This document shows, one piece after another, positions 1-64,000 of a stretch of 64,000 bases of DNA. The notes beneath the pieces were generated by a model. The model made no database searches, was not told the DNA's origin, and saw only the letters and a list, made by a program, of their open reading frames with translations. Position 1 is the first letter of the stretch, and each line of letters begins with the position of its first letter. Made by a program: the position numbers and the translations under genes. The stretch is from a virus (lineage: Duplodnaviria; Caudoviricetes). The DNA is taken from IMG/VR virus record IMGVR_UViG_3300014205_000022, positions 2,193-66,192 of that record. One strand, written 5' to 3'.

Positions 1-444
1 GGAAGAAGGCTGAAACTTATTAGAGAACACAACGGTATTACGCAGTCAGAGTTTGCAGCGAAGTCTGGATTTCAGCCTTCCGCAATCTCGCATTTTGAGG
101 CTGGTAGGCGGTCTCCATCTATGGCTAATTTGCGACGTATTGCCGAGTCTCTTAATGTCAGCTTGGACTACTTATTGAACCATCAACTACCTCCTGCACC
201 ACCGAATAAACCCCCGTTTTCTACCAATACCGGGGATCGCGAAGACAGAGAAATCGCCACCCTCCGACAGCAACTCGCCGCAGTGACCGCCGAGCGTGAC
301 AAACTCGCCGCACGAATCGCGGAGGCTCCGGTGTACTTTATGGTTCAACGACGAAATGACACACCTGAGCTGTACGAACAGGAATGTGAGGGCACGCGAT
401 TTAAGTATACTGAACGCGTCCGCCTGCTCGCCGAACCCGAATAA
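1..444 (+). CDS. XRE/Cro-family HTH transcriptional regulator (5'-truncated by window edge)
   Basis: Frame 1 is open from base 1: RRLKLIREHNGITQSEFAAKSGFQPSAISHFEAGRRSPSMANLRRIAESLNVSLDYLL, a canonical HTH_XRE pattern, followed by a coiled-coil C-terminus. Confidence 0.9.
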   Translation, partial: GRRLKLIREHNGITQSEFAAKSGFQPSAISHFEAGRRSPSMANLRRIAESLNVSLDYLLNHQLPPAPPNKPPFSTNTGDREDREIATLRQQLAAVTAERDKLAARIAEAPVYFMVQRRNDTPELYEQECEGTRFKYTERVRLLAEPE

Positions 445-460
445 CTATAAGGAGATAAGA

Positions 461-811
461 GTGGCGCTTAGAGAGTGTGAATTGACAAGATGGTTGTGCG
501 ACGAACTCCGGGCCTGTGGTGCGATTGTTATCGTGCAACAGGCCGGAGTTTTTAGCCAAGGGTGGCCAGATCGTCTTCTAGTGACTATTGGCTGGATGGG
601 GTTTTTGGAGATGAAGGGGGTGGACGGCAAGCTTACTGGCAGACAAGCACGCAACTTGCGTGAGATTCATAAGAGGCAACCTGGGCACGCGCGTGTTGTA
701 CGGTTTGGCGAGACCGAGAGTGGTCCGCACAGGCTGTACGATTACAGCATGACTGAGTGGGTGGAGTTCGTGACGGCGAGGCAGTTATTGGGCTTGTTGG
801 GCGCGAAATAG
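461..811 (+). CDS. VRR-NUC (PD-(D/E)xK) nuclease / resolvase-like protein
   Basis: GTG at 461 follows GGAG. The GWPDRLLV...FLEMKGVDGKLTGRQ...L motif is typical of phage VRR-NUC proteins. Confidence 0.8.
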   Translation: MALRECELTRWLCDELRACGAIVIVQQAGVFSQGWPDRLLVTIGWMGFLEMKGVDGKLTGRQARNLREIHKRQPGHARVVRFGETESGPHRLYDYSMTEWVEFVTARQLLGLLGAK

Positions 812-825
812 GTGGTTTAGTGGGA

Positions 826-1120
826 TTGTGTAATTTGGATACTGGTAGAATCCTATGAATATCTCCGCGTGTTGTAGAACGGAAAACGCAATTATCTGTT
901 CTGGAGTAGTGGCAACTGGTATACAGTGATTGTTGCTGGTTGCTAACAGAATAGAATTTACACAGAGATAATTCAGTAGAGAACAGTAGTATTTAAATGA
1001 CTCTAACTATAATCACTAATTCGCGCGAACCCGTCTTCTTATATATATTCCAGATTCTGTATTTGGATCTATCATAGATTCAGAAACTCATAGGATTCTA
1101 CCAGTATCCAAATTACACAA
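826..1120. repeat. Perfect 33-bp inverted repeat (826-858 / 1088-1120) enclosing a 229-bp AT-rich spacer
   Basis: TTGTGTAATTTGGATACTGGTAGAATCCTATGA at 826-858 is the exact reverse complement of 1088-1120. TATAAT lies at 1008-1013 within the spacer. Confidence 0.95.
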
Positions 1121-1143
1121 CTAGGTATTAGAGGCTGGAGACT

Positions 1144-2340
1144 ATGATGGAAGTAGACAAACTCGCCGCTCTTGCCAAAGATCAAAAAGACCAAGAGTAT
1201 CATCACACTCGAGTTCAATGGCGTGTTCAAAGACAGAACGCTCGCATAGACATTAAGAAGTCTCGTGCCGCGCTAGAAGATCTAGCGCTCTCGTCGTTCG
1301 CAGATATGCAGAACGCTCTAGTTGAAAACGACGTCGTTACTGCTCTTAAGTGCATGAAGAAGCTTAACATCCATCCAATCGATGTTGATGCAGAGTTTCT
1401 TCAAGAAGTGCGGCCACTCCCAAATGACGTACTTACACGTCTGCTCCGCACGCGTATCGTTATTGTGCCTACAGGCAAGGACAGGAAACGCGGATGGCAG
1501 CCTGGAACGATACCATATGAGGACGACGCACCGTACGGTGGCGATGTAGATATTGACTCTAATACAGACACTTCAGCTTACGGAGAAAAGCTGCCGTCAT
1601 ACCAAAAGGATCTTACACGCGAGCGATGGCAAGTCTATAAGAGAGGTGTGAAGTATTGGAATCGTGCGGCAGCTAATACACAACAACGACTGGACATGAT
1701 TGCCGCTTGTAACTTCACATGCCCTATGTGTAAGCGTGTCGAGTTAAATCAACATGCTTGGGTGGCCCACTATATTAAGCAAGGGCTTAACAGCAGTGGG
1801 CCAAGTAAGGTGTGCGTGTGTATGCGTTGCTACGGTGACTGGCTTAAGAAGTATATGCCTAAGCAGAACAAGAAGCCGCCATTCAGGCCTAAGGGCGGTG
1901 ATCCTCCTGCTGACGGTGTATGTCCAACGTGCAAGAAAATAACGAACACTGCTCGTCGCTTCTGGCGCACAACACAAGACCCAGTCGTTTGTTGGAGATG
2001 TGGAGACAAGCAAAGTAGGACAACAGCATCGGTGCCTAAGCCTGTGAAGAAGACGCCTAACACGTTCGACATTGTTAAGATACTGGAAGCAGTTAACTTT
2101 ACGTGTGCGAGATGCAATAAGCGGTATGACGATGTGACTAGGTGGGATAAGACGATGTCACCGCCTATGTGCAAGTTCTGTGCTAAGTCAACAAGAGAAA
2201 GACAACGAGTGGACTTCAGAGCAGTTCTTGCGTCTGTTAGCTGTGTGTGTTCACAGTGTAAGAAGATGCATACGCGTATGTCATCTTGGGTCGTAGGCAG
2301 CTCACCACCCATGTGCAAAGGTTGTAGCAATGGAGATTAA
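1144..2340 (+). CDS. Multi-zinc-ribbon protein (eight CxxC pairs)
   Basis: CxxC pairs CPMC, CMRC, CPTC, CWRC, CARC, CKFC, CSQC and CKGC sit in repeated modules resembling FTCxxC...W...PxxCxxC. Confidence 0.7.
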   Translation: MMEVDKLAALAKDQKDQEYHHTRVQWRVQRQNARIDIKKSRAALEDLALSSFADMQNALVENDVVTALKCMKKLNIHPIDVDAEFLQEVRPLPNDVLTRLLRTRIVIVPTGKDRKRGWQPGTIPYEDDAPYGGDVDIDSNTDTSAYGEKLPSYQKDLTRERWQVYKRGVKYWNRAAANTQQRLDMIAACNFTCPMCKRVELNQHAWVAHYIKQGLNSSGPSKVCVCMRCYGDWLKKYMPKQNKKPPFRPKGGDPPADGVCPTCKKITNTARRFWRTTQDPVVCWRCGDKQSRTTASVPKPVKKTPNTFDIVKILEAVNFTCARCNKRYDDVTRWDKTMSPPMCKFCAKSTRERQRVDFRAVLASVSCVCSQCKKMHTRMSSWVVGSSPPMCKGCSNGD

Positions 2341-2584
2341 GCCGTCTGGATATGAGAACACCACGAAGTGTAGTGAGTGTGATTGCATTCTTACGCTCGA
2401 TAACACGGCGAAAGATATTCCTGGCAGCTATATCTTAGCAGAGCGAGCACCAGTCTGTAAGCAGTGCTATGAAGTCATCACGAAGGTTGACGTGACGTGT
2501 GTTAAGTGTAACACAAAGTTCACTGCATTGCCTAGCACGAATCTTTATCGACCAGTCTGTCGCCAGTGCAAGCGATCCAGGTAA
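2330..2584 (+). CDS. Small double zinc-ribbon protein
   Basis: CSEC, CKQC, CVKC, CRQC; start overlaps the upstream stop. Confidence 0.65.
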   Translation: MEIKPSGYENTTKCSECDCILTLDNTAKDIPGSYILAERAPVCKQCYEVITKVDVTCVKCNTKFTALPSTNLYRPVCRQCKRSR

Positions 2585-2618
2585 TAGACAGATACAGTAG
2601 GCATAGGAGTACAGCACT

Positions 2619-3209
2619 ATGAACATAAGACAATACGGGATGCTCATGGAACTTGAGTTCCTTCTTGAGCCTCACAAAGACATGCCAGAAGACCAGATGC
2701 ATCGGGTCGCACAGCACGTTGCGTTTAAGAACGCATGCAAGCAATTGGGCTTTGATGTCGACATTGCTTATGATGAGTCACGCGGCTCCATGCAGTATAT
2801 GATCACCTGCGCTAATGGGCGACGTGTGTTTAACATTGATTTACGCGGCGTTATGCTAAGCAATGTTGGCCTCATTCACTATGAGGCCATTGATCTTGTT
2901 CGCAAAGCTAAGAGCGAGCTAGACAGTCGTGCAGGTGGGCATACGCATAGGTGCCCAAGATGCGGTGAACCAGCACACCGCGATGGCAAGGCATTCATCT
3001 GCGGATCGTATCAGCGGATGGATGGTGTGTTCGTCCAGACTGACCAGCGCCATAAGATCCAGGTCTATGCGCAAGCCACCAAGGCGGCACGTGACAATGG
3101 ACAAGGGTGGCAATCAGTTCAAGATGAGCGAGTGCGTGAGGTTGTTCTGAAAGACCGTATCATGCAAGACATCATGCGTGGGGCCTATCATGATTCCACG
3201 ACGACCTAA
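2619..3209 (+). CDS. Hypothetical protein with CPRC zinc-ribbon-like segment
   Basis: ORF in the operon direction; contains HRCPRCGEP...FICG. Confidence 0.55.
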   Translation: MNIRQYGMLMELEFLLEPHKDMPEDQMHRVAQHVAFKNACKQLGFDVDIAYDESRGSMQYMITCANGRRVFNIDLRGVMLSNVGLIHYEAIDLVRKAKSELDSRAGGHTHRCPRCGEPAHRDGKAFICGSYQRMDGVFVQTDQRHKIQVYAQATKAARDNGQGWQSVQDERVREVVLKDRIMQDIMRGAYHDSTTT

Positions 3210-3336
3210 GAGTCAAGGCGCAAGCGCTTCTGGCAACGCGACTTACCCAGCACAATGCAAGCGTTGTGGCAAGGTGATTAAGAAGCAGAAGGGCAAGGAC
3301 GCTGTGTTGATCTGTTCATCTTGTCAGCGAAGGTAG
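3190..3336 (+). CDS. Small zinc-ribbon protein (48 aa, not in ORF track)
   Basis: MIPRRPKSQG...CKRCGKVIKKQKGKDAVLICSSCQRR fills the gap between neighbouring genes. Confidence 0.5.
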   Translation: MIPRRPKSQGASASGNATYPAQCKRCGKVIKKQKGKDAVLICSSCQRR

Positions 3337-3340
3337 CGTT

Positions 3341-3628
3341 ATGATCGTCCTTAAGTATGAGCTCCAAGTTGGTAGGCAGCGCGTCATGCTGCCGATCAAG
3401 CGCAAGATTCTTAGTGCACAGATTCAACGAGAGGCACTGTGCCTGTGGGTGGTGGTTGACAACAGGTCAAAGCTTGAAGATGTTGTGATTTACGTTGTTG
3501 GAACTGGTCAGTCGTTAGATCCCTTTGACTTCCCTGACATCGATCATCTGCCTGAATACATCGCCACTGCACAAGGCGATGGAGCATACGTGTGGCATGT
3601 CTTTGTGGAGCCACAAGGTGGCGTGTAA
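3341..3628 (+). CDS. Conserved phage hypothetical protein (DUF7352-like)
   Basis: The pattern KYEL...ILSAQIQREALCLW...VVGTG...VWHVF is common in small phage proteins. Confidence 0.55.
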   Translation: MIVLKYELQVGRQRVMLPIKRKILSAQIQREALCLWVVVDNRSKLEDVVIYVVGTGQSLDPFDFPDIDHLPEYIATAQGDGAYVWHVFVEPQGGV

Positions 3629-4352
3629 AGATTTCGTTGATGATGGAACGAATCAGCAGTGTGGCGTCTTTAAATGGGTAGACGGTAAACACAGCATTCG
3701 CTCAAAGCGAGCTGAAGGTAATAGGTGTCCGCATGAGGCACGACCAGACCAGCTGTATTGCAAGTGCCACGACAAGATCAACCATTTAAGCAGGTCGCTT
3801 AAGAGATTCCCAATGGCTTATCGAGTTCTGTCTAAGGTGTTGACTAGGCGTCTTGAGCAGATCAATGCTGACTGCAACGAGATGATCCACTTAAGACACG
3901 AACTTGATCTTGTGCGAGCGGCTGCTGTTGATTCAGTAGAGGCGTATGATCAAGCGCTTGACCTCGTTGATATGGCCCAGGGCACTGAGGACAAAGCGAC
4001 TCTTGACGCGGCATACAGCGTAAGAGCTGCTGCAGCCGATGCGATGCGCGATGCGCTTAAGCATGTGCGCAAGACAGCACTTGATGCTGCGCGAGTCGAA
4101 GCGTTAAGTGCTGCGCAGTATTCGCCAGTTGCCGTGCGTGAGATCCTTACGCAGGTGATCCACATCGTTCATGATGCGTGTAAGGACCATGTGGATGGTG
4201 AGACGATCGCTGCTGCCATCGATTTGCGTATGCGCGAACAGATTAAGGTGGGTGAGGCTACTGCATCAACAACGTCGTTGACTCCCGACATCATTGATGC
4301 GGAGGTTCTTGACATGGACAGCACAGTACCTAGAGCCCTGACACATGAATGA
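3618..4352 (+). CDS. Candidate terminase small subunit
   Basis: N-terminal RC...A...YCKCH motif followed by a helical LRHELDLVRA region; lies upstream of TerL. The GTG start at 3618 is inferred. Confidence 0.45.
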   Translation: MACKDFVDDGTNQQCGVFKWVDGKHSIRSKRAEGNRCPHEARPDQLYCKCHDKINHLSRSLKRFPMAYRVLSKVLTRRLEQINADCNEMIHLRHELDLVRAAAVDSVEAYDQALDLVDMAQGTEDKATLDAAYSVRAAAADAMRDALKHVRKTALDAARVEALSAAQYSPVAVREILTQVIHIVHDACKDHVDGETIAAAIDLRMREQIKVGEATASTTSLTPDIIDAEVLDMDSTVPRALTHE

Positions 4353-4614
4353 TGCTCTTCTTAAGCCAGGCACGAAGTGTTTCGCTAAGCGTGACATCGT
4401 TGAGCCGCCCGGTGAAGACTGGCCCGGCGGCGTGTATGCCAGTCGTGGTGAGGTCCTTGAGATTGTGCGTGCATGCGATCCGCCACACCACTCATTCAGG
4501 TACGTGATAAAGGATCCACGTGGGCATGAGTACTATGTTCGCTGGGCGGAAGTAACAGTAGTTAAACCAGAAGAGAGGAAAAATAATGACGATTACAGTG
4601 GGCACGCGTATTAG
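4345..4614 (+). CDS. Hypothetical protein (SH3-like beta pattern)
   Basis: Start and stop coupled to neighbouring ORFs. Confidence 0.5.
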   Translation: MNDALLKPGTKCFAKRDIVEPPGEDWPGGVYASRGEVLEIVRACDPPHHSFRYVIKDPRGHEYYVRWAEVTVVKPEERKNNDDYSGHAY

Positions 4615-4816
4615 GTTCACGCGTAACTTGTTTGTTGCGCACTGGAAAACACACGTGTCCATACTTGTTGCGGCGCGCGGTGAGCTGGGTACGATTGTTG
4701 GTGATGGATGCGCTACATGGGATCGTGGAGGCGGGCTTCAGTTCGAAGTCAAGCCAAGCGACTTTACAGTAGAGGAGACAGAAGAATGCGATGTCGAACC
4801 TGCGGAGATTGGTTAG
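4586..4816 (+). CDS. Hypothetical protein
   Basis: Coupled ORF in the operon direction. Confidence 0.45.
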   Translation: MTITVGTRIRFTRNLFVAHWKTHVSILVAARGELGTIVGDGCATWDRGGGLQFEVKPSDFTVEETEECDVEPAEIG

Positions 4817-5475
4817 GCCTGTTTGGGCAGAAGGCTCCGTGCACGAGATGCGTTGAACACGATCGACTTGTGCATGGGTTGCGCGGTGCCGTAATCATGG
4901 CCAGTTGTATGGCCGGCAAGACTACAGTGTCGCCATTGCCAACCGACCAAGGCAATCTGCAGCAACTACTGCGTGATGCGATCTATCTCACTGGTGCAAC
5001 GCGCGTCGAGAGTGAAGAGCATCGTCTCCTTGAGCTTGAGCAGTATCTTTGCTCTGGCGCCTATGTAACGTTCGATGATGCGCATGTGACGCTGCGTTAT
5101 AAGGATGACAGCATCATTGCATACTCATGGACGGTCGCGGGCCTTCACCTTTTGATGGCTGAGCTTAAGCGACTGTACGATGAGTATGTTGAGCAGCTGG
5201 CCAATGAGGCACAGTGCCATATTGATGACGAGTTGTTCACTTACATCGATGATGACTATGTCGTTGACAAGTCAAGATTCAACAACGAGACAGAAGCTCT
5301 CGAGTTTCTTAAGCAGTATGGTATCAAGCGTGTAGCATGTCCTGAGAATCTTATCAGGACAACACAGTCACTCAGTCAGCATCCGCAAGAGATAAGAGAC
5401 GCAGTTCGTTATCTTACTGGCATGTGTGGCTATGCTTGGGAGCAGTCTTATCCACAAGGCGACTTCACGAAGTGA
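4786..5475 (+). CDS. Hypothetical protein with N-terminal CxxC...CxxC
   Basis: ATG at 4786 follows GAGGAG; MRCRTCGDW...PCTRC. Confidence 0.55.
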   Translation: MRCRTCGDWLGLFGQKAPCTRCVEHDRLVHGLRGAVIMASCMAGKTTVSPLPTDQGNLQQLLRDAIYLTGATRVESEEHRLLELEQYLCSGAYVTFDDAHVTLRYKDDSIIAYSWTVAGLHLLMAELKRLYDEYVEQLANEAQCHIDDELFTYIDDDYVVDKSRFNNETEALEFLKQYGIKRVACPENLIRTTQSLSQHPQEIRDAVRYLTGMCGYAWEQSYPQGDFTK

Positions 5476-5873
5476 GTGAACAACTGGTTTTAAGATTTAC
5501 AGGCGATGCGTTCGTCTTAAGGCATGGCCATGAGACAAGGACTCTTGCTCATGGCCATGACTATAAGAACGCTTGGTACGCGTTAGGCTTTGGCCTGCGT
5601 GAGACGCTTGAGTATCTTAAGACTAATGGTAAGCCACCTAAGTCACGTATGCTAGTCATTGAAGCTGATTGCACTAAAGTCTTAGGGCAATCAGCTTGTG
5701 ACGACGTGATAAGCTACATGCTAGGTGACCCAGGGCCATGTGATAAAGATGTCGCCGCCATCGGGCTGCGTAAGCGCTGTCTTGCGATTCTTGTTGATAT
5801 CGCAGGCGTGTCTGGTTATGGATGGAAGTTTAAGAGGGCAAGCGATGACAAGATTACTCATTGTAGTGTGTGA
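5472..5873 (+). CDS. Hypothetical protein
   Basis: GTG start overlaps the upstream TGA. Confidence 0.5.
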   Translation: MSEQLVLRFTGDAFVLRHGHETRTLAHGHDYKNAWYALGFGLRETLEYLKTNGKPPKSRMLVIEADCTKVLGQSACDDVISYMLGDPGPCDKDVAAIGLRKRCLAILVDIAGVSGYGWKFKRASDDKITHCSV

Positions 5874-5926
5874 CCTATTTGTTGACGCATGCCTGCTCCT
5901 TGCTTGTGGAGTGATTCTTCTATTGT

Positions 5927-7231
5927 TTGGTGATGAGTAGTATGCTAACCTCCGCATGGACGCCTCTTAAGTATCACCAGCAACAATCACAACTGTGGCG
6001 AACCAAGGCTCGCTTCGTTGCTGTGTGCGCTGGGCGAGGCTCGGGCAAGAGTGAACTGGCTCGCCGCCGCGTCGTGCGAATGTTGCCAGTTAAGAAGGCG
6101 TGGACTGACCCGCTTTACTTCTATGCATTGCCAACATTAGGGCAAGCGCGTCGTGTAGCCTGGGATAAGATTAAGCTACTGGTTCCGCCCCATTGGATTG
6201 AGAAGACCAATGAGACCACGATGGAGATCCTGACTGTATTCGGATCTACATTGCGGATCCTTGGCTTGGATGAACCAGCCAGAGCGGAAGGCGTCCAGTA
6301 TGATGGTGGCGTCATCGATGAATCAAGTGATCAGAAACCTGGTATATTCAACCTCACTTTTCGTCCTGCTCTTACTCACCGATCCGGTTGGTGCTGGCGA
6401 ATTGGGGTGGCAAAGAGACGTGGAGTCGGGGCTCGAGAATATCGTAAGGTATTTGAGCAATGGGGTTCCGCTAGAGACGGTAATCATGAGGCTTATACAT
6501 GGCCTAGCACAGACATCTTGCCACCTGAAGAAGTAGAAGCCGCACGCGCATCTCTTGATGAGAAGGACTTCAATGAACAGATCCTATCATCATGGGAGAG
6601 CGATGCAGGCCTTGTGTACTATGCGTTTCATGAAGCTGCTTCATGCCGTCATGACCTTTCTTATGATCCAAGCCAGCCGATTATCGTAGGCAGTGACTTC
6701 AACGTCGACCCTATGGCCTGGGTGATCATGCAGCAGCATGGGCCAGAGCTGCATGTGTTCGACGAGATATGGGAGAGCAACACCAACACGCAGCGAACGC
6801 TTGATACTCTTCACGGTCGCTACGGTGGGCATCAAGCCGGTTGGCTGTTCTTTGGTGACGCGTCTGGTCGAGCACGTAAGACGTCAGCGTCGATGAGTGA
6901 CTATGTACAGATACGCAATGACGTTAGGTTCAAAGGCGCAAGGGTATTGTATCCAAAGAGCAATCCAAGAGTTGATGATCGTGTTGCATCAGTGAACGCC
7001 CAGCTTAAGAACGCTGCCGGCGAGAGAAAACTATTTATTCATCCTCGGTGCAGTCACCTGGTACGGGATCTCGGGTATCTGTCTTATGACGCAGGGTCTC
7101 GTGAAATCAACGAGAAAGACCCAGACGCCAAGCATATCACTGATGCGCTTGGCTACCCGATTCATTACCTCAGGCCAGTGCAAGTCCACGTCGACGACGA
7201 TGAGGTGGGTGAGGCCGTAGGAGTCATGTGA
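5927..7231 (+). CDS. terL: Terminase large subunit (Terminase_6-like)
   Basis: Walker A AGRGSGKS, Walker B GGVIDE, nuclease motif IVGSDFN and C-terminal HITDALGY. Confidence 0.93.
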   Translation: MVMSSMLTSAWTPLKYHQQQSQLWRTKARFVAVCAGRGSGKSELARRRVVRMLPVKKAWTDPLYFYALPTLGQARRVAWDKIKLLVPPHWIEKTNETTMEILTVFGSTLRILGLDEPARAEGVQYDGGVIDESSDQKPGIFNLTFRPALTHRSGWCWRIGVAKRRGVGAREYRKVFEQWGSARDGNHEAYTWPSTDILPPEEVEAARASLDEKDFNEQILSSWESDAGLVYYAFHEAASCRHDLSYDPSQPIIVGSDFNVDPMAWVIMQQHGPELHVFDEIWESNTNTQRTLDTLHGRYGGHQAGWLFFGDASGRARKTSASMSDYVQIRNDVRFKGARVLYPKSNPRVDDRVASVNAQLKNAAGERKLFIHPRCSHLVRDLGYLSYDAGSREINEKDPDAKHITDALGYPIHYLRPVQVHVDDDEVGEAVGVM

Positions 7232-8433
7232 TGGTGCTGTTTATCAACGACAGTATGGTTCGCACTGGGGTTGCTGAGGATAGCGTTGCTGCTGCAGGTC
7301 TTGACAGGCACGGTCCTGGAGGCTCACAGTCTGATAAAGAGCGCCTTGATTGGCTGCGTAGACAGTCAATTGCTATTAAGAAGAAGCTTGGTACGAAGGC
7401 GAAGAACGACACTGCTTATAATAACTATATGGCAGAGTATAAGAAGATCGCGAAGAAGCTTGGGTATACTGCGTCTTCGAATATCTCCGCCGCAGAATCG
7501 CTTTTCCCAAAGACAAAAGCTAAGCCGATCATCATTACCGTTAAGAGTGGTGGTAAGTCAAAGATGGGACCCATGTCCGCAGCTGAAGTTGCTGCGTGGA
7601 TAGCTGACGAGATTGTGGATGACAGCACTACGTTCGGAAAAGCGACGGCTAAAGGAAACGTGATCACTGTTACTGGAGCGAAAAAGAGTAAAGTCGCAGA
7701 GATCGCTAATCGTGAGTCATTTGGCGCGAAGATTGAAATTACGGCGTCGGCGGGCGATGTTGAAGCCGCCGGTGACATGCCTGAAGATCGCCTCCCTGAT
7801 CGTAAGCGCGTGACGATCCAACTGACCGGCAACAACTTGCCACGCGTCATTCAGCTGCTCAAAGCGCAGTTCGAAAACGTCAAGGTCAATGGCAATACTG
7901 CGTCTGTTGAAACGTCGTTCCCTAACGCTGTTTCTATCGGACTGCGGCGTATCGACCCTGGCGCTAAGGTGATGGACGTTGTTAAGCTGAGTGGCGTTGT
8001 GAGTGCTGCATCAACACCCAACACCAACGCTCGCTACATCTTCCCCAACGAGCAAGCCGCTTCAGCGTTCGTCGACACGATCTTGCGCATGGGCAAGGGA
8101 CTGAAGGCTGCTTACAAAGGTCGTGCTGCTGTAGTTCTTAACCCTGGTGTGTACGCCGCTGAGGTGAGTGATGCTGCCCGTAAGGCTGGTGGCAAGCCGC
8201 CTGCGGCTGGTGCGAGTGTTAGTGCTGCCGCTTCAGCAACCGCGTTCATTGATATGGGCGGCCAGTTCAAGACTGCACAAGACTTGATGCGAGCTGCTAA
8301 GTCCGCTGGTCTCACTGTGAAGTCAAGGACGCTGCCTGATGGTATTGACGTTGTTCTCGTTGGTGACAAGGCAAAGATCCAGCAAGTAGCTGGTCAGTTC
8401 GGAATCAAAGACACATTCATTGGTTGGAGCTAA
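7231..8433 (+). CDS. Lys/Ala-rich modular protein, candidate head-internal polyprotein
   Basis: Lies between terL and portal. Modules of about 65-90 aa are separated by VAAA, ISAA, VEAA, VSAA and VSAA. Confidence 0.6.
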   Translation: MVLFINDSMVRTGVAEDSVAAAGLDRHGPGGSQSDKERLDWLRRQSIAIKKKLGTKAKNDTAYNNYMAEYKKIAKKLGYTASSNISAAESLFPKTKAKPIIITVKSGGKSKMGPMSAAEVAAWIADEIVDDSTTFGKATAKGNVITVTGAKKSKVAEIANRESFGAKIEITASAGDVEAAGDMPEDRLPDRKRVTIQLTGNNLPRVIQLLKAQFENVKVNGNTASVETSFPNAVSIGLRRIDPGAKVMDVVKLSGVVSAASTPNTNARYIFPNEQAASAFVDTILRMGKGLKAAYKGRAAVVLNPGVYAAEVSDAARKAGGKPPAAGASVSAAASATAFIDMGGQFKTAQDLMRAAKSAGLTVKSRTLPDGIDVVLVGDKAKIQQVAGQFGIKDTFIGWS

Positions 8434-8435
8434 CG

Positions 8436-9464
8436 ATGGTTACGCGCGCACAACGATACAAGATGAGTCGGCAGACGGTGGCATGTGCGGCTTCAACTCC
8501 GCCCAAGACTCAGCGCTTGTCGCTCTCGTTCACCAGTGATCTGGATCGTGAACTGTTTGCCACTGAGCTTGAATTCGCATTCCGCAAAGCGCCACGGCGC
8601 ATGGAGACGTGGAACGCTTCGATAGCTGTGCCAGTTCGCAACACCAATGAGGCAGGCTTCGTGAAGCGCCTCGCACAGAAGTACGATGGTGTGAAGCTGA
8701 GTCATGGCGCGACGATCAGCGCTGCAGCGGACAAGTGGACGAAGTTTGATCCAGAGCTTCCACGATATATCATCAATCTTGAGAATCCCAGAGACGAAGA
8801 GCGAGCTGGAAACGCCCTGATGAAGGCAGGACAGCGTGGGTTCAGCAGTTCAGGTGCTAAGATTTGGCTGAAGACCAACAACATTGATAAGATGGTTGCG
8901 GCTATTAAGGCAAAGGGCGTTCGAGTCTCCGGTGTTGAAGAGCACGGACTTCAGGCACCAGCAATGTCTGCCTCTCTCCCAGGTGAAGATCACACCGCTC
9001 CAACCAGTGACCAGCCAACCGCCTGTGATATGTCGCTGTCGTTCAGCAACTCGCAAGCGGCTCATCGGTTCGCCGCTGGCCTGATGCGCATGGGCGCCAA
9101 AGTATCTGTGGACGGCCCGTCAGTTAAGTGCTCGTTCCCGTTCGCTCAAGCAAGCAAGGCGCTTTCGTTCGCCGCTAAGCTGACTGGTGCGGGTGATGCA
9201 GGTACGGTTGCTGCCGGCCCAATGACGTCTGATATCAATAAGCCTGCGCAGCCTGTTGTGTTGATGTTTATTGATGCAAAGACTGCTGCTCAGGCGGCTA
9301 AGAAACTGCAAAGCTTTTCGCCTGACGTGCAAGTTAAGGGCGCTTATGTCAAGGTTGTTGATCTTGATCGCAATAAGGCTCTTGGCGTTGCACGTCAGTT
9401 TGACCGAGCGGCAACCATTGATCCGAAGAATGGACTGCACGCTGGGTTTAGTGCAAGCGCTTGA
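8436..9464 (+). CDS. Modular protein, candidate head-internal polyprotein
   Basis: Modules are delimited by VACAA, ISAA and MSAS, with a terminal FSAS; each module alternates beta and alpha segments. Confidence 0.6.
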   Translation: MVTRAQRYKMSRQTVACAASTPPKTQRLSLSFTSDLDRELFATELEFAFRKAPRRMETWNASIAVPVRNTNEAGFVKRLAQKYDGVKLSHGATISAAADKWTKFDPELPRYIINLENPRDEERAGNALMKAGQRGFSSSGAKIWLKTNNIDKMVAAIKAKGVRVSGVEEHGLQAPAMSASLPGEDHTAPTSDQPTACDMSLSFSNSQAAHRFAAGLMRMGAKVSVDGPSVKCSFPFAQASKALSFAAKLTGAGDAGTVAAGPMTSDINKPAQPVVLMFIDAKTAAQAAKKLQSFSPDVQVKGAYVKVVDLDRNKALGVARQFDRAATIDPKNGLHAGFSASA

Positions 9465-9484
9465 TGATACTCTTCACATGAGGC

Positions 9485-9832
9485 ATGATGAACGCTATCA
9501 TCAAAGATGCTGAAGTACGAAACCTCGCGATGCGGCCGAGTCCATTCGCTTTGAATGAAGACCCACCGCGTCAGCGAGGTCGTACCGTTTTCCAGCTCTT
9601 CGATCAAGGTGAACCAGTTCAGCAGACTCTTGATCTTAATCAGCTTGTCGCCACACAGCGTGCATTCGACGCTGAGCATGTGCATAAGCTGATGTCTAAG
9701 CCTAGCGATGATCCGATTGAGTGCGTGCGTATGGGCGGCAAGTTGTTCATCACCAATGGCCATCATCGAGCAACAGCTGCTGCGTTCAACGGTGATAAGA
9801 CGATCCGAGCTAACGTGGTGTTTGCGAAATGA
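9485..9832 (+). CDS. ParB/Sulfiredoxin-like domain protein
   Basis: LFITNGHHRATAA matches the ParB-N (D/N)GHHR motif; N-terminal IIKDAEVR leader. Confidence 0.7.
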   Translation: MMNAIIKDAEVRNLAMRPSPFALNEDPPRQRGRTVFQLFDQGEPVQQTLDLNQLVATQRAFDAEHVHKLMSKPSDDPIECVRMGGKLFITNGHHRATAAAFNGDKTIRANVVFAK

Positions 9833-10173
9833 CGTCACCAATCGTTAAAGACGCTGAGATAAGAGCCTCATCGCCGATTGTTGATGAGGTTAAGAAGCTG
9901 TTGATTCGTGCAAATCCAGCCGCTGTTCGTGGCGCGCTTGTATCAGTTAAAGAGTTGCGCCGTTCCACCAACTTGCCTAAGTCAGTTCTTGACAGCTTAA
10001 TGATCCAAGCGATGCGCACTGGAAAAGTGGTCGGTCATAAGCATGACTACGTGTCGTCGTTGTCTGATGCTGATCGCAATGTGCTTGTGAATGACCCAAA
10101 GGCAGAAGACTACGGACACAGCGGAACCAAATTCAAAGGCGCCTACTACGTAGGCTTTGCCATAAGACAATAG
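9829..10173 (+). CDS. Small basic protein, possibly DNA-binding
   Basis: N-terminal IVKDAEIRAS leader; helical core VSVKELRRSTNLPKSVLD. Confidence 0.55.
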   Translation: MTSPIVKDAEIRASSPIVDEVKKLLIRANPAAVRGALVSVKELRRSTNLPKSVLDSLMIQAMRTGKVVGHKHDYVSSLSDADRNVLVNDPKAEDYGHSGTKFKGAYYVGFAIRQ

Positions 10174-10182
10174 GCGGCCAGC

Positions 10183-11685
10183 ATGGTTGAAAAGACAAGC
10201 GAACAAGTTCTTGCAACAACTGGTATTGATGGCCAGCTTAGCAAGCTTATGCCTAAGGACTGGGCTAAGAAAGTCCGCTTGATGCGCCGTGACCCAACTC
10301 TTGGGTTCGTGCGTGACCTGTACATGGCACCCTTGCTGGCAAGTGAATGGTCTGTTGTCGCTGATGACCCCAAGTATGAAGATGCTGTTGACATCGTCTA
10401 TGATGCCATCGTTCCTAAGCGTCTTCAGCTTATGGAGAACGCGATTCGTGGCCTGCTTGACTTCGGGTGGCAAGCGTTCGAGCAGGTGTTCTCATATACT
10501 AAAGACGGGTGGATCACACTGCGTAAGCTGAAGCCATTGCTTCAAGATATCACGTACATCCTTGTGAACAGCCGTGGTGATATCAAGGGTGTGCGTAATC
10601 TGCCGACGTATCTCTCTGCGTTCAACAACCCATTCGCCGGTCCGTGGATTGACCTCAATGTTGATGAGTGTCTTGTCATTTCACGTGATGTGGAAGGCAC
10701 GAACTGGTATGGTGAAGCGCTTATGCGTCGTGTGGAAGCGCCGTTTGACTCATGGAATGAGTGTGAGTACGCTGCCAAGCGGTTTGACACGAAGATCGCT
10801 GGTGCTCACTGGGTTGTGTATTATCCGATTGGGCGTTCACGTTATAACGGCCAAGAGGCTGTGGACAACTTCATCATTGCCAACGGCATCCTTGATGCGT
10901 TGACATCGAGTGGAAAGATTGCCATTCCACAAAAGATCCTGCAGCAGACAACTGATCTTAACTCATTAGGCGAAGATAAAACGGTGTGGAAGATCGAAAT
11001 GATCTCCGCCAGCGGTAGCAGTGAAAGTTCGTTCGTCGGTCGCCAGAAGTATCTTGATGCACTTAAAGCGCGTGGTCTTGGTATTCCAGAGCGGGCAGTG
11101 TTTGAAGGCCAGTTCGGAACTAAAGCCGAAGCTGAAGCGCATGCTGACTTTGCCATTGACAACATTGAGATGGCGCACGTGCGATTGATTGAGCAAGTGA
11201 ACACCCAGGTCGTCAATCAGCTGCTTCGCCTTAATAAGGGCGAGCACTATGAGGACCATGTGACGATCACGGCTACACCACTCTCTGATTGGAAGCGGTC
11301 GCAGCTTAGGAATCTGTACACAGCTTACTTCGGAACTGAATCTGGTCAAGCGCAGGAAATTGAAGCGATTGACTGGGACGCTGTTCGTGAGGTGCTTGGT
11401 ATTCCAACACATGCCGATATGGATAAGCAGTACGAGGCGCCAGCCGGTCGTGGAACAGTTGGAACGTTCGCTCCAACGAGCCGTAGGTCGTCTGGTGAGC
11501 TGACTGGTTTGTCACGTCGTCAGATGATGAACGTGATTAAGGACATCAAGGATATGCGCCGTGAAATTGCTTCAGGTGCAACCACGAAGCAGATGGCTGT
11601 TGAAGTTCTGCAATCGCGTGGAATCTCTCCAGACCGAGCCGAGCGGTTTCTTGCAGACGTGATTGAACCGTCTGCTGGTGTTTAG
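10183..11685 (+). CDS. Portal protein (Mu gp29/DUF935-like) with C-terminal extension
   Basis: Size, position, and motifs such as LMRRDPTL, LDFGWQAFEQV and GEALMRRV...W resemble DUF935 portals. Confidence 0.8.
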   Translation: MVEKTSEQVLATTGIDGQLSKLMPKDWAKKVRLMRRDPTLGFVRDLYMAPLLASEWSVVADDPKYEDAVDIVYDAIVPKRLQLMENAIRGLLDFGWQAFEQVFSYTKDGWITLRKLKPLLQDITYILVNSRGDIKGVRNLPTYLSAFNNPFAGPWIDLNVDECLVISRDVEGTNWYGEALMRRVEAPFDSWNECEYAAKRFDTKIAGAHWVVYYPIGRSRYNGQEAVDNFIIANGILDALTSSGKIAIPQKILQQTTDLNSLGEDKTVWKIEMISASGSSESSFVGRQKYLDALKARGLGIPERAVFEGQFGTKAEAEAHADFAIDNIEMAHVRLIEQVNTQVVNQLLRLNKGEHYEDHVTITATPLSDWKRSQLRNLYTAYFGTESGQAQEIEAIDWDAVREVLGIPTHADMDKQYEAPAGRGTVGTFAPTSRRSSGELTGLSRRQMMNVIKDIKDMRREIASGATTKQMAVEVLQSRGISPDRAERFLADVIEPSAGV

Positions 11686-11710
11686 GTACCAACGTTTGAC
11701 AGGGGGTGCT

Positions 11711-12088
11711 ATGGCAGTAACGCTTTCGCAAAGGGCTGAAGATGTAGGTCGACAATCGTCGAATGCAGTCGGTCTTGATCCGATTACGATCATGACGGTG
11801 ATCACGACAGTTCTTCCCGCGATGATCAGCTTGTTCCAGTCTTGCAAGAAGACGAGTGAGCCGGCTGATGAGCAAGCTTGGCTTAAGTCCAAGTACAATG
11901 AACGCCGTGGAGAGTTTGCTGCGCCTGTCCTTCGTAACGCTTCACGTGCAGTGCGTGATGATTATGAAGAGAAGACTGGTGAACGACTTACGACTAAGCA
12001 GTCGCGTGAAATCGCGCATCGCATGATGTACGAAGGAATGGCTGCAAAGAAGAGCGAATACGCTGCGTGGAAGTCCGCAGCTGGATAA
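11711..12088 (+). CDS. Membrane-anchored protein of the lysis region
   Basis: Hydrophobic segment GLDPITIMTVITTVLPAMISLFQSC followed by a helical domain. Confidence 0.55.
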   Translation: MAVTLSQRAEDVGRQSSNAVGLDPITIMTVITTVLPAMISLFQSCKKTSEPADEQAWLKSKYNERRGEFAAPVLRNASRAVRDDYEEKTGERLTTKQSREIAHRMMYEGMAAKKSEYAAWKSAAG

Positions 12089-12153
12089 GATGACGTCTGA
12101 GAGATGAACACGTGCATTGCACGGGCTCTTCTCTCAACTGATTCTTTGCAAGT

Positions 12154-12191
12154 CCTGACTGTCAGCATGATGTTGACAGTCAGGCTTCTTT
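12154..12191 (+). terminator. Probable intrinsic terminator
   Basis: CCTGACTGTCAGCA/TGTTGACAGTCAGG stem followed by CTTCTTT. Confidence 0.6.
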
Positions 12192-12207
12192 AACCAGGAG
12201 ATAGTCT

Positions 12208-13074
12208 GTGAAGACTTCAGTAGTGAAGGCCGCGTTTCTTACGCTGGCCTTTTGCCATATCTGCAGCGCACAAGACAAGCCGATTATCAAGGCTGCACCA
12301 GTCGGTGGGCGGCTTATTGCTGTTGGTCAAACACAGCTTGTCTCGAACAATGAATTCGAATTCTTCAACCTTACTGGATATGAAGGTAAGGTGACGTGGG
12401 ACGTGTCATTGCCAGACGGCATTGAGGTGTCGCCGATCAAGCTGTTCCCAGTGCAAGCCGGCCAGATTGTTATCGGTACGAAGGTCGGAACGGATGCCCC
12501 AGAAGTGCATCTGGCTCCAGATGGCCAGTCGGTCGCGATATTTGCCGTCGGAACCGGTAAAGTTATGCTGAAGGCATGGGGCGTCCTTGACGGAGCTGCT
12601 ATACCGATCGCCGAATTGAAAATTCAAGCCCAGCAAGGCCCGCGTCCGCCACCGACTCCAGTTGATCCAGTCGATCCAGATCCAGTTGATCCAGATCCTG
12701 TTGATCCTACGCCTACACCAATGCCCATCACCGGCTTGCGTGTGTTGATTGTGTATGAGTCGTCGGCTGCTCTTACGCGTGAACAGCTTAACATCATCAA
12801 CAGCACGGCACTTATAACTTATCTCAACGAGAAGTGCGTTAAGAGTGCGAGTGGTCAGCCTGACTGGAGACGTTGGGATAAGTCAACCATCGATATCACT
12901 GGGCTTGCCAATGAGACGAAGATCTGGCAGGACCTATGGCCAGTCGTTAGTCCTACACTTAAGAAGCTTCCTGCACTCGTCATCGTGAATGACACGAAGT
13001 CAACGGTGTATGACCTCCCAGCGACAGAAGCTGAAACACTAGCATTCATCAAGAAAATCGTGGAGGGCAAATGA
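12208..13074 (+). CDS. Secreted two-domain protein with Pro/Asp linker
   Basis: Signal-like N-terminus KTSVVKAAFLTLAFCHICSA; linker PPPTPVDPVDPDPVDPDPVDPTP. Confidence 0.65.
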   Translation: MKTSVVKAAFLTLAFCHICSAQDKPIIKAAPVGGRLIAVGQTQLVSNNEFEFFNLTGYEGKVTWDVSLPDGIEVSPIKLFPVQAGQIVIGTKVGTDAPEVHLAPDGQSVAIFAVGTGKVMLKAWGVLDGAAIPIAELKIQAQQGPRPPPTPVDPVDPDPVDPDPVDPTPTPMPITGLRVLIVYESSAALTREQLNIINSTALITYLNEKCVKSASGQPDWRRWDKSTIDITGLANETKIWQDLWPVVSPTLKKLPALVIVNDTKSTVYDLPATEAETLAFIKKIVEGK

Positions 13075-13865
13075 GCTTCTCTTCTTCACTGTTTGATGCT
13101 GAGCCGATTATCAATGATGATGGGATGGCGAACACGGCTGAGCCACCGGGTTGTAAGCGTGGTCTTGATCTGTCGGCTCGCGGACCAGGCGAGTATGAGT
13201 ATGGTGCCGCCGCAGATCCGTTCCCAGCAGAGTGGCTTGTGCCTCGCCATGAATGGCAAGCGCGCATTCAAGAGATGGAAGAACGTAAGTCGCGTCTTAG
13301 CGACATCTGCACTCTTGCCAATCTTCCGTATCAAGACCAGAATGGTTTGAACTATTGCTGGATTGCGTCACCAGCATACGCTCTTCGGGTTATGCGGTGT
13401 CTGCAGAACCAACCTGACATTGCTTTGTCGCATGCGTCTGGTGGCGCGCAGATCAAGAACTTCCGTAACGTCGGTGGATGGGGCAAGGAGGCTCTTGAGT
13501 GGATTGCTTCCAAGGGTCTTAATGCTGACAGTGATTGGCCAGCTAACAGCTTGAATAAGAAGTACCTTACTGCAGAGAACAAGGCGAAGGCGCTTCTTAA
13601 CCGCGTTGTTGAGTGGAATGAACTTGCACCACGGAACATCGACCAAGCTGTGTCTGTTCTCTTTCGTCGTATGCCATTGCCGGCTGGGTTTAATTGGTGG
13701 TCACATGAAGTGACGCTGATTGATCCTGTATGGCTTGATGGCGACATTGCGTTTAGATTCAGGAATCAGTGGCAGGGATACGGTGTTAATGGGTATGGAA
13801 TTATTCAGGGATCACGTATGCGGTTTGATGACGGTGTAACACCTCGCACGGCGTATGCATCATGA
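13071..13865 (+). CDS. Papain-like (C1-type) cysteine peptidase, candidate lysin
   Basis: QDQNGLNYCW supplies the oxyanion Gln and catalytic Cys; WWSHEV the His; RNQW the Asn. Confidence 0.75.
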   Translation: MSFSSSLFDAEPIINDDGMANTAEPPGCKRGLDLSARGPGEYEYGAAADPFPAEWLVPRHEWQARIQEMEERKSRLSDICTLANLPYQDQNGLNYCWIASPAYALRVMRCLQNQPDIALSHASGGAQIKNFRNVGGWGKEALEWIASKGLNADSDWPANSLNKKYLTAENKAKALLNRVVEWNELAPRNIDQAVSVLFRRMPLPAGFNWWSHEVTLIDPVWLDGDIAFRFRNQWQGYGVNGYGIIQGSRMRFDDGVTPRTAYAS

Positions 13866-14305
13866 ATTCACTGCTTCTTGTGGCAGCTTTGTCTGCTACA
13901 TTCACGGTTGAGAATAAACAGTCTGCATTCACGGTTGTGAACATGCAGACTGTTTCATTTACTGCTGAGAATAAGCAGGTCACCACACCAGCAGTTGTTA
14001 AAGTCGCATCACCAAGATACACAGTCAGACGCGTTCGTTGGAATGTCAATGGTGACATGAATCCATCGCATGCGACGCTGCTTGCTCATATGCAAAGCGG
14101 TCAGCACTACGGAAAGTGGTCAGCTGGTTGGCTTTCTTCTTTGTCATATATCGAACTGCGATCGCTTCATGATGATGATCATGAGGGCAGAGTGAACTGG
14201 TCACTGGTTCAACGCCCTACCGCACAACCAACTGTCGCCAAATCTGCAGTGCAGTTTACGTACAGGCGCAATTCTGCCTGCCCTAATGGTCGATGCCCAC
14301 GGTAG
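13862..14305 (+). CDS. Secreted protein ending in CPNGRCPR
   Basis: Signal-like N-terminus, short TVEN-type repeats and a C-terminal CPxGxCP motif. Confidence 0.6.
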   Translation: MNSLLLVAALSATFTVENKQSAFTVVNMQTVSFTAENKQVTTPAVVKVASPRYTVRRVRWNVNGDMNPSHATLLAHMQSGQHYGKWSAGWLSSLSYIELRSLHDDDHEGRVNWSLVQRPTAQPTVAKSAVQFTYRRNSACPNGRCPR

Positions 14306-14358
14306 TTACGAGTGTGATTTAAGTACTACGATGGCAGAGTCGAACAGCCTAATACTAA

Positions 14359-14841
14359 GTGCGGAGCACAATCAGAATGCTGGTGATGTTTGCAACAAGT
14401 AACTCTGTAGACATCTGGTTCACGTCCCTGATTACGAGTTGGGTCGCGGCTATGCCGTTGATCGCAATCTTGCTTATTCTTATTGGGCTTGATATTGCAA
14501 CTGGTGTGCTAGCCGCATTCATCACAAAGCAGATCTCGTCAATGACGTCGTTTACTGGCGTCTTAAAGAAGGTGGTTACACTGTCGCTTGTAGCAGTCGG
14601 GATTTGTATGGAGTTCATCTACCCAGACATTCCGTGGGGTAGAATTGTTGCGATGTTCTTTTGTGTAACTGAGATTATTAGTATCACTGAGAATGCCGCG
14701 CGTTGTGGGATCCCGTTGCCACCACAACTTGTTGAAGCCTTAGCACGCTTAAAGAGTGAACAAAAGGCAAAGCCAATGGTCACTGTTGAGATTAAGAATA
14801 CTACGCCAGGTGTTGAACAACCATCTGGCATTCTTAAGTGA
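14359..14841 (+). CDS. Holin (Phage_holin_4_1-like)
   Basis: LIGLDIATG...ISS...GVLKKVV...EIISITENAARCGIPLP is the signature of this family; contains transmembrane segments. Confidence 0.85.
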   Translation: MRSTIRMLVMFATSNSVDIWFTSLITSWVAAMPLIAILLILIGLDIATGVLAAFITKQISSMTSFTGVLKKVVTLSLVAVGICMEFIYPDIPWGRIVAMFFCVTEIISITENAARCGIPLPPQLVEALARLKSEQKAKPMVTVEIKNTTPGVEQPSGILK

Positions 14842-14915
14842 TTTAACAGGGGCTGTGCTCCGGCGGATGGGAGGTGATTCCATCTGCGGCTTGGTGGTTG
14901 ATGGGAGGTGAGCCA

Positions 14916-15386
14916 ATGAAGCGATACATGCTGACTCCGGTTTCCGGGAACGGCGACGACATTACCGACAACCCGTATCGGTCGTCTCTCCGGGACATTT
15001 CGAAGCCTCGGTCGCCAACCGGTGCCGAGATCAATTCCATCTACTTCATTCGCGTCAACCCGGATGGGACACTGAAGTATAACTTCTGTTTTGTGCGGAC
15101 CGCTTGTGCTCGCACCGAGGACGCGAACGCAGCTCAACAATTGTTGAACTCGCTGACGTTTCCGGACTATCCGTTGTCTGGCCGAATGGACGGCATGGCA
15201 CCGTCTGTCCGCAACGCGATGGTCCAGGACGTCGAGGCTTACTCCCTCAACGCAGAGAACGAGCATATCGTCGTCGACGATCAGGACGACGAAAGTTATC
15301 AGACTGTCCTGACCCGCATCGCCCGCTATTTCGAGCCGGCTGCAGACCTATCGACGTTCGACATTTACGAGCCGGAACCCACATAA
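14916..15386 (+). CDS. Hypothetical protein, likely virion accessory
   Basis: ATG at 14916 follows GGAGG; first gene of a compositionally distinct block. Confidence 0.6.
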   Translation: MKRYMLTPVSGNGDDITDNPYRSSLRDISKPRSPTGAEINSIYFIRVNPDGTLKYNFCFVRTACARTEDANAAQQLLNSLTFPDYPLSGRMDGMAPSVRNAMVQDVEAYSLNAENEHIVVDDQDDESYQTVLTRIARYFEPAADLSTFDIYEPEPT

Positions 15387-15402
15387 TCCAGTCAGGGGCG
15401 AC

Positions 15403-16707
15403 ATGCAGTCACTCGAAAAATTGCGATGGTATCGCGGTCCGTGGCGATGGTCAGGCAGCGGGGCGGAATCGTACTGGACCGCTCCAGCGGCGTCTGTCGG
15501 ATCGATCGATCTGAGGTCCATCCCACAGCAGATGCAGGCCGGCGGTAACGAGGGTCTCGGGCTGTTTGTGTCGTACGATCCTCTCCCGTCGGAATTCGAC
15601 TTGCTGGGGGTAGGGAGCCCACGGGACATCAAGATCACCGCTCGCATGATGTCCGCCATCCCAAAGCGGATTGGTGCCAGGCTGGCTGGCGATGACTTGT
15701 TGACAGTGCTTCGATCTGCACTGACTGACGGCAGCGATCCGACGGGCGATGAGTTCGCTCGGCCGATCATGCCGGGCAGGGACCGGGCGTTTGAGTTCCG
15801 CATCGGGCCGTGGTGCGACCGAGAAATCATGGGGCCGTTCTCCGCTCACTGGGACAAGGTACAAGACGTTCTGCTGGCCGATTTTGTCGCTGATTTCGAG
15901 GCATGTCAGCGTGGCGAGATGAAAGACCCGGAGCACTACCGGAGAATCCTCGACGCAACCTGCGAAAAGTACGGGATTGAAAACTGGAGACAGGTTGTCC
16001 CCGTGAAGTTGCGGGGAAATGTCCCCGGTCGACTCCAGCACGAGACGTCGATCACTGACGACTTCAACAGGACAGACGCGACGTCGCTCGGCACGGCGTC
16101 TGGAGGCTGGAGCTGGAGCGATCTGTCGGGCGACTGGCAGATCGCTAGTAACGAAGCTCGTGCAAGCTCCGAAGGAACGAGAGACGTCGCAAGGGCCGAC
16201 TCGGATCTGTCGTCCGCGGACGTGCGGGTAACTGTGTCGATCACGCAATTGACTGCTCCGTCGAGCGCATCAAGAAATGCTCCAGGACCCATCGGCAGAA
16301 AAGACTCGTCGGCGACACTTACATACTACCACTGTCGCCTCAGCAAGGGCAGCTCAAACACGCTGGCCCAGTTGTACAAATCCGTTTCCGGGACGTTCAC
16401 GCAGCTCGGGTCGGACGTTGTTGTTACACCGGCGCTACCGGATCAGATTACGTTGGAGTGCAGCGGAAGCAGCATCGCGATGATTCGCGGCGGATCTCAG
16501 ATTATTTCGCAGACAGACACAGCAATCACATCTGGCGTCAGGAGTGGATTGTCTGCATTCAATTCGGCGACAACGTCGCTGGCGAATCGCTGTCGCGTCG
16601 ATGACTTTTCTGCAGAGGACATGGTCGCGTCGACGGTCAAGTATACGCAGCTCGAATCGACGACTCGCGGAAACGACCGGGGAGCGTGGATCAGGAGTGC
16701 GCAGTAA
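15403..16707 (+). CDS. Putative virion fibre/lectin-like protein
   Basis: The Ser/Thr-rich beta C-terminal domain (ITDDFNRTD...VDDFSAE) resembles ConA-like lectin folds. Confidence 0.55.
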   Translation: MQSLEKLRWYRGPWRWSGSGAESYWTAPAASVGSIDLRSIPQQMQAGGNEGLGLFVSYDPLPSEFDLLGVGSPRDIKITARMMSAIPKRIGARLAGDDLLTVLRSALTDGSDPTGDEFARPIMPGRDRAFEFRIGPWCDREIMGPFSAHWDKVQDVLLADFVADFEACQRGEMKDPEHYRRILDATCEKYGIENWRQVVPVKLRGNVPGRLQHETSITDDFNRTDATSLGTASGGWSWSDLSGDWQIASNEARASSEGTRDVARADSDLSSADVRVTVSITQLTAPSSASRNAPGPIGRKDSSATLTYYHCRLSKGSSNTLAQLYKSVSGTFTQLGSDVVVTPALPDQITLECSGSSIAMIRGGSQIISQTDTAITSGVRSGLSAFNSATTSLANRCRVDDFSAEDMVASTVKYTQLESTTRGNDRGAWIRSAQ

Positions 16708-18830
16708 TGTTTTGGGCGAAATATGGTACGGCGACCACCTTTCAGTTTCCGATGATTAAGCGGGGCGTGGTGGATTTCGCTCAGTCTGCAGATTGGACTC
16801 CGTCCGCTGCTGACGTCGCGGTGTCGAAAGACAACGGAGATTTAGAGGACGCGACGAACGCTCCGGCCATCGTTGGTGGGTCTCCGACTCGCGGGGTCAG
16901 CAAATTCAAATGGGCGGCAACCGCGACAGAGTTGGAATGTGCGGTGTTGGAGGTGCAAATTGTCGACGCGGCAACCAAGGCCGTTGAAGATCAGTCGTTC
17001 GCCGTCTACACCTACGGCCACGCGTCGGCATTCTTCAAGGGTGACTGGTCGGACATCGTGCGATTGGGGCTGGTGGCTTTGCCGAATGCCGCCTACAACG
17101 CCCCCGGTGGGCTCGTTGGCAGCGCCGCCGGCGGGCTGGATCTGGACACCCAACTCGGCAAGCTGGTGGGGACTCTGGCGGCCGGGACACATCAGCCGCA
17201 GACCGGGGACTCCTACCCCATCGTCAGCAGCGGGACGCACGGCAACGCGGCGATCAAGACAGATCTTGACAAGATCCCCAAGTCTGATGGCACGGTGGCG
17301 TTCAACGCGACGGCGGTTGGCGGGATTCAGAGCGGGCTGGCCACTGCTCTTGCAGTGTCTGCTTTGCAAACTGATCTTACGACACTCGTTGGACGACTCA
17401 CATCAGCCCGAGCCGGATACCTCGATAATCTCAACGCTGGTGGGGTAGTGGCGTCGCAGGCTGACATCAATGCGCTGAACCAGTCAGCCAGTCGTCGTGT
17501 GATTCTGACGACGGTGCAGCAGTATGAACGTCCGGAATCTGGGACTTCCACCTTCACCATTGAGATGCGAACCTACGACGGTGATGGTGCTGCAGTAGAC
17601 GCAGACTCAACTCCGTCGCTTGCGGTTGTCGGTAATGTAAGCGGTGATCTCTCTGCGAATCTATCCGCTGGAACCAACCCAGCAACTGGTCTTTACTCAT
17701 GGACATACACGGTAGAGTCCACTGACGCCATTGAGCAGCTTCGATTTGCTGTGTCACCGACGATTGGTGGCTCACAGTTTCCGCTGTCTTCGTTCGCTCA
17801 AGTTGTTGACTTCGTGGCAGCAACCTGGACCACCGATGACCGCGTAATGCTGACTGGTGTCTTCGACAAGCTTCCGACGAATGGCATCGCTGATCAGACA
17901 TTGCTCGCGGCGGCGATTGGCACTCCGATGCAGGCTGGTGATTATGAAGCTCCAGACAACGCTGGAATAGCCGCAGCAGAGACTGCTGCACTTGCAGCGC
18001 AGACAGCGGCAGAGGCTGTCCCAACTGCTGCTGAGAATGCTGCTGGGATCCAGACGTATTACGCAGCAAACAAAGGAACGGCTAGCAACTTTGCTAGAGC
18101 TATCATGCTGGGTGAAGAACCGATCTTTACCTCGACTGTGACCAACGCGATGACTCCGTCAGATCAAACGTTCTCGATCGATGATGGCAACGGAGCGTAC
18201 AACTTACTATCGTTAGGTGACCATCCGATGCGGGTAACGCAAGCATCAGGGTTCCAGCTAGTCACACCAGGAATCATTCAATCATCAGCGTCTGATGGGA
18301 ATGGAAACATTCTCGTTAGCATCTACGAAGCCATCGGCTTCACACCAGCCATTGGTGACAGGGCTGAGATTTTCGCAAAGCACGTGCACTCCGTTGATAG
18401 CATTGCGATCGCTAGTCAAATTCGAATGGATTCAAGTAGCGCGAAGCTTGCCACTGCTGCTTCTGGTGTTACCACGCTGCTTACACGCATCACGTCAACG
18501 CTGTTCACTGGAATCACAACGCTTCTTGATCATCTGCTCAGTACTTCGCGTGCTGCGAAATTCGAACGAACAGTTGGTGCTATGTGCACGGGAACGGTTG
18601 GAACCGGATCAACAATTACAAGTATCGTGTGCTCTGCAATAGACCCAGCCGGTGTAGACGCTGATCAGTTCAAAGGCCGCATTATCATCTTCGATGACGG
18701 TACAACTACGACTGCACTGCGTGGTCAGGGCGCACCGATTCTTGGGTCAACTGCAGCAGGCCTTCCAGTGTTCACCGTGACCGCTCTTACTCGTGCGCCG
18801 GTTAACGGCGACACATTCACGATCAACTAA
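16707..18830 (+). CDS. Long Ala/Thr/Gly-rich fibre-like structural protein
   Basis: About 707 aa with mosaic beta domains and helical spacers; contains VGTGST. Confidence 0.6.
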   Translation: MFWAKYGTATTFQFPMIKRGVVDFAQSADWTPSAADVAVSKDNGDLEDATNAPAIVGGSPTRGVSKFKWAATATELECAVLEVQIVDAATKAVEDQSFAVYTYGHASAFFKGDWSDIVRLGLVALPNAAYNAPGGLVGSAAGGLDLDTQLGKLVGTLAAGTHQPQTGDSYPIVSSGTHGNAAIKTDLDKIPKSDGTVAFNATAVGGIQSGLATALAVSALQTDLTTLVGRLTSARAGYLDNLNAGGVVASQADINALNQSASRRVILTTVQQYERPESGTSTFTIEMRTYDGDGAAVDADSTPSLAVVGNVSGDLSANLSAGTNPATGLYSWTYTVESTDAIEQLRFAVSPTIGGSQFPLSSFAQVVDFVAATWTTDDRVMLTGVFDKLPTNGIADQTLLAAAIGTPMQAGDYEAPDNAGIAAAETAALAAQTAAEAVPTAAENAAGIQTYYAANKGTASNFARAIMLGEEPIFTSTVTNAMTPSDQTFSIDDGNGAYNLLSLGDHPMRVTQASGFQLVTPGIIQSSASDGNGNILVSIYEAIGFTPAIGDRAEIFAKHVHSVDSIAIASQIRMDSSSAKLATAASGVTTLLTRITSTLFTGITTLLDHLLSTSRAAKFERTVGAMCTGTVGTGSTITSIVCSAIDPAGVDADQFKGRIIIFDDGTTTTALRGQGAPILGSTAAGLPVFTVTALTRAPVNGDTFTIN

Positions 18831-19066
18831 TGGCCATTACACAACTACAGTTGTCCGGCGTGTATGGGATGCGTTACGGCTCTTTTGAGGGTCGTGCGGA
18901 ATTCACCCCGGTTATTGGTATGATCCTGATTGAGCGTATAAGTATCGACCCAGGGACGCGTTTCGTTCATAGCGTGTATCCATCGGTAAGCGTAAGCGAT
19001 GCAGAAGTTTCGACAAGTGATGTGTTGCCAATGAAAGTTGATCAAGCATATAGGGGCAGAGAATGA
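18830..19066 (+). CDS. Small hypothetical structural protein
   Basis: Start and stop coupled with both neighbours. Confidence 0.55.
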   Translation: MAITQLQLSGVYGMRYGSFEGRAEFTPVIGMILIERISIDPGTRFVHSVYPSVSVSDAEVSTSDVLPMKVDQAYRGRE

Positions 19067-19836
19067 CTGATGTCCTGTATCTTGATACAGACAATGTGTA
19101 CCGTGTTGATGGTGTTAAGAACTCTCAGACTGGCGAGTTCATTAACGACGCTGTTGTTACGCTAACACTTAAAGATGCTGATGGTGTCGAGATAGTCGGC
19201 GAGACGTGGCCGCTGACTCTTGACTACGTTGCTGGCAGCGACGGTTCATACCAAGCGGCGCTTACTGACGCGCTTGAGTTAGTTGATGGTGAGACGGGCA
19301 CGGCTGTCCTTGAGATCGATGGTGATAGTCTTCAAACGACTCTTGAGCTACCAATCCAGTTCGCCACACGTGGTCAGGCGTCTCTTGCTTGGACGTCGTC
19401 ATCTGAACTGTATGCGATGTTTGGGCGAACTAATGTTCGTAAGTGGGCGGACCTTGAGAACATAGCTAATGAAGACGATATCTCGCTTCGTCTTCAATGG
19501 GCTATTGACGAAGCAACTGAAGAAGCGAGAATGCAACTAACAGACTCGCCGGTTGACTTGCCGAATATGGTATCCGCTCCGCGACCTTTGCGTATCGCTG
19601 TTACGCGTCTTGCTGGCGTGTTCTTGTATGAAGCGCGTGGGATCAAGGATACGTCTGACGAAGAGGGCAAGCACCGGCTGTCATCGCATAAGAAGGCAGC
19701 ACAGACATTCTTTCAGCGCGTGCAAGCTGGTCAACTACGCATTGATGCTGGGTCTACATCATACCCAGTCGTCTCAGACGACACTGATGAGGATTCGCTA
19801 GATGATCTGCAAACTGGGGCAGAGATCTTCCTGTAA
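19063..19836 (+). CDS. Head-tail adaptor (Mu gp36/DUF1320-like) with N-terminal Ig-like domain
   Basis: C-terminal half ELYAMFG...LQWAIDEA...P..L...RLA...LYEAR; N-terminal half is all-beta. Confidence 0.65.
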   Translation: MTDVLYLDTDNVYRVDGVKNSQTGEFINDAVVTLTLKDADGVEIVGETWPLTLDYVAGSDGSYQAALTDALELVDGETGTAVLEIDGDSLQTTLELPIQFATRGQASLAWTSSSELYAMFGRTNVRKWADLENIANEDDISLRLQWAIDEATEEARMQLTDSPVDLPNMVSAPRPLRIAVTRLAGVFLYEARGIKDTSDEEGKHRLSSHKKAAQTFFQRVQAGQLRIDAGSTSYPVVSDDTDEDSLDDLQTGAEIFL

Positions 19837-20620
19837 GACTGGGTTCGACTTAAACGTCGAGCTAGCACCAATCGATCGTCGCTCTGATCACTTCATCAAC
19901 AGGCTTGCACTGGCTACTCAGCTGGGCAAGCCTGTAAGTCTTGATGAGGTTAGCAAGGCTGTGTATGAAGCCATGCTGTCAGCTCATCACTTAGCATTAG
20001 AGACGTGTCGGCTGCGACGCCGCTTATACAAAGCCGGCATGATTGAGATGTCTGATGCGCAGATTAAGAAGATTCTTAACAACTCAACGAAGACGGATAA
20101 GGATGCTCTTCGTGAGTTGTATGGATCCATCGCACGCTCAGTGACGAACAAGTCGATGAGTAAGGTGCGTGAAGATCTTATGAAGGCGGCAATAGGCGAG
20201 GTAAACAACAAGCCTAAGCAAGCTGATAAGAGTCTTAAGTCAGCGCTTGGTGCGACTGGCCCTAACAAGAAGGCAAGCCCAGTTCTTCGCACGGTCTTTA
20301 GAACGCAAACTGCCATCGCGTATAACGCGGCAGCTTGGATTGAAACGCAAGACGATGATGACGTGTGGGGCTATGAGTACACAACCGCCGGTGATGAACG
20401 CGTAAGAGACACGCACGAAGAACTAGACGGGCTGCGATATCCAAAGTCCGACCCATTCTGGGATGTGTACTCACCACCTAACGGATGGAATTGCCGCTGT
20501 TCGCCAGTGCCCATCTATCGTGGAGAGAAGAATGCTAGAAAGAAGACGAAGAAAACACTGCCACCAGTAGATAAAGCATTCAAGACTAATTTTGGGAAAA
20601 TTTTCTCAGTTAGTGTTTGA
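19802..20620 (+). CDS. Head morphogenesis protein (Mu gpF / SPP1 gp7)
   Basis: FRTQTAIAYN...AGDERVRDTH...DPFW...PPNGWNCRC signature; true start uncertain. Confidence 0.9.
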   Translation: MICKLGQRSSCKTGFDLNVELAPIDRRSDHFINRLALATQLGKPVSLDEVSKAVYEAMLSAHHLALETCRLRRRLYKAGMIEMSDAQIKKILNNSTKTDKDALRELYGSIARSVTNKSMSKVREDLMKAAIGEVNNKPKQADKSLKSALGATGPNKKASPVLRTVFRTQTAIAYNAAAWIETQDDDDVWGYEYTTAGDERVRDTHEELDGLRYPKSDPFWDVYSPPNGWNCRCSPVPIYRGEKNARKKTKKTLPPVDKAFKTNFGKIFSVSV

Positions 20621-20646
20621 ACTATATCTAATAGATTAGGTAATCA

Positions 20647-21804
20647 GTGTCTAAGATGGCTAATAAAGATATTATATTCCTGTGCGCATCGACCAGCTTT
20701 GAGAAGACAGAGCTTGGGCCTGATGTGTATCGCAAGGAATTGATTTATCCTGGGCACTTCGTTAAGAAAGATGCGAAAGGCTCAGTCGAGTTTGAGTTGC
20801 CAGTCGACGAGACGCTTCTTGATCATTGGGTAGCAACATTCAACAAGATGAAGGCTGCTGGCATTGAAGTGCCAGTGCCAATCGAGCATACAACTGATCC
20901 TGAGCAACGACGAGGCACTGTTGTTGATCTTAAGAAGGAGATGAACCCAGAGCGGAAAGAGCCGGCGCTTTATGCTTACATTAAGTTCCGTGATCAACCG
21001 ACTGGTGATGCTCTCTCGAAGACGACGCAAGTTAGCTTGTTCTCGCCTCCTGATTTTGTTGACGGCAAGGGCATTAAGTACGTTCGTCCGATCAGGCATG
21101 TTGCTCTTACGGACTACCCGCTCGTTCCCGGGCTCGCTGGATTTGAGAAGGCCATTGCTGCCTCTCTTGTACTCTCACAGGATAAGGAAACACAGATGAG
21201 CCCGATCTCTGATCTTGCTGATCAGCTTGGCGTCGAGTATCCGCAAGGTGCAACCGACGAAGAAATCAAAGCCGCCATCGTGTCTGCTTGGAATTCTGAC
21301 GTGCCCATGGACGGCACCGATGAAGAGCTTGATCCGCTTGAAGGCGAAGATCCTCTTGGCGAGGACGATTCCACGCTGGGCGAAGAAGACCCAACGATGG
21401 AAGACGATGCTGAATTCGGCGACGATCCGATGATGGAAGACGATGCTGGATTCGGCGATGATCCGATGATGGAAGAGGAAGATCCAGTGCCGCAGGCGCC
21501 AGTGTCTGCGTCCATCGTGACGCAGGTGTCCAAGGCGCGTCGCACTGAGCTCGAACAACTGGTTCGTGATCGCAAGATTACGCCAGCTGTTCGTGATCGC
21601 CTTGCTTCGCAATACACGACCGCTGGCAAAGTTGCGTTCGCGCTTTCGCACAGCAATGCTGATGACGGCTTCGATGGTATCGTCGCAGCTCTTTCTCTGA
21701 ACAAGCCTGCGTACCGTACAGGTAGCCGCACGATGGCGCAGGCTGTTGATGGTAGTGACTCTCCGCTGGTTGTCGATGCTGATCGGCGCGCCAAGCGTAA
21801 GTAG
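20647..21804 (+). CDS. Prohead protease/scaffold (Mu gpI-like)
   Basis: VPVPIEH (His) and VSLFSP (Ser) protease motifs, then HVALTDYPLVPGL, followed by an acidic scaffold domain. Confidence 0.8.
   Translation: MSKMANKDIIFLCASTSFEKTELGPDVYRKELIYPGHFVKKDAKGSVEFELPVDETLLDHWVATFNKMKAAGIEVPVPIEHTTDPEQRRGTVVDLKKEMNPERKEPALYAYIKFRDQPTGDALSKTTQVSLFSPPDFVDGKGIKYVRPIRHVALTDYPLVPGLAGFEKAIAASLVLSQDKETQMSPISDLADQLGVEYPQGATDEEIKAAIVSAWNSDVPMDGTDEELDPLEGEDPLGEDDSTLGEEDPTMEDDAEFGDDPMMEDDAGFGDDPMMEEEDPVPQAPVSASIVTQVSKARRTELEQLVRDRKITPAVRDRLASQYTTAGKVAFALSHSNADDGFDGIVAALSLNKPAYRTGSRTMAQAVDGSDSPLVVDADRRAKRK
21397..21468 (+). repeat. 36-bp tandem duplication (MEDDA[EG]FGDDPM x2) in scaffold linker
   Basis: Two near-identical 36-bp units read directly from the sequence. 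Confidence 0.85.
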
Positions 21805-21841
21805 TCGGTTTAGGCGTGCAGTGTGCACATCCGCGTAATCA

Positions 21842-22291
21842 ATGGAGATCATGATGACTGTGTTTACGGAACAGCCGCGTCCGTACGACTTCCTCAAGGA
21901 AGAGTACGACCAGCGGTACACCCGGACGACCGGGACGATTCAGAACAAGACTGGTGTCACGATTGCTGCGGGCGCGATTCAGCCAGCCACGCCGCTGAAC
22001 CTGAACGGAACGCAATGGGAAACTCTCAACGTCGGATCTGAATCCGGTGCTGACGGTTTCTTCATTGACCATCGTATCGTACCATCGCTGGCTAACGATG
22101 CGATTTCCACGCTGGAATACCAGATCCTCGTGCGTGGGCCCGCGCTGGTGAATCTGGATGCTGTGCCGGACGATCCTGACGGTTCGACCGGTCCATACAC
22201 CTTGGCGGATCTCAAGACGCGAATGCTCGCGCTTGTTCCGCCGATCGTCGTTCTTCGCGAGCCAGCTACTACCCAGGAACAAACGACCTAG
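21842..22291 (+). CDS. Head decoration protein
   Basis: Lies between scaffold and capsid genes; LVRGPALVN motif, small and beta-rich. Confidence 0.7.
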   Translation: MEIMMTVFTEQPRPYDFLKEEYDQRYTRTTGTIQNKTGVTIAAGAIQPATPLNLNGTQWETLNVGSESGADGFFIDHRIVPSLANDAISTLEYQILVRGPALVNLDAVPDDPDGSTGPYTLADLKTRMLALVPPIVVLREPATTQEQTT

Positions 22292-22355
22292 TCATATCCT
22301 GGTGCGTGTATGCGCATCATGATTAAGCGGTCACTAACCAAGTTTTGAGGAGCCT

Positions 22356-23417
22356 GTGATGGCGCTGTTGGACATCTTTAGCACGGACGCATTTAGCGTC
22401 CACAACCTGTCGATGGCCATCGACAAGCTCCCATACGAGCCTGGTCGAATTGGCCGTCTTAACCTCTTCAAGCCGATGCCGATCACGACTACGATCGCCA
22501 TCGTTGAAGAGCGGTATGGTAAGCTCAGCATCTTGCCGACCATGCCTCGTGGTTCGGAAGGACAGACCACGCAGAGCGGTGTTACACGCAAGATGCGTGC
22601 CTTTCCTGTTCCGCACGTGCCCAACTGGGACGCGGTGCTGGCCTCTGATCTGGAAGGCAAGCGTGCCTTCGGTAGCGAGACCCAGACGGAGATCTTCGCC
22701 GGTGTGGTGAACGATCGACTGGAGATGATGAAGAAGAACCACGAGCTTACTCGTGAGTACCATCGTGTCGGTGCCCTTCACGGTATCGTGTTGGACGCTG
22801 ACGGAACGACGGAGCTGATTAACTGGTTCACCGAGTTTGGGATTACCCAGACCGTTGAATACATCAACTTCTACGACTCTGGCTCGTATGACCAGTCTGA
22901 CCCGGTCATCGACATGAAGCAGAAGTGTACGCTGATCAAGCGCCACGTGCAGGACGCTCTCGGTGCTACGCCGTTCCGCAACCTGCGTGCGTTCTGCGGT
23001 GACACGTTCTTCGACAAGCTGGTCGTTCATCCGACGGTTCGCCGTGCGTATGAACAATACCAGAACAACACCTTCGCTCGCAGTCTTCAGAATGATGAGA
23101 CTGGGTTCGAATTTGGTGGGATCATCTGGGAAAACTACCGTGGGTCGATCGACGGTATTGACTTCTTCGACGACGATGAAGCGATCGTTTTTCCGGAAGG
23201 CTCGGACATCTTCCAGGAAGTCATCGCGCCTGCTGACTTCGTCGAAACCGTGAACACTCGCGGTCAGCCGATTTACGCCAAGCAGGAACGGATGAAGTAC
23301 GACAAGGGTTTGGAACTGCACACGCAGTCCAACATCCTGTACATGTCCGCTCGCCCCAAGGCCCTGATCCGGCTGATCGGAATCGACGAAGCTCCTGGTA
23401 CCGGCTCGACGCCATAA
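22356..23417 (+). CDS. Major capsid protein (lambda E / Phage_cap_E family)
   Basis: DIFSTDAFS...LSMAIDKLPY.PGRIGRLNLF and THEYHR-like TREYHRVGALHG; C-terminal tail APGTGSTP. Confidence 0.92.
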   Translation: MMALLDIFSTDAFSVHNLSMAIDKLPYEPGRIGRLNLFKPMPITTTIAIVEERYGKLSILPTMPRGSEGQTTQSGVTRKMRAFPVPHVPNWDAVLASDLEGKRAFGSETQTEIFAGVVNDRLEMMKKNHELTREYHRVGALHGIVLDADGTTELINWFTEFGITQTVEYINFYDSGSYDQSDPVIDMKQKCTLIKRHVQDALGATPFRNLRAFCGDTFFDKLVVHPTVRRAYEQYQNNTFARSLQNDETGFEFGGIIWENYRGSIDGIDFFDDDEAIVFPEGSDIFQEVIAPADFVETVNTRGQPIYAKQERMKYDKGLELHTQSNILYMSARPKALIRLIGIDEAPGTGSTP

Positions 23418-23426
23418 GGCTGACCA

Positions 23427-23918
23427 GTGCTGAAAGTCACCGCCTCACTCACCTTGAAGGTCGCTGGTATTGCGTCTGTTAAAGATGTATTTCGGCGACC
23501 TCGAGGTGAGGTGAAGCAGGCGATGGATGAAGCCGGTAAGATCTACGTTACCTTTGTCTTGCGTGAATTTGATAAGAACTCGCGTAACGGCGGTAAGTGG
23601 AAGAAGCTTAATCCGAAAACATCCGAACGCAAGAAGTCGTCTGCAATACTCGTTGACAAGCGTGTGCTTCGCACTGGTCTTGCAACGAGTATTTTCATAA
23701 AAATTCAAGTTAATCCGCGTGTTGCCGTTGTTGCAAAGTTCGGTGGAACTAAGCGGCATCGCGCTGCTAAGATGACGATCGCGGACCTTGCCACAATCCA
23801 TCATATGGGTCTTGGTAACGTCCCTGCTCGTAAGATCCTGGTGACACCCGATCGTGCAACACTTGGTCGCATGTCTAAGAAACTGGTCAATGCGGCAAGA
23901 AAGCAACTTAAGAAGTGA
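23427..23918 (+). CDS. Tail completion / virion morphogenesis protein (Mu gpG-like)
   Basis: KWKKLNPKT...ILVD...L and ATIHHMG...VPARKIL pattern. Confidence 0.75.
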   Translation: MLKVTASLTLKVAGIASVKDVFRRPRGEVKQAMDEAGKIYVTFVLREFDKNSRNGGKWKKLNPKTSERKKSSAILVDKRVLRTGLATSIFIKIQVNPRVAVVAKFGGTKRHRAAKMTIADLATIHHMGLGNVPARKILVTPDRATLGRMSKKLVNAARKQLKK

Positions 23919-24445
23919 CTGGTGTGAATCCATTCGTTGATGTGTACAATGCGTTGTGGAATCTTGCAGAAGATTCGACACCGCTTACCACATTGGTGAA
24001 ACCCAGCAACAGAATCAAGTATAACCAGTCTGTACCATATGACCCTACGAAGGATGAGGTTAGTGAAGCTGACCTTCCTGAGTTGCTGTTGGTAAGTACC
24101 GGCAGTTCAGGCAACCTGCGTCAAAGTTCGTCAACCAGTAGCATCATCCGTCAATATGAGTGGCTGATTGCTACAGGCGACACAAGCTTAGTCAACAAGC
24201 TGCTTCGCGTTGAATGGGCTTTGTTCTGCGCAATGTCAGACTGGCCAACAGTGCTTAATGCATTGACGTTTCAAGGCTCAACGTTCTGCAAGCGAACGCA
24301 GCTTGTGTCAGTTAATTCAGGGCTTACTGACCCTGAGCGAAATCGCGGGATCAACGGTTGGTCATCCATCTGGGCTCTTGAAGTCGAGATGCACTTCAAG
24401 ACAACTGACCTGCATGCAGTCAACATCGGAACCGGGAGCGCATGA
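23915..24445 (+). CDS. Tail terminator-like protein
   Basis: Position before the tail tube gene; DLPELLLV motif; ends in IGTGSA. Confidence 0.6.
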   Translation: MTGVNPFVDVYNALWNLAEDSTPLTTLVKPSNRIKYNQSVPYDPTKDEVSEADLPELLLVSTGSSGNLRQSSSTSSIIRQYEWLIATGDTSLVNKLLRVEWALFCAMSDWPTVLNALTFQGSTFCKRTQLVSVNSGLTDPERNRGINGWSSIWALEVEMHFKTTDLHAVNIGTGSA

Positions 24446-24705
24446 TGGCGAACGAAGTTGTTAAAGACGCAATGAAGCGTGCTGGTGAGAAAGTTCCGGC
24501 GAATTTCGCGTGTGCAAGTACCGAGGATGTAGTTGCAATTGCAACACGCCTTCGTAAAGCTCTTCAAACTGTTCAGCAAGAGCTTGTTAACCTTGCTGAG
24601 TTAGACCCAAGTATTGAGCGTATCGTGCAAAAAACCGACAAGCCAGTTCGAGCTGTATATGATGCGGTTGCTGCAGCTGTTGGCGCCAGTAAGTCACTCA
24701 AGTAA
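24442..24705 (+). CDS. Small helical protein with VVKDA leader and FACAS motif
   Basis: Coupled ORF inserted between terminator and tube genes. Confidence 0.55.
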   Translation: MMANEVVKDAMKRAGEKVPANFACASTEDVVAIATRLRKALQTVQQELVNLAELDPSIERIVQKTDKPVRAVYDAVAAAVGASKSLK

Positions 24706-24747
24706 ACGTTAGCTTACATGTAGTCCGCACGAGCAGGAGCTCGACAA

Positions 24748-25647
24748 ATGGGTGTTCATTCAGGTAAGTTTGGTGTTGTGAATGGTATGAGTACCGTTCG
24801 CACTTGGTCCATCAATGACTCGATGGCGCCAAAGCCGTATGTCGCCAGTAACACGCTGTTCGGCACCGGTCGTCGGCGCGGTATCGAGACGTGGAATGGT
24901 AGCTTTGGCGCCTATGGCCATACACCGTCTGTGTTTCCTGGTGAACAGTTTGAGTTCATCGGCTACACCGCGCCAGACAACGACGTGACTGGTCCGGGCC
25001 TTCGATATAAGGGCCAGTCGCTCGTCGAGAACGTCCAGATCAATTGGAACTGGGGCGGTGGCGACATCATCAACTCGGTCGTCAATTTTCAGGGGCATAT
25101 CGGTCTTACGATTCAGCCGGCTGGGAACGAACTGTACGACTTGTCTATTCCTGAGGTCCCTGAAGTTGTTGGGACCAAGATTGAGTACTCGACGAATGGT
25201 GTTGACTTCGTCGAATGGGAGAATCTTCTATCGGCGACGCTTACCATCAGTTGCGCTCTTCAAGAGTACGTGAACTCGTCGTCGGTCGATACTGATGATC
25301 GTGTGTGGACTGGTCGCAAGTCTGGTCCGATTGACTTCACGCTTGCCATTACAGAGCAAGATGTTGATCGCAGTAAGTTTGAGAAGGGCGACTCCCTCGT
25401 TATTCGAGCGTATGTTAACGCCACGGAATACTACGAACTTAAGTGGACTCAAGTCGCCGAATTCACAGGTATCACGGTTGATCGTGAGACTGGTGCGATC
25501 ATCCAGCAGACGGTGAATCTCAATATGGACGGGTTCGACCCGGCTGCTCTCACCTACAACGCTGCCACTGGCCACATCCTTCTGCCGAGTGGCGAACAGT
25601 GGTGGCCGGCTACGCAGCCGGGAACTGGCTCTGGAACGGGAACCTGA
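24748..25647 (+). CDS. Major tail (tube) protein
   Basis: Beta-rich with an internal two-domain pattern, upstream of chaperone and tape measure genes; ends in PGTGSGTGT. Confidence 0.75.
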   Translation: MGVHSGKFGVVNGMSTVRTWSINDSMAPKPYVASNTLFGTGRRRGIETWNGSFGAYGHTPSVFPGEQFEFIGYTAPDNDVTGPGLRYKGQSLVENVQINWNWGGGDIINSVVNFQGHIGLTIQPAGNELYDLSIPEVPEVVGTKIEYSTNGVDFVEWENLLSATLTISCALQEYVNSSSVDTDDRVWTGRKSGPIDFTLAITEQDVDRSKFEKGDSLVIRAYVNATEYYELKWTQVAEFTGITVDRETGAIIQQTVNLNMDGFDPAALTYNAATGHILLPSGEQWWPATQPGTGSGTGT

Positions 25648-25650
25648 TAG

Positions 25651-25914
25651 ATGTCACGAAGACACCCGATGTATTACGCGCCAACTGCACGGCGATCGAC
25701 CTTTCGTTGTGCAGCTGGCGGTATGCAGAAGAAAGATGCCAAGCTGCTTAAGGATCAGCTTATCATGCTGTCCAACAAAGCAGATACGATTCGCAGCACG
25801 CTTGACCGTGCAGGTGGTGTACCAAGTCGTGTGTTGACTGCAGTTGAAAGTGCCATCAAGTCGATGGATGCTGCAGCGGATGCAGTTGACAACTATGCAG
25901 GTACCTTGTCTTAA
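25651..25914 (+). CDS. Small helical protein with FRCAA motif after a short leader
   Basis: ORF inserted between tube and chaperone genes. Confidence 0.55.
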   Translation: MSRRHPMYYAPTARRSTFRCAAGGMQKKDAKLLKDQLIMLSNKADTIRSTLDRAGGVPSRVLTAVESAIKSMDAAADAVDNYAGTLS

Positions 25915-25949
25915 GGTTAGGTTCTCCTCCTAACAGTAAGGAACAGTAA

Positions 25950-26426
25950 ATGCCGCAGGTAACTGGCGCTTCTCACCCAGTCAAGTTTGGTGACCGGGCT
26001 TATGACATGTCTCCTCTTACTGATAAGGACATCGATGAGGTTGATAACTGGCTTCGATCAACCTACCTTCAGACAGCTCGCCTCGGTCTTGAAGGCTTAA
26101 ATGAAGAGGAACGACAAGAGCTGCTTGGTGTTGCTCTTAAGACTGCACGCGGTCTGTCGTTCATGTCCAAAGACGGGGCCAAGATCGCTGGTTCGCTTGA
26201 CGGCGTCACGCGAGTCGTTTGGCAAGGGCTGAAAGTTAATCATCCATCATTGACGTATGATGCGTTCAAAGCTGAGATCTTTGCTCTTAAGAAAGTTGAT
26301 GCCGAGAAGCTTGGTGCTGATCTCTTGCTGGCGATGTCTATTTGGTCTGAGATCAATGTTGGTGCCAAGATAAAAGCGAAGGATGATACCACAAACCCTC
26401 CGCAGCCGGCAAATCAGCCGGCGTAA
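25950..26426 (+). CDS. Tail assembly chaperone (G-like)
   Basis: Position before tape measure; ends in TTNPPQPANQPA with a slippery A-AAC-CCT at 26393-26399. Confidence 0.75.
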   Translation: MPQVTGASHPVKFGDRAYDMSPLTDKDIDEVDNWLRSTYLQTARLGLEGLNEEERQELLGVALKTARGLSFMSKDGAKIAGSLDGVTRVVWQGLKVNHPSLTYDAFKAEIFALKKVDAEKLGADLLLAMSIWSEINVGAKIKAKDDTTNPPQPANQPA

Positions 26427-26596
26427 GTAAAGAGCAGGTGTATGCGAAGCTTGCTCAAATTTACAAGTACACACCGTCTCAAATCGCGGAGATGACACCC
26501 TATCAGCAGATCTCGTTGTACTCGCCGAACTCTGTAGCAGAGACGCTACACTTCAACACGTATGAAGAATATATGGAATGGACGACGCATCGATAA
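26393..26596 (+). CDS. -1 frameshift extension of tail chaperone (GT-like)
   Basis: The -1 frame opens after TGA at 26384-26386 and encodes VSKEQVYAKLAQIYKYTPSQIAEMTPYQQ...THR*, a typical T-domain pattern. Confidence 0.75.
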   Translation, partial: KPSAAGKSAGVSKEQVYAKLAQIYKYTPSQIAEMTPYQQISLYSPNSVAETLHFNTYEEYMEWTTHR

Positions 26597-28695
26597 GCTT
26601 AGGCCTAAACACAAGCCTATTCGAGAAAGCGTTGAACTTCGCACAAGATGCGATGGATGGATTCAGTACATTCCTTAATACTAAGTTCGTCGATTCTTCA
26701 GGCAAGGTCGAATCAGCAGCAGAGATAATCAGTAGCACGTTCAAAGCCGCGTTCGCAAGCCTCACTGAGTCAGCGACTGTTGCTGCTGACAAGATGAAGA
26801 CTGTATTCGTAGATGCTTCTGCAGCGATCAGCACGGCAGTGACTGGTGCCTTTGGTGTCGCACTGGCAGTAGGCTCGTCTGTTGTCGACGGGCTTAAGGC
26901 AGTCTTTTCCAAGGTGACTGGATTTATCACTGCCCCGTTCAAAGCCGCATACTCAGTAATCACAGGTGTGTTCTCTGGCTTGTCGTCAGTGATGAGCAAG
27001 GTTACCTCGTCGATCGCTGGAGCGTTTTCGTCGGTATACGGCAAGGTGAAAGGCGTCATCTCTGACATCTATGGGTCAGTGCAACAGCTTATTCCGCTTC
27101 TTGGGGTGGGGCTGGCGGTTGGACTGGCCCATGGGTTTTCTGCGTTGCAGGAAGATGAGAACGCGCTGTCCAAAATGAATGCCGTTCTTAAGGCAACTGG
27201 TGGTGTTGTTGGATACACATCTGACCAGTTGACTAAGATGGCCGATGCTGCTGCTGCAGCGTCAGGCGCGTTCGGCGGTGACGCGTTCAATAACGCGCAG
27301 ACTGTTCTGCTGCAGTTCAAGAACGTGCGAGCGGATGTATTCGAAGGCGCAATGAAAGCCGCCGAAGACTTCGCCATTGCAACTGGTACTGACCTATCTG
27401 GAGCGGCTGACAAACTGGGTCGTGCGCTTGATGATCCGATCAAGGGTATGCGCATCCTTCGATCTGAAGGCATTGTGTTTTCTGAAGACCAGCAGAAGGT
27501 CATCCAGTCAATGCTTGCCAGTGGCAAGGTGATGGAGGCTCAACGACTGATTCTTAGTCGTGTTGCTGGCACGTTCGGTGGTGCGGCCGCCGGGGCTGCT
27601 GACACGTTCTCGGGTAAGATCCACCAACTTAATGAGGCGCTTGACGATCAGTGGAAGGCGTTCGCCCAGGCACTGGTTCCCGCCATCGAAGCTGTTATCC
27701 CGTGGCTGATTCGGGGTGCTAAGTCATCTCAAGCATGGGGTGAAGCGCTTGGTGAAAACGTCAAGATGGTTGTTGATTGGGTTAACAGCAACACGGCTCT
27801 CTTTAAGAAGTGGTATGACTACGCAGTCGACGTCTTTAAGAAGGTTGGCTTCGTCGTCATTGACAGTCTTGGAGCCGCATTCACGTACGTAGAGACGGCG
27901 ATTCAAGACTTGCCAGATTACTTCACGATGGCTGTGGCGAAGCTGCGTGCTGTCTGGGAAGAGATGTCGCAAGGGCTTAAGACTGTCTGGGAAACCGTGA
28001 CAGTGTATGTTGAGAACTTGTGGAATAAGCTGTTCACCAATCTTAAGAAGGCGTTCTTAGGTTTTCTCGTTGCCACGTCTAAGATGGCACTGCAGCTGCC
28101 AGGTGCTGAACTGTTCTTAGGCAAGGATACAAAGAAACAGCTTGAGCACGTAATCAAGGCGACTGAAGCCGGGATTAAGCGAATTAAGCCTTCGGCAACG
28201 AAGGTCGCTGGCGGAACAAGCGATGAGGACAAAGAGCGGCTAGAGAAGCTGCGTAAGGCCGCCGAGGGCGCATCCACTGCGTTCAACGATCGCTTTACGC
28301 AGAACATGGAAAAGAACAAAGGCTTCATCGATTCGATCAAAGAGAAGTTCGCCAGCGCGCTTGGGTTCGACCCCGCTAAAGTCGGCGCTGAACTAGGCAA
28401 AGCAAAGGCGTCTGCTGCCGACTTCGTCTTTAATAAAGACCCAGCTGCTGAGCAAGGTAACAAAGGCGCGTTCGAAGACCTGTTGTCGTTGCAAAAGCGA
28501 ATCGCCGGCGCTGCGTTCAAGAGCCCTGAAGCACAAGCTACAGAGGGCCAGACAAGTGTTATTAAGCAGCATCACAAAGAATCGATCGAGGTACAGAAGA
28601 AAGTCGTTGAGAAAATCGACAAGCAGATCGAAGAGACGAAGAAGATCAACGACCATGTTAACGCGAATGCTGGTGAGGGTACTATAATTGGCTAA
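26578..28695 (+). CDS. Tape measure protein
   Basis: 705 aa, Ala-rich with 11-residue-type repeats; contains TDLSGAADKLGRALDDPIKGM..L..EGIVFSEDQ. Confidence 0.9.
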   Translation: MDDASISLGLNTSLFEKALNFAQDAMDGFSTFLNTKFVDSSGKVESAAEIISSTFKAAFASLTESATVAADKMKTVFVDASAAISTAVTGAFGVALAVGSSVVDGLKAVFSKVTGFITAPFKAAYSVITGVFSGLSSVMSKVTSSIAGAFSSVYGKVKGVISDIYGSVQQLIPLLGVGLAVGLAHGFSALQEDENALSKMNAVLKATGGVVGYTSDQLTKMADAAAAASGAFGGDAFNNAQTVLLQFKNVRADVFEGAMKAAEDFAIATGTDLSGAADKLGRALDDPIKGMRILRSEGIVFSEDQQKVIQSMLASGKVMEAQRLILSRVAGTFGGAAAGAADTFSGKIHQLNEALDDQWKAFAQALVPAIEAVIPWLIRGAKSSQAWGEALGENVKMVVDWVNSNTALFKKWYDYAVDVFKKVGFVVIDSLGAAFTYVETAIQDLPDYFTMAVAKLRAVWEEMSQGLKTVWETVTVYVENLWNKLFTNLKKAFLGFLVATSKMALQLPGAELFLGKDTKKQLEHVIKATEAGIKRIKPSATKVAGGTSDEDKERLEKLRKAAEGASTAFNDRFTQNMEKNKGFIDSIKEKFASALGFDPAKVGAELGKAKASAADFVFNKDPAAEQGNKGAFEDLLSLQKRIAGAAFKSPEAQATEGQTSVIKQHHKESIEVQKKVVEKIDKQIEETKKINDHVNANAGEGTIIG

Positions 28696-29458
28696 CTTCT
28701 CCAGTGTAATCGACTGTGCTGAAGAATCGAACTCGTGTAACGAGTCGTACGATGACGAGCGGGGTATTCTTAAAGCCTCTGTGCAGCTGAGATGCGCGTG
28801 GAGCGACCGTCACCTTCTTGTTGCCGACATCTGTGGCAATCGTCTTGCATGGCCTAAGGGCGCTGCAGGGCAAGTGCCGCTTGCAGCGACTGCTGCGATC
28901 GTACCAGTTGAGACACCTGGGTCTCCGTCGGCGTCTGGTCAAGAAATGCTGTACGGTGAGGCTCTTGTCACGATTAACTACACGACTGAAATCGTTGACA
29001 TCGTATCTGAGTCCATTGAGCCGTATGCTGAGTTCATCACTCTTGATCACAAGTGGTTTAGGTGGGGTGCAGCAGACGGTGATGTTCTTCGTGAAGAGGA
29101 AGCACCAGGCAAGCTCGTTCGAGGTATTAACTTCGTGCGGACGGAGTTGAACAAGACGAGTGTCGCCGCTGCCCTTATCACGTTGATTGGTCATGTGAAT
29201 AACGCTACAGTTGTTGGTAGCATCATCAACTTCTCATATCCCGCAGAGACGCTTCTGTTTGCGCCTCCGAGTATTTCATACAAGAAAGATTCGACAGGTG
29301 TAACGAAGTTCGACATCACAAAGAAGTTCACGTACAACGAACATGGATGGAACAAGTTCTATCGGTCGAACACCGCAGCGTGGACGAGCATCTATGTTGC
29401 TGGTGGTGCCGAATATAAGAACTATCCAGTCACTGATCTCTCTGGCCTGTTTGCTTAA
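28688..29458 (+). CDS. Distal tail / tail tip protein
   Basis: Immediately follows the tape measure gene; beta-rich. Confidence 0.55.
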   Translation: MANFSSVIDCAEESNSCNESYDDERGILKASVQLRCAWSDRHLLVADICGNRLAWPKGAAGQVPLAATAAIVPVETPGSPSASGQEMLYGEALVTINYTTEIVDIVSESIEPYAEFITLDHKWFRWGAADGDVLREEEAPGKLVRGINFVRTELNKTSVAAALITLIGHVNNATVVGSIINFSYPAETLLFAPPSISYKKDSTGVTKFDITKKFTYNEHGWNKFYRSNTAAWTSIYVAGGAEYKNYPVTDLSGLFA

Positions 29459-30501
29459 TGCCCAACAACTTCAGAGACTTCCCGCACGTCAACCCAAGGT
29501 CAATCGTAAGAGGTTGGCGCGGCGAGCTTGTGAATGCAGTTTTTGATGCTGTTAGGTTTCGTGACGTTCCACAAGGTCCGCACGGTCGTGGAGATCGCTC
29601 TGGTAATCAGACCCGTCCTCGTCCGTATGCCAAGGATCATCTGTCTTGGCATCGCTGTATAAGCAGTGATAATGTAGACCCATTTTCAATTGTTGAGGTC
29701 TATGATTCAACTGTAGATGCTACTGGTCCTCTTCTTAAAGTGAACATTGAGGGGACTGGAACGGGGTCTGGAACAGCGACGACGTCGATCACTGAAAAGC
29801 TTTATGCGGGCAACGAACAATACACTCTTATTCGTGGAAAGCCCGGATGGGTTAAGCTTATTACTCCATATGAACCAGTCTTGGTTCGTGCATCGTTGGA
29901 CACGCAGTTCTATGATGACCTTGAGATAGACGGATCTGCTGTAACACCGGGCGCGGCAACAGGTCTTATAGCGCTTTCACCGCGAAATAGTGAAGAGCGA
30001 TGCTATGTTCTGTATCAACCAATCGCTAAGACAGCGCGCTTTAAGATCACACAGACCGGTGTTGGAACTGGAACTGGGTCGACCGATAGCACAGAGGCCG
30101 TGTATAGGACGTCCCATCCGGCTGGTGTATATGCGCAACGAGTGGATGAGTTAGACGCGCCAAACGGTATTGATGAACTGATTTACGCAGACTTCGTTCG
30201 TGGAGTCTACATCACAGGCGACGTAGTCTGGTGTGAATATCGTAATAGTGAATGGCAGATACGAGACGACGGAACTCTGTTATGGAAAGCTACTGCTATT
30301 GTGGACGTTGTTAGCGGTGGCCCAGGACTTGTGCGGTTGCACCATGCGAATTCGGTGGCATGTGCTGTTCAGGCAAGTACTTTTGACAGCACAGACTCAA
30401 TAACAACAGGCACTGACTGTTTGGTTACGTGGATGGACGGATCGCAGCAGTTTTACGCCTTGCCAGTTACCTGCCCGGCGTCAGCAGTAGAATATGCCTA
30501 A
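29458..30501 (+). CDS. Tail tip/baseplate-associated protein with two GTGTGS tracts
   Basis: Position in the tail module; contains EGTGTGSGT and VGTGTGST. Confidence 0.55.
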   Translation: MPNNFRDFPHVNPRSIVRGWRGELVNAVFDAVRFRDVPQGPHGRGDRSGNQTRPRPYAKDHLSWHRCISSDNVDPFSIVEVYDSTVDATGPLLKVNIEGTGTGSGTATTSITEKLYAGNEQYTLIRGKPGWVKLITPYEPVLVRASLDTQFYDDLEIDGSAVTPGAATGLIALSPRNSEERCYVLYQPIAKTARFKITQTGVGTGTGSTDSTEAVYRTSHPAGVYAQRVDELDAPNGIDELIYADFVRGVYITGDVVWCEYRNSEWQIRDDGTLLWKATAIVDVVSGGPGLVRLHHANSVACAVQASTFDSTDSITTGTDCLVTWMDGSQQFYALPVTCPASAVEYA

Positions 30502-32150
30502 TGCCAAAGATTGGTAAACTACGATGTGGCTGTGACTGTAAGAACCAGACCGAACTGGTGGAGCAGGGCTATGTTGGAACGGGGACCGCCCTAGCTGATG
30601 CGCCCTGCTGCGATGCGTACCCGAACGGAACGCCCTGCCGATATGCGATCATCTTTGAATGCGGACACGACTGGCCATTGATGGTCCAGTCGTCTTGTCT
30701 AACCGGAGGCACGGAAATCGGGGGACTGATTTACGTCCCCTACGGGGTTCTCTTGAACGAGAATCTTGAAGGGCTGTGCCAAGCCCCCACCCCACTCGGG
30801 TTAACCTTCCCGGTTATGGAAGTCTTGAGAGACTGCCCGAGCGATATCACGGGTGAGTGTATCTACACCAACCGGCTCTACTACAACTTCATCAAGCCAA
30901 GCGGGTTTGAAACCCACATGGCAACGTCGTACCTAATCGACCGGGGTGCAGATGCGGAGAACATCAAGTTCCCTCCCTATCGTCTCAACGCCGGGGCAGT
31001 CGAGTATACGAAAGCGAGATACGGACGGGGCTTTGCTGATCCGAACCGCGGACCTGACATTGACGACGACGCTTGTTACCATCCATATGATTTGGGGTTC
31101 GAGTATTCAACGCTCTGGGAGTTGAAGATCGCTGCTTCTCCCGTTTCTCTTGAATGGGTTTATGACGACGTCTTGAATGCGATGCCACAGTTTGCGGAAA
31201 CAGGTACTGGGTCTGGGCCTAATCCCCACCGCCCGAGGTATGAAGCCGTTGATACCTGGAACCTTTGGGGACGTAACACGATGGTGTTAACGAATCCCGA
31301 GGACTGGCCCGCTCTTCCTAAGTCGATCTGCGTTGTTCCCGAAAGCTATGGCGGAATCGTCAACCAGTGCACCTCACACGAACAGCAATGCACCTGCTGC
31401 GACATCGGCGAAGCTACCGGAGTTATCTGGCCAACTATCACAGGCTGTGACAAGCTCAACGGCACATACACAGGTGTTAGTCAACGATACGTTGACGGGG
31501 ACACTCTGCCGCCCGGCGTAACGATGCCGGGAGATGCGCCGTGTGGGTTCTTCTGGAGCTTAATCGGACCGGATGACGAGTGCGACATTAGTGGGACGAC
31601 CTGGTCATCAACAATCGGATTGATGACTTACTGCGATGGAACAACTCAGCACGTCGTGCCCTACTGTTACAACGTCGATACGAGCCAGTTCGTTGAGCAG
31701 ACCGAAGCGACCGTTACCGTCCAGGAGTGTACGTGTCAGGGTCTCTACTTTGAGTTTGAACTCTCGTCAGACCTTGACTGTTGCTGCCCCCCGATAGTTC
31801 CGGCCTGCAACTGCGACGAAACATGCCTGACTGTCACGTACAGTAGTACCGTGCTGACGTCATTCTTCGATCCACCATGCGTAGTTCCAGGAAGGACTGT
31901 GGTGCTGAACGGCTCCCCAGAGGGATGTGCTTGGTCTGAGTTGCCCGCGTTCTCTTCGATCTTTCAGGTCGGCGTCGGACCTACGACTTATTTCGAGATG
32001 CAGATCTCGTTTCAAGGTTCTGGGTGCAGCTTCTCTCCTCGCTATCGTCGAGAAAATTCCCTGGGATGCGTTGGGGTCTACACGCTGAGCAACCACGCCG
32101 GAGCAACCGGAGGTCTTCCAGCAACTCTCACGGTGAGTGCTTGCCCATGA
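30501..32150 (+). CDS. Cys-rich putative receptor-binding/tail fibre protein
   Basis: ATG at 30501; many Cys pairs (CGCDC, PCCD, CTCCD, DCCCPP); last gene of the tail module. Confidence 0.55.
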   Translation: MPKIGKLRCGCDCKNQTELVEQGYVGTGTALADAPCCDAYPNGTPCRYAIIFECGHDWPLMVQSSCLTGGTEIGGLIYVPYGVLLNENLEGLCQAPTPLGLTFPVMEVLRDCPSDITGECIYTNRLYYNFIKPSGFETHMATSYLIDRGADAENIKFPPYRLNAGAVEYTKARYGRGFADPNRGPDIDDDACYHPYDLGFEYSTLWELKIAASPVSLEWVYDDVLNAMPQFAETGTGSGPNPHRPRYEAVDTWNLWGRNTMVLTNPEDWPALPKSICVVPESYGGIVNQCTSHEQQCTCCDIGEATGVIWPTITGCDKLNGTYTGVSQRYVDGDTLPPGVTMPGDAPCGFFWSLIGPDDECDISGTTWSSTIGLMTYCDGTTQHVVPYCYNVDTSQFVEQTEATVTVQECTCQGLYFEFELSSDLDCCCPPIVPACNCDETCLTVTYSSTVLTSFFDPPCVVPGRTVVLNGSPEGCAWSELPAFSSIFQVGVGPTTYFEMQISFQGSGCSFSPRYRRENSLGCVGVYTLSNHAGATGGLPATLTVSACP

Positions 32151-33235
32151 ACATTCTCTCTCAATACCCACGGCTGAAGAAAATCTCTGGTCCGCCGCAA
32201 CTGGGCGAGCAGAGCAAGATTCTGCAGTCGAAAGTAGCAAGCTACGGACCCGGAACCGAACTCAAGAAACTGCTGCAGGAACTTGGTATCTCGATGAAGT
32301 CATCTTGTGGTTGCGAAAGTCGTGCAACACAGATGAATATCTGGGGTGTGAAAGGCTGTCGTAATCATCTTGAAGAAATCGTTGTATGGATTAAGAGCGC
32401 GTCTAACGAAGTAAGCGTCTTTGACAAAGTAATGGCCGGGTGGAATGCGCTAAAATTGCGAATCCCGCTTGACCCGCTTGACCCGTTTAGAAGCATAGTT
32501 CTTATCGCCATAAGCAGGGCAGAGAAAGCGAGTGTAAAAACTATGGAGTGGTCGTATGGTGTTACCACTGTTCCAAGTCGTCTTAACACCACGCTACCTG
32601 TCACTCTGGAGTCTCTTAAGCTGGCAGGCTTTGAGACCCCACGCTTATTCATCGATGATTGTGAAGACGCATCTGAATTCAAAAAACTAGACCTGCCTAT
32701 CACATCACACTGGCCACGTATGCATGTGAACGGCAACTGGATTCTTTCCGTCATTGAGCTGTATCTGCGCCAGCCTGAGGCACAACGATACGCTATCTTT
32801 CAGGACGACTTTGTTACGTACCGAAATCTTCGTCAATATCTTGAACAAGTTCCGTACCCTGAGAACGGGTATTGTAACTTGTACACAGTTCCACGGTATG
32901 AGAGAGCGGGTGCTCAACACAAAGGCTGGTTTAAAGCGATTCCGCAGTACGGTATTGGGGCCGTGGCACTGGTGTTCACTCGTGACGCAGTCAAGGCGCT
33001 GTTTGATAATCGTCATATGATAGACAAGATGCATGGACCAGACCCTGTTAAGAGAATCAAATCAGTGGATGGCGGCATTGTGTCTGCGATGAACAAGTCT
33101 GGATGGTATGAGTATGTTCATATGCCATCATTGGTTCAACACATCGGTGATGTTAGTGCAGCAGGCAATGATCAAAGTAAGAAACCACGATCGTTTCGTG
33201 GTGAGTCATATGACGCGCTGGAGATGCTCAGGTGA
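32147..33235 (+). CDS. Glycosyltransferase (GT-A-like) with N-terminal Cys-containing domain
   Basis: YAIFQDD (DxD-like) and PSLVQHIGDVS motifs; N-terminal GPGTELKKLL...CGCESRA..MN.WG..GC domain. Confidence 0.7.
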   Translation: MNILSQYPRLKKISGPPQLGEQSKILQSKVASYGPGTELKKLLQELGISMKSSCGCESRATQMNIWGVKGCRNHLEEIVVWIKSASNEVSVFDKVMAGWNALKLRIPLDPLDPFRSIVLIAISRAEKASVKTMEWSYGVTTVPSRLNTTLPVTLESLKLAGFETPRLFIDDCEDASEFKKLDLPITSHWPRMHVNGNWILSVIELYLRQPEAQRYAIFQDDFVTYRNLRQYLEQVPYPENGYCNLYTVPRYERAGAQHKGWFKAIPQYGIGAVALVFTRDAVKALFDNRHMIDKMHGPDPVKRIKSVDGGIVSAMNKSGWYEYVHMPSLVQHIGDVSAAGNDQSKKPRSFRGESYDALEMLR

Positions 33236-34170
33236 ACGAACAGCAGTGTATCAGTAAGATGATTGCGCCTGGAACGCCTCGTAGAGGCAAGTGGCGACAA
33301 GGCGTGATCCAGATCAGGATCATTCGATCATGTGATATGGCGTGCTTTGGCTGCACTCAAGCCAGTCAGATATCTGGTTCGCCAGAGCGAATGACTGTTG
33401 ACCAGTTTGAAGTCGCCGTGAAATCGCTCGCCGGATACTTCGGTGTTGTTGGTGTGTTTGGCGGCAATCCCGCCGCGCACCCGCAGTTCAACGAGATCTG
33501 TGAGGTTCTTAAAGCACACGTACCATTTGTTCAACGTGGATTGTGGTGTAACAATCCGCTAGGCAAAGGTAAAGTAATGGCAGAGACATTCAACCCTATG
33601 CACTCGAATTTGAATGTGCATATGAATCAATCTGCGTTCGATGAGTTCAAGCGAGACTGGCCAGAATCACGACCAGTTGGTTTGGAAGGTGCGTCGCGTC
33701 ATTCACCAGTTCACGGGTCGATGGTTGATCTTGGTGTCTCTGAACCAGAACGCTGGGAACGCATTTCGAAGTGTGATATCAATCAGCACTGGTCGGCGAT
33801 CATCGCAGCCGTCAACGGCAGCATCAAAGCGTATGCTTGCGAGATCATGGCGTCTCAAGCATTCCTACGCCGTAATGGCCCAACGTTTGTTGACACGGGT
33901 ATGCCCGTTGAATCGGGTTGGTGGAAGCTGCCTATGTCGGCGTTTGCTGATCAGGTAAGAACCAATTGCCATCACTGCTTGGTCCCTATGCGTGGATATG
34001 GCGAGCTTGATACCGCCGGGGCAGACGGTGTTGATCGAACCACAACGATGTACGCGCTGGATTTCAAGCCGAAGAAACAGCGCGTTGTTGAAGTGATGAC
34101 GCATGTTGACCAGCTGCAGGTCGATAAGCTTAAGACAACAGTAGACTACATCGGGAATGCCAGCAAATGA
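33232..34170 (+). CDS. Radical SAM enzyme
   Basis: CDMACFGC (CxxxCxxC), FGGNP, and extra C-terminal cysteines that may form an auxiliary cluster site. Confidence 0.85.
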   Translation: MNEQQCISKMIAPGTPRRGKWRQGVIQIRIIRSCDMACFGCTQASQISGSPERMTVDQFEVAVKSLAGYFGVVGVFGGNPAAHPQFNEICEVLKAHVPFVQRGLWCNNPLGKGKVMAETFNPMHSNLNVHMNQSAFDEFKRDWPESRPVGLEGASRHSPVHGSMVDLGVSEPERWERISKCDINQHWSAIIAAVNGSIKAYACEIMASQAFLRRNGPTFVDTGMPVESGWWKLPMSAFADQVRTNCHHCLVPMRGYGELDTAGADGVDRTTTMYALDFKPKKQRVVEVMTHVDQLQVDKLKTTVDYIGNASK

Positions 34171-34733
34171 GCGAGCTGTTTAAGCAGTGGCCAACAACGT
34201 TAGGTCGTCAAGCTCTTGCTGGTATTTGCCGTGAACGTGGCTTGACGAAGACGGCAGTAGAAATTGGCGTATGGCGAGGCGACTTCTCTCGCCCGTTCTT
34301 TGACGAATGGGACGGTGAGAAGATGTATCTTATTGACCCGTGGCAACCACCGGCCGGTTATGTAGACATCAGAGCGGATGAGCACGATCCGTCTGATTAT
34401 CAATACGTGATGGATCGGTTCATAGGGTTTCAAGAGCGCGTTAACATCCTCAAGACGACCAGTAAGCTCGCCTTGCGACACGGATTCGTTCCAAACGACT
34501 TAAGCTTTGTCTACATTGATGGTGATCACAGCTTTAATGCTGTTCTGTTTGACATGATCAACTGGTACGAGAAGCTGGCGCCTGGCGGCATATTGGCTGG
34601 TCATGACCTATTCGCCCCAGAGCTTTGTGGTGTAACGAATGCAGTGGTCGAGTTCGCCAGACTGCACAACGAGATCGACAGCGTACACGTCATAGCTGAT
34701 AACTATGACTCCTGGTTTGTAATTAAGCCGTAG
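34167..34733 (+). CDS. Class I SAM methyltransferase (Methyltransf_24-like)
   Basis: VEIGVWRG, YLIDPW, FVYIDGDHS and LAPGGILAGHD. Confidence 0.88.
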   Translation: MSELFKQWPTTLGRQALAGICRERGLTKTAVEIGVWRGDFSRPFFDEWDGEKMYLIDPWQPPAGYVDIRADEHDPSDYQYVMDRFIGFQERVNILKTTSKLALRHGFVPNDLSFVYIDGDHSFNAVLFDMINWYEKLAPGGILAGHDLFAPELCGVTNAVVEFARLHNEIDSVHVIADNYDSWFVIKP

Positions 34734-34742
34734 GTAGTAATC

Positions 34743-35384
34743 ATGACAGATGTCGTTGACTGGTCGTTGCGTACGTGGAAAGAGCGCCATGATAAAGGCT
34801 ACTTTCCTAACTCTCAAGAGCACGCCAACTGGTATGTGTATGACGCTGTTCCAGACTGGTTGATTGAGCATGGTGAACTCAACAACAAATGTAATGCTCT
34901 TGAAATCGGGTGCGGTTACGGTCAGTGGATGATCCCGCTGTCAAAGCATGTTGGGCATGTCAGCGGATTCGATATTCATGCGGCTCCGATTGCAAAAGCC
35001 ATCGAGAAGTTCAATGCGCATGGCGTATTCAATGCGTCTGTCGGACTAGGGCACGGCGATACGATTCAGTATCCAAGCGGCGTGTTTGATCTTGTGTATT
35101 CGATCAGCGTGTTTCAGCACTTGCCACGACCGATGGTATTGAGCTATCTCAAAGAGTCAAAGCGAGTTCTGGTTGATAATGGAGTCGCCGTTCACCACTT
35201 TAGGAACGCTGATAACGTTGGGCCGTATCCCAAACCAGCAGACGACATCGTCGTTAACCATACGGGTGATTTCTCCTGCGGTTGGACTACACAGCAGATC
35301 ATTGATGCAGCTGGTGAAGCTGGATTCACTCACTGCAAGGTCATCGACTTAGGGCTGTTTCTTGTTCTTGTGGCGGACAAATAA
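34743..35384 (+). CDS. Class I SAM methyltransferase (Methyltransf_11-like)
   Basis: ALEIGCGYG, SGFDI, FDLVYSISVFQHL and LVDNG. Confidence 0.88.
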   Translation: MTDVVDWSLRTWKERHDKGYFPNSQEHANWYVYDAVPDWLIEHGELNNKCNALEIGCGYGQWMIPLSKHVGHVSGFDIHAAPIAKAIEKFNAHGVFNASVGLGHGDTIQYPSGVFDLVYSISVFQHLPRPMVLSYLKESKRVLVDNGVAVHHFRNADNVGPYPKPADDIVVNHTGDFSCGWTTQQIIDAAGEAGFTHCKVIDLGLFLVLVADK

Positions 35385-35397
35385 CAGTAGGAACAGT

Positions 35398-36159
35398 ATG
35401 AAGCTCTCAGTTCTCATGCCCGCGCTGGAATCTCGCCCGTGGGCTAAGATGGCAAATCATGTACGCCAGATGGCGAGTGATTTCCCAGGTGACGTCGAAT
35501 TCATTATGGATCTCGACAACGGTAAAGCCACAAGTGGCGTTAAGCGACAGAGGCTGACTGATCGTGCGCAAGGCGAGTACGTCTGCTTTGTTGACGACGA
35601 CGATAGTCTGTCTGATGATTACGTCGGCGAACTGATGCGTGGTTGCTATGAAGGGGTTGATGTTGTATCATTCGATCTTTCATTGACATCTACGCGTCGT
35701 CGAGGTGTTGTAGAGAAGTGGTCGTTCGGCATGCAAGCAAACGATCGCAAGCATGGTAAGATGTGCGTTAACCATCTTTGCGCATGGCGAACCAGTATCG
35801 CTAGGTTGGTTCGCTGGTGCCCTGTTCTCGGCTATGCAGATGACCGTGTATGGTTTGAGCCGCTGTTCCACTCTGGCTCCGTGAAGACGCATTATCACGT
35901 TGACAAGGTCCTGTATAGGTATCTGTTCAACGACGCATTGACGCAGAACCAGACAACAAAGCGCGTTCAAGCAACGAAGGACTATATCAAAGATGGCCTT
36001 CGTTGTTTCTTTGATAGGCAAACACGAGAAATTCTTATCGAAGCCGGGTGGCAAAGGCGCGATACTGGTCGTGTTGTTGTACGCGGGCCGCATCCAACAG
36101 ACACACCGATGCGTAACCTAGACGAACTGGAACAGTTCCATGTTATCACGATGGCATGA
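35398..36159 (+). CDS. Glycosyltransferase family 2-like
   Basis: KLSVLMP, GEYVCFVDDDD and GYADD. Confidence 0.85.
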   Translation: MKLSVLMPALESRPWAKMANHVRQMASDFPGDVEFIMDLDNGKATSGVKRQRLTDRAQGEYVCFVDDDDSLSDDYVGELMRGCYEGVDVVSFDLSLTSTRRRGVVEKWSFGMQANDRKHGKMCVNHLCAWRTSIARLVRWCPVLGYADDRVWFEPLFHSGSVKTHYHVDKVLYRYLFNDALTQNQTTKRVQATKDYIKDGLRCFFDRQTREILIEAGWQRRDTGRVVVRGPHPTDTPMRNLDELEQFHVITMA

Positions 36160-36880
36160 AGTTGATAAGACAGCAGTGATCGTGTGTGTCGAGTATTCAG
36201 ACTTGCTTATGGCGACGTTGAACTACAACCGTCATCACTTCAGTCGAGTGTTGGTTGTCACAACGCCTCAAGATGTCGCCACTCACGCGGTGTGCAAGAG
36301 TCTTGATGCTGAGATCTTTCAGACGACGTCATTCTATGATAACGGCGCCAAATTCGCCAAGTACCGGGCGCTTGAGAAAGGGCTCGATGCTGCTGGTCGG
36401 TCAGGCTGGATAGTTCTTATCGACGCAGACGTATTGTGGCCATCACAGATTCCAGACTGGCCAATGTGCAAGGAACATCTTTACACACCGTTGAGAAACA
36501 ACTTCGTTCAGTTCAACGGCGATGTCCCGCCAGAGGCAGAGTGGTCAAAGTTTCCCAAGCACCCGTGGGACAAAGAGTTCAGCGGTCACACTCAAATCTT
36601 TCATTCAGACTGTAGCGTGCTTGGGCCTGCACCTTGGCATGATGTAAGCTGGAAACACGCAGGTGGTGGTGACAGCGAGTTTCAAGCTAAGTGGAATGAA
36701 CTCAATCGAGTGCGACCGCCGTTCACGTGCTTGCATCTTGGTCAACCCGGGCAATGGACTGGTCGAGTGACAGAGATTAACGGCGAGACACCTGCACAAG
36801 CGAAAGAGCGCCGTGAAGCACTTGAGCAGTTTATGCGCACACGAAGAAAAACGCGTTCATACGAACATGAGAAAGAGTAA
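36140..36880 (+). CDS. Glycosyltransferase (GT-A fold)
   Basis: VIVCVEYSDLL, WIVLIDADV (DxD), GGGDSEF and CLHLG. Confidence 0.75.
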   Translation: MLSRWHEVDKTAVIVCVEYSDLLMATLNYNRHHFSRVLVVTTPQDVATHAVCKSLDAEIFQTTSFYDNGAKFAKYRALEKGLDAAGRSGWIVLIDADVLWPSQIPDWPMCKEHLYTPLRNNFVQFNGDVPPEAEWSKFPKHPWDKEFSGHTQIFHSDCSVLGPAPWHDVSWKHAGGGDSEFQAKWNELNRVRPPFTCLHLGQPGQWTGRVTEINGETPAQAKERREALEQFMRTRRKTRSYEHEKE

Positions 36881-36928
36881 TCGGGTATAAAGACTGCACA
36901 GCAGTTAGACAGTAAATCACAGGAGACA

Positions 36929-38812
36929 ATGATGACAGAGCATGTTGTCATCGGAACAAAAGACAACTTGTTCACGATCACCGTCATTCCCGAAGATGGA
37001 AAGACGGCCTCAGCTAACCGTGCTTGGCGTAACGACCTAAGTGATGCCAAGTATGCAAGCAAGATTAGCTTCAACACGACGACTTGCTCTATCGGTCCGT
37101 CGAATGCGGCTGCTATCTACAAAGAGTGGTATGATCGCATCAAGTATGCGGATCAACTAGCACAGCTCTTGTTTCTTAAAGCCCTTGGCTCATCCAAGCT
37201 GCAAGAGCGTGTTGTGCGGATTCACGCTGCATGGGCTGAATCACAGGCTGTTCCGACTGACCCTATCGAGGACAACCCAGAGCTTCCACTTGCTCCGTAT
37301 CAGCGCGTTGCAGTATGCGCATCAAGGCTGCTTCCCGGGTACGCCCTGTTCATGGAGCAGGGAACCGGCAAGACTCCAGTCGTCGTGTCACGCATCTGCA
37401 CTGATGCTGTTGCTCTTCGTGCGACAGGTGAATCACGAATGCTGCGAGTGATCGTAGTCGTTCCTAAGAACCTACGATCAAACTGGAAGCGTGAGATCGA
37501 ACGCTTCGCCACTGTGCCGGGCAAAGTTACGATCATGCGCGGCGGCGCAGTTAAGCGAGTGCGTGAACTCGCCGAAGCAATGCGACAGCCTGAAGGTGAA
37601 TACTTCAGCGTAGTCGTAACGTCTTACGGGCTGCTGTGCGAGGCATGGGATAGCGTCCTGTCATTCATTCACTGGGACCTGGGCGTTGTTGATGAAGGCC
37701 ACTGTATCAAATGGCATCAAGCCAAGCGCACGCAGTATGCTCATAAGATGCGTGACTCCTGTGATAAGCGCATGCTGCTCACAGGCACACCTATCGTTAA
37801 CACTGCACTCGACTTGTATTCGCAACTGGAGTTTCTTGAACAAGGTCGGTCCGGTCATACATCTTATCATGGCTTCCGAGAGAAGTATGGTGTGTTCGTT
37901 AAGAACGGCGGTGACGGACGAGACGTTCTTAAGAGTGTGAACAACGTCCCGCTGCTAAAGAAGCGTCTTACCGAGTGTGCATTCATCGTCCGTAAAGACC
38001 AAGTTCTTAAAGACTTGCCAGAGAAACAGTATGACATCATCGAAGTTGAGATGTCTGCTCGTCAGTCGTCTGACTATGATGCGCTTGCCAACCAGTATTA
38101 TCTTGAGATCGAAGAGGACCTCAAAGATGCTGAAGCAGCTGGCAAGCGAGAGATGGTTGTCAACAACGCTATTGTTAAGCTGATGAAGCTTGCGCAGATC
38201 ACCTCTGGATTTCTTATCGTTCCTGAAGAACGAGACGAGACCGGCGATGTAATATCTGAAAAGTCGCTTATTCGCTATGATCCCAACCCTAAGTTGCAAG
38301 CATTGATGGAGTGTGTTGGGCAGCTTGGTGAAAAGGATAAAATGCTCGTATGGACGTGTCATAAGTATGACATCTCTGTAATCTGTGCTGCTCTTAGCGG
38401 CGCGGGTATCGAGCACGTGCAGTATCATGGGACGACGAATGATGCCGACAGAAAGATCGCCGAGGATCGTATCAATTTGGACCCGACGTGCAAGGTGTTC
38501 GTCGGTAATCCTGAAGCTGGCGGAGCGGGCCTTAATCTTCTCGGCTATGTACCTGGTCAAAATGAAGAATTGGGTACTAACGTTTCGTGGATGATCTATT
38601 ATGGGCAAAACCATAAGCCAGTCAGTAGGTGGCAGAGTGAAGACCGCTCTCATCGTCGTGGCACACGTGTACCACTAAGAATCACAGACCTTGTGGTCCC
38701 AGATTCGATTGACGAAGACATTAGGGTACGAGTTGTTGACAAGAAGAAGCATGCGCTTGATGTTCAAGACATCAGGGAGATGCTGCTGAATCTTGTGAAG
38801 AGGCGACAGTAA
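36929..38812 (+). CDS. SNF2-family SF2 helicase
   Basis: MEQGTGKT, VVDEGH, LLTGTP and QSEDRSHRRG. Confidence 0.92.
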   Translation: MMTEHVVIGTKDNLFTITVIPEDGKTASANRAWRNDLSDAKYASKISFNTTTCSIGPSNAAAIYKEWYDRIKYADQLAQLLFLKALGSSKLQERVVRIHAAWAESQAVPTDPIEDNPELPLAPYQRVAVCASRLLPGYALFMEQGTGKTPVVVSRICTDAVALRATGESRMLRVIVVVPKNLRSNWKREIERFATVPGKVTIMRGGAVKRVRELAEAMRQPEGEYFSVVVTSYGLLCEAWDSVLSFIHWDLGVVDEGHCIKWHQAKRTQYAHKMRDSCDKRMLLTGTPIVNTALDLYSQLEFLEQGRSGHTSYHGFREKYGVFVKNGGDGRDVLKSVNNVPLLKKRLTECAFIVRKDQVLKDLPEKQYDIIEVEMSARQSSDYDALANQYYLEIEEDLKDAEAAGKREMVVNNAIVKLMKLAQITSGFLIVPEERDETGDVISEKSLIRYDPNPKLQALMECVGQLGEKDKMLVWTCHKYDISVICAALSGAGIEHVQYHGTTNDADRKIAEDRINLDPTCKVFVGNPEAGGAGLNLLGYVPGQNEELGTNVSWMIYYGQNHKPVSRWQSEDRSHRRGTRVPLRITDLVVPDSIDEDIRVRVVDKKKHALDVQDIREMLLNLVKRRQ

Positions 38813-39123
38813 TGTCACATAAGGTATTCGTACTTGAGCCAGTAAAGTACGACTTGTCGAGTGTCGGTGAATACGGCGACATTCATTACCTGTACGAAGC
38901 GAATGAGCCACGATCATCGGTGTGGACGTCAGCGTTTGTGAATGACTGCTTCAGCAGGCTGAAGAACTTTGACTTCAACTGTGACCGTGATTTCATTCTC
39001 GTAAGTGGTGCGCAAGTGCCGCTTACACTGCTGGTGGCGCATCTCGTTGCGTCTTTCGAAACTGTGAACTTGCTTTTGTTTGATGCTAAGCATAACGAGT
39101 ATGTTCACAAGTCCATCATCTAA
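38812..39123 (+). CDS. Hypothetical protein
   Basis: Coupled ORF in the replication module. Confidence 0.6.
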   Translation: MSHKVFVLEPVKYDLSSVGEYGDIHYLYEANEPRSSVWTSAFVNDCFSRLKNFDFNCDRDFILVSGAQVPLTLLVAHLVASFETVNLLLFDAKHNEYVHKSII

Positions 39124-39137
39124 CAGTAGGTCAACAC

Positions 39138-39746
39138 ATGAAACAGCAATTCATCGACGTCTTTGTCAAGACGCACACAGCGCACCGCGAGATCATCAAC
39201 GCGTGCGTTAACCTTGAGCACGACATTCTCGCGCTCAACGACGTGAATGAACTTGCAGACGCGTGCTATGCATTGCGCGAGGTGTACAATTATCTCGATG
39301 AAGCGCGCAAAGAAGTGCGCCGAATCAACGACCTTGCCGCAAAGATCTTCACGGCCTTTTGGGCTGCCGATCCAAACGTGACAGAGCCATCAGTGAAAAC
39401 TGAATGGTGCACTGTGACACCTAACATTAAGACGCGCGCATCCATTCCTTCGCCGGAGAAGGAACCAGAGCGATATGCCGCCATCATGAACTTGCTTGGG
39501 ATTGATCCTGAGCTGGTTAAGATGGGCGTGCTGCGAGCAGACTACGATTCTCTTGGCGACTGGCTGACTGACCGGCAGCTTGCTGGTATGCCTATCCCAG
39601 AGTTTATCGGTAAGACATGGACGGAGTACAAGGTAACTGTTCGGACCCGCAAAAAGATGCCTACCGGACCGTCCGGTGGCTCGGGCGAGAACAGTGGCTT
39701 GTCAGAGGAGAGTGATGATGACCGGATTGATGAAACCCCCTTCTAG
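39138..39746 (+). CDS. Hypothetical replication-associated protein with acidic DDDRIDETPF tail
   Basis: ORF in the replication module; C-terminus resembles an SSB tip. Confidence 0.55.
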   Translation: MKQQFIDVFVKTHTAHREIINACVNLEHDILALNDVNELADACYALREVYNYLDEARKEVRRINDLAAKIFTAFWAADPNVTEPSVKTEWCTVTPNIKTRASIPSPEKEPERYAAIMNLLGIDPELVKMGVLRADYDSLGDWLTDRQLAGMPIPEFIGKTWTEYKVTVRTRKKMPTGPSGGSGENSGLSEESDDDRIDETPF

Positions 39747-40491
39747 CGACGTGCCAGCGTTCATGTTGACTCCGGAGAATGCCGAAGTCAATAAGATGCT
39801 GAACGAGTACGTCTCGCCGCCCAGGCTGAAGATCATCCAGCCAACGGCGAAAGCGCCGTTGTCGGAGATGTTCGGAATCGGTGACGTGTGCTTGATGCCG
39901 ACGATGACGCCGCTGGCGAAGAAAGGTGTCAAGTTCTCGTTCGTGCCAGTGTTCTTCTTCCCGGAATTTCTGGCATGCAACCCGATGGGCGCCGAGACGT
40001 TCATCCGTGATCGGTCGTTCGACCGTGCGTCGCCGATCGCGAAGAAAGCGCAGGATCCTTCGAAGCGAAGCGAGCCCTGGGACAAGGATCCGTCCAAGAG
40101 CGTCACGTATCAGGAGGTGTTGAGCTTCTTGATCGTGATCGTCGGCCACGAAGAGCTGATGGGAACTGCGTGCGCCGTCGGGTTCGCCCGTTCGGAGTAC
40201 AAGACCGGTCAGCAACTCGCATCGATGATCAAGATGCGTGGCGTTCCGATGTTCGGAACCGTCTGGGACGCGCAGACTAAGACGCGCAACAATGCGTCTG
40301 GTACGTGGCAAGGTTTGGAGATTACCCCGTCTCAAGAGGACAGCGGGTACATCACCGATCAGGCTGTGTTTGAGCAGCTGAAGGAACAGCATCGCTTGTT
40401 CAAGGAGGCTTACGACAACCGAACGATCAGCGTCAACTACGACGACAGTGATGTCGAGAAGCCGGCTGCCGGAGATTCGAAGGAGTTCTAA
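39715..40491 (+). CDS. Putative single-stranded DNA-binding protein
   Basis: PRLKIIQ motif, predicted OB-like beta core, acidic tail ending DSKEF, and high-GC3 codons. Confidence 0.6.
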   Translation: MMTGLMKPPSSDVPAFMLTPENAEVNKMLNEYVSPPRLKIIQPTAKAPLSEMFGIGDVCLMPTMTPLAKKGVKFSFVPVFFFPEFLACNPMGAETFIRDRSFDRASPIAKKAQDPSKRSEPWDKDPSKSVTYQEVLSFLIVIVGHEELMGTACAVGFARSEYKTGQQLASMIKMRGVPMFGTVWDAQTKTRNNASGTWQGLEITPSQEDSGYITDQAVFEQLKEQHRLFKEAYDNRTISVNYDDSDVEKPAAGDSKEF

Positions 40492-40504
40492 GCGTCGGTT
40501 GTTT

Positions 40505-40603
40505 GATAAGAGAGCAAAGTGAGTGCATTCGCATCACCTTGCTCTCTTATCCAGTCAAGTACGCAAACACGCTGGTCATCGAAAGGTGACCAGCGTTCTT
40601 TAA
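40505..40603 (+). terminator. Long hairpin (40505-40551) plus intrinsic terminator (40570-40601)
   Basis: GATAAGAGAGCAA/TTGCTCTCTTATC stem; CGCTGGTCA/TGACCAGCG stem followed by TTCTTT. Confidence 0.65.
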
Positions 40604-40613
40604 TGAGTGCGCA

Positions 40614-43445
40614 ATGACAGTACTTCCGTCAAAGATTAACATTCTTGCGGAGCTTGAAAGGATAGGTGTAAAGTATGAATTCTCTGGCAGTGAAAACGTA
40701 AAATGCCGGTGTCCATTTCACGAAGACAACTCACCAAGTTGTTCGCTTAGTACAGAGAACGGCGACTTTCATTGCTTCGTCTGTAAGAAAGGCGGCGACT
40801 TTCTTGCCTTCTTAAGTCGTGTCATTGATCGTCCGCGAGCACTTGTGTTCGCTGACATGCTTCAGCGATACGACATCAGTGATGAACCTACGGTAGACCC
40901 GACAGTAATTGAAGGCTATCACTCAAAGATTTGGGTAGCCTACCCGCTTCTTAAAGAGCTGTATGCTCGCGGCGTGACAGATGAACTGATTCGCCGATAT
41001 AGGCTGGGCGAAGATGGTGGTCGCATCACGATCCCCATCATGAACCAGTCTGGTCGTGCAGTCAATGTTCGCAAGTATCTTCCTGGGGCCCCCGGCTCCG
41101 AGAAGATGAAGAACCTCAAGGGTCGCGGTAAGCCCAGGCTGTATCCACACGACCAGTTACGCTTTGACAAAATAGCGCTGTGCGGTGGCGAGATGAAAGC
41201 CATCGTGGCTGCCACTCAACTTAACGCGTATGGTATAGGTTGCGTTGCACCAACGTGCGGAGAAGACAACTGGGACAAGTCCTTCAGTGAAGCGCTTAAC
41301 GGCAAAGAAGCTGTATGGATCATTGACGACGTTGACGAGGTCGGTGTTAAAGCCGCCTTGATGAAGGCACGCTTGCTGTTCCCGATTGTTAAGTGGGTCG
41401 GCATTGTCGAGCTTCCTCTGGATAAGACGAAATATCCTAAGGGCGACATCAACGATTTCATCGGTCAAGAACACCAGCAGCTTTATCCTGTTGTTAATGC
41501 GACAGCTCAATGGCAGCCAACGTTCAAGAAGCGATTCGACGAAACAGAACTAGCACAAACAGTAAGTCTAACAGAAGCGTACTCAGCAGAGAACACGACT
41601 AAGCGAATCGCAGTTGAAGGTGTTGTGTCAGCGATCGCCGAGAACACGTACGTTGTTCCATCTAAGATCGCGCCTAAGTGTGATCGTGGCCAAGACTGCT
41701 GCGGCATCTGCCCAGTGTATCTTAGTCGTCAAGAAGACTATGACATTCACAAAGAAGACGGTATCATTCTTGATATCGTTGAGGAGCACACAAGTAATCA
41801 GCGTGAAGCCTTGATGCGTAGTCTTAGCATTCCAAGAGAGTGCCCGACTGTTCAATTTGACATTCTTGAGTACCATCAAGCAGATGATGTGCGCATATCA
41901 CCTAAGCTTGAGATCCTGAATCGTAGTTCTGAACGCGCGCTTCTTCGTCTTGTATGTATGAAAGGCGGGCTGCAGCTTAACGAGAACTACGTGTTCACTG
42001 GGCGGCAGTATCCGCACCCAAGAGACCAGTCGGCGACTTTGCTTGTCAGCGACTTCGAAGCAACTGGCGATGCGCTTTCGCACTATGTAATCAACGACAT
42101 CAATCAGCTTAAGAAGTTCCAGCCTAAGGAGTGGACACTTGAGTCTCTTACCGAAAAACTCAATGGAATTTACGCTGACCTCGAATACAACGTCACCTAC
42201 ATCAGACAGCGACAAGACTTGCATCTTGCAATGGACCTCGTCTGGCATAGCCCACTGTTCCTTACTTTCGATGATCGAGTTGAGAAGGGATATGTCGAGG
42301 CTCTTATTATCGGAGACAGTGCGCAGGGTAAATCAGAAACTGCAAAGAGACTGCTTGAACATTACGGCGCGGGAACTAAAGTTGAATGCAAGAATGCTAC
42401 GGTTGCCGGATTGCTTGGCGGCTTGCAGAAGCTCGGTGGTCGATGGTTCGTATCATGGGGCATCATCCCGACCAACGACAAGCGCCTTGTCATCCTTGAG
42501 GAACTCAAGGGCGCGCCTGTCGAGGTGATCAGTAAGCTAACCGAAATGCGATCGTCCGGCGTCGCTGAAATTCCCAAGATCGAGAAACGCCGAACAACAT
42601 CCAGAACACGGCTGATCGCCCTGTCTAACCCGCGGTCAGATCGGCCGATGTCTAGCTACAGTTTCGGAATCGAGGCGATCAAGGAGCTTATTGGAGCCTT
42701 GGAAGACGTTCGCCGATTCGACCTATGCTACATCGTGTCGCGCGAAGAAGTTGATCCGGAGGTCATCAACACGCCACGATCGAAATGGAAAGCTGTTGAC
42801 CATGTGTATGACAGTGAGTCATGTCGCAATCTGATCTTGTGGTCGTGGACGCGTGACGAACGAAAAGTCGTCTTCGAAGCAGACGCGCAAGAGCACGTGC
42901 TTAAGAGTGCGACGATGCTTAATGAGGTGTTCACCGGCGAGATCCCAGTCGTTGACGTAGCGTCAATGCGCTACAAACTGGCTCGCTTGTCAGCTGCACT
43001 TGCTGCTCGTACCTTCTCGACGAACGATGACGGGTCAATTCTCTTTGTGCGTAAGTGTCATGTTGAGTATGTGTATGCCTTCTTGCTGCGAACATATTCA
43101 TCGGCGATCTTTGGCTACATCGACTACACCAAGTCGATTCGTGACTCAAAGGTCATCAGTGATGAGGATGCGATTCGCAAAGCAATCCGAAATTCGCCGC
43201 ACGCGCATGACTTCGCTGAGAGCTTGTTGTCCACGACACAGTTTGATCATCAGGATGTTCAAGACTGGTGTGGGCTTGATCGGATTGAGGCTACATCGAT
43301 TGTGTCTCTGCTTGTTCGCAAGCGAGCATTACAACGAACGAACAGGATGTATGTAAAGACACCCGGCATGATCAATCTTCTTAAGAAGATGATCGAAGAA
43401 GGTCTTCCACAGATGCCTAAGCACTTAACAGAAGGAGATTTTTGA
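40614..43445 (+). CDS. Primase-helicase fusion (CHC2 Zn finger + Toprim-like + MCM-like AAA+)
   Basis: CPFHEDNSPSC...CFVC; LCGGEMK...DDVD; IIGDSAQGKS; ATVAGLLGG; VILEEL; IALSNP; RRFDL. Confidence 0.85.
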   Translation: MTVLPSKINILAELERIGVKYEFSGSENVKCRCPFHEDNSPSCSLSTENGDFHCFVCKKGGDFLAFLSRVIDRPRALVFADMLQRYDISDEPTVDPTVIEGYHSKIWVAYPLLKELYARGVTDELIRRYRLGEDGGRITIPIMNQSGRAVNVRKYLPGAPGSEKMKNLKGRGKPRLYPHDQLRFDKIALCGGEMKAIVAATQLNAYGIGCVAPTCGEDNWDKSFSEALNGKEAVWIIDDVDEVGVKAALMKARLLFPIVKWVGIVELPLDKTKYPKGDINDFIGQEHQQLYPVVNATAQWQPTFKKRFDETELAQTVSLTEAYSAENTTKRIAVEGVVSAIAENTYVVPSKIAPKCDRGQDCCGICPVYLSRQEDYDIHKEDGIILDIVEEHTSNQREALMRSLSIPRECPTVQFDILEYHQADDVRISPKLEILNRSSERALLRLVCMKGGLQLNENYVFTGRQYPHPRDQSATLLVSDFEATGDALSHYVINDINQLKKFQPKEWTLESLTEKLNGIYADLEYNVTYIRQRQDLHLAMDLVWHSPLFLTFDDRVEKGYVEALIIGDSAQGKSETAKRLLEHYGAGTKVECKNATVAGLLGGLQKLGGRWFVSWGIIPTNDKRLVILEELKGAPVEVISKLTEMRSSGVAEIPKIEKRRTTSRTRLIALSNPRSDRPMSSYSFGIEAIKELIGALEDVRRFDLCYIVSREEVDPEVINTPRSKWKAVDHVYDSESCRNLILWSWTRDERKVVFEADAQEHVLKSATMLNEVFTGEIPVVDVASMRYKLARLSAALAARTFSTNDDGSILFVRKCHVEYVYAFLLRTYSSAIFGYIDYTKSIRDSKVISDEDAIRKAIRNSPHAHDFAESLLSTTQFDHQDVQDWCGLDRIEATSIVSLLVRKRALQRTNRMYVKTPGMINLLKKMIEEGLPQMPKHLTEGDF

Positions 43446-43981
43446 TGTACGTCACTTTGCAGCAAGCCATGTTCATGGTCAGTGATTTCCACGACAAAGT
43501 CGCTGGTCGAGTCATTGAGCCGCTTAAGCCAGAGCTCTTGAACACAGCCACGATCAATGATGCGATCGTTAGTACGGCGGAAGTGGCACACCAATTCCTA
43601 AAAGATTTCAAGGAGAGCGGCAACCCAATTGAACTGCGATCGCATCTCATTCTTGAAGAGACTAGTGAGCTACTTGACGCAATGTCGATCGGTGATGAAT
43701 TGCGCGCTCTTGATGCGCTTGCTGACTTGCTTTATGTTCTTATCGGAACTGCAGTCACGCTTGATCTTCCGCTGCCTGAGGCGTTCGTTGAAGTTCATCG
43801 CAGCAACATGACGAAACAGAAGCAAGCAGACGATCCGGATGCTGCTCGTGTTCGGTCAAAAGGGCCAAACTACAGCCCGCCGGATCTTAAGTCGATTCTT
43901 GACAACTACAGGAGACTGAGAGATGTACCCATGCGCACGATGCAGGAAGAAGCAGGAAACGCTAACACCGGTACAGATTAG
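43442..43981 (+). CDS. MazG-like/PRA-PH nucleotide pyrophosphohydrolase (candidate dCTPase)
   Basis: LILEETSELLDA...DALADLLYV.IG...EVHRSNMTK. Confidence 0.85.
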   Translation: MMYVTLQQAMFMVSDFHDKVAGRVIEPLKPELLNTATINDAIVSTAEVAHQFLKDFKESGNPIELRSHLILEETSELLDAMSIGDELRALDALADLLYVLIGTAVTLDLPLPEAFVEVHRSNMTKQKQADDPDAARVRSKGPNYSPPDLKSILDNYRRLRDVPMRTMQEEAGNANTGTD

Positions 43982-44132
43982 CACGCCCAAGGGTAAGCAG
44001 TCTGTGGAGTTGTGCGAGGCATGCATGAGGCTGTTTAGGACATTATGGAAAACATTCGTCAACAAGAAGTTGCATCAGGATCAGGGCCTGCTACATCAAA
44101 GCCCAGGGCCCTCATCGAACACAGAGAAATAG
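43923..44132 (+). CDS. Possible small Zn-finger protein (overlaps both neighbours)
   Basis: CARC...LCEAC, preceded by GGAG, but with substantial overlaps. Confidence 0.3.
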   Translation: MYPCARCRKKQETLTPVQISTPKGKQSVELCEACMRLFRTLWKTFVNKKLHQDQGLLHQSPGPSSNTEK

Positions 44133-44629
44133 TTGGTCAGCCCGGGTATATGATTGGTAGCGATGGGGTTGTGTGGACGTGTTGGAGACGCTGTAAGCGT
44201 GGGAGGGTATGGAGAGACGCATGCGCTGGCGTATGGACTGTTGTCACTCAACAGTCGCATAGCCGTGGCTATTCGCAAGTCCAACTATATGATGTAAAGC
44301 TACTTACGCACGTAGCTGTGCTTACGGCATTTGTCGGTGCGTGTCCAAGCGGAATGCAGTGTAGGCACTTAAACGGAGTAAGAACAGACAATAGGCTGTG
44401 CAATCTTGTGTGGGGAACGCAGTCAGAAAACGAAATGGATAAGCGAGTCCATGGGACTGCGCAGATCGGATCAAACAATGGCGGGTCTACTCTGACAGAA
44501 GCAGAAGTTGCTGAGATAAAGAGACTAAGTCAGAGAGGTGTTACAATCGAAGTATTAAAGAAAATGTTTAACACATGTCAAGTAAGTAGAATTCTTCAAG
44601 GAAAGACGTGGAGTCATGTCAAAGCCTAA
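44045..44629 (+). CDS. HNH homing endonuclease (NUMOD4/HNH_3-like)
   Basis: HVAVLTAFVG...CRHLNG.RTDNRLCNL.WGT.SEN..D. Confidence 0.88.
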   Translation: MENIRQQEVASGSGPATSKPRALIEHREIVGQPGYMIGSDGVVWTCWRRCKRGRVWRDACAGVWTVVTQQSHSRGYSQVQLYDVKLLTHVAVLTAFVGACPSGMQCRHLNGVRTDNRLCNLVWGTQSENEMDKRVHGTAQIGSNNGGSTLTEAEVAEIKRLSQRGVTIEVLKKMFNTCQVSRILQGKTWSHVKA

Positions 44630-45869
44630 AGCACTAGGCATTCATGTTTTTGCTGGCGGGTTTACACTCGGCCTACAAAAGCACATGGATGTAGATACGC
44701 ACCTTGAAGTTCATGATCTTGGCCACAAGACAGCAACTCAGAAATTAGGTCTTAACGTAATTCGTAGCGAGGCCAAGAACTGGCCAAGCGCTAAGACGTT
44801 CTCTGACTGCATTCTTGCAGCAGGCAATCCACGCTGTACTGCGTTCTCTTGTGTGACAGCTGACCAAGGAAGGTCGATGCATGGGGCATTTGGCGCACAG
44901 ACACGCGATGCCATTGAGTTATGTGAGTATGCAGCTGGAAACTTCGACTTCGTTGTGTGGGAATCAGTTCAGCAAGCGTACTCGGTTGGCAAGCCTTTGC
45001 TTGACCGACTGTACACTGAGTTCTTTAAGCCGAAAGGTTATCGCCTCTGCCATCTGTTCGTCAATTCGGCAAGCTTTGGTAACGTACAGAATCGTCGCAG
45101 GTACTTCTTCGTTGCCTACCGCGATTGCTACAAGTTTAATGTTCAAGCGCCTCCGATGCCGAAGTATAAGCCTGCTCTATGGGATGCACTTGCGCCATTG
45201 ATGAACGAAGAAACTATCGAACAAGAAAAGCCAACGAGCGAGATGACGCCTAACACATCGTCGCACATGCTTAAGGACGACAAGGATCTGGTTGATAAGC
45301 TGCCAAACGGGTGGAACTTGAATACGTTTGGCAAGTTCATGTATGAACACATGTCAGAGCGATACAAGTTTCGCTGGCGGAATCGAAACTCTGAAATGCC
45401 GTTCGGAATGCATGGTATCTTCAGAACGTCGGCCACACGATTCGCACCAACACTGCATTCCGGATCACGCCACCATGTTCATCCTGTCTTCAATCGTTGC
45501 TTTACCGCCGCGGAATTCAGTGCAATCATGGGTTGGCCTTCTGGTCTTATCCCTGCTGGTCATGATGTTGTTGCGCAGCTTGCTAAAGGAATTGTTCCTG
45601 CGGTTGGCCAGTGGATCGCGGAACAGGTAATACTGTCAAGCAACCACCACTGGGGAACAGACGACTGGGAAAGTCAGTATGACTGGAGAACCAACAGGTG
45701 GCTCGGCAAATCAACAGTAGGTCAAGAACAGAAGACATTCAACCTCACCGAGTACTATCCTCACACGCAGGATTGGTCTCGGTTCCCAGAGTGTATCTTG
45801 CGCCCGACTGTGCCTGTGCCTGACCATATTCAGATCAAAGGCGCTCTTGACAATCGCATTCTTTATTAA
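44616..45869 (+). CDS. DNA C5-cytosine methyltransferase-like protein with variant motifs
   Basis: Motif I VFAGGF; motif IV GNPRC (usually GPPC); motif VI WESV (usually ENV); motif VIII QNRRR; motif X QLAKGIVP. Confidence 0.8.
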   Translation: MSKPKALGIHVFAGGFTLGLQKHMDVDTHLEVHDLGHKTATQKLGLNVIRSEAKNWPSAKTFSDCILAAGNPRCTAFSCVTADQGRSMHGAFGAQTRDAIELCEYAAGNFDFVVWESVQQAYSVGKPLLDRLYTEFFKPKGYRLCHLFVNSASFGNVQNRRRYFFVAYRDCYKFNVQAPPMPKYKPALWDALAPLMNEETIEQEKPTSEMTPNTSSHMLKDDKDLVDKLPNGWNLNTFGKFMYEHMSERYKFRWRNRNSEMPFGMHGIFRTSATRFAPTLHSGSRHHVHPVFNRCFTAAEFSAIMGWPSGLIPAGHDVVAQLAKGIVPAVGQWIAEQVILSSNHHWGTDDWESQYDWRTNRWLGKSTVGQEQKTFNLTEYYPHTQDWSRFPECILRPTVPVPDHIQIKGALDNRILY

Positions 45870-45878
45870 GGCATCACA

Positions 45879-46784
45879 ATGACGCTGTTTGTTGGTCTTG
45901 ATTCAATGTGGCATCACTCTGTAAAGTCACTCCTCGCGATCGGTGAGTCGCAAGGCTCGCGTAACGGCGAGACGCTTGAGATCCTCGGGTACATGGGTCA
46001 GTTACGATTCCCAGGTCGTTGCTGGTTGACGAACGAGCGACGATGCTTATCACCATTCATGGCCGCTGCTGAAGCGCTGTGGTATATGTCCGGTGAATCA
46101 GACGTCAAAGCGATGTTGCCATTCGCACCTCAATACATCAAGTATGCTGAAGACGACGGACATGCCAATGGCGCTTATGGTCGTCGCATGTTCCGTCTTG
46201 ACTTCGATCGTCTTGAGGCGGCAGTAAGCGCACTTCGATCTGACCCAGATTCAAGACGTGTTGTTGTTCCCCTGTGGCACGCTGCTGATCTGGTCGATGG
46301 TCACGGGCCGAACGCAAAGCGCGATGTACCTTGCACGATCAGCATTCACTTCATGATTCGTGATTCAGCCTTACACATGTTCGTTCATATGCGATCTCAG
46401 GACGTATGGCTGGGCATGCCATATGATGTATTCTGGAACTGCACGCTGATGCACGTGATTGCTGCAGAGCTAGGCGTCGCCATTGGCACGTACACACACT
46501 ACTGCGACAGCCTCCATCTGTATGACAAGCATCGTGCAGCGGCTGTCGAAGCTGTGCAGCGTTATCCGATGAACTCCGATCTTGTGTGGGCGCCAGTTGG
46601 CCAGACGATCAAGGGTATGCGTGAGGCTGGTGAGAAGTTTGTCAAGCCGGCATGCATGCGGTATGGATGCGGGCTGATCGCCGATGAGCTGTTAAGAGTC
46701 ACTGAAGCGTTCGTGATCGACTTACCGATCGACAATCGTGTTCTTAAGCAAGCAGCGTTACTTTACACGGAGAAGAAGCGATGA
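45879..46784 (+). CDS. Thymidylate-synthase-fold dCMP-modifying enzyme (hydroxymethylase-like)
   Basis: SRRVV, DVPCT (catalytic Cys) and MRSQDVWLGMPYD, with Asp at the position where dUMP-specific ThyA has Asn; DSLHLY. Confidence 0.82.
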   Translation: MTLFVGLDSMWHHSVKSLLAIGESQGSRNGETLEILGYMGQLRFPGRCWLTNERRCLSPFMAAAEALWYMSGESDVKAMLPFAPQYIKYAEDDGHANGAYGRRMFRLDFDRLEAAVSALRSDPDSRRVVVPLWHAADLVDGHGPNAKRDVPCTISIHFMIRDSALHMFVHMRSQDVWLGMPYDVFWNCTLMHVIAAELGVAIGTYTHYCDSLHLYDKHRAAAVEAVQRYPMNSDLVWAPVGQTIKGMREAGEKFVKPACMRYGCGLIADELLRVTEAFVIDLPIDNRVLKQAALLYTEKKR

Positions 46785-47383
46785 TTGTTCTTGAAGGTTG
46801 TGACATGGCTGGCAAGTCAACTCTTGCCCAGGCTCTGTTCGAACTTATCCCCGCCTATACACATGGCAAAGCTGCACCGATGGTGCGGCACTTCACCAAG
46901 CCACCTAAAGACTTCGACAAGTACTGGGGTTATCACAACTGTGTTCAGCGTGACGTGATCCTCGATCGCTTTCACATGAGCCAGTTGGTGTATCGTCGAG
47001 TGTCCAGTGAGAATCATACACTTACACCATTCAAGTATGACCTCGTCGATGCTGCCATTACACGAGTCGGAGGTATCGTGGTTGTGCTTTGTCCGCCAGA
47101 CGATATCATTGTTGATCGCTGGTCAAAGATGACTGACGGTCGCAAGGAGATGTATTCGCTTGACTTCGTTCTTAAGGTGAATTGCGTGTATCAGCATCTT
47201 GTCAAAGCCGGTGCTGACGGTACTTTCATCGACGGTCAAGGCGCATACAAGCCGAAGATCGATCTTGCCTTTCAATACAACACGCCGACAGAAGACATGG
47301 CTCGCGACATCGCATCATTGTGGTGGCGCAATCAATGCCAGCTTAACGATATCGCCACGCAGCGTCTGTTCTCACTGGATTAA
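46781..47383 (+). CDS. dNMP (thymidylate-like) kinase
   Basis: IVLEGCDMAGKST P-loop and ILDRFH.S.LVY. Confidence 0.85.
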   Translation: MIVLEGCDMAGKSTLAQALFELIPAYTHGKAAPMVRHFTKPPKDFDKYWGYHNCVQRDVILDRFHMSQLVYRRVSSENHTLTPFKYDLVDAAITRVGGIVVVLCPPDDIIVDRWSKMTDGRKEMYSLDFVLKVNCVYQHLVKAGADGTFIDGQGAYKPKIDLAFQYNTPTEDMARDIASLWWRNQCQLNDIATQRLFSLD

Positions 47384-47385
47384 CA

Positions 47386-47847
47386 ATGGTCATCTTCGAT
47401 CTTGACAACACTCTCATCTATACGAGAGACGCAGCAATCCGCGCTTATGAGTTGGCAGGGATGCCAAAAGACAAAGTGCAGTGGGGTACACCTTGGCTGA
47501 AGTGGTGTCCAGCAGATGTGTATAAGGCAAAGTGCGATAACTTCGAGCAAGCACTACGTGAATGCGGATACGCGATGCCATTGCTTGACCTTGCCTTGCG
47601 AATAAACGCGATGGTCATCACTGCTACATCAGAGAAATCAGTAGAGATCATTAAGAAGCTGTTCGCGCCTAAGCTTAATGTTGTGCTGATGAATGCAAGC
47701 ATTAACGATAAGGTACGTTTCTTAAACTACTTTCCACTAGGCATATACATTGATGACGATGAAACCACAAGAACGGTAGTAAGTCATCAAACGTTATGGG
47801 CAGCGATACACCCTGATGACTATGCAAAAGCAATAGGATTACAGTAG
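47386..47847 (+). CDS. HAD-family phosphatase
   Basis: IFDLDNTL, VITA, K and IYIDDD motifs. Confidence 0.8.
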   Translation: MVIFDLDNTLIYTRDAAIRAYELAGMPKDKVQWGTPWLKWCPADVYKAKCDNFEQALRECGYAMPLLDLALRINAMVITATSEKSVEIIKKLFAPKLNVVLMNASINDKVRFLNYFPLGIYIDDDETTRTVVSHQTLWAAIHPDDYAKAIGLQ

Positions 47848-47859
47848 GCGGGTAAAGTA

Positions 47860-49107
47860 ATGCGAGTCGGATACGGCAAGCTTGGTCGCACTCTTGAATT
47901 GAGTGATGACAAATGGGGCGTGGCAGGTGGTGACAACGAGCCAGCAGCTCTGTTGCTGCGGCTGGCTGAGAAGCATCCCAGCGTCACCTGGGTGGTCGTT
48001 GGTCGCAACAGCGGTTGGGAACCGCCATTGCCTAACATTGAGAACCCGTGGCAAGACTGGCTGCCACAGATCAAAGCCTCATCGAAGTCGATGAAGACCG
48101 ACCCGGTCGCAGTCTACGACTCGCTTACATTCGAGACGTACGAATCACTCGATGAAATCGTCATGTGGATCGGTCAGCATTGTCCAGCTAATTCGCCGAT
48201 CCCGCGCGTCGATGATCGTAGCACGCTTGTCACTCCGTATGAATCGGCGATTGCCTATGGTAGCCACGTGTGTCGTGGAATTAACCGGTGGCAAGACCGA
48301 TCTGGTAGGCAAGACCGGTCTGGTAAAGAGCCGGTCTGGTTGATCGCCGACCCGCGCAACTATCTTAAAGCACGTGATCTTAAGTGGCCCCGCACTAAGC
48401 CGATTCTTGGTCAGTTTGATTTCGTGCGTAATGAGAAGTGCGAACACGGTGATCGTGTATTACCATCACGCGACCAGTATGTCTACTCCGGTCTTGAGCT
48501 GTCCGGAATTCGGCCGCCTACGCCATTAAGTGTCCAACGAGATTGGTCTGAGCGTGATCGCTTTGGTGCGATCATTAACGAGTGTCGCAACTACGGAATC
48601 CCAACGCATCTTACGCGTCTTGACGCGCTTAAGAGATACATCCTACCACTTAAGCCATCGTGGATTCATGGATCGTGGACTGACAACTCGCTTGCAGATG
48701 CGGGTGTTGACATCAAGCCAATTGAATATCAGCTCGTTGATTCAAAGATGCAGAGCACACTCTGCACGTTAACTACTCCAGCGTCTGGTTCTGGGTGGGC
48801 AACTGCTAAGCCGTGGGAATGCTTTGCAAATCATGTTGTATGCTTCTTCCATCCGTACTACGACACCCAGGGTCATATCATTCCAACACTTAACCAGTTG
48901 GATGACCCAAGTATTCCTGGTGACTCCAAGACGCTTGCTAAATGGTTGCGAGTATCTGGTCCTGACGAGTTGAAACTAAGAGTAGATGCAGTAAGTCGCA
49001 GTAGGCAGGTCTATAAGACGCTTGTTGAATTGCAGTATGAACTGCTGACAAGTGCTCTTAAAGATCTTAAACACGTTCGTATGATCGAAGAAAGGATTGG
49101 GCTATGA
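47860..49107 (+). CDS. GT-B glycosyltransferase, T4 beta-glucosyltransferase-like (candidate DNA glycosyltransferase)
   Basis: N-terminal GGDNE. The C-terminal ATAKPWECFA..VVCFFHP.YDTQ.HI parallels the T4 BGT segment TLRVWETMA...D.KHRI as recalled. Context is a nucleotide-modification cluster. Confidence 0.65.
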   Translation: MRVGYGKLGRTLELSDDKWGVAGGDNEPAALLLRLAEKHPSVTWVVVGRNSGWEPPLPNIENPWQDWLPQIKASSKSMKTDPVAVYDSLTFETYESLDEIVMWIGQHCPANSPIPRVDDRSTLVTPYESAIAYGSHVCRGINRWQDRSGRQDRSGKEPVWLIADPRNYLKARDLKWPRTKPILGQFDFVRNEKCEHGDRVLPSRDQYVYSGLELSGIRPPTPLSVQRDWSERDRFGAIINECRNYGIPTHLTRLDALKRYILPLKPSWIHGSWTDNSLADAGVDIKPIEYQLVDSKMQSTLCTLTTPASGSGWATAKPWECFANHVVCFFHPYYDTQGHIIPTLNQLDDPSIPGDSKTLAKWLRVSGPDELKLRVDAVSRSRQVYKTLVELQYELLTSALKDLKHVRMIEERIGL

Positions 49108-50540
49108 AAGGCATCATCCCAGCTGGTGGTCAAGCAACGAGACTTGGTCCACTTGCAGCTTACGTGTCAAAGGTTCTTGTCTCAATTGGAGGGCGACCAC
49201 AGCTTATAAATCTCGTCGAACAGATGCGTCGTGCAGGCTGCGATGACATCGTTGTCGTTACTAGCCCAGACACTGATACGCAGGTCAGGAGCGTCATTGA
49301 GCGATCTGGTCTTGAACGTGTTAAGACAGCTGTTCAAGGCAGTCCATCTGGTCCGATGCGGGCGATTGGAATCGGAATGGCGGCAGTGTATGATAACATT
49401 GACTGCCCAATGATGGTTATCATGGCAGACACTTATATCAATGAAGAGCTGCCAAACAGTGAGTTCATCGGTGTAAGCACGGGTGGTAGTGAGAGAAACT
49501 GGTGCTATTCACCGGTCGATAAGTTCGTTGACGGTCGCCCGGACCAAAAGACGCAAGTCTTCGTTGGCGCCTTTCGACTAAACAGCATGGCAGAAAGCTT
49601 TCTTGTTGCACAGAGACATATTCACGATAACGGCATGGCTGAATTCTTAAATGAATTCAGCGACGTGCAACGTGTTCACCTTGCGTCGTGGCAAGATGTT
49701 GGTGATGTCCTTGCCCTGGGTAAAGCGCGCCGTGAACGGTTCATTTCACGTGCTCATCATCGACTGGTTCTTGATGATACCGGCATGATCACCAAGATCG
49801 GCTGCACTGAGCAAGAAGCTGAGTTTATGTGTGATCTTAACAGATCATATGATGCAACTCGTGCATGCTTGTTCCCGCGAGTGTATGAAGTAAAGCAAGG
49901 TCCTACCTCTTGTCAGTACACGATGGACTACATCGACTTGCCATCACTCGCCGAACTATGGCTGTACTGGCCGGGATTGCCAGAGACATGGGCTGGTATT
50001 GTTCAGTCTGTTGTTGAACGATGTAAACGTGACCTGTGGACAGAGCAAGGATTTGGAACGGTCGGCGACACCTACAAGTTCTACGGAGAGAAGGCGGTCA
50101 CTCGCTTAGCTTCGTATCTTAACTCACCAATTGACAGCGCAACCAACAACCTGGTTGTCAACGCGTGTGAAATCATTCGCGCAGACACCTGGGTGAATGG
50201 CCATGGTGATCTTAACTTCACCAACATCTTGTATTCACTCAACACCAACAACATTAAGTTGATCGATCCACGAGGAGGACGAGTACCAGTCTCGTATGAG
50301 TATGCGAAGCTTGCGTGTTCTCATATGATCAGTAGCATCATGCACGGACTGACGAACGTTAAGCGTGATGCGGAACAAGAAGCTGTGCTAAGTGTGTTGC
50401 ATAAGTACATCGAGCCAAATCGTCTTAAGGCTTGCATGGCATTGACGATGCTGGCAGCAGCTAGCTTGCACAAGAAAGACGAAGCCTATCGCTTTTACCA
50501 GTACGGAATGCAGCTCCTACAAGAGGTGACACAGCAGTGA
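49104..50540 (+). CDS. Bifunctional sugar-phosphate nucleotidyltransferase + APH/choline-kinase-like kinase
   Basis: N-terminal GIIPAGGQATRL...SK.LV; C-terminal HGDLNFTNI...LIDPRG. Confidence 0.85.
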   Translation: MKGIIPAGGQATRLGPLAAYVSKVLVSIGGRPQLINLVEQMRRAGCDDIVVVTSPDTDTQVRSVIERSGLERVKTAVQGSPSGPMRAIGIGMAAVYDNIDCPMMVIMADTYINEELPNSEFIGVSTGGSERNWCYSPVDKFVDGRPDQKTQVFVGAFRLNSMAESFLVAQRHIHDNGMAEFLNEFSDVQRVHLASWQDVGDVLALGKARRERFISRAHHRLVLDDTGMITKIGCTEQEAEFMCDLNRSYDATRACLFPRVYEVKQGPTSCQYTMDYIDLPSLAELWLYWPGLPETWAGIVQSVVERCKRDLWTEQGFGTVGDTYKFYGEKAVTRLASYLNSPIDSATNNLVVNACEIIRADTWVNGHGDLNFTNILYSLNTNNIKLIDPRGGRVPVSYEYAKLACSHMISSIMHGLTNVKRDAEQEAVLSVLHKYIEPNRLKACMALTMLAAASLHKKDEAYRFYQYGMQLLQEVTQQ

Positions 50541-52501
50541 TTCATTTCCCAAACGGCGGTCGACTGGTTCAAGATGTATCCGAGCTGCCTGACATTCCAC
50601 AAGTGATAAGCAGGCTGTATCTGGACCTTGAAACCACCTCAAGAAACCCGAAGCTTGATTCACTCAACCCATGGTATCACTGCTATGTTGGCGGAATAGC
50701 AGTGACGTGGGATGATATGTCAGGTGCGTATTACGTCCCTGTTGGTCATGCTGATCAGCGATGGAATCTGCCGCGCGATGCTGTTATTCGTTGGGTAAAG
50801 AAGCTTCTTGATTCATCAAAGACTTGGGTGAACCACCATGTTAAGTATGACTCACATGCAATCACAAATGACCTCGGTGTCGATTTCAGCGGAGAGCGAG
50901 TCTGCACGATTGTGTGCTCGAAGATTCTCGATTCAGACAGACAATTTCGCGGAGGGTATGGACTTGACGCCCTTTCAGAAACATGGCTTCACGAGAATAT
51001 CAATGCGTACGAAGATCAGCTTAAACGGCACATTGGCAAGTCAAAGGACTACGGTGTCTGCCCTGCTGACGTGATGGGCGAGTACGCATGTCAAGACGTG
51101 TTAACCAATCGCCGTCTTGATCACTACCTCACTGCGAACCTTCCAGCAGAATCCAAACCGGTCATCGATGTTGAGACCAGGCTGACGTCGTTGTTGATCA
51201 AGATGGAACGTCGTGGTTTGATGGTTAAGCCAGCTGAGCTTACCATCGAGAAGCTATTCACGCTTCAGCGTATGACTGAGATCGAACAAGAGCTGCACAA
51301 ACTGGTTGGCTTCCCATTCTTGCCTACATCAAGTAAAGACTGCTTCGATGTACTGTGCAATACATATGGCCTACCAGTTATCTCATGGACTGAGAATGAC
51401 GATGGTACGAAAGGCAACCCGTCGTTCGACAAAGAAGCTCTTGAAATGTACCGCACTCGCATTGACTCGCCTAAGCAAGTTGTCGAGTTGATGCTTGAGT
51501 ACCGCAAGAAGTCAACGTTCAAAGGCTTGTTCCTAGATACGTACCAAGTACTTGCCACTGAGGTCGGCGATGGGTATTCAATCCTTCACCCTAATCATAA
51601 CCAGTGTGTAAGAACTGGTCGCATGTCTGTGAGTGAACCGAATTCACAGCAGCTTGATAAGCACGCTAAGACGCTTATCCATCCGGGTAAGGGCATGTCT
51701 TACATGTCGGCCGATGGGAGTCAAATCGAATTTAGGACGCTCGCTCATTATGTACAAGATGATGACATCATCAATGCTTACATTGCAGACCCAGATGTCG
51801 ATTTCCATCAGCGGGTTGCTGACATGTGCGGCATCAAGCGTCGTCCAGCGAAGACTGTGAATTTCAGTATCGCGTTCGGGCAGGGCAAGAAGTCGACTGT
51901 TGCGCTACTAGAGGTCGACGAAGACATCGTCAGCGCCATCAAGGACGCGGTCAACAAACTGGTTGATTCTGGTCAGCTGCATCCAGACGGGCGGGATTCG
52001 GCGTTCAAGGCGCTTGCCAGACAGAAGGGCGAAGCGCTGTATGATCGATACCACGAGACCTTTCCAAACATCAGAGCTGTGGCCAGGCAGGCCTGCAACG
52101 TGGCGAAGAGTCGTGGATACGTAAGGAACGTTCTTGGGCGTCGCCGTCATCTTCCAGAGAACCATGCACATAAGGCGTTCAATACTCTTAACCAGTCCTC
52201 AGCAGCTGACATCATCAAAGAGCGGATGGTGACGCTGGCTGATCATCTTGAAGGAACTGGTATCGAACTGGTCACACAAGTGCATGATGAACTGGTTATG
52301 GTTGGACCAACTGAGGTATTCGACGATCCGAGAACAGCAAGAGATATCGTGGCGATCCTTGAGGACGTCCACGTCTTAAGAGTGCCTGTGCGATTCAGGT
52401 ATGGTATATCCGATAAGAACTGGAAGGAGGCTGCCGGACAAGAAAAAGCAATCCCATTGGACGAAGTGAAGCGTGCAGGTAGACTTGAACATCTTAAGTG
52501 A
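50537..52501 (+). CDS. polA: Family A DNA polymerase with 3'-5' exonuclease
   Basis: LDLETT, NHHVKYD, RTGRMS..EPN.Q, SADGSQIEFR, RRPAKTVNF and QVHDEL. Confidence 0.95.
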   Translation: MIHFPNGGRLVQDVSELPDIPQVISRLYLDLETTSRNPKLDSLNPWYHCYVGGIAVTWDDMSGAYYVPVGHADQRWNLPRDAVIRWVKKLLDSSKTWVNHHVKYDSHAITNDLGVDFSGERVCTIVCSKILDSDRQFRGGYGLDALSETWLHENINAYEDQLKRHIGKSKDYGVCPADVMGEYACQDVLTNRRLDHYLTANLPAESKPVIDVETRLTSLLIKMERRGLMVKPAELTIEKLFTLQRMTEIEQELHKLVGFPFLPTSSKDCFDVLCNTYGLPVISWTENDDGTKGNPSFDKEALEMYRTRIDSPKQVVELMLEYRKKSTFKGLFLDTYQVLATEVGDGYSILHPNHNQCVRTGRMSVSEPNSQQLDKHAKTLIHPGKGMSYMSADGSQIEFRTLAHYVQDDDIINAYIADPDVDFHQRVADMCGIKRRPAKTVNFSIAFGQGKKSTVALLEVDEDIVSAIKDAVNKLVDSGQLHPDGRDSAFKALARQKGEALYDRYHETFPNIRAVARQACNVAKSRGYVRNVLGRRRHLPENHAHKAFNTLNQSSAADIIKERMVTLADHLEGTGIELVTQVHDELVMVGPTEVFDDPRTARDIVAILEDVHVLRVPVRFRYGISDKNWKEAAGQEKAIPLDEVKRAGRLEHLK

Positions 52502-52504
52502 GGA

Positions 52505-52615
52505 ATGATCATGGTCACATTCGGTATCACGTACACTCTTGCGACTACGATCGCGTTCGTAGCATGCGTCGTGGCATTCACAGTGATTGTTGTCGTGAAT
52601 GTCGTTAAGCAGTAG
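52505..52615 (+). CDS. Small single-TM protein (36 aa, not in ORF track)
   Basis: MIMVTFGITYTLATTIAFVACVVAFTVIVVVNVVKQ follows GAGG. Confidence 0.45.
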   Translation: MIMVTFGITYTLATTIAFVACVVAFTVIVVVNVVKQ

Positions 52616-52652
52616 TCACTGCTGCCAGCATCAACATTAGGAGACAGAAGAC

Positions 52653-53480
52653 ATGCCCAAGACCGTTGACATTCGAATTTATAAGATCGGCCAGTCTCAA
52701 CCAGACACGCTTGAGATTGAAGACTGGCTGCAGGATCTTGGTGTGAGTGAGGAGTTCGAACTCCCTGAACCACCAGAGCTTCCGCCTAGCGAACTGGTGC
52801 CAGCTCTTGCCGCCAAGCGATGTTACATGTCGTTTGAACCGGGGATGAATAAGAACGTCACCCAGGTGCGCAAGGACTATGACGAGTACTTCGCAAACAT
52901 CCTCAAGTCTGGTCATGGATCAGTTCTTGAGCACACGTACTACTCGTTCGCCATTGAAGGTGTATCGCGTGTGTTCACTGCTGAGATGAATCGCCATCGC
53001 GCTGGTTGGGCGATCAGCGAAGCATCTATGCGATTCATCCGGTTCGATGAATGCATTCCTTACTGGTTGCCGACCAGCATTATGGAAGCACCCGATGATG
53101 ATGAGTCGCTATCAGCGAAGAAACGACGCACGCGTGCAATCTTTGATCGTGTGTTCAAGTTCGTCGAAGAGAACTACGCCGAGCTGATGCAGATCTGGGA
53201 TATGGACGAGACAGACAAGAACTTCGACTACAAGAAGAAGGTCACCTCTTGCCTGCGGCGCATTGTTCCTTTGGGCGTGGCAACTGGTGGTGTCTGGACC
53301 GGGAACATTCGTGCTCTGCGTCATGTGCTGACAATGCGGTGCGCGCCGTCAGCTGAAGAAGAGATCATGCACGTCTTTTCGATGATCGCCGCACGCATGG
53401 CCGAAGACCATCCACAAGTGTTCGGTGACTTTGAACTGGACGACGCTGGATTCTGGCGGCCAAAGTATTGGAAGGTCTAG
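52653..53480 (+). CDS. thyX: FAD-dependent thymidylate synthase ThyX
   Basis: GHGSVLEH, VSRVFTAEMNRHR...SEASMRF and TGNIRALRH..TMR. Confidence 0.93.
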   Translation: MPKTVDIRIYKIGQSQPDTLEIEDWLQDLGVSEEFELPEPPELPPSELVPALAAKRCYMSFEPGMNKNVTQVRKDYDEYFANILKSGHGSVLEHTYYSFAIEGVSRVFTAEMNRHRAGWAISEASMRFIRFDECIPYWLPTSIMEAPDDDESLSAKKRRTRAIFDRVFKFVEENYAELMQIWDMDETDKNFDYKKKVTSCLRRIVPLGVATGGVWTGNIRALRHVLTMRCAPSAEEEIMHVFSMIAARMAEDHPQVFGDFELDDAGFWRPKYWKV

Positions 53481-53493
53481 CCAACACTCGAGT

Positions 53494-53600
53494 GTCTATA
53501 AACACGAACGGCCGGCATACCGATTGGTTTGCCGGCCGATTCCATTGGTAGGTCTATAAAGCACAACAGCCACCCGGGCTGCAGTCCCAGATGGCTGTTG
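53494..53600 (-). terminator. Tandem duplicated hairpin units, probably terminators of the leftward early operon
   Basis: Two units read GTCTATAAA(G)CAC.AAC followed by a GC hairpin (53494 and 53552). On the - strand each is a hairpin followed by GTG(C)TTTATAGAC. Confidence 0.6.
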
Positions 53601-53915
53601 ACGATGGCCGTCGCTATTCACGGAGGGCGCTCTGTGCGTTTCATAGTTCTCATTTATTCATTGGTGTGAGGTAATTACTCTGCATCATACGTGTTAACCC
53701 ATGATGCTGGGCGAGATGTCTTTCCATCAGTCACGCCGTTAGGCGGCCATCAGTACAAGGCGCTATGGCGTCGCACTCAAACGTTAGCCCTTTCAATGAA
53801 TTCATGAAAGAGCCTACTTAGCCATACGCGGATGGTAATTGCAGAGGTCTCATCATGTGATATGCCCTAGCGGTAAAGCGTGCTATCGGTCGGGTGAGAC
53901 TCTTTCACCTCACCG
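53601..53915 (-). ncRNA. Candidate structured non-coding/processing region (hairpin array)
   Basis: Stems at 53682-53707, 53787-53813 and 53893-53914; no convincing ORF. Confidence 0.35.
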
Positions 53916-53940
53916 TTGAACACACGTCGCATGATCTTGG

Positions 53941-54189
53941 TCATTCTATTGTCTCCAACCACTCAAGCCACTCTTCGACGGTATACACTCCGTCGCGTAA
54001 GTCACCATACAAATCGTTCTCCATCCCTTGGCGCGAGTCGACATGCGTCACGCAGTATTGATGGAAGAGAACAGTGTACTCTTCCGCTGAATACCCAGTG
54101 GTGTTGATAAGCGTGTCATCACCCGAGTGTGGTAATTCTGTTGATGCTGTTCCGTCATCGAGGACGGTGACTACTGCTGTGTACATCAT
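53941..54189 (-). CDS. Hypothetical early protein
   Basis: Coupled to the upstream ORF in the leftward operon. Confidence 0.55.
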   Translation of the reverse strand: MMYTAVVTVLDDGTASTELPHSGDDTLINTTGYSAEEYTVLFHQYCVTHVDSRQGMENDLYGDLRDGVYTVEEWLEWLETIE

Positions 54190-54695
54190 CCAACCCTTTC
54201 AACGATGATGGCCAGCGGCGTCTCGTTAAGAGCCAGACCGACGAACCACGTGGTGTAATTGAGACCAATGTAGAGGTTGTAGTACGTCCCATCACGCGTC
54301 TTGGTGCGCTGTGCATCGATGCGTGTGATTCGCTCGGCGGCGTTCAGCTTGGCGTTGAACTCATCCATGGTGATGCGGGTCATCCCGTGCTTGACCTCTT
54401 TGGGCGGTTCTATCAGTTGCACTTGCCACATGGCAGCAGCGAACAGCACGCCGGTCTTGTGCTCTTCGATCATCACCCAGTCCTGGGCGCCACCGTACAT
54501 GCTGATGATATCGATCACAGAACCTTTGCGCCCGTTGTACTCGTGCGGCTTGTGGATGAACTCTACATCATCCCCTGTCTGATACACGTTGCGGTTAACC
54601 CACTCTTTCGTCACGCTGTCTTTGAGCGACTGCGACAGCAGATCGAAGTTCTTCATGACGTCTTGTGGAACGTCAACAGGGTCGACTGTGTACAT
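54186..54695 (-). CDS. Hypothetical early protein (SH3/KOW-like segment)
   Basis: High-GC3 ORF containing GDDVEF...GRKGSVIDI. Confidence 0.6.
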   Translation of the reverse strand: MYTVDPVDVPQDVMKNFDLLSQSLKDSVTKEWVNRNVYQTGDDVEFIHKPHEYNGRKGSVIDIISMYGGAQDWVMIEEHKTGVLFAAAMWQVQLIEPPKEVKHGMTRITMDEFNAKLNAAERITRIDAQRTKTRDGTYYNLYIGLNYTTWFVGLALNETPLAIIVERVG

Positions 54696-54777
54696 CGTCT
54701 TGTCCTAGTAAAGAGGCACGTGCCGAATTGCTGGATGTAGGCTCCACTGTCGATGGAGCCCACGACCAGCCGCTCGA

Positions 54778-55620
54778 CTAGGCGTTCGCGTTGGCCTCCG
54801 TGGCGGCCATCACACGGTTGACTTCAGCCACGATCATCTCGAGCGCGCCTTGGAAGCTGTAGACCCCGCTGGAGTAGACACGCAACTCGTCACGCGAGAT
54901 GCTGTCCAAGTCCTTGGGCATCGGTGAGGCGCACTGTCCAAGACCATTGGCGATTTGCTTGCCACTCTTCGTGCAGATGGTCTCGAGGAGGGTGAACGTG
55001 GCCGAGCGGTAGAACCAGCCCGACACAGTGTTGATGAGCGTGCTCGTGTCGAGCGGGTCGCTGGTTCGCTTGAGGCAGGCGGCAGTCAGCACGTTCGTGT
55101 TCTCATAGGCGAACAGCTTGCTGCCGTTGCACACCCACAGCTCGACGCGATAGCCCTTCTCTTCGAGGATGTGCGTCAGGGCGACAGCCGCAGCACCACG
55201 CCACAGGATGTTGTCACTCTCTTCGTAATACGGGGTCGTCGTGTCGATGAGGATCGTCATTTCGGCAGGCCCACCCGTCTCTTCGCGGATCATGCGACGG
55301 CGGTAGGGCAGACCTTGCATCATGCGACCCGTGTCGATCTCGTCGCCGTCGTCGAAGGACCACTCCGTCTTGCGCACGCGGCTCTTGAGCGTCGGGAGGG
55401 CGGCCTCACCCAGGCGCGCGATGTACTTCTCGAGGATCTCTGCGCCCTTCTTCCATGGCTGCGTCGTCTTGAGGTCAACGTCGTACCACGTACCGATTTC
55501 TTCGCCGACGAAGGACGCACCACGATCCTTGAAGCGGCTCACGTCTGTGTAGGCCTTCACGTCCTCCATCGACTCGAACTTGAAGAGTTCACTGCCAGCA
55601 GCTGTCGTTTCCTGAATCAT
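54778..55620 (-). CDS. vWA-like partner of MoxR-type AAA+ ATPase
   Basis: TILIDTTT (degenerate MIDAS) and RGAAAVAL..ILE..GYRVELW; adjacent to the AAA gene. Confidence 0.65.
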   Translation of the reverse strand: MIQETTAAGSELFKFESMEDVKAYTDVSRFKDRGASFVGEEIGTWYDVDLKTTQPWKKGAEILEKYIARLGEAALPTLKSRVRKTEWSFDDGDEIDTGRMMQGLPYRRRMIREETGGPAEMTILIDTTTPYYEESDNILWRGAAAVALTHILEEKGYRVELWVCNGSKLFAYENTNVLTAACLKRTSDPLDTSTLINTVSGWFYRSATFTLLETICTKSGKQIANGLGQCASPMPKDLDSISRDELRVYSSGVYSFQGALEMIVAEVNRVMAATEANANA

Positions 55621-55696
55621 TTCATCACCTCTCTGGTTGTGGATGCAGCATGCGTTGACCATCAACGTTTGCTGCCTCCGACGAACACCACTACCG

Positions 55697-55729
55697 ATAG
55701 AACCGTTTCCGCGTCCCGTTGGATCTATG
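55697..55729 (-). promoter_or_regulatory. Bipartite motif copy C: CATAGATCCA-N14-CGGTTCTAT
   Basis: Same spacing as copies A and B; upstream of the vWA-like gene. Confidence 0.8.
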
Positions 55730-55750
55730 AAATCCTAAGGTTTTCCAAAA

Positions 55751-57004
55751 TTATCCGCGGAAATTCAGAACCTTATGCTTCTCATCCTCTCGCCATCCTT
55801 GGAAGAACGCGTCCGAAACATCGTTCATCGTGAACCGCATCTCCTCAGGCCCAGTATGCATCATCTCATACGCATCGATCAGGAACCGCGTGGACAGGGC
55901 GCGCTCAAGCCCGTGCTCGTTGATGGCCTTGCGCCACTTGAGCAGCGTGGACCTCAGTGATGCGTCTGGACACAGCTCACTCTCAACACGCTCGTCGTAG
56001 TCCATGCAGATCTTGCCCACAGCGAAGCGATCAAGCGTCGCCATGTCCAACTTGTTACGGCCACTATAGGTGCGGCTGGCACCCGTGCCGACGGTGTTGG
56101 CTGCAGCGATACAGACGAAGTCCTTGTGCTTGAGCGCATACGGCGCATCCGGTCGGTTGGGCACAGCGAGCTTGCCATTCGACAGGGCGGCGTTGACGAC
56201 AAGCAACACGTTGGCGTCTGCAGCGTCGAGCTCGTCGAAGAGGAACAGGCCACCGTTCTCGTAGCAGTGCGTGAATTCACTCATGATGTACTCGAACTTG
56301 CCGTTGTCACCAGTGGGCATCAGGCGGCCTGTGAGCTGTCCTTCACTCATTCCGCTACTGCACGACACGAACTTGAAATCAAGACCCAGAGCTTCAGCGA
56401 CCTGCGAGCAGATATGCGTCTTACCGCACCCTGTCGGCCCGTAGAGGAACACATTCTTGCGGTGCGCGGCCAGCTTGAGCAATCGCTTGAACTGCGAATG
56501 GTAGAGGCCTTGTGTTGATCGCTTGTTGCCCTCGGCGTCGGTGACGATCACCTCGAACACGCGTGAGGCTTCGATGTCCTTAAGCGCCTCAGCGAGGAGG
56601 GCCTTGTTCTCATCACGCTCTGCGGTCAGTTGCTTAAGCTGCGCCGTTGCAGTCTCAAGCCTGCTCTGCATCTCGACCAGATCCTCAGGCTTCGTGGCCT
56701 TGAGTGCCTGCATCTCAGCCTGCATCCGCTTGATCGTGTCTGTAGCCGAACGGATCGCCGTCTCCATCGCCTCGTCTTTGTCAGGCTTGAAGGAGATGTT
56801 GAAGGCTTTCGTACCGCGCGAATCACCTTCAAGACGACCAGCAGCAACGAGCGTGCGGATGGCAGACTCGATGTGGAAGGGATTCTTAAGACCCGTCTTG
56901 TAATTGTCAAGCACGTGCTGGGCAAGCGTGTCTTGATTCCACACGCGAACTTTGTCTTTGGACAGTGCATCGATGATCGCGTCGACAACCACTGGGCTCG
57001 TCAT
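55751..57004 (-). CDS. MoxR/CbbQ-like AAA+ ATPase with N-terminal helical and coiled-coil extension
   Basis: GPTGCGKT, LFLFDELD, IAAANT and LDRF. Confidence 0.9.
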   Translation of the reverse strand: MTSPVVVDAIIDALSKDKVRVWNQDTLAQHVLDNYKTGLKNPFHIESAIRTLVAAGRLEGDSRGTKAFNISFKPDKDEAMETAIRSATDTIKRMQAEMQALKATKPEDLVEMQSRLETATAQLKQLTAERDENKALLAEALKDIEASRVFEVIVTDAEGNKRSTQGLYHSQFKRLLKLAAHRKNVFLYGPTGCGKTHICSQVAEALGLDFKFVSCSSGMSEGQLTGRLMPTGDNGKFEYIMSEFTHCYENGGLFLFDELDAADANVLLVVNAALSNGKLAVPNRPDAPYALKHKDFVCIAAANTVGTGASRTYSGRNKLDMATLDRFAVGKICMDYDERVESELCPDASLRSTLLKWRKAINEHGLERALSTRFLIDAYEMMHTGPEEMRFTMNDVSDAFFQGWREDEKHKVLNFRG

Positions 57005-57049
57005 TGTCTGTTCCTACTGTTTCGTTTGCGTGTGTCACATCCGACAATA

Positions 57050-57082
57050 CTAGAACCGTGTTATGCCTCCATTGGATCTATG
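57050..57082 (-). promoter_or_regulatory. Bipartite motif copy B: CATAGATCCA-N14-CGGTTCTAG
   Basis: Upstream of the AAA gene, with AAAATTT further upstream. Confidence 0.8.
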
Positions 57083-57120
57083 CTGCTGCCCGAATTTTTC
57101 AAATTTTGTGAAAGTCGTGA

Positions 57121-57294
57121 CCCAGGGCGCTGAGGTGCGCCAGGGCGTGCAGACCCAGGGCGTGGTATAACAATCACGCACAGATGACAAAGTGAGTCTG
57201 AGGTGAACGTAGAAGCGTGTACGTAGGTACAGCGAAACGCCCAATTTTGGTATACAAACGGTTCGACCTAGTATACAGCTGTATACCAATTTGG
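57121..57294. repeat. Three CCAGGGCG direct repeats and a GTATAC palindrome/inverted-repeat cluster in the divergent intergenic region
   Basis: CCAGGGCG at 57122, 57140 and 57155; perfect palindrome GTATACAGCTGTATAC at 57271-57286; flanking CCAA(T)TTTGGTATAC inverted arms. Confidence 0.75.
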
Positions 57295-57506
57295 CGGTCG
57301 ACGCCCCAGAATGATGCCGGCCGAGGATTCTGGGAGTCTGACCGTTCTATCGGACTAGTCGGGTTGGCGCCCAACCGGTGAGGCTGGATGATCCTATTTT
57401 GGACTACGGGCGCCTCCAGACTGGTCGACTGCACGCAGCGGACGGACTGGGCGTCACGCTGTCGGTCGCTGTGATCTTGGAAAATTTCGGGAAAAGCAAG
57501 CCAATT

Positions 57507-57539
57507 CATAGATCCACTCGTGGCCCAGATCGGTTCTAG
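57507..57539 (+). promoter_or_regulatory. Bipartite motif copy A: CATAGATCCA-N14-CGGTTCTAG
   Basis: Upstream of the rightward early operon, with AAAATTT upstream. Confidence 0.8.
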
Positions 57540-57576
57540 CTAGTAATACGGATTCGAACAACGCACACCGGAACAC

Positions 57577-57804
57577 ATGATGATTACAGCAGAATCACGC
57601 GCAGCCATTCGAGCTGCCAACCTCAAGGCTGAAGAAGAGATCACGCAAGAGATGTTGACTATCAATCCGGGCGAATCGAAAATGATTCGTGGCGTGCTGG
57701 TCAACCGCAGGACGGATGTTCCGACCTGCTTCGAGTGTGGTGACTCACTCGGGTCTGCGCGTGGTCTTGCGATGATCGTTCATGTGCGAAGTGAGCGTGC
57801 ATAA
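57577..57804 (+). CDS. Hypothetical early protein
   Basis: First ORF after promoter copy A. Confidence 0.55.
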   Translation: MMITAESRAAIRAANLKAEEEITQEMLTINPGESKMIRGVLVNRRTDVPTCFECGDSLGSARGLAMIVHVRSERA

Positions 57805-58001
57805 TGGCTGTGACACAGAAGCCCAAGATCAGTCGTGGTGATGAGGTGACGCTCGTCACGAACCACAAGGCGGTTGCGACGGTAGTCGTAGCTCAGGTGA
57901 AGGGTGGGCACGCGCAGTTCGTCGACGACGACGGACAGACACGCACGTGCAGTGGTGAATTCATGTATGAAGGCAAGTTGTTCGCGCCCAAGTGGCGCTA
58001 G
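57804..58001 (+). CDS. Small SH3/KOW-like protein
   Basis: ISRGDEVTL...VVVAQV beta-barrel pattern. Confidence 0.55.
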   Translation: MAVTQKPKISRGDEVTLVTNHKAVATVVVAQVKGGHAQFVDDDGQTRTCSGEFMYEGKLFAPKWR

Positions 58002-58026
58002 CAACGCAACACAGTAGGAGCACAGC

Positions 58027-58272
58027 ATGGACTGGTCGTATGATGAGGATGTGTTCATCATTGTAAGCGATGGGATGATGATCGCAGTTCTGAAAGCAGT
58101 GGTCATCCACGTGCTTAAGGACAAGAAGAAGATTCGTTGCATGACGGACGGGCAATGGGTGGAAGTCGACCCGACCCACGTGTTCAAGGTCGCCGATGAC
58201 GCGCGTGAATACGTCGAACAGAACATGCTCGGAGCTATGTTCGGCGCGGATGAGGACGAAGACGAAGAGTAA
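58027..58272 (+). CDS. Small SH3-like protein with acidic tail
   Basis: ATG follows AGGAG. Confidence 0.55.
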   Translation: MDWSYDEDVFIIVSDGMMIAVLKAVVIHVLKDKKKIRCMTDGQWVEVDPTHVFKVADDAREYVEQNMLGAMFGADEDEDEE

Positions 58273-58511
58273 GTGAGGCGAAACTATTCGGACAGGCAAT
58301 GCAGAGTGGCACGCCCTTGTTCTTAGCCGAGGAAACGCCCACGCTAAGATCTGCATCAGCACAGTGACCTGTACGCCGCCGGATAGTCGTCACGGGATTT
58401 GTTACCCGTGGCCTGATGAGCCAGACAGCTCAGATGAAAGAGTGAGTACATTCACCATCAATGATGTGAAAGTTCTCACTGCAACAGTGCAGCACGCACA
58501 GGAGAAGTCAG
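58273..58511 (+). ncRNA. Candidate structured leader/processing RNA (hairpin array)
   Basis: Stems at 58321-58349, 58391-58410, 58417-58432 and 58442-58479. Confidence 0.4.
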
Positions 58512-58901
58512 ATGAGCGAAGAGAACGTCAACATGGAAGCTCCCCCGTCCACCGCGCCCGTCGCCGAGGCCAAGGAAAAGGTCAAGAAGACGAAGTACCC
58601 GGTCCCGAATGACGGCCTCGCCGAATGGCCCGCCGACTTCGACGAGAAGGTCCACCAGCCGCTCAAGGTGGTCGACTTCAAGGATCCGATCGTGTTCCTG
58701 GACCACAAGGCCGCCGGCTACGAAGCCCGCGCCAAGGCGATCCGCGCCGAGATCGAAGAGATCAAGATCGCCGGTCCTGGCGGCGTCAAGAAGGCCAACA
58801 AGCTGCTCAAGGTCACGGCCGAACTCGACGCCCTCAAGGAACTGCTCAAGGCTCAGGGCATGGACGTGGAAGCGCTCCTGGCCCAGCGCGCGAACGCCTA
58901 A
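58512..58901 (+). CDS. Hypothetical early protein, likely highly expressed
   Basis: AGGAG ribosome-binding site; almost exclusively G/C-ending codons; Lys/Ala/Glu-rich coiled coil. Confidence 0.75.
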   Translation: MSEENVNMEAPPSTAPVAEAKEKVKKTKYPVPNDGLAEWPADFDEKVHQPLKVVDFKDPIVFLDHKAAGYEARAKAIRAEIEEIKIAGPGGVKKANKLLKVTAELDALKELLKAQGMDVEALLAQRANA

Positions 58902-59196
58902 GCAGTGATGAGGACATCAAAGAGCCTGATGATTCATCAGGTTCATTGATGCTGCTTATGACTCGAAGGCTGCTCGCCAACTGGCCCTCGTATGATCATG
59001 CGTATGAGGGCCAGCTACGAGCCGTCTTTGAGGTATCCGCCCAGGTGACTAAGCACAGGCTATGCCAGTGCGTCTTTAGCGGAACCCCGCACTGGGTTGG
59101 ACCTCACTGACCGGTTAGTGCTGTTAGCAATGGCCACTAATCGGTCAAAGACTGTCGCTCACCCGATGACAATGATAGTCAACGAGGACAGTAGAC
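58902..59196 (+). ncRNA. Candidate structured trailer/processing RNA (long-hairpin array)
   Basis: Long stems at 58915-58951, 58962-59032 and 59108-59147. Confidence 0.45.
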
Positions 59197-59595
59197 ATGA
59201 CAGAATCACCGACAGCATTTAGGCTTAAGGAGCTCACTGCTCTTAAGGCCGCCATCGAGTCAGAGATCAGCATGACACTGCTGTATCTCTCGAACGAGGG
59301 CCGATGGAAACATGACCTGGAGCGCGAAGAGAAGAAGCTTGCACGCCAAGCTGAACTCGTTGCCCGCCTCCGCGATCGTTATGAAAACGGTCACGAACAC
59401 ATCGCCCGCTGGCAAGCTCGTCGCGCTGAGATCACTCAAGATCTCGCCCTTCTTAGAAACGAGCACCTCATCGACAAGTTGTATCGTCTGCAGCAACAGG
59501 CGAGTGAACTCGGGGCTGATGCTCAAAGCGTCGTCAATGACGAAGCTTTGAGCATCGAACCGCAGTCAGCTGTCGTGGAGACGCAGGATGCATGA
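59197..59595 (+). CDS. Coiled-coil hypothetical protein
   Basis: Heptad-like Leu/Glu/Arg pattern. Confidence 0.6.
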   Translation: MTESPTAFRLKELTALKAAIESEISMTLLYLSNEGRWKHDLEREEKKLARQAELVARLRDRYENGHEHIARWQARRAEITQDLALLRNEHLIDKLYRLQQQASELGADAQSVVNDEALSIEPQSAVVETQDA

Positions 59596-60169
59596 GCCAG
59601 ATCCGAGTGCCTTGGGCGTTAACGCGTCAAGCGACATCAATGATGACGCTTCGCGCGTTACACCTGAGTCACCATGGGAGGTGGCCATCCGTCTTGAGTC
59701 CACATTACGCAACGTGCTGGCACGGACGGTTGGCAAGAACAATGTTGATGAGGCATGGTCTGATGTCGTGCTTGAGCGCATATGCAGGATCGTAGAGCTG
59801 TATGATCCTGCTAAGGGATCACTCGATGGCTATGTCGTGCGTAACATCAGGTGGTATGCGTACAAGGCCTATCACACTGACGCATCTGCTCGCAAGGCAA
59901 AGCGGCTAACTAGCCTGGGTGTCAATGACGAGCTGCGATCACGACCAGTTTCAAACGAGACGAATCTTGAATTGCAGCTTATCCTTGACAAGCTGAATGA
60001 GTGGGATCGATGGTTGCTTAAGACGCATGTGATGCAGGGATTCACCATCGAAGAAATTGCAAAGAAGATGGACGTTAGCCTTAACACGGCTCGCAACCGT
60101 CTTCGCAATGCGCTGCGTGCAGCAAGGCGACTGGTCGAGGGTGACCGCGATGGTGACACTGAACAGTAG
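59588..60169 (+). CDS. ECF-type sigma-70 factor
   Basis: Region 2: VDEAWSDV...YDPAKGSLDGYV. Region 4: LDKLNEWDRWLL...QGFTIEEIAKKMDVSLNTARNRL. Confidence 0.85.
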   Translation: MHEPDPSALGVNASSDINDDASRVTPESPWEVAIRLESTLRNVLARTVGKNNVDEAWSDVVLERICRIVELYDPAKGSLDGYVVRNIRWYAYKAYHTDASARKAKRLTSLGVNDELRSRPVSNETNLELQLILDKLNEWDRWLLKTHVMQGFTIEEIAKKMDVSLNTARNRLRNALRAARRLVEGDRDGDTEQ

Positions 60170-60359
60170 GCTATCAATATACGACCAGGCTGAAGCCACA
60201 GCACTGACGTACCTAACGCAGTTAACAGCAGAGCAACGTGCGACGCTGTCACATGATATCGCTGCGTTAGTAAACTCACAAGACCCGACCACAAAGGCGA
60301 TAGGCGCACTCGCAAGTGTAGCCATCGCCAGGTTGGAACTTTTAATGAGAGGTACATGA
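60150..60359 (+). CDS. Hypothetical protein
   Basis: Coupled ORF; ATG at 60150 is inferred. Confidence 0.5.
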   Translation: MVTLNSRLSIYDQAEATALTYLTQLTAEQRATLSHDIAALVNSQDPTTKAIGALASVAIARLELLMRGT

Positions 60360-61045
60360 TGAAATGGGTTTACGATGAGAATGGAAACCGCGCCAGTGTC
60401 GAGCGGTGGGGCAGTGAGCAGGCCGCCAAAGACTCGATGGCCACGTTGGTGAACTGCTCGGACTGCTCGGACTGCTCGCGCTGCTCGGGTTGCTCGTACT
60501 GCTCGGGTTGCTCGCGCTGCTCGGGTTGCTCGCGCTGCTCGGACTGCTCGGGTTGCTCGTACTGCTCGCGCTGCTTGGGTTGCTCGCGCTGCTCGGACTG
60601 CTCGGGTTGCTCGTACTGCTCGGGTTGCTCGTACTGCTTGGGTTGCTCGTACTGCTTGGATTGCTGGGACTGCTCGGACTGCTCGGACTGCTCGGACTGC
60701 TCGCGACTTAAGTCGTCCGCGCCGGCTCCCGTGGCCGCAGAGCAAATTCCGACCATCGAACGAATTCACTCGCGGGTCTTTGAGGCGGCATCGCAGCCGG
60801 GCGCGCTCAACATGAGCCACTGGCACACGTGCGACACGACGCACTGCCGCGCCGGGTGGGTCGTGCATCTGGCTGGAGAGGCTGGCAAGCTGCTCGAAGG
60901 CAGGACGTCGACGCTGTTTGCAGCAATGCAGATCTACAAGGCGAGCGATCCGGTCAACCGCGTCTCGCCGACGCGATTCTATGAAAGCAACGAAGTCGCC
61001 TTGGAGGATATGAGGCGACTTGCAGAAATCGAGAAAGACGCATGA
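60356..61045 (+). CDS. Cys-x-x repeat protein with conserved C-terminal WH.C.TTHC.AGW domain
   Basis: 28 consecutive Cxx triplets, then LNMSHWHTCDTTHCRAGW. Confidence 0.75.
   Translation: MMKWVYDENGNRASVERWGSEQAAKDSMATLVNCSDCSDCSRCSGCSYCSGCSRCSGCSRCSDCSGCSYCSRCLGCSRCSDCSGCSYCSGCSYCLGCSYCLDCWDCSDCSDCSDCSRLKSSAPAPVAAEQIPTIERIHSRVFEAASQPGALNMSHWHTCDTTHCRAGWVVHLAGEAGKLLEGRTSTLFAAMQIYKASDPVNRVSPTRFYESNEVALEDMRRLAEIEKDA
60455..60706 (+). repeat. 9-bp tandem repeat array (TGCTCGNNN-like x28)
   Basis: Read directly from the sequence; encodes CSD, CSR, CSG, CSY and related triplets. Confidence 0.95.
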
Positions 61046-61152
61046 TGAGTGTACAAGCAGAAATCGGTATGCTTATCGCGCTACTTGTTGGTGCGTTTTG
61101 CATGGGCTGGACGTGCTGTGTTATGTGGTATGGAGGCAATGATGGGATCTAA
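61042..61152 (+). CDS. Small single-TM protein (not in ORF track)
   Basis: MMSVQAEIGMLIALLVGAFCMGWTCCVMWYGGNDGI; start overlaps the upstream TGA. Confidence 0.45.
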   Translation: MMSVQAEIGMLIALLVGAFCMGWTCCVMWYGGNDGI

Positions 61153-61423
61153 CAGATCAGATCCGCCAGACGATTGGACTGTATGGTTCCTCAAAGCTGC
61201 AGGTGTTGCCGCAGTTGTTATCGTGGTCTTAGGCGCGTGGGCCTCTTCACAAGAAGAGGCACGCAAGCGAGCCGAACAAGACATGTGGATCGGTCGTGTT
61301 GTGATCAACAAGATCGGTGAGAAGGGTATCATACAGTATGTTGGCCCACACACGTATACCGTCCGTGATAAGAACGGATGGATCGTTACGTGGCCAGACT
61401 GCGAAGTTCAAGAGGTTAAGTAG
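61139..61423 (+). CDS. Membrane-anchored protein with SH3/KOW-like domain
   Basis: GGAGG ribosome-binding site; transmembrane segment AAGVAAVVIVVLGAW. Confidence 0.55.
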   Translation: MMGSNRSDPPDDWTVWFLKAAGVAAVVIVVLGAWASSQEEARKRAEQDMWIGRVVINKIGEKGIIQYVGPHTYTVRDKNGWIVTWPDCEVQEVK

Positions 61424-61433
61424 AGGTTAAGTA

Positions 61434-61751
61434 ATGCCACGCGAACAGAGACTACGCTCAACACAGGGCGCCATCGCAGATGCGATCTGCGACCTGAAGG
61501 AATTCATAGGTGACCAGCTAATCAAAGCTAAGGCCATCGAGCACCTTAGTGAAGCTGCGAAACTGGTTGCACAGCTTCGCCATCCGATCATCTGCGCAGC
61601 ATGTAGCGACCGCGGGTGGGCGCGTTACCAGCTTGAACCAGACGGCGCGTGGGTTGTTCAGATCTGCAGCTGTGACATTGGCAAACAACTTAAGAAGGCG
61701 AAGGAACACTATGCTATGCGAACCGCGCGCGATGTTTCGCCACTTGTGTAA
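61434..61751 (+). CDS. Hypothetical protein with CxxC..CxC motif
   Basis: ICAACSDRGW...ICSCDIG. Confidence 0.55.
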   Translation: MPREQRLRSTQGAIADAICDLKEFIGDQLIKAKAIEHLSEAAKLVAQLRHPIICAACSDRGWARYQLEPDGAWVVQICSCDIGKQLKKAKEHYAMRTARDVSPLV

Positions 61752-61932
61752 GTGTGGCAATGAATTCTTGGTCGAAGTTGAGGCTAAGACAACTGGCTGG
61801 TTCACTAAGAGGACAGTATGGCCGGTTGGTGTTAATGAACCGTGCCCAAGATGCAAGAGGCTTCATGTGTTCTGGGTTGAGTATAATCCAGACACGGGGC
61901 CGGAACCTGTCAACATCACCCTGATAAACTAG
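61711..61932 (+). CDS. Small zinc-ribbon protein
   Basis: CKCGNEF...PCPRC. Confidence 0.5.
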   Translation: MLCEPRAMFRHLCKCGNEFLVEVEAKTTGWFTKRTVWPVGVNEPCPRCKRLHVFWVEYNPDTGPEPVNITLIN

Positions 61933-61939
61933 GACAATC

Positions 61940-62740
61940 ATGTCAAGGGAAGTAGCTTGCCCGCCGTGGGATGGTAAGTCAGACTGGCGATACGCTCATT
62001 GGAAGCGTGACGGCATCTGGATCACCATGATTAAGTGTGCCGACGGATCAGTTCAATGCTGGTCGCGGACGCCGCGGAACATCACCAGCGGACTTGAATG
62101 GCATGGTACCGTCCAGTCATTCAGATACAACGCGCCCAGGCTGACAGTGATGTACTGCGAGGCGTTCGTTGTTGGTGGAAGCCGCGACGACGTTAAGGGC
62201 GCGATGAAGGCACGTGATCAGCGCTTATCGATCGAATGCTTTGCCATCGACAAGTTCGGCGCTGCAGAGGTTCATCCGCGGTTGGATCTTGAAGAGGTGC
62301 AGCACAAGTCAGTGTTGTGCGGCGTCAACTTCGTTCCGTATGTTCTCAATGACCAGAGTGTGGATATCCTCGCGAATGCGAGGGCATCACACTCGGACAT
62401 CGAGGGCTATGTACTGAAGGACGGCAACCTGCTTAACTGGCGGAAGGTTAAGCCTGAGGAGACATACGACCTGATCATCATCGGCTTTACCGAAGCAGAG
62501 CCGGGTAGCAAGTGGGATGGGTTGATTGGAAGCGTCATCCTTGCTGATTCGACTGGCAAGGAGGTCGCGCGCTCGAGTGGTATGTCAGACGCTGTCAGAG
62601 TTGACATGACGCATCGACGCGATGAGTATGTCAACAAACTTTGTGAGGTCGCCGCCCAGGGTCGTGGTAGCGCTGGTGGCTTGATGCATCCGCGATTCGT
62701 GCGGATGCGAGATGATAAGAGTGAGGTTGACACGCTTTAA
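61940..62740 (+). CDS. Minimal ATP-dependent DNA ligase
   Basis: KRDG (KxDG), EGYVLKD, RKVKPEETYDLIIIG and HPRFVRMRDDK. Confidence 0.88.
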   Translation: MSREVACPPWDGKSDWRYAHWKRDGIWITMIKCADGSVQCWSRTPRNITSGLEWHGTVQSFRYNAPRLTVMYCEAFVVGGSRDDVKGAMKARDQRLSIECFAIDKFGAAEVHPRLDLEEVQHKSVLCGVNFVPYVLNDQSVDILANARASHSDIEGYVLKDGNLLNWRKVKPEETYDLIIIGFTEAEPGSKWDGLIGSVILADSTGKEVARSSGMSDAVRVDMTHRRDEYVNKLCEVAAQGRGSAGGLMHPRFVRMRDDKSEVDTL

Positions 62741-62754
62741 GTAAGGAACAGCAG

Positions 62755-63249
62755 ATGGAATCAGTAGAAGTTATCATTGGAGAAAAACTGGTGCGACTCG
62801 ATTATACTGAGTCTGACTCAGCATATCGCGCAGGTTGTATCTATGCACGCCAGCAGTCTGGTGGGTGGTTGGTTAGTAATAAAGGATTTCATGTTGATGG
62901 AGTAGGCGCAACACTTGAACTTGCTGTTTCTGACATGATAAGTAAGCTTGATATTCCTAACGCAGCGATGGAGATGTTGTACGCTAGTGTGCCTAGCTAT
63001 TATTTCACCACGCTAAAGCAAGTACACCTCAAGTTCCGCTACTTCAAAGAGAGCGGCAAGTATTACGCCAACGGTAAGTGCGTATACACGCTGCCAGGCA
63101 AGCCCAGTGATCCCATCTATCCGCGTGAATTCGGTGAGCTACTTAACTCTGAAGGCAAGCTGCCTGGGCTGCAGAGTGGTACATGGGACGGGCCGTTCAC
63201 AGTGAAGGTGTGCGGCTCATACACCGAGCTGTGTTTGCCGAAGAAGTAA
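62755..63249 (+). CDS. Hypothetical two-domain protein
   Basis: ORF in the operon direction; contains YFKESGKYY. Confidence 0.55.
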   Translation: MESVEVIIGEKLVRLDYTESDSAYRAGCIYARQQSGGWLVSNKGFHVDGVGATLELAVSDMISKLDIPNAAMEMLYASVPSYYFTTLKQVHLKFRYFKESGKYYANGKCVYTLPGKPSDPIYPREFGELLNSEGKLPGLQSGTWDGPFTVKVCGSYTELCLPKK

Positions 63250-63279
63250 TGAGAGATCTTAACGATTAAGGAGAGCAGG

Positions 63280-63513
63280 ATGCTAGTGCTAACACGTAAA
63301 CCCGGTGAAGAGATTGTTATCGGTGACCCATCCATGGGTGGCATTACGGTGCAAGTGATCTCTGTGCAAGGCGGTCGCGTCAAAATCGGCGTGACAGCGC
63401 CTAAGACATCTACGATTGCGAGGGTGAACGGTGCTGGAGAGCCATCACATAGTGACCCGGAACAGTTGCAGCGTTTGCTCGAGATGCGGCGCCACAGCCG
63501 CACAGATGAGTGA
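63280..63513 (+). CDS. csrA: Carbon storage regulator CsrA/RsmA homologue
   Basis: MLVLTRKPGEEIVIG...ITVQVISVQGGRVKIGVTAP...IAR. Confidence 0.88.
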   Translation: MLVLTRKPGEEIVIGDPSMGGITVQVISVQGGRVKIGVTAPKTSTIARVNGAGEPSHSDPEQLQRLLEMRRHSRTDE

Positions 63514-63685
63514 GTGGTGCACGCGCCGACTAACTGGTCGCAAGGTCACTTGGCCGGCTCGATTCATTGAGCTGGTCGGTGGCGAGCCAGTCGGTGAGGT
63601 GGTAGGCGCTATGTCACCGGTCATTGTGATAGCAAGACATAGCAATGGCAAGGTGTATCCTTTATCAGTAGAGAGAGTGGAATGA
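63506..63685 (+). CDS. Hypothetical protein
   Basis: Coupled ORF between csrA and the HTH gene. Confidence 0.45.
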   Translation: MSEWCTRRLTGRKVTWPARFIELVGGEPVGEVVGAMSPVIVIARHSNGKVYPLSVERVE

Positions 63686-64000
63686 AAACAGAAGTACCGC
63701 TCACTAAGCAGTCACTCACAACAGGCGACATCGCACTAATATGCGAGGTTGCACCACGCACGGTTTCAAAGTGGATCGATGGCGGCGTTCTTAAAGGTAA
63801 GAAGCTGCCGATGTCGAATGACAGGCGAGTTGAACGCAGTGACCTCATCGCCTTCATGGTGACCAGCAACTTCTCACATCGTCTTGTTGCGAAGGCGACT
63901 GGCCTTTTAACAGACGAATTCATCGCCAGCCTTGGATTTGAGAAGAGCGGAGACGTTAAGGACGGCGTGCAGCTCTGGGTTAAGGATGTATGGCGACTTG
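63682..64000 (+). CDS. Excisionase-like/MerR-type HTH (HTH_17-like), 3'-truncated
   Basis: LTTGDIALICEVAPRTVSKWIDGGVLKGKKLPMSNDRRVERSDL; frame open to the window end. Confidence 0.8.
   Translation, partial: MKTEVPLTKQSLTTGDIALICEVAPRTVSKWIDGGVLKGKKLPMSNDRRVERSDLIAFMVTSNFSHRLVAKATGLLTDEFIASLGFEKSGDVKDGVQLWVKDVWRL

Follow-up and report, generated by a model that had tools for sequence, protein, structure and literature searches.

Two multi-module head-operon proteins of an uncultivated phage as putative polyprotein substrates of its prohead protease

The prohead protease of bacteriophage T4, gp21, recognises the sequence L/I-x-E. Its substrates include the internal proteins IPI, IPII and IPIII as well as Alt (PMC9024508, PMC9026906, PMC3012670), and cargo is steered into heads by the T4 capsid-targeting sequence and, in P1, by the N-terminal signal of DarB (PMC9024508). 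In SPN3US, nine head proteins carry A-x-E sites that the prohead protease uses (PMC10052503). In herpesviruses, assemblin combines an N-terminal Ser-His-His protease with a scaffold and cuts itself at a release and a maturation site, the sites of pseudorabies virus being YLQA-T and VQA-S (PMC4498786). Phages and conjugative elements also encode polyvalent proteins, mosaics of several modules that are believed to travel with the DNA and to be set free by proteolysis (Iyer et al. 2017, PMC5512222). Here, we describe two proteins, ORF-A and ORF-B, encoded between the terminase and portal genes and comprising nine small modules in total. Because the linkers between modules share the peptide found at the borders of the phage's own protease, the two chains are probably cut, within the capsid, into numerous small basic proteins.

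Organization of ORF-A and ORF-B

The window, i.e. the whole stretch of 64,000 nucleotides that was analysed, derives from an uncultivated phage of 66 kb. The features discussed are listed in Table 1. The order of the genes, with TerL followed by the polyproteins, is matched at the related locus L003. For ORF-B, the true start is the ATG at 8436, which has GGAG 7 nt upstream; the start at 8463 proposed by the gene caller is wrong.

Table 1. Coordinates in the window of the putative polyproteins, their modules and the surrounding head genes
Feature	Position	Strand	Remarks
Large terminase subunit	5927..7231	+	directly upstream of ORF-A; PHROG terminase large subunit families, E 1e-23
ORF-A, putative polyprotein 1, 400 aa, ATG 7231	7231..8433	+	21-aa leader and five modules
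ORF-A leader (MVLFINDSMVRTGV...SVAA)	7231..7293	+	ends in first motif VAAA (7285-7296)
Module A1, 66 aa, helical hairpin, pI 10.0	7294..7491	+	junction ISAA 7483-7494
Module A2, 92 aa, alpha/beta, pI 9.0	7492..7767	+	junction VEAA 7759-7770
Module A3, 80 aa, pI 9.8	7768..8007	+	junction VSAA 7999-8010
Module A4, 73 aa, pI 10.0, C-term GGKPPAA-x-SVSAA	8008..8226	+	junction VSAA 8218-8229
Module A5, 68 aa, pI 9.3, C-terminal module	8227..8430	+	homologous to P0006 464-529
ORF-B, putative polyprotein 2, 342 aa	8436..9464	+	17-aa leader and four modules
ORF-B leader MVTRAQRYKMSRQTVAC	8436..8486	+	ends in motif VACA (8478-8489); disordered in AlphaFold model
Module B1, 79 aa, pI 10.0	8487..8723	+	junction ISAA 8715-8726; pLDDT 85-92
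Module B2, 83 aa, pI 9.5	8724..8972	+	junction MSAS 8964-8975; confident beta-alpha-beta-beta-alpha-beta domain
Module B3, 81 aa, pI 6.7	8973..9215	+	junction TVAAGP 9207-9218; confident modelled domain
Module B4, 80 aa, pI 9.7	9216..9455	+	terminal FSAS 9447-9458, two residues ahead of stop
Portal protein	10183..11685	+	Pfam Portal_Mu, E 1.4e-10
Mu F-like minor head protein	19802..20620	+	Pfam Phage_Mu_F, E 5e-18; directly upstream of protease
Protease-scaffold, presumed processing enzyme, 382 aa from ATG 20656	20656..21804	+
Protease-scaffold invariant residues	His 20887-20889, Ser 21034-21036, His 21097-21099
Protease-scaffold site 1 IAAS	21154-21165		end of protease domain
Protease-scaffold acidic linker	21271-21501		39% Asp+Glu
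Protease-scaffold site 2 VSAS	21502-21513		after acidic linker, start of scaffold
Major capsid protein, lambda E type	22356..23417	+	Pfam Phage_cap_E, E 9e-81
87-aa protein, FACAS at residue 22	24442..24705	+	possible additional substrate
87-aa protein, ORF-B-type leader MSRRHPMYY...TFRCAA	25651..25914	+	possible additional substrate

Neither ORF-A nor ORF-B matched any Pfam, PHROG or NCBIfam family. The nine predicted pieces measure 66-92 aa and eight of them have a pI of 9.0-10.0, in agreement with a first interpretation made from the sequence alone (hereafter the sequence-only reading), which had called them small, basic and alpha/beta; the fold is beta-alpha-beta-beta-alpha-beta, a generic ferredoxin-like arrangement without family match. 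For ORF-B, AlphaFold (mean pLDDT 72.5) predicts four confident domains of this fold (residues 14-81, 99-162, 185-242 and 261-314), separated by predicted disordered linkers with pLDDT below 50 (1-13, 82-98, 163-184, 243-260 and 315-333). The model of ORF-A is poor (pLDDT 50): its leader is part of a low-confidence stretch (residues 1-25), and module A5 is the best-modelled section (pLDDT 73-86).

Homologues are rare, with 12 relatives of ORF-B found among 1.84 billion representatives, and every one of them is multi-module. Cassette order and number vary in each, and the blocks of homology extend from motif to motif at differing chain positions. Module A3, for example, corresponds from junction to junction to residues 92-169 of P0006, at a different place in the chain, while A4 has homologous segments in P0006 (392-460) and, twice, in the L003 polyprotein. 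B1, with the invariant pattern SF..D.DR..F..E.E...P...WNAS...A.KY, is present in 11 of 11 homologues at chain positions ranging from 21 to 327, and B3 in nine, always following B1. The block comparison found no homologue of A1 or B2.

The junction peptide and the protease-scaffold

The modules are joined by a peptide of the type hydrophobic-Ser/Ala-Ala/Cys-Ala/Ser/Gly, which recurs at a spacing of 66-92 residues in both proteins. All copies listed by the sequence-only reading were recovered, namely VAAA 19, ISAA 85, VEAA 177, VSAA 257 and VSAA 330 in ORF-A (intervals of 66, 92, 80 and 73 aa) and VACA 15, ISAA 94, MSAS 177 and FSAS 338 in ORF-B, together with the AAST-P continuation after two junctions (VVSAASTPN, VACAASTPP) and the FLCAS, IAAS and VSAS peptides at the places claimed in the protease-scaffold. 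It had missed a fifth junction of ORF-B, TVAAGP at residue 258, which is kept in homologues as VSAGP, VAAGP, FACGP or WACGP. An additional match, MSAA at residue 115 of ORF-A, coincides with the beginning of a helix within a modelled domain and probably does not represent a junction.

In its strict form, [IVMF]SA[AS], the motif occurs four times in ORF-A (P<0.0002) and three times in ORF-B (P 0.0016), where per-protein shuffles give 0.20 expected. Elsewhere among the ~75 ORFs of the window it was found only in the portal protein and the protease-scaffold, once each, with zero copies in three other Ala-rich proteins (15-18% Ala). Its density of 9-15 per 1000 aa compares with 0.51 for the ORFs of related loci (284,000 aa), an excess of about 20-fold over that background. 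The codons of the motif vary among copies and no DNA repeat was found there; thus, selection acts on the peptide. The comparison of AlphaFold boundaries with motif positions, proposed as a check by the sequence-only reading, places the ORF-B motifs in the predicted disordered linkers, one motif per linker, with no strict motif in the domain interiors. The probability that all five linkers hold a motif, from shuffling within linkers, is ~4e-6, and linker composition is no explanation.

A second check, on conservation, showed that the motif persists in diverged homologues despite the shuffling and change of their modules. P0006 carries five ISAA plus VSAA, VEAA and ISAD, P0014 and P0016 have six to eight VSA[AS], and the 1623-aa protein of L003, with about 20 cassettes in one chain, contains at least 15 [NH]VSA[ASGD]. 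The junctions of P0010, P0012 and P0013 read W/F-[SA]-C-G. Spacing in homologues is mostly 62-87 aa, and degenerate junctions exist, such as TSTS in P0008; P0017 and P0018 carry few motifs.

The same type of tetrapeptide that marks the polyprotein junctions is present at two conserved borders of the protease-scaffold. Among 95 homologues of this protein, H78 is found in 94 and S127 and H148 in all 95, suggesting that this invariant His-Ser-His set comprises the catalytic residues. At site 1, P1 is Ala in 78 and P1' is Ser in 83 of the 95, IAAS being present in 46. Site 2 has a hydrophobic P3 in 76 of 80 homologues, with VAAS, VSAS and IAAS as the commonest forms; the N-terminal FLCAS is kept in close relatives only (8/95). 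The window protein scores 20.9 bits against Mu-like_Pro (PF10123), under the cut-off of 25.2, and sequence profiles gave no PDB match. Clear homologues reach E 1e-166, PF10123 is matched by 16 of 27 homologues, and P0026 aligns to it at 31.5 bits over profile positions 22-291 of 330, covering protease and scaffold. By sequence, the protease-scaffold belongs to the Mu gpI family, within which it forms a divergent branch, and its surroundings are those of a Mu-type head operon (Portal_Mu at 10183, Phage_Mu_F at 19802, capsid protein at 22356). The major capsid protein has no N-terminal propeptide, position 2 of the Phage_cap_E profile corresponding to residue 15.

Neither the polyproteins nor the protease match any GenBank phage, tblastn giving no hit for the polyproteins in 50,697 phage records. 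Proteins of the ORF-A/B type are present in 0 of 42 IMG/VR phages with related proteases; the protease sites would therefore be ancient and the polyproteins an uncommon addition. Both a protease and polyproteins are available from just two phages, in which the motif is identical.

We consider it fairly likely that the motif is cleaved and that the Mu gpI-type protease-scaffold is the cutter. The two chains could instead stay uncut, as beads on a string, with the linker peptide serving as a docking motif for the protease-scaffold, a glycosylation sequon or a structural cap between domains. The Ser/Thr/Ala/Pro-rich linkers would suit such roles, as would the motif at the end of ORF-B, where cutting gains little: the chain ends two residues past it, so a terminal cut would free only a dipeptide (comparable C-termini are those of P0008, GASA, and P0009, GASS). 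It is difficult to reconcile with this, first, that the tetrapeptide stands at exactly the two protease-scaffold borders expected for self-processing, kept in 95 homologues, and second, that it comes after short conserved N-terminal leaders. Moreover, the modules that it connects are unrelated in sequence, which argues that it is not a domain cap. We regard uncut chains as unlikely.

Another cutter would be a host protease or an apparently papain-like cytoplasmic cysteine peptidase encoded at 13071-13865, acting one bond earlier (hydrophobic-Ser↓Ala). This ORF lies within the same late region, lacks a signal peptide and shows by eye QNGLNYCW, WSHE and NQW, in the Gln/Cys/His/Asn order of papain. 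Papain-type enzymes favour a hydrophobic P2, which the motif would then offer. Pfam, PHROG and PDB give the ORF no support, however, and none of the 42 loci with IAAS/VSAS-bearing protease-scaffolds has a homologue of it, so that the prohead protease is the enzyme that always accompanies the motif. We judge an alternative cutter very improbable.

Proposed processing and fate of the modules

The recognition peptide would consist of a hydrophobic P3 (V>I>M,F,W), Ser or Ala at P2, Ala (or Cys) at P1 and Ala, Ser or Gly at P1', the exact position of the scissile bond being presumptive. The leaders would carry the chains together with the protease-scaffold into the assembling procapsid. There, the Mu gpI-type serine protease would process itself at IAA↓S and VSA↓S, its two conserved borders, and the same enzyme would cleave every polyprotein junction, removing the leaders and freeing nine proteins of 7-9 kDa, eight of them basic. 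The freed proteins would remain with the DNA in the head and exit at infection, as T4 internal proteins do.

The targeting role that we propose for the leaders is suggested by their conservation, which exceeds that of the modules in ORF-B homologues. The ORF-B leader, MVTRAQRY...VAC↓A, is kept in six of them (among which P0008, P0009 and P0011-P0013), and MVTRAQRY is identical in three whose overall identity is 37-58%. A similar leader is found on P0117 and at the start of a separately encoded 87-aa protein (25651..25914), where it resembles those of P0014 and P0015 (MSRRDMY) and of a 158-aa ORF of L003 (MARHQMYY). The leader of ORF-A has counterparts in P0006 and in the 1623-aa protein of L003 (MTPLFLSSARTKV).

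We give even odds to the reading in which ORF-A and ORF-B are polyproteins of the late head operon that the prohead protease processes into nine mostly basic proteins of 7-9 kDa. Retention of the modules in the head and their injection come out slightly below that. The protease might cut the chains to other ends, the modules being auxiliary scaffold or core, or a charge-neutralising filler on the acidic linker, whose fragments leave the procapsid before or during packaging. Prohead proteases produce propeptide fragments, and these are generally assumed to leave the head (PMC10052503). The opposition of basic modules to a scaffold linker with 39% Asp+Glu suggests an electrostatic role in assembly, and the modules have no recognisable effector domain. 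They are, on the other hand, predicted to be well folded and are independently conserved as cassettes with invariant residues, e.g. in B1; their shuffling and replacement among relatives fits diversifying accessory functions and not a structural core, and phages with a related protease build heads lacking them. The retained IPI* of T4 is similar in size to these folded 7-9 kDa domains, which also counts against loss from the head. Such a non-cargo role is improbable in our view, although marginally less so than chains that stay uncut.

The sequence-only reading thus stands in part: polyproteins with cleavage sites have strong indirect support from the predicted disordered linkers, conservation, shuffling, protease borders and leaders, whereas for its DNA-binding or anti-defence peptides neither the generic ferredoxin-like fold nor the family searches provided any.

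Tentatively, some tailed phages may diversify injected mini-proteins by means of polyproteins, in which cassettes of 60-90 aa follow a portable capsid-targeting leader, enter the procapsid and are released there by the maturation protease, which would recognise copies of the site at which it processes itself. If so, new cargo would be gained by recombining a single cassette between two sites, and this might represent a general, undescribed route of phage head loading.

Comparison with known systems

The protease-scaffold resembles assemblin (UL26/UL80) in its single chain, in which a linker and a scaffold follow the protease, and in its two border sites, where P3 is hydrophobic, P1 is Ala and P1' is Ser (here, IAA-S and VSA-S). 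Along the chain, the invariant His, Ser and His also follow the order of assemblin. Sequence similarity between the two proteases is undetectable. Site 2 is located where the scaffold domain begins, whereas its counterpart in herpesviruses is near the scaffold C-terminus; herpesviruses have no cargo polyproteins carrying the site.

With polyvalent proteins, ORF-A and ORF-B share a mosaic, rapidly reshuffled multi-module architecture and linkage to head genes. In polyvalent proteins, the domains are large and of known enzymatic or binding type, and their release is ascribed to an embedded peptidase (MPTase), whereas the modules described here have 60-80 aa and belong to no known family, and there is no embedded peptidase, the repeated linker peptide pointing to a protease that would act in trans. 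Pfam detected none of the polyvalent conflict domains (MuF, MPTase, ArdC-N, methylases) in either protein, MuF being a separate gene at 19802.

Substrates with several copies of a short motif are also known among the head-internal (inner-body and ejection) proteins of the phiKZ-like phage SPN3US, namely gp53 and gp54, cut by the prohead protease gp245 (PMC10052503, PMC5694885). The extra cuts fragment long N-terminal propeptides there and leave one mature protein, whereas each piece here is a folded, conserved module; phiKZ-like phages are also giant, in contrast to the 66 kb of this phage.

A further parallel is with the T4 internal proteins, which are likewise small, basic and encoded among head genes. 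They too begin with a short conserved N-terminal leader immediately followed by the protease recognition peptide, and the leaders of ORF-A and ORF-B, with the motif at their ends, are reminiscent of the T4 capsid-targeting sequence, although targeting is only presumed here. The recognition rule has the same form, a hydrophobic P3, any residue and a defined P1, which is Glu in T4 and presumably Ala or Cys here, where the enzyme is a Mu gpI-type protease. PHROG, Pfam and NCBIfam searches and tblastn against 50,697 phage records revealed no sequence relation to IPI-III or other known internal proteins, so that ORF-A and ORF-B would be at most functional analogues and not family members. In T4, each internal protein has one gene and one cut; here, up to five cassettes (about 20 in L003) share one chain with a site at each junction, and this polyprotein arrangement is a new variation on the T4 internal-protein principle.

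Genome setting of the two putative polyprotein genes

The window represents almost the whole of a 66,192-bp IMG/VR virus record that carries direct terminal repeats. No match was found among 50,697 GenBank phage records for its DNA, for the two putative head polyproteins (ORF-A, 400 aa, and ORF-B, 342 aa) or for the protease-scaffold, a protein of the Mu gpI family (Pfam PF10123, Mu-like_Pro) presumed to be the processing enzyme; the lineage is uncultivated. The portal and Mu F-like genes, usually neighbors, are split here by an insert of ~8 kb. A stretch of high GC in it encodes a 714-aa protein rich in Ala; the insert also encodes a class-4 holin (Pfam E-value 3e-26) and a candidate papain-like peptidase (QNGLNYCW...WSHE...NQW), the latter recognized by eye and lacking database support. 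The two small ORFs preceding the portal have an N-terminal peptide in common, I-[IV]-K-D-A-E-[VI]-R, also present in ORF 24442; in ORF 9829 it continues as EIRAS, compatible with hydrophobic-x-A-S. ORF 9485 further contains an NGHHRATAA stretch that recalls domains of the ParB/sulfiredoxin type, and its VapB-like Pfam match is weak (E-value 6e-5, short of the cut-off).

Features of the window discussed in the text (window coordinates)
Feature	Position	Strand	Remark
Large terminase	5927-7231	+	PHROG
ORF-A	7231-8433	+	directly after terminase
ORF-B	8436-9464	+	after ORF-A
Two small ORFs	9485-9832, 9829-10173	+	between ORF-B and portal
Mu-type portal	10183-11685	+	
Insert	11663-19836	+	~8 kb of mostly unannotated genes, including holin, between portal and Mu F-like gene
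Possible papain-like peptidase	13071-13865	+	in insert
Class-4 holin	14359-14841	+	in insert
Ala-rich protein	16686-18830	+	in insert
Mu F-like protein	19802-20620	+	
Protease-scaffold	20656-21804	+	
Decoration-like protein		+	between protease-scaffold and capsid gene
Capsid protein	22356-23417	+	lambda E-type
ORF 24442	24442-24705		87 aa
ORF 25651	25651-25914		87 aa
Tape measure protein	26578-28695	+	

Junction peptides, predicted modules and leaders

All the junction motifs that the sequence-only reading had listed were found in the sequence, together with an ORF-B junction that it had overlooked (TVAAGP, residue 258). The strict form of the motif, [IVMF]SA[AS], occurs four times in ORF-A and three times in ORF-B, where shuffles of the respective protein lead one to expect 0.20; its density in these chains is 9-15 per 1000 aa, compared with 0.51 per 1000 aa across the ORFs of 44 related loci (284,000 residues). 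The remainder of the ~75 window ORFs have just two occurrences, one in the portal and one in the protease-scaffold. The codons of the motif vary between copies (TCC, AGT, AGC or TCT for Ser, all four codons for Ala) and only three short chance repeats exist in 7200-9500, which rules out a DNA-level repeat or recombination signal and indicates that the constraint acts on the peptide. A lipobox or signal-peptidase site, as W-S-C-G or V-S-A-A might suggest, was likewise discarded, since the sites lie inside the chains, recur, and have no signal peptide before them.

The 333-aa database form of ORF-B was modeled with AlphaFold2 from a 12-sequence alignment (mean pLDDT 72.5). Between and around the four confident beta-alpha-beta-beta-alpha-beta domains of the model (14-81, 99-162, 185-242 and 261-314, in the numbering of this form), pLDDT drops below 50 (1-13, 82-98, 163-184, 243-260 and 315-333). 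The earlier proposal that the motifs separate folded modules agrees with this model, each of the five low-pLDDT stretches containing one motif; within the domains the sole loose match is a helical FAAG. When residues were shuffled inside each linker, the probability of a motif in all five was ~4e-6, and the strict motif is absent from three other window proteins with 15-18% Ala; a plain Ala/Ser-rich linker composition thus does not account for the motifs. For ORF-A, two sequences gave a poor model (pLDDT 50); in it the five listed motifs all fall in low-confidence stretches, and an extra match, MSAA 115, lies inside a modeled domain.

If each motif were cut behind its third residue, ORF-A would give five pieces of 66-92 aa besides a 21-aa leader, and ORF-B four pieces of 79-83 aa besides a 17-aa leader and a dipeptide. 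The predicted pieces have a pI of 9.0-10.0 in eight cases out of nine. Neither ORF belongs to a family in Pfam, PHROGs or NCBIfam. Foldseek searches of PDB and BFVD, as well as the ESM Atlas, returned only generic tandem ferredoxin-like look-alikes (ACT, HMA, RRM, KH, Secretin_N), so that the function of the modules cannot be read from their fold.

Conservation is stronger in the N-terminal leaders than in the modules. Three ORF-B homologues of 37-58% overall identity share an identical MVTRAQRY, which, with a GGAG 7 nt upstream, upholds the start originally assigned to ORF-B, ATG 8436, two bases past the ORF-A stop (TAA 8431-8433); the database call (P0007, 333 aa) begins instead at ATG 8463 and misses this leader. 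The ORF-A leader resembles those of its homologue P0006 and of a 1623-aa protein encoded by the metagenome contig L003. A related leader, MSRRHPMYY...FRCAA, begins the separate protein ORF 25651 and is of the type found in the homologues P0014 and P0015 (MSRRDMY) and in a 158-aa ORF of L003 (MARHQMYY). Hydrophobic-x-C-A-[AS] is present in the first 25 residues of ORF-B, the protease-scaffold and ORFs 24442 and 25651. The last two, both helical and located in the head-tail/tail-chaperone region, have leaders ending in FACAS and FRCAA, respectively, and may be further substrates or cargo.

Homologues and cassette shuffling

Relatives are rare. A word-index search retrieved P0006 as the single homologue of ORF-A, and six proteins related to ORF-B. 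HMMER searches of 1.84 billion representatives, with no restriction on length, raised the total to 12 relatives, all multi-module and of at least 240 aa, with no stand-alone module among them. None was found in IMG/VR or GTDB genomes. The sole metagenome locus, L003, has the same order as the window: terminase, 158-aa ORF, 1623-aa ORF, ORF-B homologue.

The junction peptide is kept in these homologues while the modules change. P0006 has five ISAA along with VSAA, VEAA and ISAD; P0014 and P0016 have six to eight VSA[AS]; the 1623-aa protein has at least 15 [NH]VSA[ASGD], including the doublet VSAARNVSAAS; and P0010, P0012 and P0013 use W/F-[SA]-C-G. Motif-to-motif distances are mostly 62-87 residues. 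Each homology block extends from a motif to the following one, and the blocks lie at differing chain positions: the third module of ORF-A (A3) matches residues 92-169 of P0006, and the fourth (A4) matches its residues 392-460 and two copies in L003. The first ORF-B module (B1) is found in 11 of 11 homologues at chain positions from 21 to 327, and B3 in nine, always preceded by B1. One module of the ORF-A-type P0006 reappears in the ORF-B-type P0013, and A1, A2, B2 and B4 have no counterpart in the homologues. On these alignments, the unit of evolution is the junction-to-junction cassette. A tandem duplication in the 1623-aa protein (L003 2850-5087, within ORF 1803-6674; 1119 nt start to start, at least 300 nt 100% identical) is either a very recent duplication of a cassette block or an assembly artefact; minus this duplication the chain would have ~1250 aa.

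Protease-scaffold borders and proposed processing

The protease-scaffold has 95 homologues, and Mu-like_Pro was matched in 16 of the 27 tested, in one of them over the gathering score and spanning the protease and scaffold parts; a PDB profile search with the family gave no match. His78, Ser127 and His148 (window 20887, 21034 and 21097) are invariant (His78 in 94 of the 95 homologues). In some homologues (P0047 and P0051, 558-561 aa) the chain also contains a Mu F domain (PF04233), making them MuF-protease fusions. The end of the protease domain has the consensus F-E-x-I-A-A-S-L (IAAS in 46/95, P1 Ala in 78/95, P1' Ser in 83/95), and the start of the scaffold domain, directly after an acidic linker, V/I-S/A-A-S-L-V. 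The peptide at both borders is that of the polyprotein junctions; no Cys-Gly type border site occurs among the 95 homologues. The linker (21271-21501) contains 39% Asp+Glu with repeated D-D-P-M-M-E-D-D-A-G-F-G units; acidic and variable in length throughout the family, it could be the surface on which the basic leaders and modules dock. The 42 IMG/VR loci with related proteases contain no polyproteins of this kind, their few ORFs with two or three motifs being unrelated PhoD/lectin, beta-helix and MuF proteins. The simplest reading of these sequences is that hydrophobic-[SA]-A↓S would be the self-processing site of the whole protease family, between copies of which a small clade would have strung cargo cassettes.

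We propose that the leaders would carry the chains into the procapsid along with the protease-scaffold, perhaps via the basic modules and the acidic linker, that the activated protease would then cut its own chain and every polyprotein junction, and that the nine small basic proteins would stay with the DNA and be ejected together with it. The cutting step has its indirect support in the motif: in its identity, its placement and its conservation. It seems quite improbable that the chains stay uncut and the junction peptide serves docking or glycosylation. That another enzyme cuts the junctions is very unlikely: the candidate, ORF 13071-13865, looks papain-like by eye and has no signal peptide, but it lacks database support, and the loci whose proteases retain the border sites have no homologue of it. 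Entry through the leaders, as well as the retention and ejection of the products, are proposed on the model of the T4 capsid-targeting sequence, the P1 DarB signal and the ejection proteins of giant phages (PMC9024508, PMC10052503); that the cut chains are instead an expendable core or filler we regard as unlikely.

The Mu gpI head-protease family is widespread, with little biochemistry. If the cuts are real, it would gain a specificity rule, hydrophobic-Ser/Ala-Ala↓Ser/Ala, and an assemblin-like self-processing map conserved in ~95 phages. A tailed dsDNA phage would also make many small virion-internal proteins from a polyprotein, which was not found in the searchable literature; the nine unannotated mini-proteins would become candidate early-acting injected factors, and the leader-plus-site design could serve to load foreign proteins into capsids. 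A system of this size can be tested without the phage, through gene synthesis and co-expression.

Internal proteins with targeting leaders that are processed by a prohead protease are already known. No report was found in the searchable literature of many folded, shuffled mini-modules strung in one chain with the site of the protease between them, as proposed here for a phage of 66 kb whose enzyme is of the Mu gpI type and whose site is of the Ala-Ser type. ORF-A and ORF-B are distinct from polyvalent proteins, which have peptidases embedded alongside large domains of known type. In herpesvirus assemblin, the Ser-His-His protease precedes the scaffold and frees itself at sites such as YLQA-T and VQA-S (PMC4498786); the protein described here likewise has protease, then scaffold, and border sites in one chain, a likeness of layout.

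Follow-up and report, generated by a model that had tools for sequence, protein, structure and literature searches.

Known glycosylation systems and the phage locus

Virion O-glycosylation has been described in the mycobacteriophages Che8, Corndog, and Myrna (Freeman et al. 2023, Cell Host Microbe 31:1216, as related in PMC12619734, PMC12363180, and PMC13445384). As summarized in the first two of these sources, the glycans are carried on the C-termini of the capsid and tail tube subunits, and gp110 is essential. The Che8 capsid protein ends in ..NKTGS and the tube protein in ..YSDGS, while the cassette comprises gp108 (a fusion of GT2 and Methyltransf_24 domains), gp109 (GT2), and gp110 (GT25). 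Bacteria offer a second precedent: in Gram-positive species, serine-rich repeat adhesins are O-glycosylated in the cytoplasm by GtfA/GtfB, and accessory transferases encoded alongside extend the glycan. GtfA/B are GT-B enzymes that act on a secreted adhesin, whose repeats span hundreds of residues.

Here, we analyzed a 64,000-nt stretch of DNA (the window) from an uncultivated 66-kb phage, in which a cluster of putative glycosyltransferases and SAM-dependent enzymes (32147-36880; all genes discussed lie on the forward strand) directly follows the tail genes. On sequence, this cassette resembles the proven Che8 cassette. Both pair phage-encoded transferases with capsid and tail tube C-termini (as candidates in the window), both hold a Methyltransf_24 domain and GT2 enzymes plus one additional GT-A-type enzyme, and GT2a of the window (35395-36159) is a homologue of the gp108 GT2 domain (28% identity, E 5e-9). 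Unlike Che8, the candidate initiating enzyme, GT1 (32147-33235), belongs to an unannotated family and is not detectably a GT25, and most of its cellular homologues come from Planctomycetota and Verrucomicrobiota MAGs rather than Actinobacteria. The tag consists of a (G-T/S)n repeat, which the connector also bears, as does the tip protein in relatives; the cassette includes a radical SAM enzyme; and it follows the tail genes, whereas that of Che8 lies at the right end of the genome. The window phage is environmental, with ~50% G+C. With the GtfA/GtfB system, the window would share short Ser/Thr dipeptide-type repeats as acceptors, a dedicated cytoplasmic initiating transferase, and neighbouring accessory transferases for glycan extension, but its tags are of 4-14 residues and sit on virion subunits.

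Virion proteins carrying Gly-Thr/Ser tags

A first-pass annotation had noted the tetrapeptide GTGS in six virion proteins and proposed GTGS/GTGT as the acceptor sequon of the cluster. Our six-frame search of the window, covering the whole proteome, recovered these six proteins with seven in-frame copies. The remaining matches (7060, 27669, and 21491 on the minus strand) fall in non-coding frames, so no GTGS was found in non-structural ORFs, as had been stated. The Ser codon varies between copies (TCA, TCG, AGC, or TCT), consistent with the earlier remark that each copy is differently encoded. Most copy positions also agreed; those at 29752 and 30064 mark the starts of GTGTGS, with GTGS itself at 29758 and 30070.

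Three copies lie at extreme C-termini, as first described. The major capsid protein (22356-23417; GTGS at 23397-23408) is lambda E-like, an identity borne out by Phage_cap_E (9e-81) and phrog_29 (3e-55), and bears an appended tail, ..APGTGSTP; untagged E-like capsid proteins end near ..TRPxxLVKGTxx, and the tails of homologues are specific to each genome. The second protein (23915-24445; GTGS at 24428-24439) ends in ..NIGTGSA, and its homologues align over a conserved core to ..EVEMHF.T.DL, followed by a variable tail. It lies between a Neck1/tail-completion gene (phrog_222/26) and the tube gene, which fits its earlier naming as a tail terminator; PDB and PHROG searches gave no match, so the name is positional, and we refer to a connector or tail-terminator-like protein. 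The third (24748-25647; GTGS from 25621) was rightly called the tail tube. Its AF2 model (pLDDT 88) has the T5 pb6-type double domain, with Foldseek matches to the DT57C/T5 tube (8e-10 to 1e-8) and the P74-26 tube (2e-7). It ends in ..WWPATQPGTGSGTGT (tag 25621-25644; final residues QPGTGSGTGT), and all 87 of 87 homologues share a conserved WWP end followed by a variable tail. Residues 292-299 of the model fall below pLDDT 50, and, from alignments and modeling, the tags are predicted to be disordered tails appended to conserved protein cores.

The other copies are internal. The tail-tip protein (29458-30501) carries GTGTGSGT (29752-29775) and GTGTGS (30064-30081), and in relatives its homologues end in such runs (..NGTGT in L005, ..GSGSGSGS in L006, ..GTGTGSGSG in L008). 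A Cys-rich distal tail or fibre protein (30429-32150; true start likely the ATG at ~30501) contains GTGT at 30576 and GTGS at 31203, and its homologues adjoin the transferase gene GT1 in L045-L048. Membership of the 714-aa protein (16686-18830) in the system is uncertain; it yielded no Pfam or PHROG match, and its lone internal GTGS (18600-18611) could be due to chance.

Glycine, threonine, and serine are abundant in structural proteins, and GTGS, although shared by more proteins (six) than any other tetrapeptide in the proteome, is closely followed by others found in five, so that the protein count by itself is weak evidence against a compositional coincidence. Within-protein shuffles, which preserve composition, make that reading hardly credible: seven copies were observed against 0.43 expected (seven or more in 0/20,000 shuffles), while C-terminal copies numbered three where 0.012 were expected. 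After full look-elsewhere correction, a tetrapeptide of any kind common to at least three C-termini arose in 125/20,000 shuffles (P ~0.006). Capsid and connector homologues, like the 87 tube homologues, also carry tags at the same positions. The tags of the window are thus real and non-random.

The glycosyltransferase cluster

The cluster runs on directly from the tail genes, where stop and start codons overlap, and it is coupled to the late operon. GT1, the first gene after the tail genes, has a start overlapping the stop of the fibre gene. Its product comprises an N-terminal helical CxC..C domain (approximately residues 30-130), also seen as a stand-alone ORF in relatives, and a ~230-aa catalytic domain with invariant residues QDD and H325/H332. 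No Pfam, NCBIfam, or PHROG match was found for the family, with a Pfam domain in none of >758 homologues, and similarity to Che8 gp110 was not significant (hhalign probability 3.5%). The AF2 model (pLDDT 88.5) shows a GT-A fold in which the metal-binding motif is intact. Its best structural matches (E 4e-7 to 6e-5) are POMGnT1 (5ggi; 4e-7), ppGalNAc-T2 (4d11, 6nqt), COLGALT1 (9evk), and mimivirus R655/R699, GT-A enzymes sharing a DxD-type motif, several of which act on protein Ser/Thr or protein-linked sugars. Identities are only 9-14% and TM-scores 0.3-0.4, so the likeness is at fold level only, and GT1 lacks their lectin or stem domains, with the small Cys-containing helical domain instead.

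The next gene (33232-34170) encodes a radical SAM enzyme of a phage-specific family; its cysteine motif is C34-x3-C38-x2-C41, the Pfam Radical_SAM match (2e-5, 25.3 bits) falls under the 29.5 cut-off, and matches to HpnH, ArsS, and BlsE are weak. Homologues occur in 23 of 80 loci anchored on GT1, and fusions in other phages join it to Exostosin_GT47 (Atlas TM 0.82) or to the GT1 family itself (P0198). Its probable role is glycan tailoring. The two SAM methyltransferases proposed earlier were both recovered, one of the TylF-like Methyltransf_24 class (34167-34733; 2.4e-14; homologues in 16/80 GT1 loci) and one of class I (Methyltransf_25/11/12; 34743-35384; 2.8e-16). As for the three glycosyltransferases first counted, GT1 stands by its GT-A fold and GT2a by phrog_14775 (1e-23; the Pfam GT2 match is weak, 1.8e-4). 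The third, GT2b (36140-36880; homologues in 19/80 GT1 loci), is a probable GT-A-like protein with a Glyco_tranf_2_3 match under cut-off (2e-4) and no match in PHROG or NCBIfam searches.

Distribution of tags and transferases among phages

Tag flavour is concerted within genomes, a single flavour marking the capsid, connector, and tube proteins and, in many cases, the tip protein as well. (G-T/S)n tags occur in the window and seven relatives, including GTGS types (window, L002, L366), GTGT (L005), and GSGS on four proteins (L006); APTTT occurs on the capsid, connector, and tube of two (L003, L367) and SSS in two (L004, L014), while many relatives are untagged. In the tube-protein tree, the flavours interleave, with at least four changes each for G-T/S and poly-T. 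As a transferase-linked tag, the proposed GTGS motif gave way to the broader form (G-[TS])n, which takes in GTGT and GSGS along with GTGS.

Of the seven lineage genomes that bear G-T/S tags on several proteins, six have the GT1 catalytic domain, against 0/15 others (Fisher P 9e-5, not corrected for kinship; nine of these 15 checked on whole records). Relatives with the first transferase keep G-T/S tails and the others have other tails or none, in agreement with the comparison suggested in the first-pass annotation. Shared ancestry confounds this association within the lineage. The telling genome is L003: its capsid (64% identity) is nearer to that of the window than are those of L005-L008, yet it carries poly-T tags and no GT1. 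Two genomes depart from the pairing: L018 has the capsid tail GSGSGSA, yet GT1 was not found in its whole record, and L007 is tagged, yet no GT1 catalytic domain was seen within its available sequence.

The 80 IMG/VR loci anchored on GT1 are mostly unrelated, with the tube or terminator family of the window in only three. Among their 1654 ORFs, 31 had (G[TS])2+ ends, against 1.8 expected by shuffling (~17-fold enrichment), spanning 11 unrelated protein clusters and 27 loci. No such ends occurred among 1132 ORFs in 80 capsid-anchored control loci without GT1 (P 9e-8), and compositional coincidence is already refuted by these comparative data. In 23 near-complete GT1-bearing genomes, 65 G-T/S runs lay within 4 kb of GT1 (8.4 expected from composition), with at least one in 20/23. 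The pairing of GT1 and tag thus extends from relatives to mostly unrelated phages, in keeping with an acceptor tag read by a transferase encoded after the tail genes, but a C-terminal tag was present in only 12/24 near-complete genomes with the GT1 family; the remaining half had internal G-T/S runs in neighbouring tail proteins. The family therefore either has other acceptors or uses internal runs.

The link proposed between the tag and the cluster as a whole narrowed to the GT1 family, as the remaining enzymes do not track the tag. The radical SAM enzyme, for one, is also found alongside tags that are not of the Ser/Thr kind. Transferase islands of some kind are present in nearly all relatives, including untagged ones such as L009 and L010, where they follow the tail genes, showing that post-tail transferases can do without C-terminal tags.

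Alternative functions and proposed model

The tails could instead be functional tags with no part in glycosylation, such as peptides onto which a decoration or assembly factor docks, sites of another modification (e.g., one made by the radical SAM enzyme), or flexible spacers. The transferases would then work on the host envelope or solely on sites in the tail fibres. Some tags in the lineage are concerted yet lack Ser/Thr runs, such as ..DDDLIS on the capsid and tip proteins of L016, and these suggest that tags may serve such purposes, as do the ends of L011 (..LYS), L013 (..LVS), and L034 (..VVS); L011 and L016 also keep the radical SAM homologue without GT1, untagged relatives keep their islands, and only half of the GT1-bearing genomes have a C-terminal tag. 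We regard this reading as rather unlikely, given that the tags tracking GT1 are rich in hydroxyl residues, that APTTT and SSS are classic O-glycosylation-type sequences, that the experimentally proven Che8 precedent uses such C-termini, and that GT1 tracks G-T/S runs beyond composition in mostly unrelated phages. Beside the radical SAM gene, we found no candidate binding partner and no accessory domain for peptide modification (a RiPP recognition element, for example).

It is still less probable that the cluster glycosylates DNA, extending or diversifying sugars on hydroxymethyl- or hydroxycytosine, with the G-T/S tails unrelated. The phage very probably makes modified cytosine: it encodes a ThyA-fold enzyme whose GMPYD motif contains Asp (best PDB match the CMP 5-hydroxymethylase MilA, 7.5e-23), a separate ThyX, and dNMP-kinase-like, C5-methylase-like, and NDP-sugar nucleotidyltransferase genes. 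It resembles T4-type hydroxymethylcytosine glucosylation and the DNA-sugar clusters of Pyle et al. (bioRxiv 10.1101/2023.12.21.572611), which combine several transferases, a ThyA-fold cytosine-modifying enzyme, and NDP-sugar synthesis in one genome; that preprint describes phage DNA glycans that can be di- or trisaccharides, assembled by several transferases, with the clusters sometimes lying near structural genes. In the window, a separate module (43442-53480) has its own enzyme for the DNA role, a GT-B protein with an Atlas model similar to T4 beta-glucosyltransferase clusters (TM 0.61-0.71), making DNA an unlikely target of GT1. Either of GT1 and the ThyA-like gene also occurs without the other, the latter being present in 6/9 lineage relatives, all without GT1, and any ThyA-like gene in only 12/24 near-complete GT1-bearing genomes. 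Moreover, GT1 sits in the late structural operon, outside the replication module, and a DNA target leaves the tag statistics and concerted flavours unexplained.

We therefore favour, as reasonably probable, the reading in which the tags and internal runs are O-glycosylation acceptors served by the GT1-led cluster. The (Gly-Thr/Ser)n tails of the capsid, connector, and tube, and the internal runs of the tip and fibre proteins, would be the acceptors, and GT1, expressed late alongside the tail proteins, would add the first sugar to exposed, disordered tag Thr/Ser in the cytoplasm before or during assembly. GT2a, and possibly the product of 36140-36880, would lengthen the glycan, and the two methyltransferases and the radical SAM enzyme would tailor it; the methylated, radical-SAM-tailored glycan first envisaged might then be the product. 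Sugar attachment, the residue, the sugar type, the order of the enzymes, and the biological role are what we infer. The outcome would be a glycan coat on the head, neck, tail, and tip, and, by analogy with the mycobacteriophages, the virion is probably sugar-coated as theirs are, through a different enzyme and tag.

Genome Layout and Morphogenesis Genes

The window spans bases 2193-66192 of a 66,192-bp IMG/VR virus record, which has direct terminal repeats and was judged complete. A nucleotide search of INPHARED found no close deposited phage, the matches being 66–123-bp capsid fragments only. Genes in the window are mainly encoded on the + strand, and the head genes include a Mu-type portal (10183-11685), a Mu F-like head protein (19802-20620), a protease/scaffold (20647-21804), a decoration-like protein (21842-22291), and a lambda E-like major capsid protein (MCP; 22356-23417; Phage_cap_E, 9e-81). 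The ~6.6 kb at 12208-18830, which lie between the genes of the portal and the Mu F-like head protein, hold genes that match no family, an odd location for genes other than head genes; one of them encodes a 714-aa protein with a single GTGS. In one relative, the Mu F-like head protein (L006:4130-5773) is 547 aa long and gives a weak match to an intein-splicing family (PF14890).

The capsid gene is followed by a Neck1-type connector (23427-23918) and by a 176-aa protein (23915-24445; hereafter the connector), which is terminator-like by position only; its profile matched no PDB sequence, so that the name "terminator" stays a by-position assignment. The next structural product, a 299-aa protein (24748-25647), is a tail tube, as its AlphaFold model (pLDDT 88) matched the tubes of T5/DT57C (pb6) and P74-26 phages with E-values of 8e-10 to 2e-7. 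The last eight residues of this model (292–299) have a pLDDT below 50 and are predicted to be disordered. The tail region also holds the tape measure (26578-28695), chaperones, and three distal tail proteins, after which come six enzyme genes (32147-36880) and then an SNF2 helicase with a replication and nucleotide module. Scanning 30000-39500 for promoters and terminators gave results no better than those from shuffled sequence.

C-Terminal Tags on Virion Proteins

The first-pass annotation had reported the tetrapeptide GTGS in six structural proteins of the window, at the extreme C-terminus of three of them, and none in non-structural ORFs. A six-frame search returned the same sites, namely seven in-frame copies in six virion proteins, with codons varying from copy to copy as described, and all other matches fell in non-coding frames. 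Composition-preserving shuffles would be expected to yield 0.43 copies overall and 0.012 at C-termini, against the seven and three observed. Ser/Thr residues stand at the extreme C-terminus of both the MCP (..PGTGSTP*) and the tube (..PGTGSGTGT*). In an unbiased survey, GTGS was the tetrapeptide present in the most proteins, but others reach five; the count of six is therefore weak alone, and we dropped it as strong stand-alone evidence. More telling is the placement at three C-termini, which arose in 125 of 20,000 shuffles with full look-elsewhere correction.

A single-protein search of IMG/VR found no relatives of the tube, and an alignment-based search did. The 87 homologues of the tube all reach a conserved ..WWP and diverge beyond it. 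The closest homologues continue with (G-T/S)n and another group with an APTTT-type tail; some end in SSSS or ..AQS, and nothing follows in more distant homologues. In E-like capsid proteins without a tag, the chain stops near ..TRPxxLVKGTxx, and the core of the connector runs to ..EVEMHF.T.DL; these conserved core ends indicate that the tails are appended.

Across the 20-odd genomes of the lineage, the type of tail is concerted within each genome. GTGS-type tails occur on the capsid, connector, and tube of the window and two relatives (L002 and L366), GTGT tails in L005, GSGS tails on the capsid, connector, tube, and tip of L006, and mixed G-T/S tails in L007 and L008. The same three proteins (capsid, connector, and tube) carry APTTT in L003 and L367, the capsid and connector carry SSS in L004 and L014, and L009, L010, L015, L020-L022 and others have no tag. 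On a quick tree of the tube, the tagged forms fall within one derived clade, where G-T/S and poly-T are interleaved and each requires at least four changes.

Some tails are without a Ser/Thr run. In L016, the capsid ends in ..IPSDDDLIS and the tip in ..CPDDDLIS (the tagged ORFs are L016:6383-7462 and L016:12715-13500, the capsid being one of the pair), again a concerted tag, and the MCPs of L011, L013, L034, and L125 end in ..SGLYS, ..ANLVS, ..EPVVS, and ..SGLIS, respectively. Separately, the decoration-like protein and nearly all of its homologues, in most loci, terminate in ..Q[TS]T (TQEQTT, TQTT, QQTT, VQST), independent of whether the genome has other tags.

A Candidate Tag-Reading Glycosyltransferase

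The first gene of the enzyme cluster (GT1, 32147-33235), which follows the fibre gene, encodes the candidate tag-reading glycosyltransferase. The window protein matched no Pfam, NCBIfam, or PHROG family, and 40 family members searched against Pfam matched no transferase family at E ≤ 1. More than 758 homologues were found, none with a Pfam domain in the GT1 region, though some are fused to glycosyltransferase group 1-type (PF00534) or radical SAM (PF04055) domains. In its AF2 model (pLDDT 88.5), a helical, Cys-containing domain at the N-terminus precedes a GT-A catalytic domain; the model had 219 PDB matches at E ≤ 1e-3, led by GT-A enzymes, with POMGnT1, mimivirus R655/R699, ppGalNAc-T2, and COLGALT1 the best. 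A DxD-type motif is present (..FQDD..), and F218, D220, D221, H325, and H332 are invariant among 40 homologues.

The N-terminal helical CxC..C domain (residues ~30–130; 32147-32540) also occurs as a separate small ORF in three relatives lacking the GT1 catalytic domain (L003:17815-18330, L009:16588-17022, L010:18043-18285), where it adjoins other transferases. DUF6171 is matched by two members of the GT1 family. This domain may serve as an adaptor or targeting domain.

Cellular homologues of the catalytic domain (L209-L248, from genome contigs; 26–40% identity) are confined almost entirely to MAGs of Planctomycetota and Verrucomicrobiota, in part on Mb-size contigs, and of the 488 ORFs next to them a single one has a terminal G-S tag. 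Their distribution hints at the host range of these phages, as a pointer and not as proof.

Co-Occurrence of GT1 and G-T/S Tags

Within the lineage, the GT1 catalytic domain is present in six of the seven genomes with multi-protein G-T/S tags (the window, L002, L005, L006, L008, and L366) and in none of the 15 others, nine of which were checked on whole records (Fisher P 9e-5, uncorrected for ancestry). L003 is an informative case, as its capsid shares 64% identity with that of the window, closer than those of L005-L008, yet this genome carries poly-T tags and lacks the GT1 catalytic domain. The predicted co-variation of tags and transferases thus stood in that GT1 follows the G-T/S tags, but L018 (=L035) is an exception and L007 is possibly another. 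The L018 capsid ends in ..AAGSGSGSA, yet no GT1-family gene is found in its whole 43.7-kb record (G050, with direct terminal repeats), nor is any transferase island visible there.

We also sampled 80 IMG/VR loci anchored on the GT1 family, only three of which have the tube and terminator families of the window, and, as controls, 80 loci anchored on E-like capsids in which GT1 is absent. C-termini of the form (G[TS])2+ were noted in 31 of 1654 ORFs of the GT1 loci versus 1.8 expected by shuffling, spread over 27 loci and 11 unrelated protein clusters, and in 0 of 1132 control ORFs (expectation 1.1; P 9e-8 between the two sets). Of 24 near-complete GT1-bearing genomes fetched in full, 12 are tagged at a C-terminus. 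The ORF set recovered the GT1 gene in 23 of the 24, and there 65 G-T/S runs lie within 4 kb of it versus 8.4 expected from composition (101 versus 52 elsewhere in the same genomes), with at least one run next to it in 20 of the 23. These tag and run counts outside the lineage indicate that the pairing of the GT1 family with G-T/S runs is general. C-terminal tagging of the major subunits in head, neck, and tube is the particular form seen in this lineage, whose untagged relatives carry transferase islands of other kinds.

The Remainder of the Cassette

The probable radical SAM enzyme (33232-34170) contains the C34-x3-C38-x2-C41 motif and, while its Pfam score is below the cut-off (25.3 versus 29.5 bits), the Atlas clusters closest to it consist of radical SAM proteins (score 0.99, TM 0.86). 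A subfamily search gave only weak N-terminal matches (HpnH, MoaA, ArsS, QueE, BlsE). The family is phage-specific and is fused in other phages to an Exostosin_GT47 transferase (Atlas TM 0.82) and, in P0198 (547 aa), to the GT1 family; such fusions tie it to glycan work. Of the 80 GT1 loci, 23 also hold a homologue of the radical SAM enzyme, 16 one of the Methyltransf_24 protein, and 19 one of the last GT-like protein (GT2b, 36140-36880). The five genomes whose tags lack Ser/Thr runs are all without GT1, but two of them (L011 and L016) retain a radical SAM homologue, so that this enzyme is not tied to G-T/S tags alone.

Could the transferases instead modify DNA? The window holds a probable cytosine hypermodification module (43442-53480) encoding a MazG-like protein, a C5-methylase-like protein, a ThyA-fold enzyme, a kinase-like protein, a 415-aa protein, a sugar nucleotidyltransferase, PolA, and a separate ThyX. 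The ThyA-fold enzyme has Asp in GMPYD and its best PDB match is the CMP 5-hydroxymethylase MilA. That GT1 glycosylates DNA is unlikely, however, since this pathway has its own transferase in the 415-aa protein, for which the Atlas model is similar to clusters of T4 beta-glucosyltransferase. The ThyA-like gene is also uncoupled from GT1, being present in six of nine lineage relatives searched as whole records, all without GT1, and in only 12 of the 24 near-complete GT1-bearing genomes (any ThyA-like gene). Moreover, GT1 belongs to the late operon, where stop and start codons overlap. A role on DNA may apply to GT2a (35395-36159) or GT2b.

Comparison with Mycobacteriophage Che8

As relayed in PMC12619734 and PMC12363180, Freeman et al. 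(2023) place glycans at the capsid and tail-tube C-termini of Che8, Corndog, and Myrna phages and describe gp110 of the Che8 phage as essential. The C-termini in the Che8 GenBank record (capsid ..NKTGS*, tube ..YSDGS*) contain Ser/Thr like those of the window. The Che8 transferase cassette consists of gp108 (GT2 with Methyltransf_24/TylF), gp109 (GT2), and gp110 (GT25); it has the Methyltransf_24 domain in common with the window cassette, and GT2a shares 28% identity with gp108 (E 5e-9). Between GT1 and gp110, DD and PSLV[QD]H align, non-significantly (hhalign probability 3.5%, E 0.012).

Implications for Virion Glycosylation

To our knowledge, virion glycosylation has been proven experimentally in a few mycobacteriophages only. 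The proposal of the first-pass annotation, in which the tag is a glycan acceptor, was strengthened by the comparative evidence and is partly supported overall: the locus would encode a phage virion glycosylation system in which a (G-T/S)n tag is paired with an initiating enzyme from an unannotated family.

A broader and rather doubtful possibility is that phages of this and other environmental lineages share a portable code of tags and transferases. All exposed virion subunits would together acquire short, exchangeable peptides at their C-termini, be they G-T/S repeats, APTTT, SSS, or perhaps tags without hydroxyl residues like DDDLIS, and each type of peptide would be read by a cognate enzyme cassette mobile between unrelated phages. 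A joint swap of cassette and tags would give the entire particle, from head and neck to tube and tip, a coat of a different glycan, partly tailored by the radical SAM enzyme. As water and sediment are the habitats of these phages, such a coat would have a role other than antibody evasion.

The locus suggests that virion glycosylation is a much wider principle, operating through an unannotated family of more than 750 members in phage metagenomes, with (G-T/S)n at the C-terminus as a short, portable candidate sequon paired with a single candidate initiating enzyme. If confirmed, this would reveal what a large orphan family does, provide a sequence-based rule predicting glycosylated virions, supply a compact tag-enzyme pair for the glyco-engineering of phage particles or of other proteins, and raise the question of what role a glycan coat plays for phages outside an animal host.
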